Assembly (NCBI GenBank): GCA_965215885.1
Contig: CBDCEW010000093.1
Location: 32,001 to 96,000 of the forward strand
Direction: 5' to 3'
Source: Candidatus Moanibacter sp.
GTDB lineage: Bacteria > Verrucomicrobiota > Verrucomicrobiia > Opitutales > UBA2987
DNA: 64,000 nucleotides
Each line of letters starts with the position of its first letter. Position 1 is the first letter of the stretch. Shown in pieces: positions 1-64,000 of this stretch. The notes beneath the pieces are model-generated. The model saw only the letters and a program-made list of their open reading frames with translations, was not told the origin of the DNA and did not search any database. The translations under genes and the position numbers were made by a program.

Positions 1-1298
1 CGGAAGACCCACCCGATCTTATCTTGATGGAAACGATATCTCTGTTCCGCGATCAATTGACCATTCCAGCCATCGAGGCGATGTTGGAAACTGGGGTTCC
101 GGTATGGCTCAGTTTCCGTCGAAGTCTCGAGGGAGTCTGTGGGATCTATGGGCAACACTGGGGTGGCCCCGAAGGCGACCTCTTCGGTCGCGTCGCCGCA
201 AGATTTGAATCTATGGGAATAGGCGCTCTCATGATCAACAGCATACCCATCAGGCACATTCGTGGGATGCTGCCCTGGCTACGGGATTTCACCGACTTGC
301 CTCTGGGTGTATACCCGAACCTCGGCCATTACCTCGACCCCGGTTGGAAGTTCGACGATACAACGGGACCAGAGGAGTACGCCGACCTCGCGCTACAGTG
401 GCGCGAAGAAGGCGCCCAGATCGTAGGCGGCTGCAACGGGGTTTCGCCCGAACACATCGCTGCCCTGAAGAGACGCGTGGCGAATACGAAACCGGGTCGA
501 TGTAAAGACATCGCCTCCCTGGACCCATTGAAATCCATTTCGACACTGACGAATATCCCTGAGCTTTCCAGCGAACCTTCCCGCTGGCGCGACAAGAGAG
601 ACCGATCCCTCTACCCTTTGGCTTTCCCAACCATAGAAGTGGATCCTAATGTATTTCGGCCCACCCAGGGAAGTTTCCTGATTTGGAAATTCCTCTTCCA
701 GTCGGGCCTCGGGGAGGGGAAAGAATGTCTTGATGTCGGCTGTGGGACTGGAATCCTAACCGTGCAGCTGGCTCTAAACGGCGCCCGAAATGTCGATGCC
801 ACCGATATCCAGGAGGAAGCCATTGCCAACACCATGGCAAACGCTTTTCGCAACGACGTTGCCGCACGCGTAACGGGAAAAGTAATCGATCTTTATACCC
901 AGCTTCCGGACAAGAAATACGACATCATCGTGGCCAGCCTTTATCAACTGCCGGTAGATCCTATGAGTGAGCCATCGACCCATCGTCCAGCCGATTTTTG
1001 GGGCAGAAATATGGTTGATCACCTCGTTTCTCTGCTCCCAGACCTTCTCAAGAAGAGTGGTGTCGCCTACATCATGCAGGTTTCGGTTTTGAGTGAGAAG
1101 AGAACCACAAATCTTCTTAATGCAGTAGGATTTGACGCCTCTGTGATCGACTTCGGCCTCTTCCACTTTCCTCCTGAATTTCACGAAAATGTCGAGCAGA
1201 TCGAAACCGTTGAAGAAATCTCAGATGCTTACCATTTAAACTTCAGCGAAGACCGCGTCCTCGTCATGTATCTTCTAGAAGTCACTTGGAGCAAGTAA
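1..1298 (+). CDS. Homocysteine S-methyltransferase-like domain fused to a class I SAM-dependent methyltransferase (5' end outside window)
   Basis: The frame is open from position 3 (EDPPDLILMET). HMT-like motifs LILMET, GVYPNLG and GAQIVGGCNG; C-terminal LDVGCGTG SAM-binding motif. Confidence 0.75.
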   Translation, partial: EDPPDLILMETISLFRDQLTIPAIEAMLETGVPVWLSFRRSLEGVCGIYGQHWGGPEGDLFGRVAARFESMGIGALMINSIPIRHIRGMLPWLRDFTDLPLGVYPNLGHYLDPGWKFDDTTGPEEYADLALQWREEGAQIVGGCNGVSPEHIAALKRRVANTKPGRCKDIASLDPLKSISTLTNIPELSSEPSRWRDKRDRSLYPLAFPTIEVDPNVFRPTQGSFLIWKFLFQSGLGEGKECLDVGCGTGILTVQLALNGARNVDATDIQEEAIANTMANAFRNDVAARVTGKVIDLYTQLPDKKYDIIVASLYQLPVDPMSEPSTHRPADFWGRNMVDHLVSLLPDLLKKSGVAYIMQVSVLSEKRTTNLLNAVGFDASVIDFGLFHFPPEFHENVEQIETVEEISDAYHLNFSEDRVLVMYLLEVTWSK

Positions 1299-1500
1299 TC
1301 AGAGAATTGAATAGTGACGCCGATGCTATCAAGGAGAGAAATGTTCACACAAATCGAATCGGATTGTAGCGGAAAGCGGAAGCTTTTCGTCTTCGTGGAC
1401 GGGTCTAGCCCGCTTTTCTTAAGCGGGTCGGCGTTACAAACTGCTGGCAGCCGCGATCCAGCCCAGACGCTTCTCTAGACTTCGTGCGAGAAAAGCGGGT

Positions 1501-2238
1501 TTAATCGATCATTCGAAACATCAACCTCAACGTATAACTCCGACCGTTGGGCGTCGGCCCGATCGAGACCGCATCCGTAAACGCTGCTCGCACGGAGGCG
1601 TCGAAAATAACGTTACCCGAGGGATCGATCAACTCGACAGAACCAATCTTACCGACTCCGTCGACACTAAACCGCACGTTCGCCTCCAATCGCCTTCCCG
1701 ACAAGCTTGCCGGTTTCATCCATGCTAGATTGATACTTTCTCGAAGCCGGTCGATATATAACCGAAGACCCAATTGCAAAGATTCGGATGCGGACTCTGC
1801 ACGGGTCTCATCTTCGCTTTCGGAAACGATACCCGCCATTTTGGCTATTAATCGATCGATATCAATTTCTTCAACTTCAACTTTCCGCTCTTTCGGGATT
1901 CTCGGATGCGCCGTCTTCGGTCTTCCGTGCATTTTTGCGAAATCCTCGTAGGAAATTCTCTTCACTGGTGGGGGCGGTTCCACAGGTTCGCTTTCAGGCT
2001 GCCGCCCTGAAGGGGACAGCTCGTCTCTCCCCTCCACCCTGTCTTCCACTCTTGGCACCGGAGCTGCAATTAGAGTAAAAACGTGCGGATCCCGCTCTCG
2101 TCTGAACGCTTCTACCAATGTACCCAGCAGCAACAGAAAGAAGAATCCTCCGTGAAGCAGAGCCGAAATTATGAAGGCGCGCTGCGAAGCGGTCTCTTTT
2201 CCATACCGCGCATCTGCATCATTTGCTCGCAAATTCAC
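1501..2238 (-). CDS. TonB/TolA-family energy transducer
   Basis: N-terminal TM helix with SALLH, Pro-rich linker and TonB_C-like C-terminus (SGNVIFDASV); follows exbB/exbD. Confidence 0.8.
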   Translation of the reverse strand: MNLRANDADARYGKETASQRAFIISALLHGGFFFLLLLGTLVEAFRRERDPHVFTLIAAPVPRVEDRVEGRDELSPSGRQPESEPVEPPPPVKRISYEDFAKMHGRPKTAHPRIPKERKVEVEEIDIDRLIAKMAGIVSESEDETRAESASESLQLGLRLYIDRLRESINLAWMKPASLSGRRLEANVRFSVDGVGKIGSVELIDPSGNVIFDASVRAAFTDAVSIGPTPNGRSYTLRLMFRMID

Positions 2239-2272
2239 CCCATTGTTTCAAAAATTCGAGAAATGATGGAGT

Positions 2273-2689
2273 TCATTCAATTCGCGTGTCGAGGCTGATC
2301 CGGGAAAGTCCGCTCTGCTTCACAAGGTCAATCACGTTGATGACTCGCTGGTACGGAATACTCCGGTCAGCGCGTATATTGATCACCGGAAGATCCGGAG
2401 CCGTCGCCATACTTTCCAGATACTCCGCCAGCTTCTCTTCATCGACCGCCGTGTCGCCCCAGTAGATCTGCCCATCCACCGTGATCGAGATCGTCTGAAA
2501 TCTGTATTCTCCAGTTGTTTCCTGGACGCTCTGCGATTCCTCCGGCAATTCCAGCGCAATCGATTGCTCGAGAAGAGGCGCCGTGATCATGAATATGATG
2601 AGCAGTGCAAAGGCCAGATCGATCAGGGGGGTGACATTGATCTCCGACATCGCCCCCAGACTCTCTCTCCTATGAAATGTCCTCGCCAT
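2273..2689 (-). CDS. exbD: ExbD/TolR biopolymer transport protein
   Basis: SEINVTPLIDLAFALLIIFMITAP and IRADRSIPY motifs. Confidence 0.9.
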   Translation of the reverse strand: MARTFHRRESLGAMSEINVTPLIDLAFALLIIFMITAPLLEQSIALELPEESQSVQETTGEYRFQTISITVDGQIYWGDTAVDEEKLAEYLESMATAPDLPVINIRADRSIPYQRVINVIDLVKQSGLSRISLDTRIE

Positions 2690-2864
2690 GCTTAAACGCT
2701 ACTCCACACTTTTCACTCCTTCTCTCTCATCTCCGTTCTCTTTCCTGCCCTGAGCCTCGTCGAAGGGGTTTCCTTCTGTAAAATCATCTTCTGTTCAACT
2801 CTCCAACTCTGAACCTTTTACACTGTTCACTGCTGAGCGCAGCGAAGTCCCGGCTTGCCGGGGA

Positions 2865-3584
2865 TCACTCTCCACTTCTTACTTCCTCCCTTGCCTCCAG
2901 TTCAATTCGGTCTGCCAGCGCGCTCGCGAAATTCTCCAATTCCGTGATCATAATTTTCGTCTGAGTGAGGAGGAAATTATAACCGAAAACCGAAGGTATC
3001 GCTACGAGTAGACCGGCCACGGTGGTAAGTAGTGCCCCCGAAACCCCAGGGGCAAGCATCTGTATGCTCGCTGTGCTCTTCAGCGCAATGGAACCGAATG
3101 CATCCATAACTCCCCACACCGTACCCAGGAGGCCGAGAAACGGAGCTCCCGTCACAATCGATCCCAATAGCACCATCTTGCTTTCATACTGTATCGTCGC
3201 CTCCGCTACGCCCCGCTGCAAAGCGTTCTCCACATGACCTATCCGCGACGGTGTCGAAGACGCGCCACCACCGGATCGCCCATACGCCTCCAACGCCGAT
3301 CGCATGAGATCAGCGTACGGTCCAAGCCCCCAACTCCGCATAGTAGATCCGAATTCGAGGAGCGAACCCTCTGCTTTGATTCTCCTGTCTAAATGATGAT
3401 TCAGCTCCCTCAACCGCGCCAGGTCGATATACTTACCGATCATTACCGTCCAGGCCAGAAGACTAAATGCCACCAGGAACAACACGATGATCTTGCCCGC
3501 CAAATTTGACTGACTGAAATAGGTCATGACGTTAGCAAGGATTACTTGCTTCATTCCGAACTCTGTGATGCTTTCCCAGGCCAT
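2865..3584 (-). CDS. exbB: MotA/TolQ/ExbB proton channel protein
   Basis: APFLGLLGTVWG and GLLVAIP motifs; the true start may be a downstream Met. Confidence 0.9.
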   Translation of the reverse strand: MAWESITEFGMKQVILANVMTYFSQSNLAGKIIVLFLVAFSLLAWTVMIGKYIDLARLRELNHHLDRRIKAEGSLLEFGSTMRSWGLGPYADLMRSALEAYGRSGGGASSTPSRIGHVENALQRGVAEATIQYESKMVLLGSIVTGAPFLGLLGTVWGVMDAFGSIALKSTASIQMLAPGVSGALLTTVAGLLVAIPSVFGYNFLLTQTKIMITELENFASALADRIELEAREEVRSGE

Positions 3585-3711
3585 ATCGAAGTCGACTCCC
3601 TCTCTCTTACATTATCGCGCTATAATCAAGGCACTATCCGGAAAATCATCCAGAAATAAAATTGTTGTCTGTCCTCTGTCTCCTTTCATATTATCCCGTT
3701 TCAGGGTAGGG

Positions 3712-4827
3712 ATGGATTACAAAAGCAAAACTCTCGAGGAACTTGAGAAAAAAGGAAGCTCCGTAAGCTCGAAGAACGCGTTCGTGGGCTTTGACGGATT
3801 CGTCGACAAGATTGTCGCGGCGGTAGACAAACGTTCCGGGCAGGGTGAGAATTATACCCCCATTGATACGATTGACGATTTTGGAACACGTATTCTGGGG
3901 GCGTCAGGCAAGAGTACAGCCATTGAACTCTACCCGCGATTGGAAAAGCTTGGCGGGAACGGCCCCATCATGGCAAATGCGCTTCTAAGCGCCGGCCTCA
4001 GTGTCAAGTATGTAGGAGCTATCGGTAACGCCAGTCCACACTCCGTCTTCGAGTCGTTCGCGCAAAGGGCCAACGCCACTGCCATCTGCGACCCCGGGGT
4101 CACCCACGCCCTCGAATTTAACGATGGCAAAATCATGTTTCCCACCACCGCCAGCCTCGATGACATTACCTATCAGAGAATTGTCGATGTGATGGGCGAA
4201 GGGGCGCTATTTGACGCCATATCCCGGGCCGATCTCATCGCCCTCGTAAATTGGACCATGATCCCGAATATGACGGCAATCTTCACAGCTCTCCTGGAGA
4301 AGGTGTTTCCTAATCTTGGCCCAAAGGCCGATGGGCGCTATTTCTTTTTCGACCTTTCCGATCCTGAGAAGAGGTCGGAGGGAGATATCGCTTCTGTTTT
4401 ATCGACTATTTCCCGTTTCCGCTCACACGGTCTGGTCACTCTCGGACTAAACCTGAAGGAGGCGCAATCGGTAAATAAAGTCCTCGGCAACGCCGAAATC
4501 GATCCCGATCCTGACGGCCTCAGGAAAATGGCCACCCGCATAAGGCAAAGCCTCGACATCTCCTGCGTGGTCATTCATCCGACCGATTCAGCCGCTTGCG
4601 CAACCAAAGATGACACCTGGTGGGTGAAGGGTCCGCACACCGACAGCCCGCTGGTCTCAACAGGAGCGGGAGATCATTTTAACGCGGGATTTAGTACCGC
4701 CCAATTGTTGGGGCTCACCCCCCTCGCCTGCCTCACTGTCGCGGTCTGCTGTTCGGGATCATACGTGCGTTCGGCAAAAAGTCCCTCTCTTCTCGATATC
4801 AACGCCTTTATTCGAAATTGCGAGTGA
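3712..4827 (+). CDS. PfkB-family carbohydrate kinase
   Basis: GGNGPIMA and STGAGDHFNAGF motifs; start taken as ATG 3712. Confidence 0.8.
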   Translation: MDYKSKTLEELEKKGSSVSSKNAFVGFDGFVDKIVAAVDKRSGQGENYTPIDTIDDFGTRILGASGKSTAIELYPRLEKLGGNGPIMANALLSAGLSVKYVGAIGNASPHSVFESFAQRANATAICDPGVTHALEFNDGKIMFPTTASLDDITYQRIVDVMGEGALFDAISRADLIALVNWTMIPNMTAIFTALLEKVFPNLGPKADGRYFFFDLSDPEKRSEGDIASVLSTISRFRSHGLVTLGLNLKEAQSVNKVLGNAEIDPDPDGLRKMATRIRQSLDISCVVIHPTDSAACATKDDTWWVKGPHTDSPLVSTGAGDHFNAGFSTAQLLGLTPLACLTVAVCCSGSYVRSAKSPSLLDINAFIRNCE

Positions 4828-4854
4828 TTTAAACGACCGACTTCTCAGCTAACC

Positions 4855-5607
4855 ATGGTAACGAACAATAATAGACCAAAGACTTCCGCCAAAGTGTCCC
4901 CACCCGCGCGCTCCAGGCGTAAGAGAGCCATGAGCACGCCGAAATCGCGCTCAAAAACTGTCAAAGGGCGAAATAAGCGAGGATTGCTCATTACTTTTGA
5001 GGGTCCTCAAGGGAGCGGCAAGACTGCCCAAATAAGCAGGATTTCGGCCCGCTTTGAGGATGCGGGCTACAACGTGGTCGTGACCCGTGAACCTGGCGGC
5101 ACTGAAATTGGCGAGGAAATTCGCCACCTCCTTAAACACGGCACCTCGAACCGCAACATGACGCCCGAAACCGAGCTTCTTCTCTTTGCCGCCAGCCGGG
5201 CGCAGCTCGTTCGCGAGATCTTTATTCCCTCTTTAAAAAAAGGAAAAATCATCCTCTGCGACCGCTTTCTCGACTCCACTACGGTCTACCAGGGGGTCGG
5301 TCGCCGGATTTCCGCGGAACCGGTCCATATCATCAACACTTTTGCGGTGGGAAATCTGATTCCGGATATTACGGTCGTGCTGGATGTACCGGCGGAGGTG
5401 GGCTTTTCCAGAATCCGGCACCGCGCCACCGATTTGTCCGAACGTATGGAGGAGGAGACAATCGACTTTTACCGCAAAGTGCGCGAGGGCTATCTCATGC
5501 TGGCCAAGGCTTTGTCCGAGCGCTTTATCGTGGTCGATGGGACAAAAGAACGGAAATCCGTAGAAGAGAAGATCTGGCATGAGCTTAACCAGCGTATTGT
5601 CGGATAA
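4855..5607 (+). CDS. tmk: Thymidylate kinase
   Basis: ITFEGPQGSGKT P-loop, TREPGGT, LLFAASRAQ, CDRFLDS; adjacent to holB. Confidence 0.95.
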   Translation: MVTNNNRPKTSAKVSPPARSRRKRAMSTPKSRSKTVKGRNKRGLLITFEGPQGSGKTAQISRISARFEDAGYNVVVTREPGGTEIGEEIRHLLKHGTSNRNMTPETELLLFAASRAQLVREIFIPSLKKGKIILCDRFLDSTTVYQGVGRRISAEPVHIINTFAVGNLIPDITVVLDVPAEVGFSRIRHRATDLSERMEEETIDFYRKVREGYLMLAKALSERFIVVDGTKERKSVEEKIWHELNQRIVG

Positions 5608-6520
5608 TCTGCGCTCCAGCCGCCCCGTCAAAGTCCTCGAACGTTCAATCGAAAAAGGTCGACTTGCCCACGGCATCCTTCTTCACGGCGAAAACCTATC
5701 CGCTCTCGAGGAAGTGGCGCTCGCTCTCAGTGGAGCGCTCCTCTCCTCTTCCCGCCATATCGTAACGCACCCGGATCTCTTTACCCTGCGCCCATCCCAT
5801 AAAGCGCGCCATATCCGCATCGGCGAAACCCGCCGTCTCATAAGGGATATTCAGCACTCGCCATACGAGGCTGATCGCAAAGTCGCGCTCATTTACGAAG
5901 CGGATCGCATGAATAATGCGGCTTCCAACGCCTTCCTCAAAACGCTTGAGGAGCCACCCCATAATACTACCATCTTCCTCCTCTCGACCCGACCTTATGA
6001 TCTCCTTTCCACTATCCGTAGCCGCTGTTTCAATTTTCGGCTGCCCTCCGAGTATACTTCCCTCGACCATGCCGAATGGCAGGCCTGGTTGCGGGATTAC
6101 CGTAGCTGGCTGAGTTTTCTTTCGCAACGTCCCGCAAACGCCAGGGAACGGGCCGAAGCCGTTATTTCTCTCTACGGCCTCATCTCGCGTTTCCAATCCC
6201 TCCTCACGGAATTCAGCAAGACCTCCTGGGAGAGCGAAAAAACTACTCTTCCCGAAGGCATCACGGATGAAGAGAAAGATGCCATCACCAGCGGATTGCG
6301 TAAAGGCAGCCGTCAGCAGATGCTCTGCGAAATTGAACTACACACCCGCGCCTTCACCTTCGAATCGGAGGGTGTTGAAATCGATTGGCCCTTCCACCAA
6401 TTGACTCGCGCGATCACGGATCTCGAACATAACGTCCGCCTCCTCGAAGTAAACCTTAACGAAAACGCTGCTCTCGAGAATTTCTTCCTCAACTCACTGC
6501 GAATCTGGAGCCGGCCCTAG
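5579..6520 (+). CDS. holB: DNA polymerase III delta' subunit
   Basis: HPDL, ADRMNNAASNAFLKTLEEPP and TIRSRC motifs; tmk-holB synteny. Confidence 0.92.
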   Translation: MSLTSVLSDNLRSSRPVKVLERSIEKGRLAHGILLHGENLSALEEVALALSGALLSSSRHIVTHPDLFTLRPSHKARHIRIGETRRLIRDIQHSPYEADRKVALIYEADRMNNAASNAFLKTLEEPPHNTTIFLLSTRPYDLLSTIRSRCFNFRLPSEYTSLDHAEWQAWLRDYRSWLSFLSQRPANARERAEAVISLYGLISRFQSLLTEFSKTSWESEKTTLPEGITDEEKDAITSGLRKGSRQQMLCEIELHTRAFTFESEGVEIDWPFHQLTRAITDLEHNVRLLEVNLNENAALENFFLNSLRIWSRP

Positions 6521-6702
6521 CCCGGACATTTCACACACATCGTAGCGAGATCCCGGCGTGCCGGGACTGCGGATCAAGGTCTTTTCGCAGTCCGGCGGGC
6601 GACAGTGTGTTGGAACTCTCTGAAGTCGCCGGACAAGAGAAGGCCTTGAGGCGCAGTGACATCCGTGGTCGCAGCAGATGGTTTGTGAAATTTTCGGGCT
6701 AG
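6517..6702. mobile_element. MITE-like element, copy 1 (CTAG-flanked)
   Basis: Ends CTAGcccggacatttcaca ... tgtgaaattttcgggCTAG; homologous to 10438-10619. The left CTAG contains the holB stop codon. Confidence 0.75.
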
Positions 6703-7159
6703 CCCGCCGGATTTTTCCCAGTCGGGTAGCCGCCCTGCCGTACGGCAGGGTGGACCGGAGGAAGTCTTCCACGCTAAGCGAATTCGAGAGCGAAATTAAC
6801 GCTTGCGACCTCTCTTTTTACATTTTTCCCACGGTGGGCTTCGCCCCATACCACAGTGCTTGTCAGTGACCCTCGCTACCCTGATCGAATAAAGACTGGG
6901 TTGAGCTTTCGTCCTTCATCCGTCGGTAACCGTAAGGAACAGTGGTATGGCTACTGCATCAGTGGGCTAACTCTTTACGAATCCTTTTCTTCCTTGCGGC
7001 TTCCCAATCGTACCATCGCCCGCACCTAACTCAGTTTGTAGCGGAATTCGGAAGAATTTCGTCGAATCGGCCAAAAAGGACCATATGCAGCGGATCAAAA
7101 GGCGACGGATGAGGAGAAGTAGAAAACCTGAAACTGTCCACTGTTCACTGGATACTCTT

Positions 7160-7870
7160 TCACTCTGAACTCTGAACACTGAACTCCGAACTCTGAACCG
7201 CCTCCCACACCTCCTCCGCAATCGCCTCTTCCTCCCGCATTCTTCCATCTTCGGAGAGGCACTCGATCCGCATCCACCGGGAAGGCAGATGTCGATCTAT
7301 AAGATATTCATATACCTCAAGGCACCGCCTCAGATAATCCTCATTTTCTTCGTGAATATCCCTCTCCTTGTCGGTGTACTCCCGTTCGCCCTTCCTTGAA
7401 ACAAGACTCATCGATACGTCCGTCGCGACGGAGAAAAAAATGTTCAGATCCGGTCGGGGGAGCCCATAGACTTCATGTTCAATGCCCACCAGCCAACTCA
7501 AAAAGGGCCCCCTTTCTTCTTCCGTCTGGCGCGCCCCCTGATAGGCGAGATTGGACGCTGTATAGCGATCCAATATTAGGAGGTCTTTTTCCTTAATCGC
7601 CCTCGTGATCAACTCCAGACTTTCAAACCGGTCACCCGCATAGAGCAGTGCGGGAAAGTACGGGGTGACCCTCTCGAGCTCCCCAAACCCTCCGTTCAGA
7701 TATTCGCCAATTCTCTTCCCGAATCGGGTGTCCCCGTATCGCGGAAAAGAGAGTATCTCAGCCGTCCCTCCCGCCCCTTCCACTCGCGCTTTGAGATGCC
7801 GCGCCTGCGTCCTCTTCCCCGACCCATCCAATCCTTCCAAAGCCACTACCATCCTACGCTCCATTAACAA
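7160..7870 (-). CDS. Second, divergent thymidylate kinase-family protein
   Basis: LEGLDGSGKRT, SFPRYG, LYAGDR, LDRYTASN motifs; the last residues come from a heptamer repeat. Confidence 0.85.
   Translation of the reverse strand: MLMERRMVVALEGLDGSGKRTQARHLKARVEGAGGTAEILSFPRYGDTRFGKRIGEYLNGGFGELERVTPYFPALLYAGDRFESLELITRAIKEKDLLILDRYTASNLAYQGARQTEEERGPFLSWLVGIEHEVYGLPRPDLNIFFSVATDVSMSLVSRKGEREYTDKERDIHEENEDYLRRCLEVYEYLIDRHLPSRWMRIECLSEDGRMREEEAIAEEVWEAVQSSEFSVQSSE
7163..7198. repeat. Heptamer tandem repeat (ctctgaa-like, ~5 units)
   Basis: ctctgaa ctctgaa cactgaa ctccgaa ctctgaa; similar runs near 2795-2835 and 44480-44500. Confidence 0.7.
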
Positions 7871-7927
7871 TTCTTAGAGCAGCGTAGCCACGATCCCGCT
7901 GAGCGGGACGCGAAGAGGAAGAGAAAC

Positions 7928-8109
7928 CACGGATTTCACGGATGGACACGGATAAGAAAAACCATCCGAAGTATTGGCAATGTTTCGCCAAAGCCATGTG
8001 TCGGCAAAACTCTAAAAAAGAAGGCATCGAGTCGAAGGTTCGCACGTTTCTACAGCCGCCCTTTCCCACAATCTAAATTCCCATCCGTGTCCATCCGTGA
8101 AATCCGTGG
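7928..8109. repeat. Inverted-repeat pair of ccacggat-type units
   Basis: ccacggatttcacggatggacacggat ... atccgtgtccatccgtgaaatccgtgg; related pair at ~48689-48966. Confidence 0.7.
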
Positions 8110-8375
8110 TTTCTCTTCTATTGAGTTTAGCATCAATGTCTTATGGATGTCCATGGGCAAAAACTTGCTAGAAAAACAAGATTCTGACGGATTGTAGCAC
8201 AAATTCAACAGTTCAATGATTAATTATCACCATTCTTCCCTGATGCAGCCCACCGCCGCCTTGCTCCCGCTCAGCGGGTCAAGGCTTACTCTATCCACTC
8301 CGCAAGATTGGCCCGGCCACATCATTATACATTTTTGAAAAATGTTAAATAACACCGAAATCTCAATTCTAACTA

Positions 8376-10292
8376 GACCCCATTCGAAAAGCCTTTCGAG
8401 CGGACGGTTTAAGGTTCTCCGCCACGGGCGGACCAGCCTATGGCTGGCAGGTTTCGGGTTTTAGGCTGCCGGCGCTGCCGATGAGCAGGTATTGAGCGGC
8501 CATCGGCGTGGCTTGCTGCACAATACGTATATTTGCCGCTGTCTGGAGGCATACTCATCCCGTGGTGCTTTTTTCTCCGAGCTGCAAAGCGGTCAGATTC
8601 AGGCCGCCTGTTCCAGTTCCTCCCCTCGGCGTTTCTTCATCAGTATGATGCGGCAGAAGTTGTAGGCCAGAACCTTCTCGAGCAGTTCATCGCCTACCGC
8701 ATCGATGCCGCGGCGGCCGAGTTCGCCAAAGGCAAATCCATCTTTAATCGTGAACATCAGCGACTCCACTGCGGAGCGATCGCGGCGTGCCTCGCGATAC
8801 GCCTCGCTCTCCCAGTCCTCGGGGGTGGTCAACTTCTTGCCCTTCGCCCCACTGATACTGATCTGCTTTACCCCCATGCTCAGCACCTCCTTGCGTCCCT
8901 TCGCCGAAGCATATCCGTCATCGGTGCTGACCAGTTCAGCAATGACACCGGTGCGCTTGATCGAATCGCCGATGGCCGGCGCCAGCTCAATGGAGTCTGC
9001 CGCATTGCCTTGCGGTACGATCAGGCTGGTGACAAAACCGTTTTCGCTGCGAACCAGTTGTGGCTTGTACCCGATCACTGGATTGCGGCTGCCCTTCTTG
9101 ATGTAGGCCGCCGATCCGTCCGAGAGGCTCAGGACCTTCTGTGTGGACGGTAGCTTCTTTTCGTGAAACACCCGATCATGAGCATACTCAACAACCCGCT
9201 TGGCGTCGGCAATATCGCCCCTGATCTGGCTCAATGCCCGCTCCAGAAGCTCCCGGCGAGTGGGAGGCAGTGAATCCATCGACAGGCCCTCTTCAAGATG
9301 GCTCAGTTCCCCCGTTAGTGAGTCGGCCGCCTTGCGGCCCCGCTTGAGCAACCGCCGGTAGTGTTTCTTCAGCTTGCCCTTCGACTTCGGTTTGCCCGCG
9401 GCCAGACAAATCTGAAACTCCAGCTTGTCCATTTCCTCCAGCCAACGCCCAACCCATCCCTTGCGAAAATCCTCCAGCCCGAAGACATGCAACTTCTGAC
9501 CCAAACGATTGGCCCGCATCAAAAGACCGCTCAGAATCTTCCCATCGGTGGGCCAGCAGCTGTTTGCTTTCACCGAGGTGCTGTCGATCGTCAGCTTCCC
9601 GAAATCGTCCCATTGCTCCTGGAGGATAAACCCAATCTGTTTATCAAAGATCAACTCGCGGGTCGTATGGCTGACCAGGTTCACGTTCTCCAGAATCGTC
9701 GTCACCGCCGGCATTCTCAGTCCCCCGCTCTGCAAAAATCCGTACAAGCTCATCGACTCGCGCACAAACCGCCGTGCCGGTTTCGTGGTCAACGAACCCA
9801 GAAACCCTCGAATCATCACGAACACGTATACCGCATAAGCCGGCATCCGCGGCCGGCCTGCCCCAAGATTCAATTCAGCAGCCAGAATATTCTCCTCCTC
9901 GATGTCCAGCTCCGGCAGCTCCGCTGTGCGCCCTTCAAAGAACCTGCGATCTTCCAATCGAAGTTTCTTCTTCTCACGCGCATGGGCGTCCAGATCCTTC
10001 TCGATCGCCTCGATGATTTGCGCCGCGAACCCGGCCAATTCTTCGACTTCATCCAGAAAATCACGGAAATCCGTGTCTGGAACCGGCAGAATGAGGTTGC
10101 TAAGGGGCGTCTTATCGCTTTTGTTCTCCTCTGTCGCACATGTTGGCATGTTTAACTCCTTTCTTAATCTTAGGTTGTTAAACACTAGCATGTTGCGACA
10201 CTTTTTATCAAGCCAAAAAATGATTTTTCTCAAGTTTTTCTTGCGCCTTTTGCGCCTCTTTGCGGCCAATCAGTAGCTTTTCGGATAAGGTC
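8376..10292 (-). mobile_element. IS element copy 1 (IS5/ISNCY-like DDE), 1917 bp
   Basis: TIRs GACCTTATCCGAAAAGC / GACCCCATTCGAAAAGC; 6-bp target duplication taacta (8370-8375, 10293-10298); near-identical to 32126-34041. Confidence 0.92.
8599..10149 (-). CDS. DDE transposase (IS5/ISNCY-like)
   Basis: IDSTSVKANSCWPTD, STDDGY, RSAVES motifs; AAGGAG precedes ATG 10149. Confidence 0.88.
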   Translation of the reverse strand: MPTCATEENKSDKTPLSNLILPVPDTDFRDFLDEVEELAGFAAQIIEAIEKDLDAHAREKKKLRLEDRRFFEGRTAELPELDIEEENILAAELNLGAGRPRMPAYAVYVFVMIRGFLGSLTTKPARRFVRESMSLYGFLQSGGLRMPAVTTILENVNLVSHTTRELIFDKQIGFILQEQWDDFGKLTIDSTSVKANSCWPTDGKILSGLLMRANRLGQKLHVFGLEDFRKGWVGRWLEEMDKLEFQICLAAGKPKSKGKLKKHYRRLLKRGRKAADSLTGELSHLEEGLSMDSLPPTRRELLERALSQIRGDIADAKRVVEYAHDRVFHEKKLPSTQKVLSLSDGSAAYIKKGSRNPVIGYKPQLVRSENGFVTSLIVPQGNAADSIELAPAIGDSIKRTGVIAELVSTDDGYASAKGRKEVLSMGVKQISISGAKGKKLTTPEDWESEAYREARRDRSAVESLMFTIKDGFAFGELGRRGIDAVGDELLEKVLAYNFCRIILMKKRRGEELEQAA

Positions 10293-10437
10293 TAACTAGA
10301 GTTATCGATGAGGACCTTTTGTTCAGATTTTACCCACGGTGGGCTTCGCCCCATCCCACAGTGCTTGTAAGTGCCCCTTTCTCCACGAATCGAAAACAGA
10401 CTCGATTGAGCACTCCTCCTTCATCGATTGATCACCG

Positions 10438-10619
10438 CTAGCCCACATATTTCACACACTTCGTCGCGAGACAGCGGAGGTTGTGGTGGATCAAGGGCTT
10501 ACCAAAGTCCGGCGGGTGACGGCGTGTTGGAACACGTGGAAGTCGGCGGACGAGGGAAGTCCTTGAGGCGCCGTAAGATCCGCTGTCGTAGCAGATGGCT
10601 TGTGAAATGTCCGGGCTAG
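10438..10619. mobile_element. MITE-like element, copy 2 (CTAG-flanked)
   Basis: CTAGcccacatatttcaca ... tgtgaaatgtccgggCTAG; interrupts a repeat that is intact elsewhere in the window. Confidence 0.75.
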
Positions 10620-11150
10620 CAACAGTGGGATGGCTACTGCATCAGCGGGCTAACTCTTTCCCTTCCCATCCGTGGCCCTTCATTTTCCGACCTGCCGGGC
10701 TTGCTTCTTCTCTCTTCCCTATCCGTGGTACTGCTGAGTCCCGGCTCGCCGGGATGGGCAGCCTCTTCCAGTACAACTGTCCCAAATGATTCCCCTCCTT
10801 CCTTTGCGTCCCTGCTGTACAGCAGAGTCTTCGTCCCTGCGACTTCTCGACAGGGCGTAGTCCCGCTTGCGGGTCGAAGACCGTTGCGTGAGAATTTTTC
10901 TCCCCTTTCGCGTATTTCGCGGCCCAATACCTTCTAGCTTGCCGGCCTAACGTCACGAACAATCATGACTTCCTTCCCCCTTTGCGTCCCTGCTGTTCAC
11001 CAGGCCCTTCGACTTTGCGACTTCGCGTGACAAATCTTTCCCCTCCCCATCCGTTGCTCTTCTTTCATCCGTTGCAAAACCTCTCCCTCTCCCCATCCGT
11101 GGTACTGCAGAGCCATCCGTGGGCAAACTCTCTTCCTCAATCAGCCTCCA

Positions 11151-12761
11151 CTATTCACTATCATCCAGCGAGCGGCCCTCCTCAAGCCCCCGGAGCTTTT
11201 CCTCGATGAGCTCAAGCCTTTGGACAAAGTCCCGATTTTCTTCCCTGAGTTTGGCGATCTCGGATTCTCTCTCGTCCAGCAACCGCAGGAGGGCCTGGAT
11301 GGAGGCGAGAGCGACCCCTGCTGTATCCACAGTTGTGATCGCTTTATCACTGCCACCGAGGCCAAACGCCTCGAAGAAATCCTGCGCCATCGGCCCGAGG
11401 TGCCGCACGCTGCCGTCCTCCTTCTTGTAATTCCAGGTCTCGATTGGGAGCGCGGCGAGCTTCTCGAGCAGTTCCCGGTAATCGATTTCCTCAAAATTCT
11501 CCTTCAGGTTCACATCGGAAGCATTCGTCCATGCCCCGCCCGGGGTGACGTGAGCACCGCTCGCCATCTCGAGAGGTTGGTCTGGAGTAGTGATGCCAAT
11601 GCCCACATCCCCGTCATTCGCCACGAACAGTGCGTCGCTCACACTGCCGTTGGCCGAATCGAGGGAATGGCCGTCCGGGATATCACCGGGATCGATCGCC
11701 GTGCTCTGCAGGGTGCCGTCGGGGAAGCGGAAGCCGAGCCTTTTAGAATGGACGGTACCGTCTGTCTCCAGGGTGCCGTTTTCATGAAGGGTGAGGGCGA
11801 GCCCGGGTTCGGCATCCTGCATATAAGTCTGAAACCAGAGATCGGAATCTGCCGATATATTACTCCGCCCATTCGGATAGGCGTCACCGCTCGATTGGTA
11901 GCGGCCATCCCATTCGTTTCCCGGGCCAACGAGCTGGAATGTGTAAACGAGGCCCGATGTTAGGAAAGGCGCCTCCTCAAAGTCCAAGTCGAGCAATTGC
12001 TCTTCTCCATTTATGATATTGAAAGTCACAGTATCCGAAAAGAGGAGGGGGCCTGTGGTTCCCTCGCCGAAATAGACGCGAATGTTGGTCAAGAGAAATT
12101 GGAGAGTCTCCACCGGGAATAGCTCGATACCAGTTAGTTTCCCATTCTGGCCGGCCGTAAAGGATTGCCAGACATTAGACATGTCGGTATCGGCGTCATC
12201 GGTCATCTGCGACTGATCGACAAATGCCTGACCGGCCAGTATCCTGGACGGCACAAATATTTCGAGTTCGGTGCTATCGGTCGTAACCGCGTTCAACGTG
12301 ATCTCCTCCGCTACGTTCTCGGCGATCATGGCGTAACCCACCGCCCCGATGCGCTGGTCGGGGGAAAGTTGCAAGAGCCCGTTGCTCGTCCCGTCATCGA
12401 ACCAGACGCGGATCGATACGTTATCGTTCTCCGTAAAGACCGATGCGGGGATGGAAGTCATATTCAGGATCGATTCATCGCCCAGGAAGACGGAAAACAG
12501 CCCGTTCAACACCTCTGATTGCACCGCATTCGCCGGGATTGCCTGCCCCACATCCGTCCCGTCGTTATGCCAGAGAACCGCTTCCGTGCCCAGGGTTACA
12601 TCCTTGACGAGCGAGAATCGAAACTCGCCCACACCGCCAAAATTCTCCCCGTCCACCACTACCCGGCCCTGGTAGGTGATGAGACTGGGAACCTGCGCCT
12701 CAACCGCAATCGGCCAGAGTAGAACCGATAAGCAGAAAGAGAAATAGACAGAGTATTTCAT
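11151..12761 (-). CDS. F6: secreted fibre-like protein with C-terminal peptidase S74-type intramolecular chaperone
   Basis: Signal peptide (...AVEA-QVP), shared YQGR domain, NASDVNLKEN...HLGPMAQDF motif and terminal coiled coil. Confidence 0.8.
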   Translation of the reverse strand: MKYSVYFSFCLSVLLWPIAVEAQVPSLITYQGRVVVDGENFGGVGEFRFSLVKDVTLGTEAVLWHNDGTDVGQAIPANAVQSEVLNGLFSVFLGDESILNMTSIPASVFTENDNVSIRVWFDDGTSNGLLQLSPDQRIGAVGYAMIAENVAEEITLNAVTTDSTELEIFVPSRILAGQAFVDQSQMTDDADTDMSNVWQSFTAGQNGKLTGIELFPVETLQFLLTNIRVYFGEGTTGPLLFSDTVTFNIINGEEQLLDLDFEEAPFLTSGLVYTFQLVGPGNEWDGRYQSSGDAYPNGRSNISADSDLWFQTYMQDAEPGLALTLHENGTLETDGTVHSKRLGFRFPDGTLQSTAIDPGDIPDGHSLDSANGSVSDALFVANDGDVGIGITTPDQPLEMASGAHVTPGGAWTNASDVNLKENFEEIDYRELLEKLAALPIETWNYKKEDGSVRHLGPMAQDFFEAFGLGGSDKAITTVDTAGVALASIQALLRLLDERESEIAKLREENRDFVQRLELIEEKLRGLEEGRSLDDSE

Positions 12762-13227
12762 ATGAGAGACCGCTCATCCTGTCAGATTGTGCCTCTCCCG
12801 TCAGCAGAAATTTTCGCCTTCTAACGGGGTTTACAACTTCCCACGTAGCCGAGCCAGCAACGGCGCGGAAAATGCAACTCGTTCAATCCGCCTCTTATAC
12901 AGAGTTGGCTACCTCCATACCGAAAAGCTCCCTCTTTCCGCTACAGATAGTGCTGCGAAAGAAAACACCCCACACAATGCTTGTCATTGCGAGGAAGAAT
13001 GACGAAGCAATCCAGGTACTCGACCTTCCGTAGTCCTTCCGCCAACCTGGATTGCGTAACCGCACCGGCAACGGCGCGGAAACCCCTCGCCCATTCTCCG
13101 TTTCGCCGTCTCTCCGTTTCTTCCTCTTCCCCCATCCATTGCTCTCTCCGCCTCTTGTGCAGAGGCGGCTACTAATCCCTATGAAAGACGACCTGGCACA
13201 CTTCGATTCAGGCGGAAACCAGAGACG

Positions 13228-16200
13228 CTAAACGCTACTAAAAGATCCATCACTGAGAGGATCAAAGTTCTCATCGAAACAACCCACAAGTTTTCCCGTG
13301 CCAAAGCCTGCATCATGTGTGCCGTCCAATAAGGTCGTTGCTATATTGGCGCCGCCGCTCGAATCCACAAATATTGAATTGCTGCTCCCCTTGATGCGAC
13401 TGCCGAAGATATTCGCGTTTCCACCATCACAGTTTACGCCCGTTCCATTCGTATCGGAAACAACGATATCACTATCAGTAATGGTGGCCGCACCGGACGA
13501 AATGAGGACACCGTTATTTGCGCTACCGCCATTCGATACCGTGATAAAAACATCTTTAAGGACCACGAGACCCGTATTATTCAGGATAACCCCAGTCGCC
13601 GGGTTTGAGCCGCCCCCATCACCTTGTGCGTCTATATCGGAGTCCTGAAACGTGGCCGTCGCACCATCAATCTCTACGGCTGTGGGTCCATCGCCACTGG
13701 CGCTGACCGTGACTTTACAAAAGACCGGATTAGCGCCGCTTTCATTGGCTTGAACGCTCACAGCGACGGGAGTACCGTTTGCGAGGTCGGAGAATATCTC
13801 TACTTTATATATCGAAGGGGAGGTCGAATCGATTATCAAGGCTCTACCACCTCCGGTATTGGATACGGTCAAGAAGCGTAACTCTGAGTTCGATGCCCCA
13901 GTATTCAATATCGTGGTACCCGTGCCGGTATTACTGCCGGTGATAATCGTAATCCCAATCCCCGACCCCTCGATATCGACATAGTTTTTCATGCTCAAGG
14001 TGCTTGTTCCCAGGTCAAAAATTCCCGGCTCTATCTTCAGGAGATAGGGAGTCGAGCTGCCGGCCGAAATGCCGGCCAGCGCCGCGAGCAAGGCCGTCCC
14101 GTTTGCCGTATTGCTTCCAACCGGGCTGACCACGACCGTCTGCACCAAGTGAGCCGAGCTATCCCCGTCATGAACGGAGACATCAACTCCGTCGACCAAT
14201 CCCACCGGCCCGATATCGCCATTGCCGTCGATGACGATATTGTCGGCATCAATCGAGAAATCGCCGTTACCCGAGTCCACATCGATCGCAAAATTTCCAC
14301 CGCTCGTAAGGGAGCCGTCGGCCAGGACTGTTGATGCCGAGCCCGCCGTAAAGCTTTTCGCCGTGACGTCGCCGCTATTATTCACGACGAATTTGGCAGT
14401 CCCCGCGACTTCCAACTCCATGAGATTAGGCGAACTCCCGCTAGTCTCGTTTAAATGCGCCAAGGGCGTTGCGGCGGTCGAAATACTCTGAGCCGATCCC
14501 GGCACGACCTGGACATAGTCGCTAAGCCCGCCTCCCCCGGTCGCGTCCGCATGATCGTGGGTGGCGCTGGTAAAGTCCGCGATCGTTGGCTTGCCCAAGG
14601 TCTTGTTTGTCAAGGTCTGCGAATCGCTCGTGCCGACGAAGTTGCCGGTCACACCGTGCACACCGGAGCCGGCACCGGCACCGGCATGAGCGGACACATC
14701 GACCCCGTCCACCGTGCCGGCCAAAGTTAGGCTTCCCGCCAGATTGACAGAGAAATTGTTCGCCACGACCACAAAATCCTCAATTGAGGCATCGCCCCCC
14801 GCCACATCGATGGTAAATGCGGAGCTGTTCGATTTGGTGATGCCGTTTGCATCAAACGTCGTGGAGGAAAAACCTGCCGTATAACTGGTAGCGATCACAT
14901 TCCCGTCATTTTCAACGACAAATCTGTTTGATGGACCAACTTCCAGCTGGATCAGGTTGGGCGTGTTGCCTCCGTCATTCTCTCTGATATGAATCAAAGA
15001 TGTGGCGGCGCTGTTGATATTCTACACTGCACCCGGAACGATCTCCACGAATTCGCTGCCGGAATTGAGAGATACCCCACCGACATTCGTTAAGTTGAAT
15101 CCGTTCAGATCCAAATCGCCGCTGAAACTTCCAGTGCCGTTTACTGATAACCCGTCTGAATATACTATGCCACCGACTTCGAGATCGCCATCCGGGCTCA
15201 AAAGAGTCATACGTCGACGCAAAATTCCAGCGTTGTCTCTTACCCAGAAGGTCAGTGTTGAGGCCTCAAGATCTGGGTCCACTTATCGTGGCGACGGACG
15301 AAATCCGCCCAATGTCTTCAATCACACCATTGCTGTCCTCCACCTGAAAGAGGATACCGGTGCCGATCTGATCTTCTCCGTTACCTCCGGCGATTGTGTG
15401 GGTTACTGTGACCACGTCCGTGTTATCGCCCGACATCGAATCTTCCTCAGTAACACCTAACGTTCCCGAAACCGTCGTGTTTGCGTTGGCATTTATTGTC
15501 GAATCGGAGCTGTTCAGGTTAATGTCACCGTTAAGAGCATTGAGGTTCACATCCCGGTCCGAGTTGAGCGCAAGGTCACTGGATCCCCCCGTCGCCGAAA
15601 CGCTTACGGGTCCGTTACCCGTAATATTGCTTCCGACTCCGGTAATGTCGTTTCCCCCCAAATTGAGATCCCCACTCATCGTGTCGCCATCCAGATTGGC
15701 ATAGCGGTCATCGACGTCGACGGTATCGAGGTCGCCCTGATCGACCGTCCCCGTCCTTGATATTGTCGCTCAGGATCGTCTCCGAGGCGATCTTGTCGCC
15801 CGTGACGGCATCATCCGCGAGTTGATCGGTATCGACGGACCCGTCGGCAAGAAAGTCCGCCCCGAAGGCACCTATCGCGTCCAGGTTCTCATCGATACAA
15901 CTGTGGCACGGAAAAAGCGCTCCCACCGAGAGGGCCTTCAAACTGCGAGTTGATCCCCACAACATTTGCAGTGTTGTTGATTGAATTCATGTCGCCCACC
16001 ATGCGGCTGTTTCGAATGGTCGCGGTGCCATTGTTCACAACTTCGATACCGACAGATTTTGTGCCCATAGCAACCGCCTCTACCTGATCGACGAAAATAG
16101 AGGCGTCATTAATCCAGATACCAAAAATTCTATTAACTGTATTATCGCCCGACACCTCGATACTGATTCCAAAGAGGTCCGCCGTGGCAGAATTCGTGAG

Positions 16201-17148
16201 AATTACCCCAAAGGCATCGTTTCCTAAGTCAGCTTCTAAGTCTATAGCTACATCAGTAAGGTCAAACCTTCCTCCATTAGATGAAAATCCAGCAGGAGAA
16301 ACTCCGTCCACAACTTCGACGTTAACATGAAGCGCGAAAACTTCCTGTCCTGAAGCGGTGCGGAATCCGTTAAGGCCGCCCGCATTGACAACCTTCAGAC
16401 TTCGGAAGGCACAATTATCTACTGCCTGGGTTTCGGTCGTCTTTCCTATAACATAGATCCCCCGCCCTACGATTCTGGTAAGATCTCTTCCGGAGCCCTC
16501 AATATGAACATGTGACTTCAATGGTATGTGCCCATTTACTCCCAAATCGAATGTTCCCGGCTCCAGCTTCACCAGATAGGGCTTTGAAGAACTATTGTCC
16601 GTAATTCCATTCAACGCCGCGACAAGGGCGTCACCATTTTGCTCTACCGAGCCGCCCTCCACAGGTCCGACGAAGATCGTCGTAATACCCGGATTCAGGA
16701 CCTCCTGTGCCACCATCGCGAAGCCCACCGATGTGATGCGCTGGTCCGGCGATAGTTGCTCGAAGGCATTGGCCTGATCGCGGAACCAGACGCGCAAATC
16801 GACCTCGCTGTTATCGACAAAGATGCCGGGGGAAATGGGGACCATGAAGTGCGGCGAACTGCTATCGCCGAGGCCCACCGAGTAGAGGCCGTTTGTCACG
16901 GCAAGCGATACAAAACCATTGGGTTCGCCGTTTGTCCCCGAACTGTTCCCATTGTGGCTCCAGAGGACAGCTCCAGTACCATCTACGAGCACGAACTTAA
17001 AATCGCCGCTCCCGTCGAAGTTGACGCCGTTCTTAACGACACGTCCCTGGACGTTGATAATTTCCGGGACAGCCGCTCGGGCCGTGGAGCCCAAAGCGAA
17101 AGCGACAAGAATGAGAGAGATGAATCCACTCTTACGATATTTCATCAT
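13228..17148 (-). pseudogene. F5: secreted fibre-like protein with two beta-helix-like domains; broken reading frame (~1305 aa reconstructed)
   Basis: Five ORF pieces are collinear with the paralogs. Single extra bases near 15912, 15750 and 15283, and TAG at 15022-15024 where F3 has CAG. Confidence 0.75.
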
Positions 17149-17717
17149 TAACTTTCCTTTTCTGTTTATCAATATGCGAAACGCATGGTGCGAAGAGTCA
17201 ATGTGTTCTCCAACACCCAGATAGTGAGATCAGATCTGACCTATACACGGGCGAGATGCCTGGAGCAATTCAAAACGTAGTGGGTTACTGCGTAGCCGCG
17301 TCAGCAACGGCGCGGAACAGGGCCACTCAGGTAAGACGCTCCAAGCCCGGAGATTCATAGAAAAGCCAGCCACAAAGAGGCACAAAAACCGCAAAAAAGA
17401 AAGCGAGATGATTCCTCATACACCAACTCTTTCATTACTAACCATTTATCACCCGCCCTTAAGAAGCCGTCTGAAATGATGGGGTTTTAAGCTCTTGATC
17501 ACCGCGAAGGAACAGTGGGATGGCTACGGCATCAGCGGGCAAATTCTTTGCATTTTCTTATCCAGGGTGGGCTTCCTAATCGTCCTCCGCTGATCGGAGC
17601 TTCACTTTTGCTTTCCTCACTGGATGCTGGGCTCTGATTGCTAAACGCTCAGGCCCTCCCTTCGATCCTGCCGAGCGGGACAAGGACAAGACGGACACCG
17701 TCATCTTATCCGCCTTT

Positions 17718-17792
17718 CGAAAAGCTTCCGCTTTCCGCTACTGATAGGGCGCAGATTTCTCAATAATCGTAGCGGAAAGCGGAAGCTTTTCG
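17718..17792. repeat. REP-like doublet, family GTAGCGGAAAGCGGRAGCTTTTCG
   Basis: Inverted pair. Other copies at 1366-1389, ~12921-12944, 18393-18457, 34349-34423 and 61430-61494. Confidence 0.8.
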
Positions 17793-20493
17793 TATTACTA
17801 TCCGTCAGAACTTAGTTTTTTGAACACGTCTATTCTGTCAGTGAAGTATAAGAGGCTGGTAATCAAAGTATTGCGATCGACCCGTCGCCGCGTAGATCTG
17901 CCGAGGCGAGCAAGGGTCGTGACGAGGTTACCCAAGGGAAGTAGGAGTTTCCTTCTTCATTCGCGTTAATTTGCGGTTCTCTTCTTTTTCCCGCTCAGCG
18001 GGATTGCGGCTATGCTGTGCTAGGCTTTCTGCAATCCATTCATTGAGAGCGGTCTGCGAGCGATCCGTATCTGTCTGGCGATTCTCCTATTTCGAGCCCG
18101 TTCCATCGGGGGATAAACCCGCTTCCTGGCCTGAGCCTGCCGAAGGCCTACAATCCCTCGCGGGGTGGTCGTTCTGAATTCCTTAATACCGCCAGGCTGT
18201 AGGAGAGGCTTCATGCCTCGATCCGTATCCCCTTTTTTCATTGCTGAAGGATGGAGGAAAATTGAACGTGCGCCGGAGCGCCCAGCCTGCCTCGGCGAAT
18301 CACGCAGTGCGAAGACGGGTCCCACCCTGCCGTACGGCAAGGTTGTCAGCGGTGGACCGGGCCCTCCGGGCACGGTGGTCTCACGCCCGATTCGAAAAGC
18401 TCCCGCTTTCCGCTACATACGTCTATTCGCCCTAGGAAAATTCGTAGCGGAAAGCGGCCCAGGAGATGTCGGTGGTGCAATCCCCCCGCATGCCACGAAA
18501 GCCCCCGGATGGCTATTTTTTCGGCGAATTCGAAGGGCAAAACCCGACAGATTCCTAAGGGTTCTCCGCCGAAAGTGAATCATCTTCAAATTCCAGAGTC
18601 ACTGAGACATCCTCGACGACAGATTGCGCGCAATTGCCACAGTCGATCTCGATATCGAGACGTTGCCCGCTGAGGCAGAAGAAGGAGTTGGTAGTATCAG
18701 AGCCATCGTTAACTCCCGCACCAAGTGTAACCGTCATATTGGTATCGCTTCCATTGAGTCTGGCAATTATGTCTGCCGATTCCGAAAAGCCGGGCGGCGT
18801 TTCTGCATGGACGTACATCTTCGTTACTTCGAGATCAGAATTGCAAACCATGAAGTGAAGTTCGCTGAATTCTGGAAATTGTATTCCCGGACCCGCAAAG
18901 ATAGAGGACCCTGCTTCCGCCTGTCCATCCAACACAAAGCTCTCGGTAAAGACGGCCTTATGAAAATGCTGATCGAGGTTGATGCCGTCGACCAATCCCA
19001 CCGGACTGATGTCGCCGTTGCCGTCGATACCGATATTCATGGCATTTACCGTAAAATCATTATTACCGGATCCCGCATCGACTGAGAAATTCCCGCCGCT
19101 CGTGAGGGAGCCATCGGCAAAGACAGTTGTGGCACTTCCCGCTGTAAAACTGTTCGCCATGACGTTGCCCTGATTATCGACTGCGAACTTATCCGTCCCC
19201 CCAACTTCCAACTCCATTAGATTAGGCGTACTTCCGCTCGTTTCGTTTAAATGCCCCAGGGTCGTTGCCGCGCTCGCAATCGTCTGGGCCGATCCGGGTA
19301 CGACGAGGACCAAACCGCTGAGTACGCCCCCGCCCGAGTTGCCCGTATGACTGTGCGTGGCATTGGAGAAGTCCCCGATCGTTGGCGTCGTCAGGGTCTT
19401 GTTGGTCAGGGTCTGGGAATCGCTGTTACCGACAACGCTGCCGGTGACTCCGTGCACTCCGGAACCGGCGGCGGCGTGGTCCGATAGGTTCACTCCGTCC
19501 ACAGTGCTCACGTTGATGATCTTGTTGGTTCCCACGTCGAAGTTGCCGCTCATTGCGTCTGAACCGTCCCGTTCGAGATACTGGAGGTGGTCGTCGTCAG
19601 CGTTGCCGGTGAGCCCGCCGTGATCGACCGGTGTCCCACCCAGGCCGCCACCGTGGTCATGTCCCTCTATGTCCACCCCATCGACCAATCCCACCGGACT
19701 GATATCGCCGTTGCCGTCGATGCTGATATTCATCGCATCAATCGTAAATTCACCGTTCCCCGAATCGACATCGACTGCCAGATCCCCGCTCGTCGACAGC
19801 GAGCCGTCGGCCAGAACGGTCGATGCGAAACCCGCCGTAAAACTCGTCGCGGTGACACCCCCGGCATTTTTGACCACGAACTTATCGATACCCCCGACTT
19901 CCACTTCGATGAAGTTCGGCGAACTTGGGCTGTTCTCGTTCAAATAAATAACGGAAGTTGCCGCGCTCGTAATGTCCTGGGCTGATCCGGGTACGATCCG
20001 CACGGAACCGCCACCGCTCATGTTGTCGGTATGACTGTGGGTAGCGTTCGAGAAGTCCGCGATCGTCGGCGCCGTCAGGGTCTTGTTTTTCAGGGTCTGG
20101 CTCCCGTCCGTTCCGACGAAGCTTCCCGCCACAAAGTGCACACCGGAACCGGCGGCAGCGTGGGCCGACACGTTCACACCGTCCACCGTGCCCACGTTGG
20201 TCACATTGTTGTCTTTCAGGTCCAGGTCGCCGTCAAACGTCGCCTCTCCGGCGCTCAATGTGCCGCTGATGGTTACGTTCCCTGATGCATCGATCTCGAA
20301 ATTGTCAGCCGTGACGATCAAGTCTTCTCCCACCGCGTCGCCCCCGGCCACATCGATCGTAAAGGCCGAACTGGTCGATTTTGTTATGCCGTCTTCCCCG
20401 AAGAAGGTCGTTGAGGAAAATCCTGCCGTGTAGCTCGTCGCCACGACATCACCGTCATTGTCAACGATAAACCGGGCCGATGGCCCCACTTCA

Positions 20494-22387
20494 CAGGGTA
20501 AAAGGATTCCAGGAAGCAACTAGCTGATAAGCAAGAAGATAAAAAAAGAGCTAAACAAACCCGAGGGAATCAGTCATGTTAAGATGGGATGAAAGACAAA
20601 AAATCTTACCAACTGAATCCTTCGATAGATCGTTTAACTCTGCGTCTGGTCCTGCCCGAAGAGCAGGAGCGATTCAATGATCTATTGAAACAACATCATT
20701 ATTTACACAGTGCGGGCAGCGCAGGAGAGACCCTGCGCTATGTGGCGCAGATCGACGGGCAATGGATGGGCCTGCTCTTGTGGGGGGCCGCATCCTACCG
20801 GCTGAAGGATCGAGACGAATGGATCGGGTGGGACGGGGCGCAACGGCATGCACGATTGAAACTGGTAGTACAGAACCGGCGTTTTCTGATTTTGCCCGGG
20901 GTGGATCTTGCAAATTTGGCCTCCAAGACGTTGGGTATGTGCCTGAGAGTCTTAGCCGATCACTGGCAGGAGGCTTTTGGCTATCGTCCCTTAGTAGCGG
21001 AAACGTTCGTGGACCCACAGATTCACCGGGGCACTTGCTACGAAGCGAGCGGGTGGACGCCCTTGGGCTTGAGCGCGGGATATGGCCGCCAACGCGAAGA
21101 TTTCTATCAACGCCATGAGCGTCCCAAGCAGATCTGGGTCAAACCCCTCAAGGCTAATGCCCTTGAGCTTTTGCGCGCTTCAGGGCCATTGCCCGCGGCA
21201 CAGAGCCAGGCGCTCAATGAAACCGATAACTCCCATGCGGTCTGCCTCAAAGTGGAACAGATGAGCAGCCTGTGGGAACGCTTCAATCAGATAGAAGACT
21301 TCCGTCGTAAAGCGGGCCTTAGATATCGGCTCGCCACGGTCCTGAGCATGATTGTGCTCGGCACGATGTGCGGCAAACAGACCCTCAAGGGCATCGTGCG
21401 CCTGGCCCATCATCTCAATCAAGCCCAATTGCGCGCCTTACGCTCCTGGAAAAACCCCAAAACAGGCCGCTATAAGGCCCCTTGCTATGATGTCTTCTAT
21501 CGGGTCTTGCAAAACGTAAAGGCCGAGCTCTTCGATAAAACCCTCACCGAATTCATCTGCTTACAAGACGGCTGTTTGCCCCGCGATATTGCCGTCGACG
21601 GCAAGACCCTCAAAGGCACAAACACCGAAGAATCAAAGGCTCTGCACCTGGTGGCCGCAGTCGATCACCAAAGCGCTCAAACCTTAGCCCAAGTCGCTAC
21701 CGCCGATAAATCCAACGAGATCACCGCCGCCCAGACTCTCTTGCGAAAGATGCCCATTTTGGACGGCTCCACCTTCACCTTCGACGCCATGCATAATCAA
21801 AAAGAAACTGCCCACATCGTCGTCGAAGAACTCAGTGCTGACTATGTTATTCAAATTAAAGACAATCAGCCCAACATGCATCAATACGCTCAGAATCTCT
21901 TCAGCTCCACCCCCTTTTTCTCCACCAACCCGTGGACAATGACCATGGGCGACTCGAAATACGTCAAATAGCAACCCATTCTCTAAGCGCTCCCTCTGCC
22001 GGCCTGCCCCATGCCCGCCAGTTCGCCTGTGTGCAACGCACCTTCCATTATCCAAACAAAGCTGAACCTTCCTCTGAACGCTCTTACTACGTAAGCAGTC
22101 TCGATCCCGCCGATTTGAGCCCTCAACAGTTCCTCTCGAAAATTCGCAACCATTGCTCGATCGAAAATAAAAATCATTACCCCAGGGATCGCTTCTTCGA
22201 TGAAGATCGATGTATGATCCGTAATCATAACGCAGCCAGAATTCTTGCTGCATGCAGGCAACTGGTTCTCAGCCTCAAGTCTTCCATGGGCGCTGAATCC
22301 ACTCCCGCACTCTGTGATGATTTCGTCTTTAACTTACATAAGGCCATCAATATCATCACCTAATGCTCCGAGAATCAAAATACCGTG
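20494..22387 (+). mobile_element. ISAs1-family IS, 1894 bp
   Basis: Imperfect TIRs cagggtaaaaggattc / cacggtattttgattc; 10-bp TSD ccccacttca (20484-20493, 22388-22397). Confidence 0.9.
20589..22363 (+). CDS. DUF4338-like domain fused to ISAs1 transposase, split across a -1 frameshift
   Basis: ORF1 has HHYL...NRRFLILP...ETFVD and IAVDGKTL, KSNEI, FDAMH, IKDNQP. ORF2 (21932-22363) has HGRLEIR and RNHCSIEN. CCCCCTTTTT lies at the junction (~21910-21919). Confidence 0.82.
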
Positions 22388-23779
22388 CCCCACTTCAAGC
22401 TCGATCAGTTTGGGCGCGTTGCCCCCGTCATTCTCTCTGAGGTGAATCAGGGAAGTTGCGGCGCTGCTGATACTCTGCACCCCACCGGGAACGAGTTTCG
22501 CGAATTCACCCCCCGCGTTCTGGCTCAGGCCGCCCACATCCGTCAAATTGAACCCGTTCAGATCCACGTTGCCCCCGAAATCTCCGCCCCCTGAAACTTC
22601 CAGCCCTCCGCTCACAAACAGATCTCCTTCCGGGCCCGAAAGTGTCATCCGCCGACGCAGAATTCCACCGTTGTCTCTTACAAGGAATTCGATCTCGGAT
22701 CCCTCCAGATTCGGTTCATTCCCTAAACCAATTGTCCCTACGGCTCCGACATCTTCAATTACACCATTCCCGTCCTCCACTTGAAAGAGGATGCCCGATC
22801 CAATCAGATCTCCTCCCGTATTCCCGGAGATCGTGTGAGTCAGGGTAAGCACGTTGGTCGTATCGCCCAACAGCGTATCCTCCACCGTAACACCCAATGT
22901 TCCCGTAATTCGAGTGTTTGCCTTGGCCATTATCGTCGAATCCGAGGCGTTGAGATTGATATCGCCGTTGAGTGCATTCAGGTTGATATCCCGGTCCGAA
23001 TTTAGATCGAGGTCATTGGTTCCACCTTCCGCCGATACGCTCAATGGACCATCCGCCGCGATACCGGGACCGACACTGTTGATATTGTATCCCCCCATAT
23101 CGATGGGACCAGCCATCGTGTCCCCATCCCGATTGACATATCGAGTATCGACATCGCCTGAATCGAGCTCGTCGAGATCGACGGATCCGTTCACGATGTT
23201 GTTGCCCGTGATCGTCTCAGAGCCGATCTTGTCGCCCGTTACGGCTCCATCCACTAATTGAGCGGTATCTACCGACCCGTCGGCCAGGTTATCCACCTCC
23301 CTCGCCACAAGCACCCGGGCAGAAGGAGCGATGCGCTGATCGGGAGAGAGTTGCTGGCTGTTGAACCAGAAACGGAGATAGCGGATCTCGTGATCCAACA
23401 GGACGGAGTCCGGTATCGGGTCCATGTTCGTGAGGCCCGTATCGCCCAGCAGAACCGAGACCAGTCCGTTGCTAACCTGGCAGGATATACCCATGTCCGG
23501 CACGTCCGCATTGAGCATTGAATTGCTCCAGAGAATCTGGCTGCTGTCGTCGATGATGGCGAAGCGGCAGTCGCCCGGGCCGTCCACGTTCACACCGTTG
23601 ACTACTACCCGAGCCTGGTAGTTGAAGACGTTATCGCCCGGTGACGATGCCTCTCCTATGCCCGTAAATAACAGCACCGCCATCGCGCTTATGAACAGCG
23701 CACCGATCGAATTCGGTCGGGTTCGATTCTTAATTATTCGGCTTCTCATACTCGAAGTGTCAAAGTGCTGTTCCGTTAG

Positions 23780-26700
23780 TTACAGCGCCACGAGATTTTC
23801 CGCCGCGCCGGATTCGAATTCAAAATCCAAAGTCACGGAAATATTATCTGCACTTTCGGCCACGGGGTCCAATAATAGCCTGATACCGATTCGATCCCCC
23901 GCCGAGACCGAAAACGATGTACTATCGCTGAAAACCACCCCTTGTGCGGTAACGTTCACAGTCATCAGAGTGGGACTTCCGTTCTTCATGACGGTCACGT
24001 TCAATCCAGATGATCCATCTAGCGTTGCCGATTCTACGTAAACAGACATCTTCTTAACAGAACCGGCCGAAAGGCATATCATGTAGTGTTCCTCGCTTCG
24101 GTTTTCCGTCTGAATTCCGGGCCCCACGAAACTGGGGATGTTTCCACTTAAGGATCCCTCAACCACGAAACTCTCGGTAGAGCGGGACTTGTGAACATGT
24201 TGATCGACGTCGATCCCGTCGACCAATCCCACTGGACTGATGTCACCGTTGCCGTCGATCCCGATGTTCATGGCATTGACCGTAAACGTGTTGTTTCCTG
24301 AACCCGCATCGACTGAGAAATTTCCACCGCTCATGAGGGAACCGTCCGCGAAGACGGTTGTTGCATTACCCTCTATGAAACTGGTCGCCATGACATTGCC
24401 CTGATTGTCGACTACGAACTGATCCGTCCCCCCAACTTCCAGTTCCATAAGATTGGGGGCATTTCCGCTCGTCTCGTTCAGATGCACCAGGGTCGTTGCG
24501 GCGGTCGAAACTGTCTGGGCAGAACCGGGCACGATCCGGACCAAACCGCTGAGTACGCCGCCGCCTGCGTTATTCGTATGACCGTGCGTGGCGTTGGAGA
24601 AGTCCGCGATCGTCGGGGTCGTCAAGTTCTTGTTCGTCAGGGTCTGTGAGTCGCTTGTGCCGACGACGCTGCCGGTGACCCCATGCACATCGGAGCCGGC
24701 GGCGGTATGAGCGGGCACATCGACTCCGTCCACCGTGCCCACGTTGATGATCTTGTTGGTTCCAACATCGAAGTTGCCGCTCATTGCGTCTGACCCGTCA
24801 CGTTCGAGATACTGCATGTGATCGTCGTCACCGTTGCCGGAGAGCTCGCCGTGATCGACCTGTGACCCATTGCCGCCGCCGCCGTGGTCATGTCCCGATA
24901 CGTCCACCCCATCAACCGATCCCACCGGGCTGATATCGCCGTTGCCGTCGATGCCGATATTCATCGCATCAATCGTAAATTCGCCGTTCCCCGAATCCAC
25001 ATCGATTACCAGATCCCCGCTCGATGCAAGCGAGCCGTCGGCCAGTACAGTCGATGCGAATCCAGCCGTAAAACTTGTCGCGGTGACACCCCCGGCATTA
25101 TCGACCACGAATTTAGCGGTCCCCCCGACTTCCACCTCGATGAGGTTCGGCGAACTTCCGCTGTTCTCGTTCAGATGAACAACGGAAGTTGCAGCGCTCG
25201 TAATGTCCTGGGCCGATCCGGGTACGACACCCACAAAACCGCTAAGGCCAAGCGCGCCCCCGCTCGGGTTGTCGGTATGACTGTGGGTAGCGTTCGAGAA
25301 GTCCGTCATCTTCGGCTTCGTAAGGGTCTTGTCGGTTAGGGTCTGGCTGCCTTCAGTGCCGACGATGCTTCCCGTGACCCCGTGCACACCGGAGCCGGCG
25401 GAAGCGTGAAGGAACACATCCACACCGTCAACCGTGCCCACGTTGGTCACGTTGTTGTTTCTCAGGTTTAAGTCTCCGTTAAACGTCGCCTCTCCGGCGC
25501 TCAATGTGCCGCTGATGTTTACGTTCCCTGATCCATCGATCGAAATGTTGTCCGCCATCACGATCAAGTCCTCTCCGGCCGCATTGCCCCCGGCCACATC
25601 GATCGTAAAGGCCGAACTGGTTGATTTCGTTATGCCCTCTTCCCCGAAGGTCGTTGAAGAAAATCCCGCCGTGTAGCTCGTCGCCACGACATCCCCGTCA
25701 TTATCGACGATAAACCGGTCCGATGGCCCTACTTCAAGCTCGATCAGGTTGGGGGTGTTGGCCCCGTCATTCTCTCTGAGGTGAATCAGGGAAGTTGCCG
25801 CGCTGTTGATATTCTGTACGGCGCCGGGAACCAGTATTACAAAATCACCTCCCGCACTGAGGCTGAGGACGCCCACTTCCGTCAAATTGAACCCGTTCAG
25901 ATCCACGTCGCCCCCGAAATCTCCGTCGCGTGATACATCCAGCTGTCCACTCACAAACAGATCTCCTTCCGGACCCGAAAGTGTCATCCGCCGACGCAGA
26001 ATTCCATCATTGTCTCTTACAAGGAATTCCATCTCGGAATCATCCAGATTCGGTTCATTCCCAATACCGATTGTCCCAATTGCTCCCACATCTTCAATTA
26101 CACCGTTCCCGTCCTCGACTTGAAAGAGGATGCCCGATCCAATCAGATTTCCTCCCGTATTCCCGGAGATCGTGTGTGTCAGCGTCAGCACATCGGTCGT
26201 ATCGCCCAACAGCGTATCCTCCACCGTAACACCCAATGTTCCCGAAATCTGAGTGTTGGCGTTGGCCACGATCGTCGAATCCGAGGCGTTGAGATTGATA
26301 TCGCCGTTGAGTGCATTCAGGTTGATATCCCGGTCCGAGTTCAGAGCGAGGTCATTGGTTGCACCCTCGGCCGATACGCTCAATGGACCCTCCGCCGAAA
26401 TATTGGGGCCGACACCGTTGATATTGTTTCCGCCCATATCGATGGGGCCGCCCATCGTGTCCCCATCCCGATTGACATATTGAGTATCGACATCGCCCGT
26501 ATCGAGGTCGTCCAGATCGACCGAGCCGTCCACGATATTGTTGCCTGTGATCGTTTCCATGGCGATCTTGTCGCCTGTAACCGCGCCGTCAGCGAGTTGA
26601 TCGGTGTCTATCGACCCATCCCGCCAGGTTCTCCACCTCCCTCGCCACCAGCGCCCGGGCAGTTGGAGCGATGCGTTGATCAGGGGTGAGTTGAGCGTTG

Positions 26701-27117
26701 CCGCCCCCCCACATCATCGTCGAACCAGACCCGCAGAAAGAGAATCTCCTCGCCATTGAAAGTGCCGTCCGGAATCACGCCCATGTTTGCGATGCCAGTG
26801 TCTCCAAGCAGCACGGAGAACAGTCCCTTCGTCACAGTCAGACTTACCGGGTCCGTCGGGATGCTGCTGACATCAAGCCCGGAATTGCTCCATAGCACAG
26901 CACCCGGTTCATTGTGGATGGCGAACCGAAAGAGTCCCTGCCCGTCGAAGTTCACTCCGTTGACCGCTACGCGGCCCTGGTAATTGAGGACGTTACTGCC
27001 CGCCTGCGGTGACGCTGCCTCTCCTATGCACGTGAACAGCAGCGCCGCCATCGCGCTTATGAACAGCGCACCGATCGAATTCGATTGGGTTCGATTTTTG
27101 ATTATCCAGCTCCTCAT
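23780..27117 (-). pseudogene. F3: secreted fibre-like protein with two +1 frameshifts near its 5' end (~1111 aa reconstructed)
   Basis: G7 instead of F2's G6 at 26704-26710 and an extra G at ~26621; otherwise collinear with F2. Confidence 0.8.
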
Positions 27118-27147
27118 ACTCGAAGTGTCAAAGTGCTGTTCTGTTCG

Positions 27148-30100
27148 TTACTGCGATACGATATTTTCCGCCGGGCCGGATTCGAATTGAAATTCCAAAG
27201 TCACGGAAATATCATTGACGAAAATTCCGAAGTTGGACTTGGAAAATTGGATGCTGATTCGATCACCCGCATCCACGGAAAATGATGAGGTAGAGGTGAA
27301 AACGGTCGGAGCCGACGAGACCGAAACAGCCATTGGAGTGTTTCCACCCATCTTATTTACGGTCACGCTCACGAAATCGCCTTCCCCAAAGCTTCCCCCC
27401 TCTGCTCGAACCTTCATCTTCTTAACGGTACCGGCCGAAGTGCATATCATGAAGTGTTCCTCGATAGCATTTTCAAACTGAATCCCCGGCCCTGCGTAAC
27501 CATCGTCCACGGTGCCCTCAACCACGAAGCTCTCGGTAGAGGTGGATCCGTGAAAATGCTGATCGACGTCGATGCTGTCGACCAGTCCCACTGGACTGAT
27601 GTCGCCGTTTCCGTCGACCGCGATATTCATGGCATTGACCGTAAACCCGTTACTGCCTGAGTTCGCATCGACTGCAAAATTTCCGCCGCTCGTAAGGGAA
27701 CCGTCGGCCAGGACGGTAGTAGCATTACCCGCTATAAAACTCGTCGCCATGACATTGCCCTGATTGTCGACCACGAATTGATTCGTACCTCCAACTTCCA
27801 GCTCCATCAGATTGGGCGTATTTCCGCTCGTCTCGTTTAAATGCACCAGGGTCGTGCCGGCAGTCGAAACGGTCTGGGCCGATCCGGGCACGATCTGGAC
27901 GTAATCGCTGAGCGATCCCCCGCTTGCGTTATTCGTATGACCATGGGTAGCGCCGGAGAAGTCCCCGATCGTCGGCGTGGTCAAGGTCTTGTTCGTCAGC
28001 GTCTGGGAATCGCTGTTACCGACGACGCTGCCGGTCACCCCATGCACACCGGAGCCGGCGGGGATTTGAGCGGACACGTCGACTCCGTCCACCGTGTCCA
28101 CATTATTGATACTATTGCCTCCAACATCGAAATTACCGCTCATCATGTCCGAGCCGTCCCGTTCCAGATACTGGGTGTGGTCGTCGTCAGCGTTGCCGGA
28201 GAGCCCGCCGTGATCGATCTGCGACCCACTACCGCCGCCGTGATCATGTCCCGATAGGTCCACCTCATCAACCAATCCCACCGGACTGATATCGCCGTTG
28301 CCGTCGATGCCGATATTCATCGCATCAATCGTAAATTCGCCGTTCCCCGAATTCGCATCGATAGCAAGATCCCCGCTCGTCGACAGCGAGCCGTCGGCCA
28401 GTACAGTCGATGCGAAACCCGCCCTAAAACTCGTCGCGGTGACACCACCGGCATTGTCGACCACGAATTTATCGCTACCCCCGACCTCCACTTCAATGAG
28501 TTTCGGTGAACTTTGGCTGTTCTCGTTCAGATGAATAACGGAAGTCGCCTTTTCGAATGGGGCGCTCGTGACACCACCGGCATTGTCGACCACGAATTTA
28601 TCGCTACCCCCGACCTCCACTTCAATGAGTTTCGGTGAACTTTGGCTGTTCTCGTTCAGATGAATAACGGAAGTCGCCGCGCTCGTAATGTCCTGGGCCG
28701 ATCCGGGTACCACACTCACGAAATTCCCAGAGCTAAGCGCCCCCCCGCTCATGTTGTCGGTATGACTGTGGGTAGCTCTCGAGAAGTCCGTGATCGTCGG
28801 CGTCGTCAGGGTCTTGTTTTTCAGGTTCTGGCTGCCGTCGGTGCTGACGATGCTTCCCGTCGTCACTCCATGCACACCCGAGCTGGCAATGGCGTGAAGG
28901 AACACATTCACACCGTCCACCGTTCCCACGTTGGTCACATTGTTGTTTTTCAGGTCCAGGTTGCCGTCAAACGTCGCCTCTCCGGCGCTCAATGTGCCGC
29001 TGATGTTTAGGTTCCCTGATGCATCGATCTCAAAATTGTCCGCCATGACGATCAAGTCCTCTCCTGCCATGTCGCCCCCGGCCACATCGATCGTAAAGGC
29101 CGTACTGGTCGATTTTGTTATGCCGTCTTCCCCGAAGGTCGTTGAGGAAAATCCTGCCGTGTAGCTCGTCGCCACGACATCCCCGTCATTTTCTACTATA
29201 ACCCGGTCCGATGACCCCACTTCAAGCTCGATCAGATTGGGCGTGTTGCCCCCGTCATTCTCACTGAGGTGAATCAGGGATGTTGCCGCACTGCTGATAC
29301 TCTGCACCCCACCGGGAACGAGCTTCGCGAATTCTCCTCCCGCGTTCAGGCTCAGGCCGCCCACTCCCGTCAAATTGAACCCGTTCAGACCCACGTTGCC
29401 CCCGAAACCTCCGCCGCCTGAAACATCCAGCCGCCCGCTCACAGACAGATCTCCTTCCAGGCCCGAAAGTGTCATCCGCCGACGCAGAATCCCACTACTG
29501 TCTCTTACAAGGAATTCCATCTCGGAATTATCCAGATCCGGTTCATTCCCTGCACCGATCGTCCCTATGGCCCCAACATCTTTAATTGCTCCGTTCCCGT
29601 CCTCCACTTGAAAGAGGATGCCCGATCCAATCAGATCTCCTCCCATATTCCCGGAGATCGTGTGGGTCAGCGTCAGCACATTGGTCGTATCGCCCAATAG
29701 CGTATCCTCCACCGCAACGCCCAATGTTCCAGCAATCTGAGTGTTTGCCTTGGCCAATATCGTCGAATCCGAGGCGTTGAGATTGATATCGCCGTTGAGT
29801 GCATTCAGATTGATATCTCGGTCCGAGTTTAGAGCGAGGTCATTGGATCCACCTTCGGCCGATATGCTCAATGGACCCTCCGCCGAAATCTCGGGGCCGA
29901 CACCGTTAATATTGTATCCCCCCATATCGATGGGGCCGGCCATGGTGTCGCCATCCTGATTGACATAGCGGTCATCGACATCAACGGTATCGAGGTCGCC
30001 CTGATCGACCGAGCCGTCCACAATGTTGTTGCCCGTGATCGTTTCCATCGCGATCTTGTCGCCTGTAACTGCGCCGTCAGCGAGTTGATCGGTGCCCACC

Positions 30101-30603
30101 GAACCCTCCGCCAGGTTCTCCACCTCCCTCGCCACCAGCGCCCGGGCAGCTGGTGCGATGCGCTGATCGGGTCCGAGTTGAGCGTTGCCGCCCCCCACAT
30201 TATCGTCGAACCAGACCCGCAGAAAGAGAATCTCCTCGCCATTGAAAGCGCCGTCCGGGATCGCGCCCATGTTCGTGATGCCCGTGTCTCCAAGCAAAAC
30301 TGAGAACAGGCCCTTCGTCACAGTCAGGCTGACCGGATCCGTCGGGAAGGTGCCTCCATCGAACCCGGAATTGCTCCAGAGCACAACACCCGGTTCATTG
30401 AGGATGGCGAATCGGAAGAGTCCTTGTCCCTCGAAGTTGCTCCCGTCACTACTGACGGCGCGCCCCCGGTAGGCGACGACGTTCGCCGGGTCCGGTTGCG
30501 GCATCAATTCCTGCACCGTCACAATGGACGCAATCAAGGTGCTTAGCAGAACTGCGCCTGGAATCGTTCGGCGAGTTCGATCTTTCCTAACTAAGCTTCT
30601 CAT
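27148..30603 (-). CDS. F2: secreted fibre-like protein, 1151 aa, intact
   Basis: Signal-like N-terminus, shared YRGR domain, three repeated stalk modules, HxH motifs and a ~100-aa C-terminal tip. Confidence 0.85.
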   Translation of the reverse strand: MRSLVRKDRTRRTIPGAVLLSTLIASIVTVQELMPQPDPANVVAYRGRAVSSDGSNFEGQGLFRFAILNEPGVVLWSNSGFDGGTFPTDPVSLTVTKGLFSVLLGDTGITNMGAIPDGAFNGEEILFLRVWFDDNVGGGNAQLGPDQRIAPAARALVAREVENLAEGSVGTDQLADGAVTGDKIAMETITGNNIVDGSVDQGDLDTVDVDDRYVNQDGDTMAGPIDMGGYNINGVGPEISAEGPLSISAEGGSNDLALNSDRDINLNALNGDINLNASDSTILAKANTQIAGTLGVAVEDTLLGDTTNVLTLTHTISGNMGGDLIGSGILFQVEDGNGAIKDVGAIGTIGAGNEPDLDNSEMEFLVRDSSGILRRRMTLSGLEGDLSVSGRLDVSGGGGFGGNVGLNGFNLTGVGGLSLNAGGEFAKLVPGGVQSISSAATSLIHLSENDGGNTPNLIELEVGSSDRVIVENDGDVVATSYTAGFSSTTFGEDGITKSTSTAFTIDVAGGDMAGEDLIVMADNFEIDASGNLNISGTLSAGEATFDGNLDLKNNNVTNVGTVDGVNVFLHAIASSGVHGVTTGSIVSTDGSQNLKNKTLTTPTITDFSRATHSHTDNMSGGALSSGNFVSVVPGSAQDITSAATSVIHLNENSQSSPKLIEVEVGGSDKFVVDNAGGVTSAPFEKATSVIHLNENSQSSPKLIEVEVGGSDKFVVDNAGGVTATSFRAGFASTVLADGSLSTSGDLAIDANSGNGEFTIDAMNIGIDGNGDISPVGLVDEVDLSGHDHGGGSGSQIDHGGLSGNADDDHTQYLERDGSDMMSGNFDVGGNSINNVDTVDGVDVSAQIPAGSGVHGVTGSVVGNSDSQTLTNKTLTTPTIGDFSGATHGHTNNASGGSLSDYVQIVPGSAQTVSTAGTTLVHLNETSGNTPNLMELEVGGTNQFVVDNQGNVMATSFIAGNATTVLADGSLTSGGNFAVDANSGSNGFTVNAMNIAVDGNGDISPVGLVDSIDVDQHFHGSTSTESFVVEGTVDDGYAGPGIQFENAIEEHFMICTSAGTVKKMKVRAEGGSFGEGDFVSVTVNKMGGNTPMAVSVSSAPTVFTSTSSFSVDAGDRISIQFSKSNFGIFVNDISVTLEFQFESGPAENIVSQ

Positions 30604-30905
30604 CCTCGTAACGTGAAAGTGCCGTTGTTTCAGAATCAGGTCAGGTATCTGCCGGATCTCGGGACCGGCGAATTAGCGAAGAAATAGTTATCCTGCTATT
30701 TCAATTAATCGATTCTACTAGCCCACTCCGGTAGGTAGCGCAACATCAAAGCAGTGAGAATGGATTCTCATCCGGGCCTTTGCAGACCCGACACCATCGA
30801 GAAGATTTTCCCCACTATTCAATCCTGAGAAGAGTAGGTCGCAAAGAGGCACAAAAATCGCAGAAAATGTCGTATCGTAACGAAGAGGCGAATTAAGATA
30901 GTTCA

Positions 30906-31139
30906 ATGCCAATAGTATTTCAGAAGGACGGTTACAGGTTCTTCTTCTACAGCAACGAACACAGGCCGATTCACGTTCACGTACGCTACGGCGGTGGAGA
31001 AGCCGTTTTCTACGTCGAAAGTGCCGTGGAGTTACGGGAATCCCATGGCCTAAAACTCAAGGAGCTATCAAGAGCCCAAAGGCTTGCAAAAGAGCACCAA
31101 CAGCTTATTATTCAAAAGTGGCATGAACACATTGATTGA
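30906..31139 (+). CDS. DUF4160-family protein (putative TA component)
   Basis: GYRFFFYSNEHRPIHVHV motif; overlaps the downstream partner. Confidence 0.85.
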   Translation: MPIVFQKDGYRFFFYSNEHRPIHVHVRYGGGEAVFYVESAVELRESHGLKLKELSRAQRLAKEHQQLIIQKWHEHID

Positions 31140-31377
31140 CACTGCACGCACTGCCTCAGTCCGCGATGGGCAGGTAATCATCTCTATGTGCAGCGGGGCT
31201 GAACTTCGGTTTCCAGTGGCGGAGAATCCCCGTCTGGCAAAGGGAACGCCCAAGCAGTTGAACAATCTCGAGCTTTCACCGTTCGGAATTCATTGGCCTG
31301 ATCTCGATGAGGATCTCTCATTTCGAGGGATAGCTAACGGAGACTACGGGCAACGGAGAGGCCAACGTTCCGACTAG
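31123..31377 (+). CDS. DUF2442-family protein (putative TA component)
   Basis: PRLAKGTPKQL and GIHWPDLDEDLS motifs; start at ATG 31123. Confidence 0.85.
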   Translation: MNTLIDTARTASVRDGQVIISMCSGAELRFPVAENPRLAKGTPKQLNNLELSPFGIHWPDLDEDLSFRGIANGDYGQRRGQRSD

Positions 31378-32125
31378 ATGAGCCCACCTGACGTGCCGAG
31401 TTAAGCCTCTGTTTGAAAGTCCGAATCAGTGCACCCCTTTTGTTCCGCATTGTCAGAGGTGGACCGGGACGGCTCTTTCGAAAAGCCCGGATGTTCATAG
31501 AAGTGCCAGCCGTCTTGGCCCCGCCGTACAGCTTCCCTCTTCGTTCCGCTAAAAGCGCAACACAAAGTCGGAATGTGCTACTCAGCCAACGCTCCAAGCC
31601 CATTTCATGAGTGCCAGCCACAAAAAGGCACAAAAAGCGCAAAAAAGGAATGTGAAATCATTCCTGAACGCCAACTCTTTCATTACTAACCATTTATCAC
31701 CCGCCCTTAAGAAGCCGTTTGAAATGATAGGGGTTTTAAACTCCTGATCACCGCCAAGGAACAGTGGGATGGCTACCGCATCAGCCGGCTAATTCTTTGC
31801 GATTCCTTTACCACCGGGGGCTTCCCCATCGTCTCGCGCTGAGCGGGACTTCCGCCTTCCTCAGCATCTTGCGGCTTCCTCCCCCATCCGTTACCCTTCT
31901 TTAATCCGTAGCCAGAATCCTCCCGTCCCATCGTCACGAACAATCCTGGCTTCCTCTCTTCTCTTTGCGTCTTTGCGACTTTGCGTGAGAAATCTTTCAC
32001 TTCCTCATCCGTTGCCCTTCATTTCCCGGCTTCCCGGAATTGCCAAACTTCTCCTCGTGAGTATTGAACGGGCAAGCGCAAATCGCTCGCGAGCGAGCTT
32101 CCTACCCTCACCGTATACCGGTCTA

Positions 32126-34041
32126 GACCTTATCCGAAAAGCTACTGATTGGCCGCAAAGAGGCGCAAAAGGCGCAAGAAAAACTTGAGAAAAATCATTT
32201 TTTGGCTTGATAAAAAGTGTCGCAACATGCTAGTGTTTAACAACCTAAGATTAAGAAAGGAGTTAAACATGCCAACATGTGCGACAGAGGAGAACAAAAG
32301 CGATAAGACGCCCCTTAGCAACCTCATTCTGCCGGTTCCAGACACGGATTTCCGTGATTTTCTGGATGAAGTTGAAGAATTGCCGGGTTCGCGGCGCAAA
32401 TCATCGAGGCGATCGAGAAGGATCTGGACGCCCATGCGCGTGAGAAGAAGAAACTTCGATTGGAAGATCGAAGGTTCTTTGAAGGGCGCACAGCGGAGCT
32501 GCCGGAGCTGGACATCGAGGAGGAGAATATTCTGGCTGCTGAATTGAATCTTGGGGCAGGCCGGCCGCGGATGCCGGCTTATGCGGTATACGTGTTCGTG
32601 ATGCTTCGAGGGTTTCTGGGTTCGTTGACCACGAAACCGGCACGGCGGTTTGTGCGCGAGTCGATGAGCTTGTACGGATTTTTGCAGAGCGGGGGACTGA
32701 GAATGCCGGCGGTGACGACGATTCTGGAGAACGTGAACCTGGTCAGCCATACGACCCGCGAGTTGATCTTTGATAAACAGATTGGGTTTATCCTCCAGGA
32801 GCAATGGGACGATTTCGGGAAGCTGACGATCGACAGCACCTCGGTGAAAGCAAACAGCTGCTGGCCCACCGATGGGAAGATTCTGAGCGGTCTTTTGATG
32901 CGGGCCAATCGTTTGGGTCAGAAGTTGCATGTCTTCGGGCTGGAGGATTTTCGCAAGGGATGGGTTGGGCGTTGGCTGGAGGAAATGGACAAGCTGGAGT
33001 TTCAGATTTGTCTGGCCGCGGGCAAACCGAAGTCGAAGGGCAAGCTGAAGAAACACTACCGGCGGTTGCTCAAGCGGGGCCGCAAGGCGGCCGACTCACT
33101 AACGGGGGAACTGAGCCATCTTGAAGAGGGCCTGTCGATGGATTCACTGCCTCCCACTCGCCGGGAGCTTCTGGAGCGGGCATTGAGCCAGATCAGGGGC
33201 GATATTGCCGACGCCAAGCGGGTTGTTGAGTATGCTCATGATCGGGTGTTTCACGAAAAGAAGCTACCGTCCACACAGAAGGTCCTGAGCCTCTCGGACG
33301 GATCGGCGGCCTACATCAAGAAGGGCAGCCGCAATCCAGTGATCGGGTACAAGCCACAACTGGTTCGCAGCGAAAACGGTTTTGTCACCAGCCTGATCGT
33401 ACCGCAAGGCAACGCGGCAGACTCCATTGAGCTGGCGCCGGCCATCGGCGATTCGATCAAGCGCACCGGTGTCATTGCTGAACTGGTCAGCACCGATGAC
33501 GGATATGCTTCGGCGAAGGGACGCAAGGAGGTGCTGAGCATGGGGGTAAAGCAGATCAGTATCAGTGGGGCGAAGGGCAAGAAGTTGACCACCCCCGAGG
33601 ACTGGGAGAGCGAGGCGTATCGCGAGGCACGCCGCGATCGCTCCGCAGTGGAGTCGCTGATGTTCACGATTAAAGATGGATTTGCCTTTGGCGAACTCGG
33701 CCGCCGCGGCATCGATGCGGTAGGCGATGAACTGCTCGAGAAGGTTCTGGCCTACAACTTCTGCCGCATCATACTGATGAAGAAACGCCGAGGGGAGGAA
33801 CTGGAACAGGCAGCCTGAATCTGACCGCTTTGAAGCTCAGAGAAAAAAGCACCACGGGATGAGTATGCCTCCAGACAGCGGCAAATATACGTATTGTGCA
33901 GCAAGCCACGCCGATGGCCGCTCAATACCTGCTCATCGGCAGCGCCGGCAGCCTAAAACCCGAAACCTGCCAGCCATAGGCTGGTCCGCCCGTGGCGGAG
34001 AACCTTAAACCGCCCGCTCGAAAGGCTTTTCGAATGGGGTC
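32126..34041 (+). mobile_element. IS element copy 2 (inverted relative to copy 1), 1916 bp
   Basis: Same TIRs as copy 1; 6-bp TSD ggtcta (32120-32125, 34042-34047). The transposase (32269-33818) lacks one G near 32382. Confidence 0.92.
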
Positions 34042-34516
34042 GGTCTAGGGAGCGCGCCAGGCTTCTCGATCAAAACCAGCCCTGCTCTCTTGTCCGATTA
34101 GAAACTCGATTGAGCTTTCCTCCTTCATCGATCGACAACCCCATGGAACAGTGGGATGGCTACTGCATCATTGGGCAATTTTTCCCCGGTTTCTTTTCCA
34201 CAATGGGCTAATCGTCCTCCGCTGACCGCCGCTTCACTTTCCTCACTGGGTACTGGGCTCTGAATATTGAACACTGCTTACCCATCATTCGCGCCTATCC
34301 TTCGATCTTGCTCAGGACAGGCCGGGCATAGTGGTTTTATCCACCTTTCGAAAAGCTCTCGTTTTCCGCTACTGATAAGGCGCAGATTTCTCAATGATCG
34401 TAGCGGAAAGCGGGAGCTTTTCGTGCATTTCGGATGCAACCATCCTTAGCATCGCGTAGCCGCGCCGGCAACGGCGCGGAACCAGGAATCGGTAGGACCC
34501 AAGGTCCGCCGGATTC

Positions 34517-37500
34517 CTAACGAAGTCGAATCAGTACTTTGGCGAATCCGCCGATTGTACCCTCGATAGTCAAGCCTAGGATGTCCACAGAAGGACAGCC
34601 AACGTCTGCATTACCGAAATTTCCGCAGCCCCCCCACATCTTCTCCCGCATCAATATTGCCCTCCGTTTTGGTCATTACTATTCCCGCTATCGCAACAGT
34701 TACGGGCAAGTTTCCACCTGCTACATCCTCCACCGTAACGCCGATCGCATCAGTACCAGGATCTGGATCTGTTGCGAACGCCCTCCCTGAAGCATCAATC
34801 GCCACTACAGAGCCGGCATTCATTCCTTGAGTGGAGGTCAGAGTCACCGCCACATATCCCTCAGAATTTGCATTTCCGTTACCGAGGAGGACATTCGTCG
34901 TAGAGGTCTCCCCGGACACATCCAAATCTTCATCGACCGTAATGACAGTGCCGGAATCTGAATACAAAGTGGGATCGCTAAGCGAGAGGTCAATGGTGAG
35001 ATCTCGTGGGTTCGAATTCGCGATAAAGGAGAGGGAACTCGTGGACGTCGTGTTGTCGATTTTGATGGCGCCGGCGAGAGAGAGATCGTCTCCAAATCGG
35101 ATCAAATTCCCCCCATTATCCACGGTACCTTTCAAAGTGATCGAGTTGCTGGGAGTCGTCCCCAACTGCGTGTCGCCGTCGACCACGAGACTTCCATCCG
35201 TGGAAAGTCCGACATCGGTCGAATTCGGCATCAGTACATCGACCCCGATCAGGGTGTCGGTACTACTCGCCGTCACCCCCTCGAGATCCACAACGATTCC
35301 CGTCGACGTGGTGTCATTATTGCCCGTCGTGTAATTCCCGTTCAGATCGACTTCAATGGCGGTGACCGAACCGGAAGTATTGTGGTCATTGTTTCCAGTA
35401 ACGACGATGATCGATCGCCCGTTGGCGCCGGTTAATACCGTCGATGAAGTCACCTTAAGGTTGGGAGATGCAGAAGAGCCTCCGTCGTCGTCGATTTCGA
35501 CCCCGGTATCTTCGAAGGCAGTGATGCTGTTTCCTTTTACAAACGCATCCTGGAGATCCACGGACGACCCAATAGTCACCGAGTCCGAGCCCGAACTGCC
35601 CGAAATTGTAATTCCCGACCCCTGCAAAAACGAGAGAATATCACTCGCGCCGTCGGCCACGGGATCGGTCCCAAGGGGTACACTGATCGTTTGAAAGAGG
35701 TTCTGTTGCACCGCGGCCGAGGAGATCGCCATGTCGAAGTCATTCAGCACATTCTGCACATCAGTATTAGCGGAATTGTCGAACTCATCCTTCACCCCAA
35801 TCAGTCCAGCTCCTGTAGTACCTACGGTTGATCCCAGCTCTGTTTCCGTGAAATAGCTGCCGTCATGATGGTGCAGCGCGGAGGCGTCTGTACTACCGGT
35901 TAGAGTAGAGACGTCGCTGGCCACGAGGTCGTCGTCGTCGCCGGCGGCGCCGAAATCGACCGTGCCGACGTTGTTGATACCGTTGCCCTCCAAATCGAGA
36001 TTGTTGGAAAAGACCGACGCTCCAGCGCTGAGAATGCCGCCTATGGTTACGTCCCCGTTCCCCTCGATGGACATCACCTCATTTAACCCGTCCGGATCCC
36101 GAGTGAAAAATCTGAGGGTGCTGAACTCTGAACCGGGTGACACCTCATCGAGCGTCGCCACGATCTCCCCAACGGCTTTGTCGCTTCCGGCGCTGTTTTG
36201 TGTCATCAGGAGAATTCCAGTCCCGATCCCGTCAGCAGCCATCGGGCCGCCAATTTCATGCGAGAGGGTCAAGACGTCGGTGACACCAGCAGTGTTCATA
36301 TCATATTCGATCACCTCAAGCGTTCCGTCGATCTCCGAACTGGCGTTGAGCTTGATTGTCGTATTCGAGGCGTTGAGGTTAATGTCGCCATTGAGGGCGT
36401 TGAGGTCGAGGTTACCCCCGTCGCCCGCCGAAACTGCGATCCCGGCCGAACCGGTGAGATTGCCGCCGATGTTAAAGATGTCATTGCCGTTCATATCGAT
36501 ATCGCCGTGAAAGATGGAGACACCGGGCATATTGATCCCGACCACGAGCGCCCCGGTGAGGGTGAGGTTTCCGGCCCCGTCCAGGACCATCGCTTCATTA
36601 AATCCAAAACCGCCCAGTCGTGTGAAAAAACTCAACTTGCTGTCAATGGAACCAAACGACGCATCGGTCGCCACTGCCTCAATCCGCCCAATGGTCTCAC
36701 CGGTCCCGAAATCACTCTCCGCATCAAACCGAAGCGCCACGCCGATGCCGTCGTCGCCATTGCCGCTGTCGACCTCGTGACTCAATTGCGCGACATCGAC
36801 CACGGTATTATTTTCAGCGACACTGGATACCGCCGTGAGAAAAATAGTCGAGCTCGACGTGGCCAGTGTTATCGAGCCGAACGGCGCGTTCACGTTGATA
36901 TCGTCGTCGGAGCTGAGGGTGAGCGTATTGCCCGACCCTGTCGCTGAGACGCTCAATCCCGCGTTGCCGGTAATATTTTCGCCTGCGTTGGTAATGTCGT
37001 TCCCGTTCATATCGAGCTCGCCCATGAGAGACGTGTCAGCGTTCAGGTTGATGGTCGTCACCGAGGCATTGAGATTGATGCTGCCGTCGAGAGCGTTGAT
37101 GTTCACGTCGGAGAAAGAGGAACTGATCTTGACCTCGCCTTTGGCCGTCACGATGACCTTTCCGTCGGCATCCATCGTGAGGTCACCTCCCTCTCCGTCC
37201 CCGGCCATGAGCGCCAGTGAACCGTTCTCCGACTGAACTGATGGAGTCCGGAGTGTTCCTGAAACGCTGACCGTATTGTCAAACGTGTTGATGTTCCCGG
37301 TCCAGTTGTTGTCGTCTGCCAGTATTCCGAATTCAGAGGAGTCGAGCCCGTCCAACTCCTCGGCGTCGCCAACGGATCCGTCATCATCCGTGTCGTAAGT
37401 CTCCTTATCGAGAAAATCACTCGAAGCGCTGCCTTCCAATGTCGCGGCATCTCCCGCTACCTTGGCGAAGAAGGCACGCCCCAACAATGCGATGCGCTGA

Positions 37501-37913
37501 TCGGGAGCGAGCTGCTCATTTCCCCCACCCAATTTGTCGTCGAACCAGATGCGCAGAAAGAGAATCGGGTAATCGGTAAATACGGAGTCCGAAATCGGAT
37601 CCTGGCCGGAATCACCCAGAAGGATGGAAAACAAACCTTTCGTCACCTGGAGGGTGACAGCGTTCATCGGAATGAAACTTCCATCGAGCGGTGAATTGCT
37701 CCATTGGATGGTCCCGGTATCATCCACCAGGGCAAAACGAAAATCGGCCATACCGTCGAAGTTATTGCCGTCGCTCCCAATTGCCCGCCCCTGATAGGCG
37801 ATCACGTTTTCCACCGGCGTCGGTGCCTTCAAAACGCCGACAAAAAGCAGCGTTGTGAGACCGACCGGTAAGGCGACTGTCTTTAAACTAACGCATAGCA
37901 TTGAAGTCTTCAT
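34517..37913 (-). CDS. F1: secreted fibre-like protein, most divergent paralog (~1131 aa if the G7 run is read as G6)
   Basis: Signal peptide, YQGR domain and DAATLEG/DAEELDGLDS motifs. The ORF stops at 34611, but removing one G at 34629-34635 gives ...DILGLTIEGTIGGFAKVLIRLR-stop. Confidence 0.78.
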
Positions 37914-38565
37914 TTTTTCTCTCCTGAGTTGATCTGGTTAATTGTGTACATTAAAAGATGCATGGGATTTCGGACCGGATATTTGCGAATTCGGTAACGC
38001 CATAGTTATCAGTCGCTCGCGAGCGAGCTTCCTACTCTCACAGTAACCAAGCGTAGGAAGCGCGCGCGCGCGAATCTTCTTTCTATTCCGACACTCTATA
38101 CTACTAACTTGAAAATGCTCGTTTTCTTGAGAAGAAATTCCTCAACCGAATATGTAACCCATTGATGCTCAATAGATTTTATTCTGTTCCCAAGAAGAGA
38201 TTGTAATGGCTAAGAAACCTCAATGGATCGCAGAATTCTCGGATGGCACAGGCAGAGCCCTTCCGATTTATTCCCCTTCTCGTAGAGTCTGCTGTACGGA
38301 AGATCCGCGGTTTTCTCAAATACATGTTCAATTCCTCTTCATTCGCGTCCATTCGCGTTCATCTGCGGTTCTCTTCTTCTTTTTGGGCTGCGGCTTCGCT
38401 GCGCTAGGGCCCTTTCCGCTTCCTTGGCAAGACGCATCCCGCTCAGCGGGAGGAGACAGCCCGGTGATCTCTGTGGCCCCTCTTCAATCCCAACCTCCTA
38501 ATTCCCTCTCCTACATCCTCCGAAGCTTTAGCGAAGGAGGACATTCACTCTTCGTGGACCTGGGC

Positions 38566-39633
38566 CTACTCAGGAACAATCTCATTCTGCAACAGCACCT
38601 GCACCCGCATAAAGCGCTTGTCGGCCGATTGCACTGATATGAAGTCCTCGTAGCTCACTTCGACGAATCCATCCATGTCCGGCGTAGTCCCAAGACTTAC
38701 GGGAGATAAATCTGTCCAGCTGCCTGAAGCCAAATCCCCGTTGACCTCGACAATATACGTAACGGCCGCGGGAAAAGGCCGACGAAGAAAGGTAAGGGTG
38801 AGAAAATCCTCTGTCGATGATCCGCTTACTTCCCCCTCCAGACTCATGGTCCCCATCCCGCCAAACATCGGCTGCGGGATCTTATCCCATCCCGAACTCG
38901 GAGCTGTCGGATCGCTCCCAAGGGCAAATTCAAATCCATTTGGCAATCCGTCGTTATCGAAATTGATAAAGGGACCGGCGTCAGCCGGGTCGGCCGGAAT
39001 GCCGAAGAATCCCTCCTGCCAGCTGTTCGGCAAAAAGTCGCCGCCGATTCCACCGGATAGATCGTTCAGGACTTTAACAAGGAGCGAACCGGAGACCATT
39101 GCCCCCGATCCATCCGTGTAATCGGCCATCACGACGGCATCCGTGTTCCCGGTCACCGTGCCTGCTACGGCAAGCCCGTCTGCCGTAACACCCAGGATCG
39201 GACCCGAATCGACACTCCAGGTCACCGCATCATCGTCCAGAGGCAGGGTCGTATCGTCGTCCATCAGCTGATCCGCCTCGAGTTCCAACGTGTCCTCTTC
39301 GTTGACCTCCGGTGGATCCGCCAGCGGGTCGGATGTGATCTTCACACCGGCAAGATCGTAGAGCTGGCCGGCGAAGCCGTTCTTAACAGTGTAAATCGGC
39401 GTGCCATCTTCGGAGATGCCGACCGCGGTGTCACCGATCGAGGAGTCGATCGTGTAGGGGCCGCCGGAGCTGGTACCCCCGCTGATCCCTATCCCCTGCA
39501 CCGTGATTTCGTAGGGGCCGCCCGACGGAAGTTCGCCGAAAGTGGGACTCCAACAAAGCAAAACAATCAGTCCGATTGTGCCTCCCCCGAAAAAGTAACG
39601 AATAGTGCGACGTAGCAATCTCCTGTGGTTCAT
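38566..39633 (-). CDS. Secreted surface protein, putative partner/anchor of the fibre genes
   Basis: Signal/TM segment, Gly-rich GGPYxI repeat, Ig-like middle, DFLPNSWQ...DNDGLPNGFEFALGSDP motif, C-terminal YIVE...DL...W...FMRV domain. Confidence 0.7.
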   Translation of the reverse strand: MNHRRLLRRTIRYFFGGGTIGLIVLLCWSPTFGELPSGGPYEITVQGIGISGGTSSGGPYTIDSSIGDTAVGISEDGTPIYTVKNGFAGQLYDLAGVKITSDPLADPPEVNEEDTLELEADQLMDDDTTLPLDDDAVTWSVDSGPILGVTADGLAVAGTVTGNTDAVVMADYTDGSGAMVSGSLLVKVLNDLSGGIGGDFLPNSWQEGFFGIPADPADAGPFINFDNDGLPNGFEFALGSDPTAPSSGWDKIPQPMFGGMGTMSLEGEVSGSSTEDFLTLTFLRRPFPAAVTYIVEVNGDLASGSWTDLSPVSLGTTPDMDGFVEVSYEDFISVQSADKRFMRVQVLLQNEIVPE

Positions 39634-40519
39634 AATAAGCTTGATATCAGATTCAAAGCTGAAACGAAAGCCTTAATTTTGCCTCGATCCCCCGAATCGC
39701 CAACCTACTTCTTGCGCCGCAAACAAACTCTTTGATCTTTCCGCGCTGAAAAGATTTGAACAGAAGGAAACCCCTTCGGCGGGGCTCAGGGCACGAGAGA
39801 GAAACGAAGAGGGATAAGAGAAGAAGAGTAGCCCATCCCGGCGCCCCGGGACTCCCCAGTACCCTAGCGCAGCAGAGCCGCAAAAAAAAGGAATAAGAGA
39901 ACCGCAAATGGACGCAAATGAACGCGAATGAAGAGGAAGGCACCACGGATTCGAGAAAACCGCAGATTTGATGAAGAGGGATTCCCAACGGTTCGACAGG
40001 CTCACCCCGAACTCATAAACAGTGAGGAGATTCTTGATCGAATCGAGAAGGCAACTCGGAATACCCTGGTAACCTTGTCCCGAACCTTTTCGACCCCACT
40101 ACCTTGATTACCAACATGTTACACTCCAAAACGAGTTCAAAAAACTAAGTTCTGACGGATAGTACCGCGGATGGGAGAAAATGGAGCCAAGGAAGCGATA
40201 ATTGGTTAGATCGCAGGAGAGAGCAGAGCGAAGCTCGGTTAACGGGTTTCCTTGCGTTAATCGCAGGCCCTAAAGGCAGGTACTACGACCCTGCTGCGAT
40301 ATCGTAACGGGAGTTTATGACACCCGCAGGATCCGTGGTACTGCGGAGCTCCCGGCGCGCCGGGATGGGCATTTTCGCTAAGCCCGAAGGCCCGTCTGAC
40401 CACTATTCAAGGGTAGGAGCAATACTTTGCGCCTTCGCGTCTTCTCGACAGGGTGTAGTGCAGCTGCGCGCGTCGAAGCCCGTTACATGAGAGTTTTCCC
40501 TCTCTCTCTCGCATCCCGC

Positions 40520-41320
40520 TCACACTTCCTTCTTCCCCAACTGCTGCTCGTGGAAATAGCGGATACAGGTCACAAAGGCCTCTCGGTTATCCATGTGCAC
40601 GAAGTGGCCGGCATCGCGAATGGTGGAAAGGACGTAATTGGGAAAATGCACCGCGATGGAGTGACGATCACGATCGAGAATGTAATTGGACAGTGCCCCT
40701 CGCACAAAGAGGGTGGGTCCTTTAAACTGTTCATCCAGGTGGAGCGGATTCTTGGAAAATACAGGCACATACTCTTCCAGAACGGCCAGCGGGACTTGCC
40801 ATTTGAAGCCGCCGTCCGGCTCACGGGCCAGGTTTGTGAGCAGGAATCTTCGCAGGGTCCAGTTTTCTATCCGCGAGGCCAGCGCTGCTTCCGCCTCCGC
40901 TCGATTCTCCAGCCCGTCGAGATCGAGAGCGCTGAGGGATGCGAGCACATTTCTGTGGAGAGGAGGATAATCCTTTGGAGCCACGTCGACAACGATGCAG
41001 GTATCGATCCAGTGTGGATTACGGCAGCTGTAAAGCATAGCTACCCTCCCGCCCAGGCTGTGTCCCAGGAGGATAATCCGGCCGAGCTTCTGTTTGTCGA
41101 GCCAGAGGGCGAGATCATCGACCATGTCCTCAAATGTCATCGACCCGATATGGGGTGAGGCGCCGTGATTACGTAGATCGAGCGCGAAAACCTCGTAGTC
41201 TTCAGCCAGCCTCTTTCCCGCTGCCTGCCAATTGCGGGATGAGCCGAGAAGCCCATGCAAGATTACCAGGGGCGGTTTCCCTTCCCCTCCGAAGTAGCGG
41301 TATTCCAGTTCAACAGGCAT
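40520..41320 (-). CDS. Alpha/beta hydrolase (YbfF-like esterase)
   Basis: LHGLLGS, DLRNHG, GHSLGG and AGHFVH motifs; start at ATG 41320. Confidence 0.9.
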   Translation of the reverse strand: MPVELEYRYFGGEGKPPLVILHGLLGSSRNWQAAGKRLAEDYEVFALDLRNHGASPHIGSMTFEDMVDDLALWLDKQKLGRIILLGHSLGGRVAMLYSCRNPHWIDTCIVVDVAPKDYPPLHRNVLASLSALDLDGLENRAEAEAALASRIENWTLRRFLLTNLAREPDGGFKWQVPLAVLEEYVPVFSKNPLHLDEQFKGPTLFVRGALSNYILDRDRHSIAVHFPNYVLSTIRDAGHFVHMDNREAFVTCIRYFHEQQLGKKEV

Positions 41321-41917
41321 CGAGGATGTGGAGTGTGAGAGTGAAAGCGTAAAGTGAAAGGTGCGCGCAATGCGAGTTTCGGATTTCGAACGGGGACGGG
41401 CAAGTAGGTCGTAATAATGGAAGTGGAAATTTAGCTGGGAATAGAAGAATACACAATTGGCAAAGAAAGACAAGCGCAAGGGATCCAAGCCGTCGGATTT
41501 CGGGTATCCGGGGCGCAAAGATCAGGGAATGCCCCCTCCTGCGCTAAAGCTACGGAAGGTGTACGCTAAAGAAGCGAAATTCCGCAAAACATTCTTTTCG
41601 GAAAGAATCGATGGATTATAGATAATTAGGGACAGGCAATCTATACGATTCAGGTCAATTTGAACAAAACATTTTAAATATGAACAGTGCGACTAGAATT
41701 AGTGGACGTAGAGCTATGTATCATTCGGCACCAGCCCGGTACACTGGTTTTCCGCCCTAACAGATCCATCTACCCCCGGCGCACCGCGAAACGGACACTG
41801 GATACTGGTCATTTCCATTTCTCCATTCTTCAACTTTTCAACCCTTCTTCCCCACTTTCCTGTTGCCAAAAAAACCCGGAGCTAATCAGATTTCGCCATC
41901 CGCGATCGCGGCAGCAG

Positions 41918-44473
41918 ATGGCCAGGAAAAAGAGCAATATCACACCGATGATGGAGCAGTACCTGAAGGTACGGCGAGGGCTGCCGCCCAATACGCTGCT
42001 TCTCTTCAGGCTGGGCGATTTCTACGAGCTGTTTCAAGAGGATGCGAAGGAAGGGGCATCGATTCTGGGTATTACCCTGACCCAACGCAACGGCATGCCT
42101 ATGGCGGGAATTCCCTATCACGCGGCGGACAATTACGTCGGGAAACTTCTGGCGGCCGGGAAGAAGGTCGGTATATGCGACCAGATGGAACCCCCTTCTC
42201 CGGGCAGGATCGTTCGGCGCTCCCTGACCCGGATACTCACTCCCGGGACTACCCTCGAAGATCACCAGATCGAATCCCGGAAGAGTCAGTTCATTCTCGC
42301 CCTCACGATTGAGAATGCGGGCTTGCAGGCGGCTTGGCTCGATCTCACTACAGGTGAATTCCAGATCGCCTTCGACCCACAACCCGGGAATCTTCTCTCG
42401 GTTTTTACGGGCATCGATCCTCGTGAAATCATCCTCCCTGAAATGGGCAGGCAGGAATGGGGTAGAGAAGAAGGATCCGAAAGCTGGTCAGGAAATCTTG
42501 AGCAATTCTGCGACAGCCGTCCCGTAACCGAATTACCAGACTATCACTTTGAACAATCGGGTGGCGCACAAACTGTTCTCGAAGCATTGAGAGTGCTTTC
42601 CCTGGAAGGATTCGGTATCAGCCGAAGACATCCCGCCCTCGGTTGCGCCGGAGCGCTTATTTACTACGTAACGGAAAACCTGTGTGCCAAACCGGAGAAT
42701 CTGAAGCAGATCAGGGAATATCGCAGCGATCGCACCCTTCTTCTCGACCCTGCCACGCTCCGAAATCTGGAGATATTTTCCACCGCTCAGAATACGAGAG
42801 AGGGCTCCCTCCTCGAGGCCATGAACGCCACTGTGACGGCGACGGGGGCGCGACTCCTGGAGCAATACCTCTCCGAACCTACCCTCGACCTCGAAGAATT
42901 GGAACGCCGGCAGAGATGCGTGACGGAGTTCCTGGAAGCGCCGGGATTCGCATCCGAGTTACAGAATTACTTGAAAGGAGTTCGTGACCTGCCTCGCGTT
43001 CTCGGCCGTCTTCAAAATCGCATTCGGAATCCTCGCGAGGCGGGCGGAGTGCGCGATACCCTCCGGCAAATTCCCCTCATTCTTCAGGTACTGAACCAGT
43101 TCGACGGGCCAGCCATCGGCGGTCTTGCCGCCTGCGTGAACGAATATCCGGCACTCAGTGAACTTCTCGAAATGGGTCTTGAAGAGGGTTTGCCCAACCA
43201 ACTGCAAGAGGGCGGATACATTCGCGAGGGCTTTGACGCTGAACTCGACAAACTCAAGGCTCTTACCCGCGATAACAAGACCTGGCTTTCCGACTTGGAG
43301 AGGACCGAACAGAAGCGTACCGGAATCCGGAATCTGCGTATCAGATATAACAACGCTTTCGGCTACTTCATCGAAGTTACAAAATCGAACCTCCACCTCG
43401 TACCGGACAACTATATCCGCAAACAGACAATGACCAATGCGGAGCGCTATTACACCGAGGAATTAAAGGAGAAAGAGCGGGAAATCCTCCACGCCGACGA
43501 GAAATCAATCGCTCGGGAGGAGGAGATATTTCGCGATCTCGTCGCAAAGATTCTGGTCGAAGCCGACAGTCTCAACAACACCGCTCAAGCCCTAGCGGAG
43601 ATCGATCTATACCTGGGCTGGTCAAGAATCGCACGGGAATGGGACTATTGCTGCCCGGCACTCGAGCAGAGCGAATGCCTTTCCATCGAACAGGGTAGAC
43701 ACCCCGTCGTCGAGCAGACGATGCGTCGCGAGCGATATGGCCTCGCCGGGACGCACGCATTTGTCCCGAACGACACCTATCTGAGCGCGGGCGAAGAGCA
43801 GATCGGGCTGGTTACCGGTCCTAACATGGCGGGAAAATCGACTTATATCAGGCAAGTCGCCCTCATCACCCTGATGGCCCAGGTCGGTTCCTGGGTGCCG
43901 GCCGGGAGATGCCGAATCGGCCTCGTTGATCGCATCTTTTCCCGGGTGGGGGCGAGCGACGATCTCGCAAGGGGAAATTCAACTTTCATGGTGGAGATGA
44001 ACGAAACTGCCAACATCCTGAACAATGCGACCGGAAAGACGCTCATTATTCTCGACGAAATCGGCCGCGGAACCAGCACCTACGACGGTCTCAGCATTGC
44101 CTGGGCTGTGGTGGAACACCTCCATGGCGACAACGAAGAAGGACCCCGCACGCTATTCGCAACGCACTACCACGAGCTTACACAGCTCGAGCAGCAGCTC
44201 CCGCGCGTCCGCAATTATTGCGTAGCGGTTAAGGAATGGAACGATGAGATCGTCTTTGTGCGCCAAGTCGTCAAAGGATCGTCCGATCGCAGCTATGGCA
44301 TACAGGTGGCACGCCTGGCCGGCCTTCCTCAAACTGTCATCGAACGCGCCAAAAAAATACTCGAGAAACTCGAAGCCGATGACTCCAGCCATAACCTCCT
44401 CCGCAAACGCATGAAGCGAATAAAGGACGCCCGGAAGAAAGGGGAAGATCTGGGGCAGCTGGAATTGTTCTGA
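41918..44473 (+). CDS. mutS: DNA mismatch repair protein MutS
   Basis: TPMMEQY, FRLGDFYELF, TGPNMAGKST, DEIGRGTST, SYGIQVA motifs. Confidence 0.98.
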   Translation: MARKKSNITPMMEQYLKVRRGLPPNTLLLFRLGDFYELFQEDAKEGASILGITLTQRNGMPMAGIPYHAADNYVGKLLAAGKKVGICDQMEPPSPGRIVRRSLTRILTPGTTLEDHQIESRKSQFILALTIENAGLQAAWLDLTTGEFQIAFDPQPGNLLSVFTGIDPREIILPEMGRQEWGREEGSESWSGNLEQFCDSRPVTELPDYHFEQSGGAQTVLEALRVLSLEGFGISRRHPALGCAGALIYYVTENLCAKPENLKQIREYRSDRTLLLDPATLRNLEIFSTAQNTREGSLLEAMNATVTATGARLLEQYLSEPTLDLEELERRQRCVTEFLEAPGFASELQNYLKGVRDLPRVLGRLQNRIRNPREAGGVRDTLRQIPLILQVLNQFDGPAIGGLAACVNEYPALSELLEMGLEEGLPNQLQEGGYIREGFDAELDKLKALTRDNKTWLSDLERTEQKRTGIRNLRIRYNNAFGYFIEVTKSNLHLVPDNYIRKQTMTNAERYYTEELKEKEREILHADEKSIAREEEIFRDLVAKILVEADSLNNTAQALAEIDLYLGWSRIAREWDYCCPALEQSECLSIEQGRHPVVEQTMRRERYGLAGTHAFVPNDTYLSAGEEQIGLVTGPNMAGKSTYIRQVALITLMAQVGSWVPAGRCRIGLVDRIFSRVGASDDLARGNSTFMVEMNETANILNNATGKTLIILDEIGRGTSTYDGLSIAWAVVEHLHGDNEEGPRTLFATHYHELTQLEQQLPRVRNYCVAVKEWNDEIVFVRQVVKGSSDRSYGIQVARLAGLPQTVIERAKKILEKLEADDSSHNLLRKRMKRIKDARKKGEDLGQLELF

Positions 44474-44844
44474 GAAAGGGTTCAGAGTTCGGAGTTCAGT
44501 AAACTATCGTCACTCGGTGCCCCGTGTAGGAGCGGATTGATTCCGCGATCGGTAAGACCGACTTCAATTTTGGGTTCTATATCTGGATCGTGGATTGAAC
44601 CACTCTTTCGCGGCTACAGCAGAGTCCTACAGCTCCGCTACAGTGATGTAGGCCCGCGCTCGCACGGGATCTACCAAGCCGATTGGTCCGTCCAAATTGA
44701 TCCTCTGCCGTACCGCAGAGTCCCTACATCACTGATCGACAAGGTTCGGGGCCCGCTTTTGAGCATGGATACCCCACCGCAGTTACGCTTCTAATTTCCG
44801 CGCAGCGACGCACAGCTGTATCACCGTATTTGCAAATTGGAGTT

Positions 44845-45782
44845 CTACGAACCGAGCAACTTCCTCTTTGAGAAGAACAGTATCCCGAGGATTCCGATAA
44901 CCAGCAAAACGCTCGTCGCCGGTTCCGGAACGACCTCGAAGACAATGGCATCGAGGTGGGAGACGGTGTTACCCAATTGGGTGATATTGCCGCTTGATGT
45001 ATCGATTGTTATAAGCGTTTTCAACGGTACATTGCCGTTGGCCACATTCAATACCCCGAAAAGGTTGTCGAACTCGTCAAACGCCAATGCGTTGATTGAA
45101 ACACTTAACCCCGTTCCACCGGAAAGATTCGCCGCAAGGGTCGGAAGACCGGTGCCCCTGTCAATCGTCAGCAGCAGCCCATCATCTGTGACTAATCCGC
45201 CACCGGCAAATGTATCTCCTCTCGGTGTAAAGAAGATGTTCCCTGAAGCGTCCGACGCCAAACCCGAACCGAACGTGTTTAATCCCGACTCGCCCATCAG
45301 CGTGGCCTGCCCAGATCAAGGGCGAGTTCAATAGTGAAGAGGTCATCCGTGCTATTCTCTAACCATCCGAAAAGGACACCCGATGGATTGAAAGTGAGAT
45401 CCGCCATTGTCTGTGTTGCAATACCTCCAAAAGGGCCGACACTCGCCGCCACAATGAAGCCAAAGTCGCCAACAATCGTTCCCTGACCAGTCTCTTTATT
45501 AATCGTGATGAGGTGACCCGGAAAATTTGCATCATTGTTGGAAGTCGATCCGTAAAGCACTCCGGTTGTCGGGTGGATGGCAAGGCCGGTCACGGCAAAG
45601 CCGATGGGACCCACGGTTGTGCCAATGGACCCATCCGACTTATCAAGAATGTAAAGTTCCGATGGATTGCCTTGTGACCCGTCGGTACCGTAGAGAATGA
45701 ATTGGCCATGCAACTGTGCGCCGCTCAACCAAATGCAAACTGCGACGGGTGCAAATATGAAGATTTTCCTGATTATTTTCAT
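44845..45782 (-). pseudogene. PEP-CTERM surface protein, frameshifted near 45315
   Basis: Signal peptide from ATG 45782, beta-propeller-like repeats, C-terminal VPEPATSVLL...SKRK; two abutting ORFs. Confidence 0.75.
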
Positions 45783-45982
45783 ATAGGTCAGGATAGGTAC
45801 CCAAGAAGCGATCCTCGACTCTATTAATGTAGTAGCCTGTAAAGCGTAGAGCAAGAAAAATTTAGCGGGAATTCTCCGAGCACTCCCGAACCTTGTCGAC
45901 ATTTTGGAGAAAATCAAATCAAACCTCGAGTCTGTTAGCCACGCGAACTTGCATGCCCGAATCAAAGGTCTCCGCCACTTGA

Positions 45983-46525
45983 TCATTCAGCATGCGGGAG
46001 AAGAACGGGAGCTCGCAGGCCCCGAAAAAGTTGCCTGTAGATCTGATTCCTTGGCGGGCGGATCCGGTTTATGTCAAACGATACCGACTCCACATAGGTG
46101 AAGCCGTAACGATAAGAAGCGGCCAGCAGCGGATAAGTGTATCTCCCCTTCCCTTCCAGTCGCTCACTAAGATGTGACAGGTAGAGGATGCCGACCGCGA
46201 TATTGTCTTCCCAATTCCAGGCCCTTCCATAAGCCGCATCTGTAGAGTCGCTCCAGGCCGCCTCGCTCAATTGCATGATTCCCCTCCCTACCCCGCTGTC
46301 AGCACGAGCATTGAGCGAACTCTCAGCCATCGCGATGGCGAAGACGAAAGCCGGGTCAAGATCGTTCTTTCCCGCTTCCCGCTGCACAACACGCCAGACT
46401 TCGCTCTCGAGAATGAATTTCGGCCTTTGCTCGACCCGGACAAAAAGCAGTATGAGCAGCACGATGAGGGCGAGGCAGATGGCGATCCCACGTTCAGTCG
46501 AGACTCTCACCTTGAAACGTCGCAT
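45983..46525 (-). CDS. Lytic transglycosylase (SLT domain)
   Basis: AIAMAESS, GIMQL and N-terminal TM helix. Confidence 0.85.
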   Translation of the reverse strand: MRRFKVRVSTERGIAICLALIVLLILLFVRVEQRPKFILESEVWRVVQREAGKNDLDPAFVFAIAMAESSLNARADSGVGRGIMQLSEAAWSDSTDAAYGRAWNWEDNIAVGILYLSHLSERLEGKGRYTYPLLAASYRYGFTYVESVSFDINRIRPPRNQIYRQLFRGLRAPVLLPHAE

Positions 46526-46627
46526 TAATCAGTCCGATATTAATCGAACGCTATCGAAGCCTTCGTCGAATTTCTATAAAGCTTCTTAAGCGTGTCATCC
46601 AATTTCTGATTATGCTACTAGCTATTT

Positions 46628-46700
46628 TGACCGTGCGACGGAGCGCCCGGTCCACCACTACATCAATCTCGGCGGTGGACCGGGCGCTCCGTCGCACGGT
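46628..46700. repeat. REP doublet upstream of RAYT
   Basis: accgtgcgacggagcgcccggtccacc ... ggtggaccgggcgctccgtcgcacggt inverted pair. Confidence 0.88.
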
Positions 46701-46779
46701 TGGTCCTAATCTAATTCGAGAGCTGTCATAGAGAAGCCTTGCTGATTAACTCCGCTCCCGCAATGCTCCCGACACTTCA

Positions 46780-47256
46780 ATGAAAGAGTACCCTGGGAAA
46801 CTTTACCACAATGTCCCCTCGTGGGTAAAGCCCGGTGCAGTTTATCATATAAGGATTCGATGCCTCCGTGGCAGCCCAGTAGCACTTACCGATACTTTAA
46901 TTGCCCCCAATATTCTGGACTCTGTTCGATTCTACCACAAAAAGAAAAGTTGGTTCTGCCGATTGTTTCTACTCATGCCGGACCATATTCACGCAACAAT
47001 GTCATTCTCACTACTGCATCCTTTTTCAAGAACTGTCGGGAAGTGGAAAGGGTTTCAAAGCGTGAAATTCGGAGTTCAATGGCAAGAGAACTTCTTCGAT
47101 CACCGAATCAGAAGCGATAGAGAACTGGAAGAAAAAGAGGCCTATATTCGAAGAAATACGGTAGCTAAGGGCTTATGCGCGAGACCTCAAGACTGGCCTT
47201 GGGTTATCTCGCCCGCTCAAGAGGAACTCGATGAATTAGAAAGACGCGAAGATTGA
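46780..47256 (+). CDS. REP-associated tyrosine transposase (RAYT, HUH Y1 family)
   Basis: LMPDHIH HUH motif, WQENFFDHRIR, YIRRN, DWPW; flanked by REP doublets. Confidence 0.9.
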   Translation: MKEYPGKLYHNVPSWVKPGAVYHIRIRCLRGSPVALTDTLIAPNILDSVRFYHKKKSWFCRLFLLMPDHIHATMSFSLLHPFSRTVGKWKGFQSVKFGVQWQENFFDHRIRSDRELEEKEAYIRRNTVAKGLCARPQDWPWVISPAQEELDELERRED

Positions 47257-47308
47257 GAAACTGAGGCTTCAAAGCCATTTCATGTCTGCTAAGGATTTAA
47301 AGTCATCT

Positions 47309-47385
47309 ATGACCGTGCGGCGGAGCGCCCGGTCCACCACTAAAGCAATCTCGGCGGTGGACCGGGCGCTCCGTCGCACGGTCAT
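47309..47385. repeat. REP doublet downstream of RAYT
   Basis: Near-identical to 46628-46700. Confidence 0.88.
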
Positions 47386-47477
47386 TTCGGTTCGATTTCC
47401 GAGAAAGACCGCTTACGAATACTTCCACCGATACCTTTTAAGCCTTCCGAGCACTAAAATTCAACAACCTCCGAAAC

Positions 47478-48626
47478 TCATCGGTAAATAAACGTAATTC
47501 GGATCGCCTGCTCTTGGCCGAGAGTCGCGACCATCTCTTCGGTCCACGCTCCAAATGGGGCCGGAGATTGGATGGCGTCTTCACAGATAAGGGTGGCGGC
47601 CCGTCCCGCGGAGGTGAAGATCACGTTCATGTCGCTGATTTGCCCCTCACGTGTAATCTGGTATTCGACAATCACCCGCGTCGAGATCTCCGATTGCGGA
47701 GGAATGAGCTTACTCGCGAGCAGTTGGAACTGAAAGCCTATGGCGTCGAACATCCGCTGTAGATAATCACCAAACTCCTCAAACCGGGCGTCGACTGCAA
47801 TATCACCAATGATAGGCGCCCGGCCCACAGAACGCATGACCGGTCCGGCCAACACACGGGTGGAGAGGCGGGGGCGCGGGCGAGGCTGCTGCGGTTCCGT
47901 CAAGGGCTCAACCGGGATTGCCTCTTCTCCCCGCGGCTCCTCAACAATCTCCTGCTCATCGAGGGTGGAATCAAGGCTGGGCAAGACCTGCACCGCAATA
48001 TTGGGAAATTCGACCGATTCGTCACCGCTATCCGGATCCTCATGCACGCTGGCCAAGCCCTCTTCATCGACCACTTTGTCCCGTTGGAGAAAATCGGGAA
48101 CAGGGGCGGGCGTAGGAGGCATTGTCTGATTCGCAACCTGTTCGTTCCGGTGATTCGTCTCAGGCTGGGGAGGAGGTGACGGAGGAATTGGATCCTGAAT
48201 CATATCTCCATCTACGACCTTGCGCGAGTCCTCCTCTTCGCCGTCGATGAACGGGGTATTCTCAGGTCCTTCGGTTGACTCCTCCACCTGCCCCGCCTGC
48301 TGATCGCGGGCCGCAATATTCCGAGTCTCATCCGGCTCGTTGGTGGGCACATCAGGATTGGTTTCGACAAATTGCATCGCTTCCGGATCGGGCGGCGGAT
48401 CGACGATCACATAGTCAACCTCCCGCTGATAATCCGGTATCGCCGAGAGTGCGGGAGTGAGTTCCCATGGAAGCCCCCAAAAAAGAAAAAGATGGAGCAA
48501 AGATGAAACCAGAAAGGCACCTGTAACAGCTCTCAGATCGAATTCCAGGTCTCCGGAAATCATAAGGAATTCCTGAGCCCCCCGGCTCGAATAGCCCGCC
48601 TGCGAACCTGGCAAAGAGTTGGACAT
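47478..48626 (-). CDS. TonB/TolA-like membrane-anchored protein
   Basis: TM helix with SSLLH, long acidic Pro-rich linker, C-terminal domain ending APFGAW...ITFIY. Confidence 0.65.
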   Translation of the reverse strand: MSNSLPGSQAGYSSRGAQEFLMISGDLEFDLRAVTGAFLVSSLLHLFLFWGLPWELTPALSAIPDYQREVDYVIVDPPPDPEAMQFVETNPDVPTNEPDETRNIAARDQQAGQVEESTEGPENTPFIDGEEEDSRKVVDGDMIQDPIPPSPPPQPETNHRNEQVANQTMPPTPAPVPDFLQRDKVVDEEGLASVHEDPDSGDESVEFPNIAVQVLPSLDSTLDEQEIVEEPRGEEAIPVEPLTEPQQPRPRPRLSTRVLAGPVMRSVGRAPIIGDIAVDARFEEFGDYLQRMFDAIGFQFQLLASKLIPPQSEISTRVIVEYQITREGQISDMNVIFTSAGRAATLICEDAIQSPAPFGAWTEEMVATLGQEQAIRITFIYR

Positions 48627-48996
48627 GTATGAATCCGATCAAATGCTACTTATCGACCAATATGGATTGATATCTAATGAAAGATTGGACCACGGATGTC
48701 ACGGATTTACACGGATGGAAAAGTGAAAAATTGGAAGCGACTAATCCAGAAGGATGCATGCTGCGCGAGACTGGGGACTAAGACAGAGTCGACTTCGCCT
48801 CGCGCGCAGCGCGGTTGAAACGGACAGAAGAGCATTCCCAAAAGCGCTTACCGGAGGTTCAGAATGAAGTCGCGCTTTCGGGAATGCTCTTCTGTCCGTT
48901 TCTCCACTCGCATAAGCGAGTTGGCGAAGGCGAATCCCAATCCGTGTAATCCGTGCCATCCGTGGTTTCTACATTTTCAAAGCTATGACCCCACTA

Positions 48997-49590
48997 CTAA
49001 AGCCTCAGAGGTTCCAAAAGGGCAAACATTTCCAGCAATCGGGCAGTGGCATCGATGGGTAACCCCATAATATTGCTGTGCGAACCCTGCCAGCTCTCTA
49101 TTATCAGTTCGCTACCCTCCTGAATCCCGTAGGCGCCGGCCTTATCTAACGGGTTTACAAGCTTATAATAGCTTTCCATGCATTCTTGATCGAGAGTCCG
49201 AAAAGTTACCCTGCTTGTTTCGCAGATCGACTGAGAAATTTCCCGCTGCCCGAACTTCAGGCATACGCCGGTGTGAACAACATGAGTCTTACCCGATAGT
49301 GCCATCAGCATGGTACGCGCTTGAGCCATGTCTGCCGGTTTACTGAGAATCATCCCATTAAGAACGACCGTCGTGTCCGCGGCCAGGACCGGGCATTCGG
49401 GATGCTTCAAAGCTACAGCTTCCGCCTTAAGGACGCAGTTTTTCAAGACCAACTCCCGCGGATCGGCGGCTGCTTCTTCCCACTCATTCACATCTGCAGG
49501 CATAACACGAAAACGCAGCTTCATCTCCCCAAGCAGTTCCCGTCGCCGCGGCGAGGCCGAAGCCAGGAGCAATGTGAGTTTCTCTTGCAC
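48997..49590 (-). CDS. maf: Maf-family nucleoside triphosphate pyrophosphatase
   Basis: LASASPRRRELL, ADTTV, DKAGAYGIQ, NIMGLP motifs. Confidence 0.93.
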   Translation of the reverse strand: MQEKLTLLLASASPRRRELLGEMKLRFRVMPADVNEWEEAAADPRELVLKNCVLKAEAVALKHPECPVLAADTTVVLNGMILSKPADMAQARTMLMALSGKTHVVHTGVCLKFGQREISQSICETSRVTFRTLDQECMESYYKLVNPLDKAGAYGIQEGSELIIESWQGSHSNIMGLPIDATARLLEMFALLEPLRL

Positions 49591-49676
49591 AGCGTAGTTC
49601 GAACCTAGCCCGGGTACTTAACTCCGTTTGCGCCAAGGCGGTGTACCGAGCGAAGCGACATCCCCCTATACGCGGG

Positions 49677-51002
49677 CTACTGATCACTCAACACCATTTT
49701 AACATCCCCACCCACCGTAGCGAGGTTCAGTCTGCTGATATTAAAGAGGAAAATCGATTCGAGCAATTCATCATTGGAGCCGGCCAATTCCGCTTGCGCA
49801 TCGATTACATCCCTGTTATCGGCCACCCCTTCGGTAAAACGAGTGCGTGCCAGTTCCAGCTCTTCCTCACTGAGGCTGACTTTCCTCTCGGAAATTGCGA
49901 TCTGCTCGTAGCGCGATTCGACATCCTGCACGGCGAGCCTGTAATCTGCACCGACCTGACGCCTGATATCACGTATGGCAATCTCCTGTGCACGCACTAC
50001 CGCATTTGCCCGCAGTCGATTGGAACGAATACGAAATCCTTCAAATAACGGAATCCGAAAGGCTACACCGGCCAACCATGTGTTCCTTTCCGCCCCATCA
50101 AATATCTCAGAAGTTGCATACCCCCATTCTCCAAAGAGACTAACAGCCGGCAACACCTCCAACGAAGCCAGACGAGAAGCAGCCTGATTGCGCTCAAGCT
50201 CGCGCGTGGCCTGTTGATAATCGGGTCTGGCGCTGAGAATGTTCTCCAATTCGATATTGAGTCCGAATAGAGGAAATTTCCGAATGTTACTCAATTGTTG
50301 CAGCTCCAACTCAGCATCGAGATCGACATTCAAGAGCTTTTTCAATCTCAGCTCGCTCTCCATCACAACCGTGTCCTGCTGGATTCGCTCCTTCTGATCT
50401 GATGCCATCTCCACCTCCGCGCGAGTCACATCGATCTGCGTGGCCACCCCCGCACGAAGCTGGTTTTGGGCGAGATCGAGAAGGACTCGATCCCGTTCGA
50501 TATTGGCATCGAGAAGCTTGATGCGGAAACGGTTTCGCAAGTGAGTGAAGTAGGCCGCCGTGGTTTCATTCAATACCACCTGGAGAACACTATCATAGTT
50601 CAACTGAGAAATGTCATAATCAAACTTCGAGAGGCGCCATTTGGCCAGACTGCTCACATCAAACAGGGGTATACTCCCTGTGAATTTAGCGTCGAAACGA
50701 TTTGACGGCGGCTGATCCGGAAACTCGAAGCCACGTCCTACGTTCGCGAACTTGCTCCGCAGTTGAGTGGCCTGAAAATCAAAACGAGGAAGCAGTTGGG
50801 AACGCGCGCCAAAGGCAATCCGTAGCGCCTCTTCCACCGCTTCTCTCCTGATCAGGATCTGATAGTTCTCCGCTTCGATTATCTCGAAAGCATCGCGCAG
50901 GGAGAGTTCCACTCTCTCCCCACGGCAGGTAATGGCGCTGACACCTACGCTGAGAGTTACCACAAACAATAATTTATATATAGACTTGTCTTGAGAATTC
51001 AT
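49677..51002 (-). CDS. TolC-family outer membrane protein
   Basis: Signal peptide and two OEP-like halves (IPLFD / IPLFEG; GVATQIDV / GVADNRDV). Confidence 0.88.
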   Translation of the reverse strand: MNSQDKSIYKLLFVVTLSVGVSAITCRGERVELSLRDAFEIIEAENYQILIRREAVEEALRIAFGARSQLLPRFDFQATQLRSKFANVGRGFEFPDQPPSNRFDAKFTGSIPLFDVSSLAKWRLSKFDYDISQLNYDSVLQVVLNETTAAYFTHLRNRFRIKLLDANIERDRVLLDLAQNQLRAGVATQIDVTRAEVEMASDQKERIQQDTVVMESELRLKKLLNVDLDAELELQQLSNIRKFPLFGLNIELENILSARPDYQQATRELERNQAASRLASLEVLPAVSLFGEWGYATSEIFDGAERNTWLAGVAFRIPLFEGFRIRSNRLRANAVVRAQEIAIRDIRRQVGADYRLAVQDVESRYEQIAISERKVSLSEEELELARTRFTEGVADNRDVIDAQAELAGSNDELLESIFLFNISRLNLATVGGDVKMVLSDQ

Positions 51003-51135
51003 TGGCTATTGGAGTCTAGTGAGAATGACGTGCACAAATTTGCGATCGATCCCGATTGTTGCTGCCGAACTTCAATACTTCGGTGACCAGGCCCAACCGT
51101 CATTCCATAAAAACTTCCCGGCTTGATATTGAGCA

Positions 51136-52776
51136 ATGAAAATCGGTATCGCCCAGATCAATACCACCGTTGGTGACCTCCAGGGTAATCGAGAGAAAAT
51201 CGTCCAGGCCTACCGGCAGCTCTGCAAAGATGGCGCCGAGTTGGTCATCTCTCCGGAGTTGGTCGTCACCGGATATCCTCCCAGAGACCTGATTTTCAAG
51301 TCACGTTTTGTTCCCGACAACGAAGCCTCCCTCAAGGAGATCGCCACTCAATGCTCGGAGATACCTCTCCTGGCGGGTTTCGTGGCACCCAACGCTTCGT
51401 CAACAGGGCGGAGATTCCACAATGCGGCGGCATGGTGTGAGAATGGAGTGGTGAAGAGGATTTTCCGCAAATGCCTTCTTCCAACTTACGATGTATTTGA
51501 CGAGGATCGTTATTTTCAGGGCGCGGAAGAACCCGGTATTATCGAGTACCGCGACTCGCGTTTGGGAATTACGATCTGCGAAGACATATGGACGGCTTCA
51601 TTTATCGATACCCGGCATCGCTACGATATCGACCCTGTCGAATTTTTCGCCGCGGCGAAGATTGATCTGCTCCTGAACCTTTCCGCCAGCCCCTGGCATT
51701 ACGGTAAGGACTGCATTCGGGAGGAGCTTGTCACGAGCGCTGCCACCCGCTGCGGTTGCACCGCCGTCTACTGCAACGCCGTCGGCGGCAACGACGAACT
51801 CATTTTTGACGGACACAGCCTGGCAGCCACTCGAGATGGAGAGATTCTCGGCGGTTTGGCCGGATTCGCGGAAGAGTTGCGGGTTGTTGATACGCAGGAG
51901 AGGTCTCCCCATCTCTCAGCATCTTTTCGACAGGAGGAGATCGAGGACATCCATGATGCGCTCGTTCTGGGCCTACGCGATTATGCACACAAGTGCGGGT
52001 TCAAAAAGGGTTTACTGGGACTCAGTGGAGGAATCGACTCGAGCGTCACGGCCGCTTTGGCCGTAGAGGCTCTCGGCAGCGAGAACGTGATTGGAATCAG
52101 TTTGCCCTCGGCCATTTCGAGTCAACACAGCGTGGACGACGCTGACGCCCTCGCGCAAAATCTCGGTATTGAGTATAATACATTGCCCATTGCCGAGATC
52201 GTCGCAGCAGCGGAAAAAACCCTGCAACCCCTATTCGAGGGTCTGGCCGCTGATGTCACGGAAGAGAACCTCCAGGCGCGGAGCCGCGGTCTCCTCTTAA
52301 TGGCCGTCTCCAACAAATTTGGAGCGCTCCTCCTTACGACCGGCAACAAGAGTGAACTGGCCGTGGGTTACTGCACCCTTTACGGCGACATGTGCGGCGG
52401 TTTGGCCGTAATTTCGGATCTTCCGAAAATAAAGGTCTACGATCTGGCACGGTGGATTAATCGCGACCGTGAGATAATTCCGATTAATTCTATCGAGAAA
52501 CCCCCTTCAGCGGAACTGCGGCCAGACCAGAAAGATGAAGATTCCCTGCCCCCCTATGAAGTGCTCGATGAGATCCTGCGCCTCTACGTGGAGGAGGGAA
52601 ACTCAGCTGCTGAGATTGTCGAGGCGGGCTTTGACTCTACAGTGGTGCGCGAGACCATCCGCAAGGTCGACCTCAATGAAATCAAGCGAAAACAGGCCGC
52701 CCCCGGGCTTAAGATTACACCCCTCGCCTTTGGCGTAGGCCGGCGAATCCCAATCGTGCAACGCTATGTGAGCTGA
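51136..52776 (+). CDS. nadE: Glutamine-dependent NAD+ synthetase
   Basis: N-terminal CN-hydrolase domain (ICEDIW), [20 protein letters not shown]. Confidence 0.95.
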
Positions 52777-54053
52777 TGAGCATTTCCTCCGATCTTTTCG
52801 AAAAAGCCCTGCGTCTGATGCCGGGAGGGGTAAATTCGCCGGTGCGCGCATTTAGGTCCGTCGGCGGCGCACCTTTTTTTACAACCAGCGCCAACGGTGC
52901 GATTCTGACAACAGCTGATTACACCGAACTGATCGACTTCGTCTCCACCTGGGGGCCCGCCATTCACGGACACAACCATCCCGTTATCCGAACCGCCATC
53001 GCGGAAGCTCTCGAACGCGGAACGAGCTTCGGTACCCCGAATCCTTATGAAGTGGAAATGGCCGAATTGATTGTTGATATGGTACCCTCAATCGAGAAGG
53101 TGCGAATGTGCAATAGTGGCACGGAGGCAACGATGAGTTGTATCCGATTGGCACGCGGTTACACCAACCGCCCGAAGATAGTAAAATTCGCCGGTTGCTA
53201 CCATGGACACGTCGATTCCCTCCTCGTAAAAGCGGGATCGGGAGCGCTTACTTTCGGGCATCCCGACAGCGCCGGTATTCCGGAGTCTTTCGCCCGAGAG
53301 ACGCTCGTCTGCAACCTCAATGATGTGTCCTCTGTGACCACCGCGTTCGAAAATTTCGGACCCCGGATAGCAGGGGTAATCATTGAGCCCTATGCCGCCA
53401 ATAACTGCCTCATTCTTCCTGATCCAGGCTTCCTGCAGGTACTTCGCGATCGCTGCGCCGAATACGAGTGTGTCCTCATATTCGACGAAGTAATGACTGG
53501 TTTCCGGGTGGGGCTGGGAGGAGTGCAGGAAAAGGATGGAGTAGTTCCCGACCTTACTGCGCTTGGAAAGATTATCGGTGGGGGCCTCCCCGTCGGAGCA
53601 TTCGGAGGAAAGTCGGAAATTCTCGATTTTCTGGCGCCCGATGGGCCAGTATATCAGGCCGGAACTCTGAGTGGGAATCCACTCGCCATGGCCGCGGGGA
53701 TCGCTGCCCTCAAGTTGCTTCGCGAGACCGACCCTTACGGCCGGCTCGAAGCCATGGGTGAACAAATTGCCGAGAGCGTCGGGGAAGCTGCGCGGATGAA
53801 AGGTTTACCCATTCAGGTGCCTCAGGCAGGCTCCATGTTTTCGCTCATTTTCGCGGAAGAACCAGTGCGTGACCTTGAAGGCGCCACCGCCTCGAATACT
53901 GAAAATTTCAACGCCCTTTTTCGCTACGCCCTCGACCATGGCGTCTACCTTCCGCCGTCGGCCTTTGAAACCTGCTTCATCAGTACCGCCCACACCCAGG
54001 ATACGATCGACAAAGCCTCTGAAATCCTGGCTGAGGGTGTGAGGTCGATTTAG
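52776..54053 (+). CDS. hemL: Glutamate-1-semialdehyde 2,1-aminomutase
   Basis: [39 protein letters not shown]. Confidence 0.97.
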
Positions 54054-54309
54054 CCCGCTTTTCCGCAAATTCGCTAATCGCCCATCGACTACGAGCTAAG
54101 AGTTGCCATCCTTGCACAACTTCGTCGTAAGCATTGTCGTAAACTTTGTCGCAAGCTTCGTCGCCCTTTTCGTTCACTTTCGACAAATTTTGCGACGAGG
54201 CTTACGACAAGGTTATTTTTCGCAGCTTCACTTCCCTCCCTTTCGCGCATTTTCGCGTGTTTAGCGGGCACTCCTCTTCAAGAACGAGCACGAGCACGAA
54301 TTCCCCCAA

Positions 54310-55182
54310 TTACTTCCCCCAGCCCCGCAACCTGCCCATCCAAACCCTTTCAATCTCTCCTCGAGCGACGATCGCGTCCTTCCACACATCCGGAAAACAA
54401 TCCAGGGCGTAACCGGATCCCTTGGGCCCCAGTTCCACGACGGCGTAGAGGGTCTTTCCCGCCCTTGCCCCGGCCAACCAGGCGCCCAGGGCAGGACGCA
54501 GAAAATTATCGCGCCACGCCATAAAATCCGCATCCAGCTTACCGCGACCGTTAGTAATGGGAGTCTGACAGTGGCTCCCGGTAAAAGTGCGAAAGTGGAT
54601 AAGCTCGCTCATCTTAAATAAATCCAGCCGGCGTTCCGACAGGCGCAGCCAGAAATGGGCCGGTGCGAGCTGCTTGATTATAGCCGGGTGGGAATGGTCG
54701 AAATTCATGCGCAGCTTCTCCTTGTAGCGCTTCTGATAGGCATCGGCCAAATCCAAGGCCTTCTCCGGAGTTTCGGTGCAGGTGTCCCGGTGCCACTCGA
54801 TCGCCGGTTGTATTCCCATATTCTTTCCCGCTTCCATCACCATGCGCGCTATCGGCATCGACTTTGCAGTCGGTGTATCGTGATCACAAAGCTGGACGTT
54901 CACATGCTTCACCCCTAAATCCCTGAAAGCCTGCAACTTGGGTTCGGCTTCCACCGCTTTGCCAACATCCACCCCGCCGATCAGGGTGAGACCATATTTC
55001 ACGCATGCCTCCGCGATAGCCGGTTCCGCCCCGGAGCTGAAGCCGTCAAAACCCGCCTCCTTGACGCGTTTTATCTTGGTCTCGATGCTCCACTCCTTTT
55101 CAGCAGATGGATAGTTCCTCAGCGTCCAGGCGGCGGCGCAAAGTTTCAGTTGCGGTTTGCTCGAGGCTTCCTTCTTGGCCAT
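54310..55182 (-). CDS. Xylose-isomerase-like TIM barrel protein
   Basis: IEWHR, DHSH, IHFR and VVELGP motifs. Confidence 0.65.
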   Translation of the reverse strand: MAKKEASSKPQLKLCAAAWTLRNYPSAEKEWSIETKIKRVKEAGFDGFSSGAEPAIAEACVKYGLTLIGGVDVGKAVEAEPKLQAFRDLGVKHVNVQLCDHDTPTAKSMPIARMVMEAGKNMGIQPAIEWHRDTCTETPEKALDLADAYQKRYKEKLRMNFDHSHPAIIKQLAPAHFWLRLSERRLDLFKMSELIHFRTFTGSHCQTPITNGRGKLDADFMAWRDNFLRPALGAWLAGARAGKTLYAVVELGPKGSGYALDCFPDVWKDAIVARGEIERVWMGRLRGWGK

Positions 55183-55722
55183 TGTATTCCTCTTTCGTTG
55201 TCGTTAGTCCAGGTATGAACGAGATTTTCTCGAATTTGAGGAGATTACGCACGGAACGACCTTCGTCAAGACTCCCCAAGTCTTAATCGTCGTTATAATC
55301 GTAGTCGAAAATCGAAAGATCGACTGAAGATCACGGCCTGCCATGAGCCTGTCGAATGGATTGAGAGGCACGATGGAAGAGGGGGAACCTGTTCGATCTT
55401 CTGTCATGATCGAATTTCGACCTTTGACTACGATTACGACTTTCGAGCGAACCTCTCGCCCAATCCTAATTCGGCGTAGCACCGTCGAACTGCTGCGCGA
55501 TTCGGACCTTTTCCATGGCTTGGTGAGAAAGTGGCTGCCGAATCAGGTATGCAGATCCCCAGCTAACGATATTTCGACAGAGCTTACGACGAAGTTGACG
55601 ACAAAGCTCAGGATGTCTCGGTCCTACTTCGGAGACCGACCATCGACTACGATTACGACCACGACCTTCGTGTGAACCTCCATCAAATCCCAATCGTCAT
55701 CAAGATCGATTCCGAATCCTCA

Positions 55723-56838
55723 TCAAGAGATTTCAAAATGCCTACCCTGAACGCAGGTGATGCCGTCCGGCTCCTGTCCGTAGTAACAACAGAATAGCTT
55801 TCCCGGTTCATATTCAATCGTTGTGGGATAACCCAGATCCCCATTAGGAAGATCGTCGCGAATGATGATTTCTTCATCGAGTTCCCAACTTCGACCTCCA
55901 TCTTCCGAAAGGCAGGCACGAATTCCGAAGGGCTCCACACGTCGGCCATAAGTACAAAGGAGCCTGCCGTCCCGAAGGACGAGCAGCTGCCCGGGATGAC
56001 CAAAAATGGCGGTTTTTTCGTAACCGCTCCAACTCTCTCCTCCGTTGTGGGAGCGGCAATCGTGAAGGTAGCCCGTATCGTTGCGAAGGATACAGAAAAT
56101 CTCCCCGGGTGAAACTTCGGCAATATCGGGTTCACCGAAGAGAAGATCCGGGCAATCGCAAATCACTTTCGGTTCCGTCCACGATACTCCGCCGTCGGAG
56201 GAAAAGACGATGTATGTATGGCGACTGGTGGGAGGATGGTGCTCAGTCGCCGCATATGCCAGTCGTCCGTCAGCCAGTTCGATGACCCCGGTCCTCGTGT
56301 AACCATCGCGAAAAGGATCCGTGTCAATCTTGATTGTTTCATCAAAGAGGTATCCGCCATCCCTGCTCAAGTGATGGTAAAGTCCATGATAACCACGCGC
56401 CCACGGGTAGCATGCTTCCTCCCACTCTTCATCGGAAAATTCCTCTGTCCAACCCCGGTTCGGGAGATTGATCGAGATCGGTTCACCCTCTGCCCGTCTT
56501 TTCTTTGCAAGGGGGAGCGGATACCAGCCGAAGCGGAACTGAGAAAGTATGATTGTGCCGTTATTAATCTGAGCAATTCCCGGACACTCGGTTCCGTACC
56601 AGTCGAAGTCGGGCGCGAAGACCGGTTCCTGCCAGGTTTCCCCGCGATCGGTCGATCGGCAGAGAAGGGTTCGAAAAAGGGGATCGCTTGGCGGATGCAT
56701 CCTCCGCTCTCGCCGCCTGGAATGATTGAATGCGGCAAGCCAATCTCCATTCTTCAAGCCCGTTATGGACGGATGCGAAATATAGGCATAAGGATCCTTA
56801 TGAACGATCCGATTTTGGCCAATTGTATGATCTTTCAT
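55723..56838 (-). CDS. BNR/Asp-box sialidase-family protein
   Basis: Repeated SxDxGxTW boxes; DLGYP near the C-terminus. Confidence 0.85.
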   Translation of the reverse strand: MKDHTIGQNRIVHKDPYAYISHPSITGLKNGDWLAAFNHSRRRERRMHPPSDPLFRTLLCRSTDRGETWQEPVFAPDFDWYGTECPGIAQINNGTIILSQFRFGWYPLPLAKKRRAEGEPISINLPNRGWTEEFSDEEWEEACYPWARGYHGLYHHLSRDGGYLFDETIKIDTDPFRDGYTRTGVIELADGRLAYAATEHHPPTSRHTYIVFSSDGGVSWTEPKVICDCPDLLFGEPDIAEVSPGEIFCILRNDTGYLHDCRSHNGGESWSGYEKTAIFGHPGQLLVLRDGRLLCTYGRRVEPFGIRACLSEDGGRSWELDEEIIIRDDLPNGDLGYPTTIEYEPGKLFCCYYGQEPDGITCVQGRHFEIS

Positions 56839-57296
56839 GCAAAGTTCTAAGCTATTCGCAGAATATCGGGCTGATGTTCAAACAATTTCGCTCCGTTCTT
56901 CAATTAAGAATGTCTCGCTCTCTTATTATACATTTTTAAGAAATGTTAAATAATAATGAATTCTCAATTATAAATCTCACGAATCAGCCACCAGCGCCCC
57001 CCTTCCATCTTCGCCCGGAAGGATGTTCATACACCCAAACTTTCGTTATCGGCTCACTGAATTTGCGGTTTTCAATTTCCTCACTCCTAATCCGTTGCTC
57101 TTCTTTATTCCTCTGCTCACTCTCCCCATCCGTGGTACTGCGGAGCTCCCGGCTCGCCGGGATGGGAGCATATCTCTTCTCTAAATCGCTGCTAACTGTT
57201 GGACCATCGTCCTCCCGGCAATCGCAGCTAAAAGAGGTTTGGCCAGTATTAACTTGACCAAATGGACAAGCAGAGGAGAAAATTCGAGTTCAGCCA

Positions 57297-58615
57297 ATGC
57301 AGCCGCAACTGGATGTCGATCGATACTTTTCCTGCCTGCCGGTGGATACTTTTCCTGCCTGCCGGTGGAACCGGCACATCCGGGTCACCTCGAGACGACG
57401 TTGTGCAAAGGAGCGGGGGATGACGTCTATCTTATCTATTACACCCCGCCGAGTTCCAGGATAACCTACGCCGGGCAGATTAATGTCAGGACCTCGGCCG
57501 ATCGGGGGCGCACCTGGAGCATCGATCGGGTCCTGGTGGACAAAGCGGGGGAGCTGATCCTGGGCAGTCACATCACCATGTTGCGCCTCAAGTCCGGCCG
57601 CCTTGCACTGGTTTATGCTTCGGACGCGGCGCCGCTGGCACGAACCGGCCGCGATGGCGGGACCCTCTTCCGCACCAGCGAGGACGAGGGCAACAGCTGG
57701 TCAGAGGCCGTGCCTGTCGAGCCGCGTTTCGGCATCTGCTGCAGCGGACATGCTCTCGTCCTGGCCAGTGGACGCATCGTTGTGCCCCTCTTCCGCTGGG
57801 TCAGCCCCGATCCGGGCGGGGATGCCGAAAACTGGTCTGTCAACGGTTGGGACGACGACGATTCCGGAGGAACATTATCCTACGTCTATTCCTACGTATC
57901 AGACGATGAGGGCAAAAGCTGGCAGATCAGCCTGAGCGAGCTCTTCATAAGCCGGCAGCGCGCCGCCTTCGACCTCGAGGAGCCCACCGTCGTGGAACTG
58001 AACGATGGGCGTTTGTTGATGCACATGCGCAGCCAAGTGGGACGCATCTACCGGTCTATCTCCGCCGACGGCGGGATCTGTTGGTCGAACCCACAGCCGT
58101 TGCACATTGCCAGTGCTTACACGCCGCAATTTCTTAGTCGCATGCCCGGCGGCGAACTCTTGATGATCTGGAATCAGGCTTCGCGGCAGGAAATTCTCTC
58201 GGGGTTGCACCGTACGCGCCTGAGCTGTGCCGTGTCCAGGGACGAGGGCGAGACATGGACCAACTTCAAGAATCTGGAATCCCTCGACGATCGCATCGAA
58301 ATACGACCGCCTCCCAGTAGCCTCGTTCAGGTCTACGAACAGTTCGAAGCCTACGGTTACAAGCAACCAAATGACACAGAGCGTTACCACCGCGCTCCGG
58401 GAGTCCTTCGGATCTGTTATCCCAATGTCCTGTTCGTCGATGGAGAAGCGATCATCGTCTACGATTGGGGTTACGGTTCACTGGGCGACAAGCTCGGCTC
58501 CAAATTGCGGGTCGTGCCCCTTGACTGGTTACTCGAATCACCAGAAGGAAGTCCTGACCAGACACGCCAGTCGGGCGAAATCCCCCACCCGAACCACACT
58601 CTTCCGAGAGCTTGA
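57297..58615 (+). pseudogene. BNR/Asp-box sialidase-family protein; 5' end frameshifted by a 23-bp duplication
   Basis: Five Asp boxes; ATG 57297 joins the main frame if one copy of the repeat at 57322-57367 is removed. Confidence 0.65.
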
Positions 58616-58747
58616 TGATCTCCCCTTTCGATCTTAGATCACGAGTATGATGCACGACACAATATCCATCAGCTTCCATTCCCCCATCGTGACTCTCAAT
58701 CGTGATCTCCAGTCGATCTTCTCCTCTTTCGATTTTAAATCCCATAG

Positions 58748-59524
58748 ATGAGCTATCTTGAGCAACTGTTTTCCCTGGTAGGCAAAATCGGGGTCGTAAC
58801 CGGTGCCATTCGCGGCATTGGCCGGGGGCTGGCCGAGGCCCTGCTCAGGGCGGGCGCAAGGGTGATCCTGGTCGCAACCAATGAGGAGCGCCTCGAGGAA
58901 ACGACGCGCTCGTTTGTGGAACAGGGTCTCGATGCCTCGGCCCGTCGCTGCGATCTGGAAGATGCGCAGCAAATCGATGAATTGGTCGAGTGGGTGGAAC
59001 ATGAATGCGGCAGAATAGACGTTCTGGTAAATGCCGCCGGCGTGACCTATACTCACCACCTGTTGGATTATCCGGATGAACAGTGGGAAAAGACCCTCCG
59101 AATCGACCTAGATGCGCCTTTCCGATTGTCCAGGGGTTTTGGCAGGATGATGAAGGAGCAGGGCGGCGGTTCAATCGTCAACATCACCAGCGTCTGGGCT
59201 GAGCTGGGCGGTGGAGACAACCCTGCCTACGGCGCGGCCAAGGGCGCCCTGCGGCAGCTGACCAAAGCCATGGCCGTGGACCTGGGCCCTTTCGGCATCC
59301 GGGTAAACAATATCGGCCCGGGCTACTTCCGCACGGACATGACTCGGGGCAGCTGGAGCGATCCTGAAATGAGACAGCAGCGAATCGGGCGGACGATTCT
59401 GAACCGGGGGGGCGAAGTAGAGGATATGGCCGGAATGGTAGTCCTCCTTGCCTCTGACGCTTCCAGCTACATCACCGGCCAGGATTTCTATGTCGACGGC
59501 GGTTGGGTGGTCAAATTGGTGTAG
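58748..59524 (+). CDS. SDR oxidoreductase (gluconate 5-dehydrogenase/KduD-like)
   Basis: TGAIRGIG, NAAG, YGAAK, PGYFRT. Confidence 0.9.
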   Translation: MSYLEQLFSLVGKIGVVTGAIRGIGRGLAEALLRAGARVILVATNEERLEETTRSFVEQGLDASARRCDLEDAQQIDELVEWVEHECGRIDVLVNAAGVTYTHHLLDYPDEQWEKTLRIDLDAPFRLSRGFGRMMKEQGGGSIVNITSVWAELGGGDNPAYGAAKGALRQLTKAMAVDLGPFGIRVNNIGPGYFRTDMTRGSWSDPEMRQQRIGRTILNRGGEVEDMAGMVVLLASDASSYITGQDFYVDGGWVVKLV

Positions 59525-59812
59525 GAATTCCTTTCTCAACTTCGTCGTAAGCATTGTCGTAAGCTTCGTCGCTTCAACGATCTCGTTCCGTATCGCGGCA
59601 TGATGGCTCATCACCGGCCTGAAGGAAGACCTTGTAGCATGAGCTTTCGGCTGCGCACGGCCGCAGGTTTAGTCTTCGGGTTACGCCCTCACGACTTTCG
59701 CGCAGCCGTCACTTTCATGCGCAAGATGTTTGCAAAGGATATTATCTTTATCCGGATTTTAAGATTTGTCCATTGGACGGCGAGGCAAGTCTTCATAATC
59801 ATTCCTGAAGCC

Positions 59813-61141
59813 ATGACCACGGTCAGTTTCGGTAGAGAGATCTCGCGCACCCCGATTTGGCTTATTGAGGAGAATCCCCTGGCTGATATACCATGGTCAA
59901 AACAACCCAAGGCAATCCTTCCAGACGATAGTGAAGTGGTCGTGATTGGCGCCGGATTTACTGGAGCAGGTTGTGCCTACTTCTGGTCGAAACATGATGC
60001 CAAGCCCATGGTCATTCTGGAAATGGACGATCCGGCATCCGGAGCCAGCGGCCGCAACGGTGGCGAAATCGTCATGGGTCGATACTATGCTTTGGTTAAG
60101 AATACAGTGAGACCTTATCTCGATAAAGTCCGCGCGGATTTGACCGGGGAACAGCGGGACCAACTCAGTTCTCAATTTTCAACAGCTTATGTTAGAAGCG
60201 CTTACAAGAATGCGGCGATGATTGAAGAAACGGTCAACGATGAGGGCATAGAATGTAATTACAGGAGAAAGGGGTGGATCCAGGCCCGCGATAGGGAGGA
60301 GCAAACAGCTCTCAAGGAATCGGTTCGCCTTGGGCTGGAAGCCGGTTTTGACGACTGGACCGAGATATCCCCTGAAGAAGTCCGGCAACGGGGCGGAATG
60401 AAAGTCGACTGCCCAGCCGGATTTTCGCGGGGCACGGCAACCTTTCATCCGGCCAAATGGGTGTGGTCACTAATTGAGATCGCTCTCCGGAGTCCTCGGG
60501 TCGAACTTTATACGCGGACACGAGTCACGCAAGTCGAAGATGCCGGTGACTATTATATTGTAGGAACCAATCGTGGTAAAATCAAAGCGCGTTATGTGAT
60601 CAACGCCACCGAGTCCTACACCGCTCTTATTCACCGTCACTACCGCGACTTAATCCAGGCGGTGCAGACACAAAGTTCTTTCGGGCAAGGTGGACCACGG
60701 GATATGCAACCCCATATCGGGCTCAGCAATAATCGCGGATTTTTCGGTCGAGTAGAAGGGGGAACCACTTTGGGTTCAGATGAAACGCCTCTACCCTATC
60801 ACCGGGCCGGTTGTAACAATCCTTCACGGTTTATTACCAAATTCCTCATTGGTGAACTCCATCGATATTTCGGGCAGAGTGAAATTCACATGACTCATGA
60901 ATGGAGCGGCACCGCCGGTTTTACCGTCGATGAATATCCTGTTGTCGGCCTGCTCGACGGTAAACGACAGTATATCGTCGGTGGAATGTGTGGATCCGGC
61001 ACCGCGGTCTCGTTTAATGGAGCGCGCCATGTCGTGCAGCAGATACTTGGCCTCGAAGGACCCGACGATTACCCCCAGGCCTACTTTGCCCCCTCTCGCC
61101 TGCTCGATCCCACCAACCATCCCTGGCCCTCAGTCGAGTAG
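59813..61141 (+). CDS. FAD-dependent oxidoreductase (DAO/DadA/PuuB-like)
   Basis: IGAGFTG and GASGRNGG motifs; start at ATG 59813. Confidence 0.88.
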   Translation: MTTVSFGREISRTPIWLIEENPLADIPWSKQPKAILPDDSEVVVIGAGFTGAGCAYFWSKHDAKPMVILEMDDPASGASGRNGGEIVMGRYYALVKNTVRPYLDKVRADLTGEQRDQLSSQFSTAYVRSAYKNAAMIEETVNDEGIECNYRRKGWIQARDREEQTALKESVRLGLEAGFDDWTEISPEEVRQRGGMKVDCPAGFSRGTATFHPAKWVWSLIEIALRSPRVELYTRTRVTQVEDAGDYYIVGTNRGKIKARYVINATESYTALIHRHYRDLIQAVQTQSSFGQGGPRDMQPHIGLSNNRGFFGRVEGGTTLGSDETPLPYHRAGCNNPSRFITKFLIGELHRYFGQSEIHMTHEWSGTAGFTVDEYPVVGLLDGKRQYIVGGMCGSGTAVSFNGARHVVQQILGLEGPDDYPQAYFAPSRLLDPTNHPWPSVE

Positions 61142-61590
61142 TCGGATTCTTTGTAAAACAGACATGCAAGCACTCGCATATTATTGCCTCCCAAACTTCG
61201 TCGCAAGCCTCGTCGTAGGCTTAGTCGAGAGAGCGACCGAATTCCACGACAAAGCTCGCGACAAAGAAACCCTGACGGGGAGAGAAGCTTCCTCTATCCT
61301 TCATTGTAAGCCTCCTCGAGAGAGCAAAAAAATGGCGATCCCGCTCAGCGGGATTGACGACGAAGCCCTTCGACAAGCTCAGGGCCCCGAGCAGAGTCGA
61401 GGGGCTTACGACAAAGGTTCGGCGAAGATCGAAAAGCTACCACTTTCCGCTACGTTCCGAATCGAAGTGTGTAGCGGAAAGCGGGAGCTTTTCGTTCTGC
61501 CACCTCGGCAAGTATCACACCCGTTTGATTCGGCGGCCCGCCGGGGCTCCGCTGAGCGGGATTCTAGTTCTCAAAATCGCGTCTTAACGA

Positions 61591-62529
61591 CTACGGTTCC
61601 CACGTCTTCGCGATTTCGGCGTATTTGCGGGCCTGGTCAATGATATCGACTCCAACCTCCTCAGACCACGCCGCCAGCAGCTTCCCATAGAGTGGTCCCG
61701 GTTTGCCGTCGCCGATCGGATAGAAGTTAAACCGGGTGATAGGCATCATACAGACCGTGGTGCTGGTCCACCAGGCTTCATCAGCTTCCCGCACGTCATA
61801 GGGTCCAATATCCGCTTCGCAAACGGCAATGCCGAGACGAGAGGCCAGTTCCATACAGGCTCCCCTCGATACGCCGCGAAGTATATCATGTGGTTTGGGT
61901 GTATAGATTACCCCGTCTCGAGCCATAAAAAAGTTGTTGCCGGTGCCTTCTGTAATAAACCCGCGTTCGTCGGTGAGCAACGCGTTGGCTCCTTCCTCCA
62001 AACGGGCCGCATAAAGCTCCGCTATTTTGTAAAAAATGCGGCTTCGATTTTTCGTCTTGGGGTCGATATACCGGGCCGGCACGGATTGCTGCGGCGTGGT
62101 CACAAAGTGCGATCCGGCCTCGTAAGTCTCGATCTGGTTACCCGTATGCCGGATAAGCGGAAAGACATTGATCGAGACAATGGGTCGAGTTCCCTCCTTA
62201 ACAATACCCCTGTAAAGGGATAACCCGCCCCGGGTGACGTCGTGCATGATCTGAAAATCCACGCCATCGAGGGCGGGAAGGTTCCGCTCGATGGTCTCAT
62301 GGGTGGCGGCTTCCATTTCATCGATCGTCAGGCCACAGTCAATTTCCACATAGCGCATGGAGGCGTAGAGCCGATCCAGGTGCTCGCGTAATCGATAGGG
62401 TTTCTGATTAAACGAGCGGGTCATCTCAAAGATCATATCGCCGTACATAAGCGCGCAATCGAATATTGATATTCGCGCTTCCTGCTCGGGGATGAATTCT
62501 CCGTTAAAATAGACCAGACGGTGTGACAT
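61591..62529 (-). CDS. Aminotransferase class IV (branched-chain/D-amino-acid type)
   Basis: YGDMIFE, EHLDRL, EGTGNNFF, ILRGVSR. Confidence 0.9.
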   Translation of the reverse strand: MSHRLVYFNGEFIPEQEARISIFDCALMYGDMIFEMTRSFNQKPYRLREHLDRLYASMRYVEIDCGLTIDEMEAATHETIERNLPALDGVDFQIMHDVTRGGLSLYRGIVKEGTRPIVSINVFPLIRHTGNQIETYEAGSHFVTTPQQSVPARYIDPKTKNRSRIFYKIAELYAARLEEGANALLTDERGFITEGTGNNFFMARDGVIYTPKPHDILRGVSRGACMELASRLGIAVCEADIGPYDVREADEAWWTSTTVCMMPITRFNFYPIGDGKPGPLYGKLLAAWSEEVGVDIIDQARKYAEIAKTWEP

Positions 62530-62605
62530 AAATTGAACTTTCCAGTTATGCAGTCATCTGACAAGCACTTAACTCAAAACTTGTCTGCCCTGGGCTGGGT
62601 TACTG

Positions 62606-63628
62606 TCACGTCCAGTCCCGCTCTACCACTCCGATGCCCGGTCGATCCGGCAAAATAAGTCTGCCCTCTTTCTCTTCCACACCCGCAAAACGGTCATTGG
62701 CGATGAGGAGGTGTCCGTCGAGGTCGGCGTAATCAACGAGCGGTGAAAGGTGTGCCGCCGCCGTTATGCTCAGGCTTGTTTCGATAAAGCAGCCGAGCAT
62801 GATCTTCATTCCCTGGGTCCGAGCAAGATGAACCATCTTCAGCGCCTCATTCAGTCCGCCGCATTTGGACAACTTAATATTGATCCCATGCACGCAGCCT
62901 CTAAGGCGAAGAACATCCTTCGCGGTGCGGGCGCTTTCATCGGCAATGATCGGAAGCGAACTCAAATCGGTGAGCCGCTTCAAGCCTTCCAGATCTTGAG
63001 CCGGGAGCGGCTGTTCCACCAACTCGACGCCTTCGTCCGCGAGCCATTTTACTTTTTCCCGTGCCTCCTCGAAACCCCAGGCGGCATTGGCATCGACCCA
63101 TATCGGAACGGAAGTAACGCCGCGAACTGCTGAGACGATCTCCCTGTCTCTCTCGGTCCCAAGCTTCAACTTCAAAACAGGATAATCCCTGGCCTCTTCG
63201 AGTTTTCCGCAAAGCTCCTCGCCTTCGGCCAGCCCGATCGTGAACGAGGTTAGCGGAGTCTCCGCCGGATTGAGACCGAAAAGGCGATAAAGAGGAACGC
63301 CCAGACGCTTTCCCAACCAATCGTACAGAGCCATATCCACCGCCGCGAGAGCGGAACGCTGCTCGCCCAAAATTCCCTCCGCCCGTTCCAGAATCTTCTC
63401 TCGTAAAAAGGGCTCCACGAAATCGGACTCGCTCATCCCTCGCAGGCGCTCCTGGACAGATTCTGCCGTCTGGTTATAGTAAACACTCGGGGCGGCCTCT
63501 CCCAATCCGCAAATCCCGTCCTCATCGGTCAGTTTTAGGAGGACATTTTTTCTCTTGTCGCTGGCTTCGCGAGCAATGCGAAAGGTATGCCTCAAGGTCA
63601 GGGGAATTGACGATACTTCTACCTTCAT
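62606..63628 (-). CDS. Dipeptide (L-Ala-D/L-Glu) epimerase, enolase superfamily
   Basis: KLKLG, VDANAAW, EQP, ADES, IKLSKCGG, DLDG. Confidence 0.9.
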   Translation of the reverse strand: MKVEVSSIPLTLRHTFRIAREASDKRKNVLLKLTDEDGICGLGEAAPSVYYNQTAESVQERLRGMSESDFVEPFLREKILERAEGILGEQRSALAAVDMALYDWLGKRLGVPLYRLFGLNPAETPLTSFTIGLAEGEELCGKLEEARDYPVLKLKLGTERDREIVSAVRGVTSVPIWVDANAAWGFEEAREKVKWLADEGVELVEQPLPAQDLEGLKRLTDLSSLPIIADESARTAKDVLRLRGCVHGINIKLSKCGGLNEALKMVHLARTQGMKIMLGCFIETSLSITAAAHLSPLVDYADLDGHLLIANDRFAGVEEKEGRLILPDRPGIGVVERDWT

Positions 63629-64000
63629 AGGGCGAAATATTCGGTCAGGGCGTCCATCAGGCGGCCTGCTCCAAAGCGAACGCTATCGGTTGCAGGAAGG
63701 CCCGTCTCTTCCTCGACCCTCTCGATTTCGCGCTTCGCTTCCTGCTCCGAAAGATCGGCGCAATTCAAACTAATCCCGACTACCTTCGAAGGTGAGATGG
63801 GACTCAGAAGCGCTTCGTGCATGGACACCGTATCGCTCAAGGGCGGCACGGGGATCCGTGTGTGCCGGAGATACGACCGCCCCGGCTGGTGACAAAGGAT
63901 CATGGCCTTGGGACAAGCGCCATGCATCAGCCCGAGCGTAACCCCGGAGAAGGAGGGATGGAAAATTGCACCCTGCCCTTCGATAAAAACCCACTCGCTC
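63625..64000 (-). CDS. DUF1611-family protein (5' end outside window)
   Basis: The frame is open to the window edge: FIEGQGAIFHPSFSGVTLGLMHG...LCHQPGR; known neighbour of dipeptide epimerase. Confidence 0.85.
   Translation of the reverse strand, partial: SEWVFIEGQGAIFHPSFSGVTLGLMHGACPKAMILCHQPGRSYLRHTRIPVPPLSDTVSMHEALLSPISPSKVVGISLNCADLSEQEAKREIERVEEETGLPATDSVRFGAGRLMDALTEYFAL

Follow-up and report, generated by a model that had tools for sequence, protein, structure and literature searches.

The closest described relatives of the fibres studied here are the mosaic adhesive trimer (MAT) fibres of Bdellovibrio bacteriovorus (NCBIfam NF053851), surface-exposed trimers for which the element binding the N-terminal domain was left unidentified (Caulton et al. 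2024, PMC10769870); the accessible passages of reviews from 2025 and 2026 name no binder of that domain. The MAT paper also described signal-peptide-bearing trimeric fibres with swapped tips, both with and without an S74 chaperone, and cites the S74 fibres of phages, such as T5 pb1 and the K1F endosialidase. A second point of comparison is PamT (NF058579), the predicted tip pilin of the Pam pilus of CPR bacteria, which a recent preprint presents as one truncated Ig domain; its authors mention a tail-fibre-like gene close to pam genes and do not propose fibre binding (Troman et al. 2026, PMC13278184).

Here, we analysed a 64,000-nucleotide stretch of a verrucomicrobial genome (the window) that holds six fibre genes and a partner gene. 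We think it probable that this locus is a chromosomal cassette for the display of MAT-type fibres, with its own adaptor clamping interchangeable fibre trimers at a 3:1 ratio and mounting them on the surface. What is new here lies in the partner, a gene that the preliminary description of this DNA had named without explaining its role; the six fibres themselves do not amount to an entirely new system.

A seven-gene array at a conserved chromosomal site

The array (11151..39633, minus strand) consists of the ORFs of the partner and of fibres F1 to F6. The preliminary description had proposed six minus-strand paralogs, each with a signal region and a common domain of ~120 aa, and all of this was borne out: the starts lie at 37913, 30603, 27117, 23749, 17148, and 12761, the common domain (the base) shows 39 to 80% pairwise identity, and a charge/hydropathy heuristic places a basic n-region (+1 to +5) and a hydrophobic 12-mer (mean 2.3 to 2.7) at the start of each protein, the cleavage site of F2 looking the least canonical. 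A profile search of the 90,841 six-frame ORFs of the 6.36-Mb genome found base copies in these six genes and in the last piece of the frameshifted F3 only. The array is flanked by holB (DNA polymerase III delta'; 5579..6520, plus strand) on the left and by an alpha/beta hydrolase gene (40520..41518, minus strand), followed by mutS, on the right. Both flanks are kept in relatives G001, G005, and G006, the last of which also has mutS, so that synteny extends across three genera, with one, two, or six fibres at the site. The locus, being chromosomal and syntenic across three genera, is not a prophage. An SLT domain lies past mutS, at 45983-46525 (Pfam). Promoter and terminator counts were at chance level.

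Of the six fibres, F2, F3, and F6 alone are clearly intact. Runs X1 to X3 and X5 scarcely cover 14800-17400 and 18800-20100 (the F5 breaks and the F4 tip), and thin coverage there was not counted as absence. F1 (34517..37913, minus strand, the 34517 end being an estimate) comprises a base (37458-37808), a long stalk, and a tip; its ORF stops at 34611 (1100 aa) after a frameshift in a G-run near 34629, compared to 1126 to 1131 aa in other assemblies. The shift is absent in run X2 and present in run X1 and homolog P0208, and for the latter reason we rejected an assembly error. F2 (27148..30603, minus strand; 1151 aa) combines its base (30124-30483) with an HxH stalk and a beta-rich tip and contains a 129-bp in-frame duplication (28439-28567) that contigs of X1 to X3 skip, with clear bridging in X2. 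F3 (23780..27117, minus strand; base start 26994) appears in the present assembly as a 145-aa ORF and a 977-aa frame; two surplus bases, one near 26704 and one near 26620, are missing from three and four of four public runs, respectively, which gives a protein of 1111 aa, and homolog P0218 is uninterrupted at both places. F4 (18555..23749, minus strand; base 23297-23632) is split by a 1.9-kb insertion sequence (20494..22387, plus strand), its two parts remaining in frame (1096 aa). The element, which we take to be ISAs1-like from its DDE_Tnp_1 and DDE_Tnp_1_assoc domains, has 54 copies in the genome and is bordered by a 10-bp target duplication, and P0009, from a different assembly, ends at the identical junction. 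Another DDE insertion sequence lies between F1 and F2 (32124..34041, plus strand; second copy at 8376-10294; 119 genome copies), where contigs of runs X1 and X2 have an empty site. F5 (13228..17148, minus strand) is disrupted by three frame breaks and, near 15023, by a TAG codon in frame, and is possibly a pseudogene; G006 has an intact homolog of 991 aa to which the 5' pieces of F5 are collinear.

F6 (11151..12761, minus strand; 536 aa) consists of a base (12315-12686), a globular insert, a short beta-helix with a VGIG..P..PL loop, an S74 chaperone, and a coiled coil. The S74 domain of this fibre (PF13884, residues 415-466, E 3.7e-12, 46.8 bits against a cut-off of 22) has no second match in the genome, and the catalytic SDxxxK motif is present as SDVNLK at Ser415. 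A Gly/Asn/Asp-rich stalk following the base, claimed for F1 to F5, was found in F1 to F4 (rich in Gly, Asn, Asp, Ser, and Thr), whereas in F5 a domain of ~250 aa, by eye a beta-helix, intervenes between the base (16702-17064) and the stalk and recurs as a second copy behind it. HxH motifs number one in F1, four each in F2, F3, and F4, one in each of two F5 pieces, and none in F6. The C-termini differ in part: F6 carries S74, F5 is of another type, and the F1 tip weakly resembles phage head-decoration proteins (phrog_122, E 4.4e-3; E 4.9e-5 for homolog P0002), but the tips of F2, F3, and F4 belong to a single family (51% and 41% identity with F2), for which Pfam, PDB, and PHROGs gave no match. 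Nothing known matched the tips of F2 to F5, and fibre tips diverge faster than stalks.

The base domain and its probable kinship to MAT fibres

Our searches show that the base is likely, judging by sequence, a distant homolog of the MAT N-terminal domain that does not reach curated NF053851 membership. NF053851 matches F1, F5, and F6 at E values of 1e-4 to 4e-4 (1.1e-4 for F6), with 20 to 24 bits against a cut-off of 60, and gives no match to full-length F2 or to the 5' ORF of F4. Across the base family, 96 of 102 members match it at E≤0.1 (best 6.7e-9), with no base above the 60-bit cut-off; a divergent base member reaches E 1.9e-12, and the best score is 47.3 of 60 bits. The preliminary description had listed a match of the N-terminal domain to a characterised system among the outcomes that would refute it, and the likely distant MAT homology amounts to such a match in part. 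Its picture of exported fibres with a common base and different tips fits the evidence, except that the base is probably kin to a known fibre type and that the F2 to F4 tips form one family. The best PDB match of F6 is the MAT Bd2133 (8OND, E 1.1e-4), and both systems place a signal peptide directly ahead of the conserved domain and diversify their tips with S74 and non-S74 ends. They differ in that the base is distant here, the host is a member of the Verrucomicrobiota without any sign of predation, and the fibres, which have HxH-type stalks, are encoded in tandem at one fixed site alongside a partner gene of their own. The MAT paper names no binder of the N-domain; the array comes with a candidate.

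The base is modelled as a seven-strand sandwich with a helix (pLDDT 85). Fold searches with this model returned generic sandwiches only (best Z 6.6), and Foldseek found none at E≤0.001 in PDB and viral libraries; in an atlas search, the three clusters listed were unnamed ones from Bacteroidota and Verrucomicrobiota (0.92 to 0.93). Clustered at 50% identity, the family numbers 4,528 representatives; Pfam has no model for it, and the base begins at most 70 aa from the start in 141 of the 150 top representatives. In some relatives it is fused to a DsbA-like domain, so it is not specific to fibres, and the payloads among 55 representatives scanned include Kelch, FGE-sulfatase-like, GDSL lipase, RCC1, FG-GAP, and sortilin-like domains.

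The partner gene and its predicted clamp

The partner (38566..39633, minus strand; 355 aa), present as a single copy in the genome, comprises a signal peptide, a three-repeat head, a middle part of Ig-like appearance, a TSP3-like acidic repeat (TSP3_bac, E 2.3e-4, under cut-off), and a C-terminal domain. A Pfam and NCBIfam scan of this tail found no named anchor; a similar domain terminates two further proteins of the same genome. The tail is exchanged between homologs for dockerin, exosortase-type tags, or other domains: among 21 partners scanned, dockerins (L135 and L092), a GC-dockerin (L138), and MYXO-CTERM (L137) scored over cut-off, and VPAMP-CTERM (L151) below it. The head (39358..39531, minus strand; residues 35-92, ~60 aa, delimited by alignment) is predicted to clamp the trimer of fibre bases. 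Its first two repeats resemble each other (hhalign E 9e-5), while in this lineage the third is not detectably similar to them (E 0.4 and 0.28). All scores in an atlas search with the head stayed below 0.9. A single-sequence fold of the partner was discarded (pLDDT 31.6).

Modelled together, the partner head and three F6 bases gave an ipSAE of 0.87 (runs 0.87, 0.87, and 0.82), compared to 0.01 for the best of three controls, with at least 91% contact agreement between runs, about 290 contacts, a partner pLDDT of at least 79, and pLDDT values of 86 to 90 for the bases, whose copy number was imposed. The model covers F6 only and came from one job with trimmed domains and custom, partly paired alignments. 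The ipSAE mark is reached by 116 of 157 solved pairs and 2 of 215 mismatched ones, counts that apply only roughly here; the calibration did not resemble this 3:1 arrangement. No PDB sequence matches base or head at E<0.3, making recall of a solved complex unlikely. In the model, the head touches each of the three bases at one and the same conserved surface, formed by the YQGR, RVWF, and QLSPDQRI strands. Conservation is higher in the interface columns than elsewhere (0.81 versus 0.69 in alignment A2, p 0.0065; 0.57 versus 0.38 in A5), and the residues are mostly retained in the five paralogs checked, although this surface may also serve trimer packing. A Mantel correlation of 0.56 between the paired modules was set aside as a sign of coevolution because kinship accounts for it.

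The pairing of the two genes extends to other genomes. In a phylum sample of 250 genomes, the head occurs in 14 and the base in 33; for 11 of these 14 heads a base match is no more than about 4.2 kb away on the same strand of the contig (for 13 of 14 when the profile is iterated), and 21 of the 33 base-positive genomes are without a head match. A second phylum sample, centred on Planctomycetota, has the head in 5 of 150 genomes, in 4 of them adjoining a base gene; a sample centred on G286 has it in 4 of 80, with a base seen in one, the flanks being just 1.5 kb. The sample centred on G285 consists of the same genomes as the first and was left out as a separate phylum. Counting from the fibres, a partner is near 40 of 78 base loci. 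Of the 35 loci flanked by 3 kb or more, 24 have one nearby and the other 11, in spite of their full flank, do not.

Proposed mechanism, alternatives, and a possible link to PamT

We propose that all seven proteins would be exported via Sec, as their signal-peptide-like N-termini suggest, and that each fibre would form a homotrimer, F1 to F5 by means of stalk and tip. For F6, the S74 domain implies a trimer, assembled through the chaperone, which by analogy with its family would cleave itself at Ser415. The three beta-sandwich bases would then cluster at the cell-proximal end, where one partner molecule is predicted by the model to bind them 3:1, and the C-terminal part of the partner may tie the complex to the envelope, as the dockerin or exosortase-type tags of homologs suggest. 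Since a single adaptor gene accompanies six fibres, interchangeable tips could be mounted and directed toward surfaces, glycans, or other cells. On this reading, the partner would supply the missing piece that holds MAT-type fibres on the cell. Tandem duplication and the exchange of tips may have enlarged the array at its fixed site, and IS insertion and frameshifts may have cost it members.

Other readings share much of this evidence. The complex model and the gene linkage would be accounted for equally well if the partner were a folding or export escort, templating trimerisation or carrying a signal for crossing the outer membrane and then releasing the fibre, which would be anchored elsewhere or set free; exosortase-type tags are sorting signals no less than anchors, and one partner gene per six fibres suits a catalytic role. 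We nevertheless regard an escort as unlikely, given that the dockerin tails and long Ig/PKD/BACON spacers found on partner homologs fit a permanent tether, that the similar head of PamT sits on a pilin subunit domain, and that the modelled interface is large for transient binding. The pair could also be real and the base a general display socket, with enzymes, shields, or phage decoys as payloads and no role of the array in adhesion. The varied payloads of the family, the DsbA fusions, and the unmatched tips of F2 to F5 speak for such a socket, which we find improbable all the same, as the S74 architecture of F6 is that of glycan-binding MATs and long stalks with faster-diverging tips are typical of recognition proteins.

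Stalk segments and the S74 region match PHROG tail-fibre families, F6 shares the S74 domain and SDxxxK motif of phage fibres, and F4, F5, and F1 are interrupted, all of which would suit the decaying remains of a prophage or of a contractile injection system. This origin, which the preliminary description had allowed for, is very hard to sustain: the base occurs in just one locus among 2.9 million viral contigs, a divergent member in none of 50,697 phage records and on no plasmid, the site is kept across three genera between housekeeping genes, the proteins carry signal peptides unlike phage fibres, and the F3 breaks are absent from independent runs. In agreement with the earlier observation that virion genes are missing, Pfam found no capsid, terminase, tube, integrase, or lysin family, and no sheath or baseplate gene, among 43 selected ORFs of the window.

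If the display cassette is real, the locus offers a small, expressible candidate for the binder of the MAT N-domain, with a predicted 3:1 geometry that two domains, one of 135 and one of 60 residues, would suffice to test, and, as the base family is large and without a Pfam model, one mechanism could explain many non-phage genes annotated as 'tail fiber domain'. A wider reading, which we advance tentatively, is that the head is a universal, portable clamp for MAT-type trimer bases across bacterial phyla, a one-chain pseudo-threefold socket set on any mount (dockerin, exosortase tags, lineage-specific tails, or pilin); in Patescibacteria, PamT-capped Pam pili might then carry a swappable, host-recognising phage-like fibre, and a Bdellovibrio homolog might be the missing MAT anchor. 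The array partner itself differs from PamT, whose similar head is joined to a pilin subunit domain: the partner has no detected pilin domain, and no pam operon was found with it. It has no match to NF058579 at E≤1, NCBIfam found no Pam family among nine array proteins, and NF058579 found nothing in the whole genome, where control queries were equally blank. The first ~55 mature residues of PamT are three S-x-N-Y-type repeats, all matching one another (hhalign), that can be aligned to the partner head (probability 27%, E 6.7e-4; score 26.2 versus a maximum of 18.5 in 60 column shuffles), a similarity to which a Ser/Gly-rich composition contributes. Two partner homologs match NF058579 at positions 8-81 and 13-78 (E 9.7e-9 and 1.9e-5). 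This link would predict what occupies the tip of a CPR pilus, and a base-domain fibre gene follows immediately after pamR in 2 of 49 loci.

A fibre base and its partner

The 355-aa partner gene (38566..39633, minus strand) and the six minus-strand fibre paralogs F1 to F6 are one example of a wide family and combine fibres of a known kind, resembling the mosaic adhesive trimer (MAT) fibres of Bdellovibrio, with an undescribed adaptor in a predicted geometry that is concrete and testable. The MAT profile Bdello_MAT_N (NCBIfam NF053851) weakly matches F1, F5, and F6. It also matches 96 of 102 aligned members of the shared base domain (E ≤ 0.1) and, at E ≤ 0.05, 20 of 26 divergent ones, the strongest at E 1.9e-12; all of these matches stay under its 60-bit cut-off. 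Outside the base, the best PDB match of F6 is the MAT Bd2133 (E 1.1e-4), and F6 carries an S74 domain with SDVNLK. In excerpts of Caulton et al. 2024 (PMC10769870), 21 MATs share a signal peptide and a conserved ~130-aa beta-rich domain and form surface-displayed trimeric fibres with exchanged tips; their N-domain is presumed there to bind a surface element that further study is to identify. Because of these matches, the S74 domain, and the shared features, we consider that the fibres probably work like MATs and are distant members of that group. The preliminary description had asked whether the N-terminal domain belongs to a characterised system: a likeness to the MAT N-domain is present, but it does not reach the cut-off. 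We found no account of the partner, nor of MAT-like fibres in Verrucomicrobiota, in a literature search with most subscription papers outside its range, and excerpts of PMC13689555, PMC12428579, PMC12034629, and PMC12750041 name no MAT anchor.

What is conserved in the partner is a ~60-aa head that comes after the signal peptide and has three Tyr/Gly-anchored segments; this head is genetically linked to the base. Starting from fibres, a head occurs at 40 of 78 loci (38 of them within 1.9 kb) and at 24 of the 35 with both flanks longer than 3 kb, using a profile iterated on those same loci that had already matched 46 of 111 in round 1. An evenly drawn phylum sample of 250 genomes held heads in 14 and bases in 33; starting from the partner, 11 of 14 heads lie within ~4.2 kb of a base match on the same contig and strand, an iterated profile placed a base near two more of the 14, and the one remaining head had none in 14 kb. 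A base gene also adjoins four of five heads in a sample drawn around a record titled Planctomycetota. The pairing is kept between subtypes only ~25 to 30% identical to F6; related genomes in these counts are not independent.

The model of three F6 bases with one head reached an ipSAE of 0.87, compared to 0.01 for the best control, with at least 91% contact agreement between runs and a partner pLDDT of at least 79; the calibration mark was attained by 116 of 157 solved pairs and by 2 of 215 mismatched ones, counts that apply only approximately to a 3:1 model with self-made alignments. On each base copy, the head contacts residues 5-15, 62-67, and 94-120, which correspond to the motifs singled out in the preliminary description and are better conserved than the remainder of the base. 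No sequence relatives of head or base were found in the PDB. The model supports binding of the head to a base trimer and suggests that one partner head may clamp three fibre bases. Fibres and partner would be exported by a Sec-type route, the stalks would be trimeric, and the complex would be anchored via the partner's tail, with one adaptor common to six fibres and adhesion through the tips.

In the main rival explanation, the partner would act as an escort instead of a tether. Behind the head, tails are swapped among homologs: the 21 scanned include dockerin, GC-type dockerin, MYXO-CTERM, weak VPAMP-CTERM, Ig, PKD, BACON, and FG-GAP domains, and several have no match behind the head. The window partner's tail has no named family, and a tail-like domain ends two other proteins of this genome. 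At locus L136 (8029-8865), the head is at the partner's C-terminus, after Ig/Fn3-like domains and a seeming lipoprotein signal, with a 1039-aa base-domain ORF directly downstream; the head module would work at either chain end. Elsewhere in the window, a PEP-CTERM-like protein (44845-45297, E 2.7e-4) suggests an exosortase system in this genome.

A possible resemblance to a predicted pilus tip protein

Two partner homologs match the N-terminal third of NCBIfam PamT, the predicted tip pilin of the CPR Pam pilus. Among 49 metagenome loci gathered with a PamT motif, all eight tested are above the PamT cut-off and have a three-repeat N-terminus and a Pam pilin domain; at E < 0.01, the head profiles A6, A4, and A3 match 48, 13, and 5 of the 49, respectively. 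Profile-profile comparison lends the likeness modest support (E 6.7e-4; score 26.2, with 60 shuffles giving at most 18.5). At 2 of the 49 loci, the gene right after pamR encodes a base-domain fibre (E 7e-15 to the base alignment A5), many loci being too short to judge; most long ones have another gene there. According to excerpts of Troman et al. 2026 (PMC13278184), PamT is located at the pilus tip, and pam neighbourhoods contain a tail-fibre-like gene; the authors do not connect the two.

The array and its chromosomal site

The window covers positions 32001-96000 of its contig. Records of loci related to it are mostly from Verrucomicrobiota, and a 16S stretch of the genome appears Opitutales-like. 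In genomes G001 (one fibre), G005 (one, a 184-aa ORF), and G006 (two fibres), the cassette is likewise flanked by holB on one side and an alpha/beta hydrolase gene on the other; together with the window's own genome, these span three genera. Of 2.9 million viral contigs, one locus matches the base profile, and a divergent base member matches no phage record; in a cellular library, 4,528 representatives match at E ≤ 0.001. The conserved site and the near absence of the base from viral collections speak clearly against a prophage remnant, which the preliminary description had considered. After holB there is a second, divergent thymidylate kinase gene (window 6517-7870; 24% identity to tmk homologs). 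Within positions 10313-10620 of the window, the holB 3' end is repeated (10438-10620), as is a holB 3' part ahead of the G006 fibres, a pattern suggestive of an integration hot spot.

The six paralogs proposed earlier are confirmed, with pairwise identities of 39 to 80%, no further copy in the 6.36-Mb genome (105 contigs, 90% complete), signal-peptide-like starts on all six by a simple heuristic, and one tip family common to F2, F3, and F4. More breaks are present in the array than had been seen before. Two extra bases in F3 are missing from the contigs of three and four of four public runs, and the homolog P0218 reads through both places, so that F3 is a 1111-aa gene. A G-run shift in F1 (window 34629) replaces the last ~35 tip residues; since run length differs among runs and assemblies (shift present in run X1 and homolog P0208, absent in run X2 and homologs P0001/P0206), it varies between strains, possibly as slippage-type variation switching the tip end. 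F4 is split by an insertion sequence (IS), flanked by a 10-bp target duplication; apart from this insertion F4 stays in frame, and a protein of another assembly ends at the identical junction. F5 (17148-13228), which lies outside the cover of the runs, has three frame breaks and one TAG in this assembly, its 5' part being collinear with an intact 991-aa gene of G006.

Insertion sequences have expanded and are abundant in this genome: of the two in the array (window positions 8376-10294 and 32124-34041 for one, 20494-22387 for the other), the first has 119 near-full copies and the second 54, and their read depth is ~100 times that of the locus in four runs. The N-terminal region of the IS inside F4 matches Pfam DruA (E 1e-25). 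Shared 80-290-bp repeats in intergenic window 17300-18500, 31500-32100, 34100-34500, and 38200-38400, where many read ends are loose, look like non-autonomous mobile elements.

Other base-domain architectures

In family relatives, the base is joined to a DsbA/thioredoxin-like domain (CxxC, by eye) at L103:9506-10753, L106:9383-10414, L107:9612-10676, and L111:9222-10526; in genomes G002 and G004 the base occurs solely in this fusion, and a search for a partner found none. The fusion could serve as a folding helper, or it could indicate that the base acts as a general socket. A single ORF at L056:4765-6204 fuses the base straight to the final repeat, the middle region, and the tail of the partner, either as a natural fibre-base/anchor fusion or through misassembly. 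At L125:5586-8768, three tandem ~360-aa base-domain genes have ends that look like phage tail-collar tips, with no partner found in 14 kb. Finally, P0004, P0005, and P0007 each contain three tandem base-profile matches per chain, and are possibly single-chain pseudo-trimers or partial repeats.
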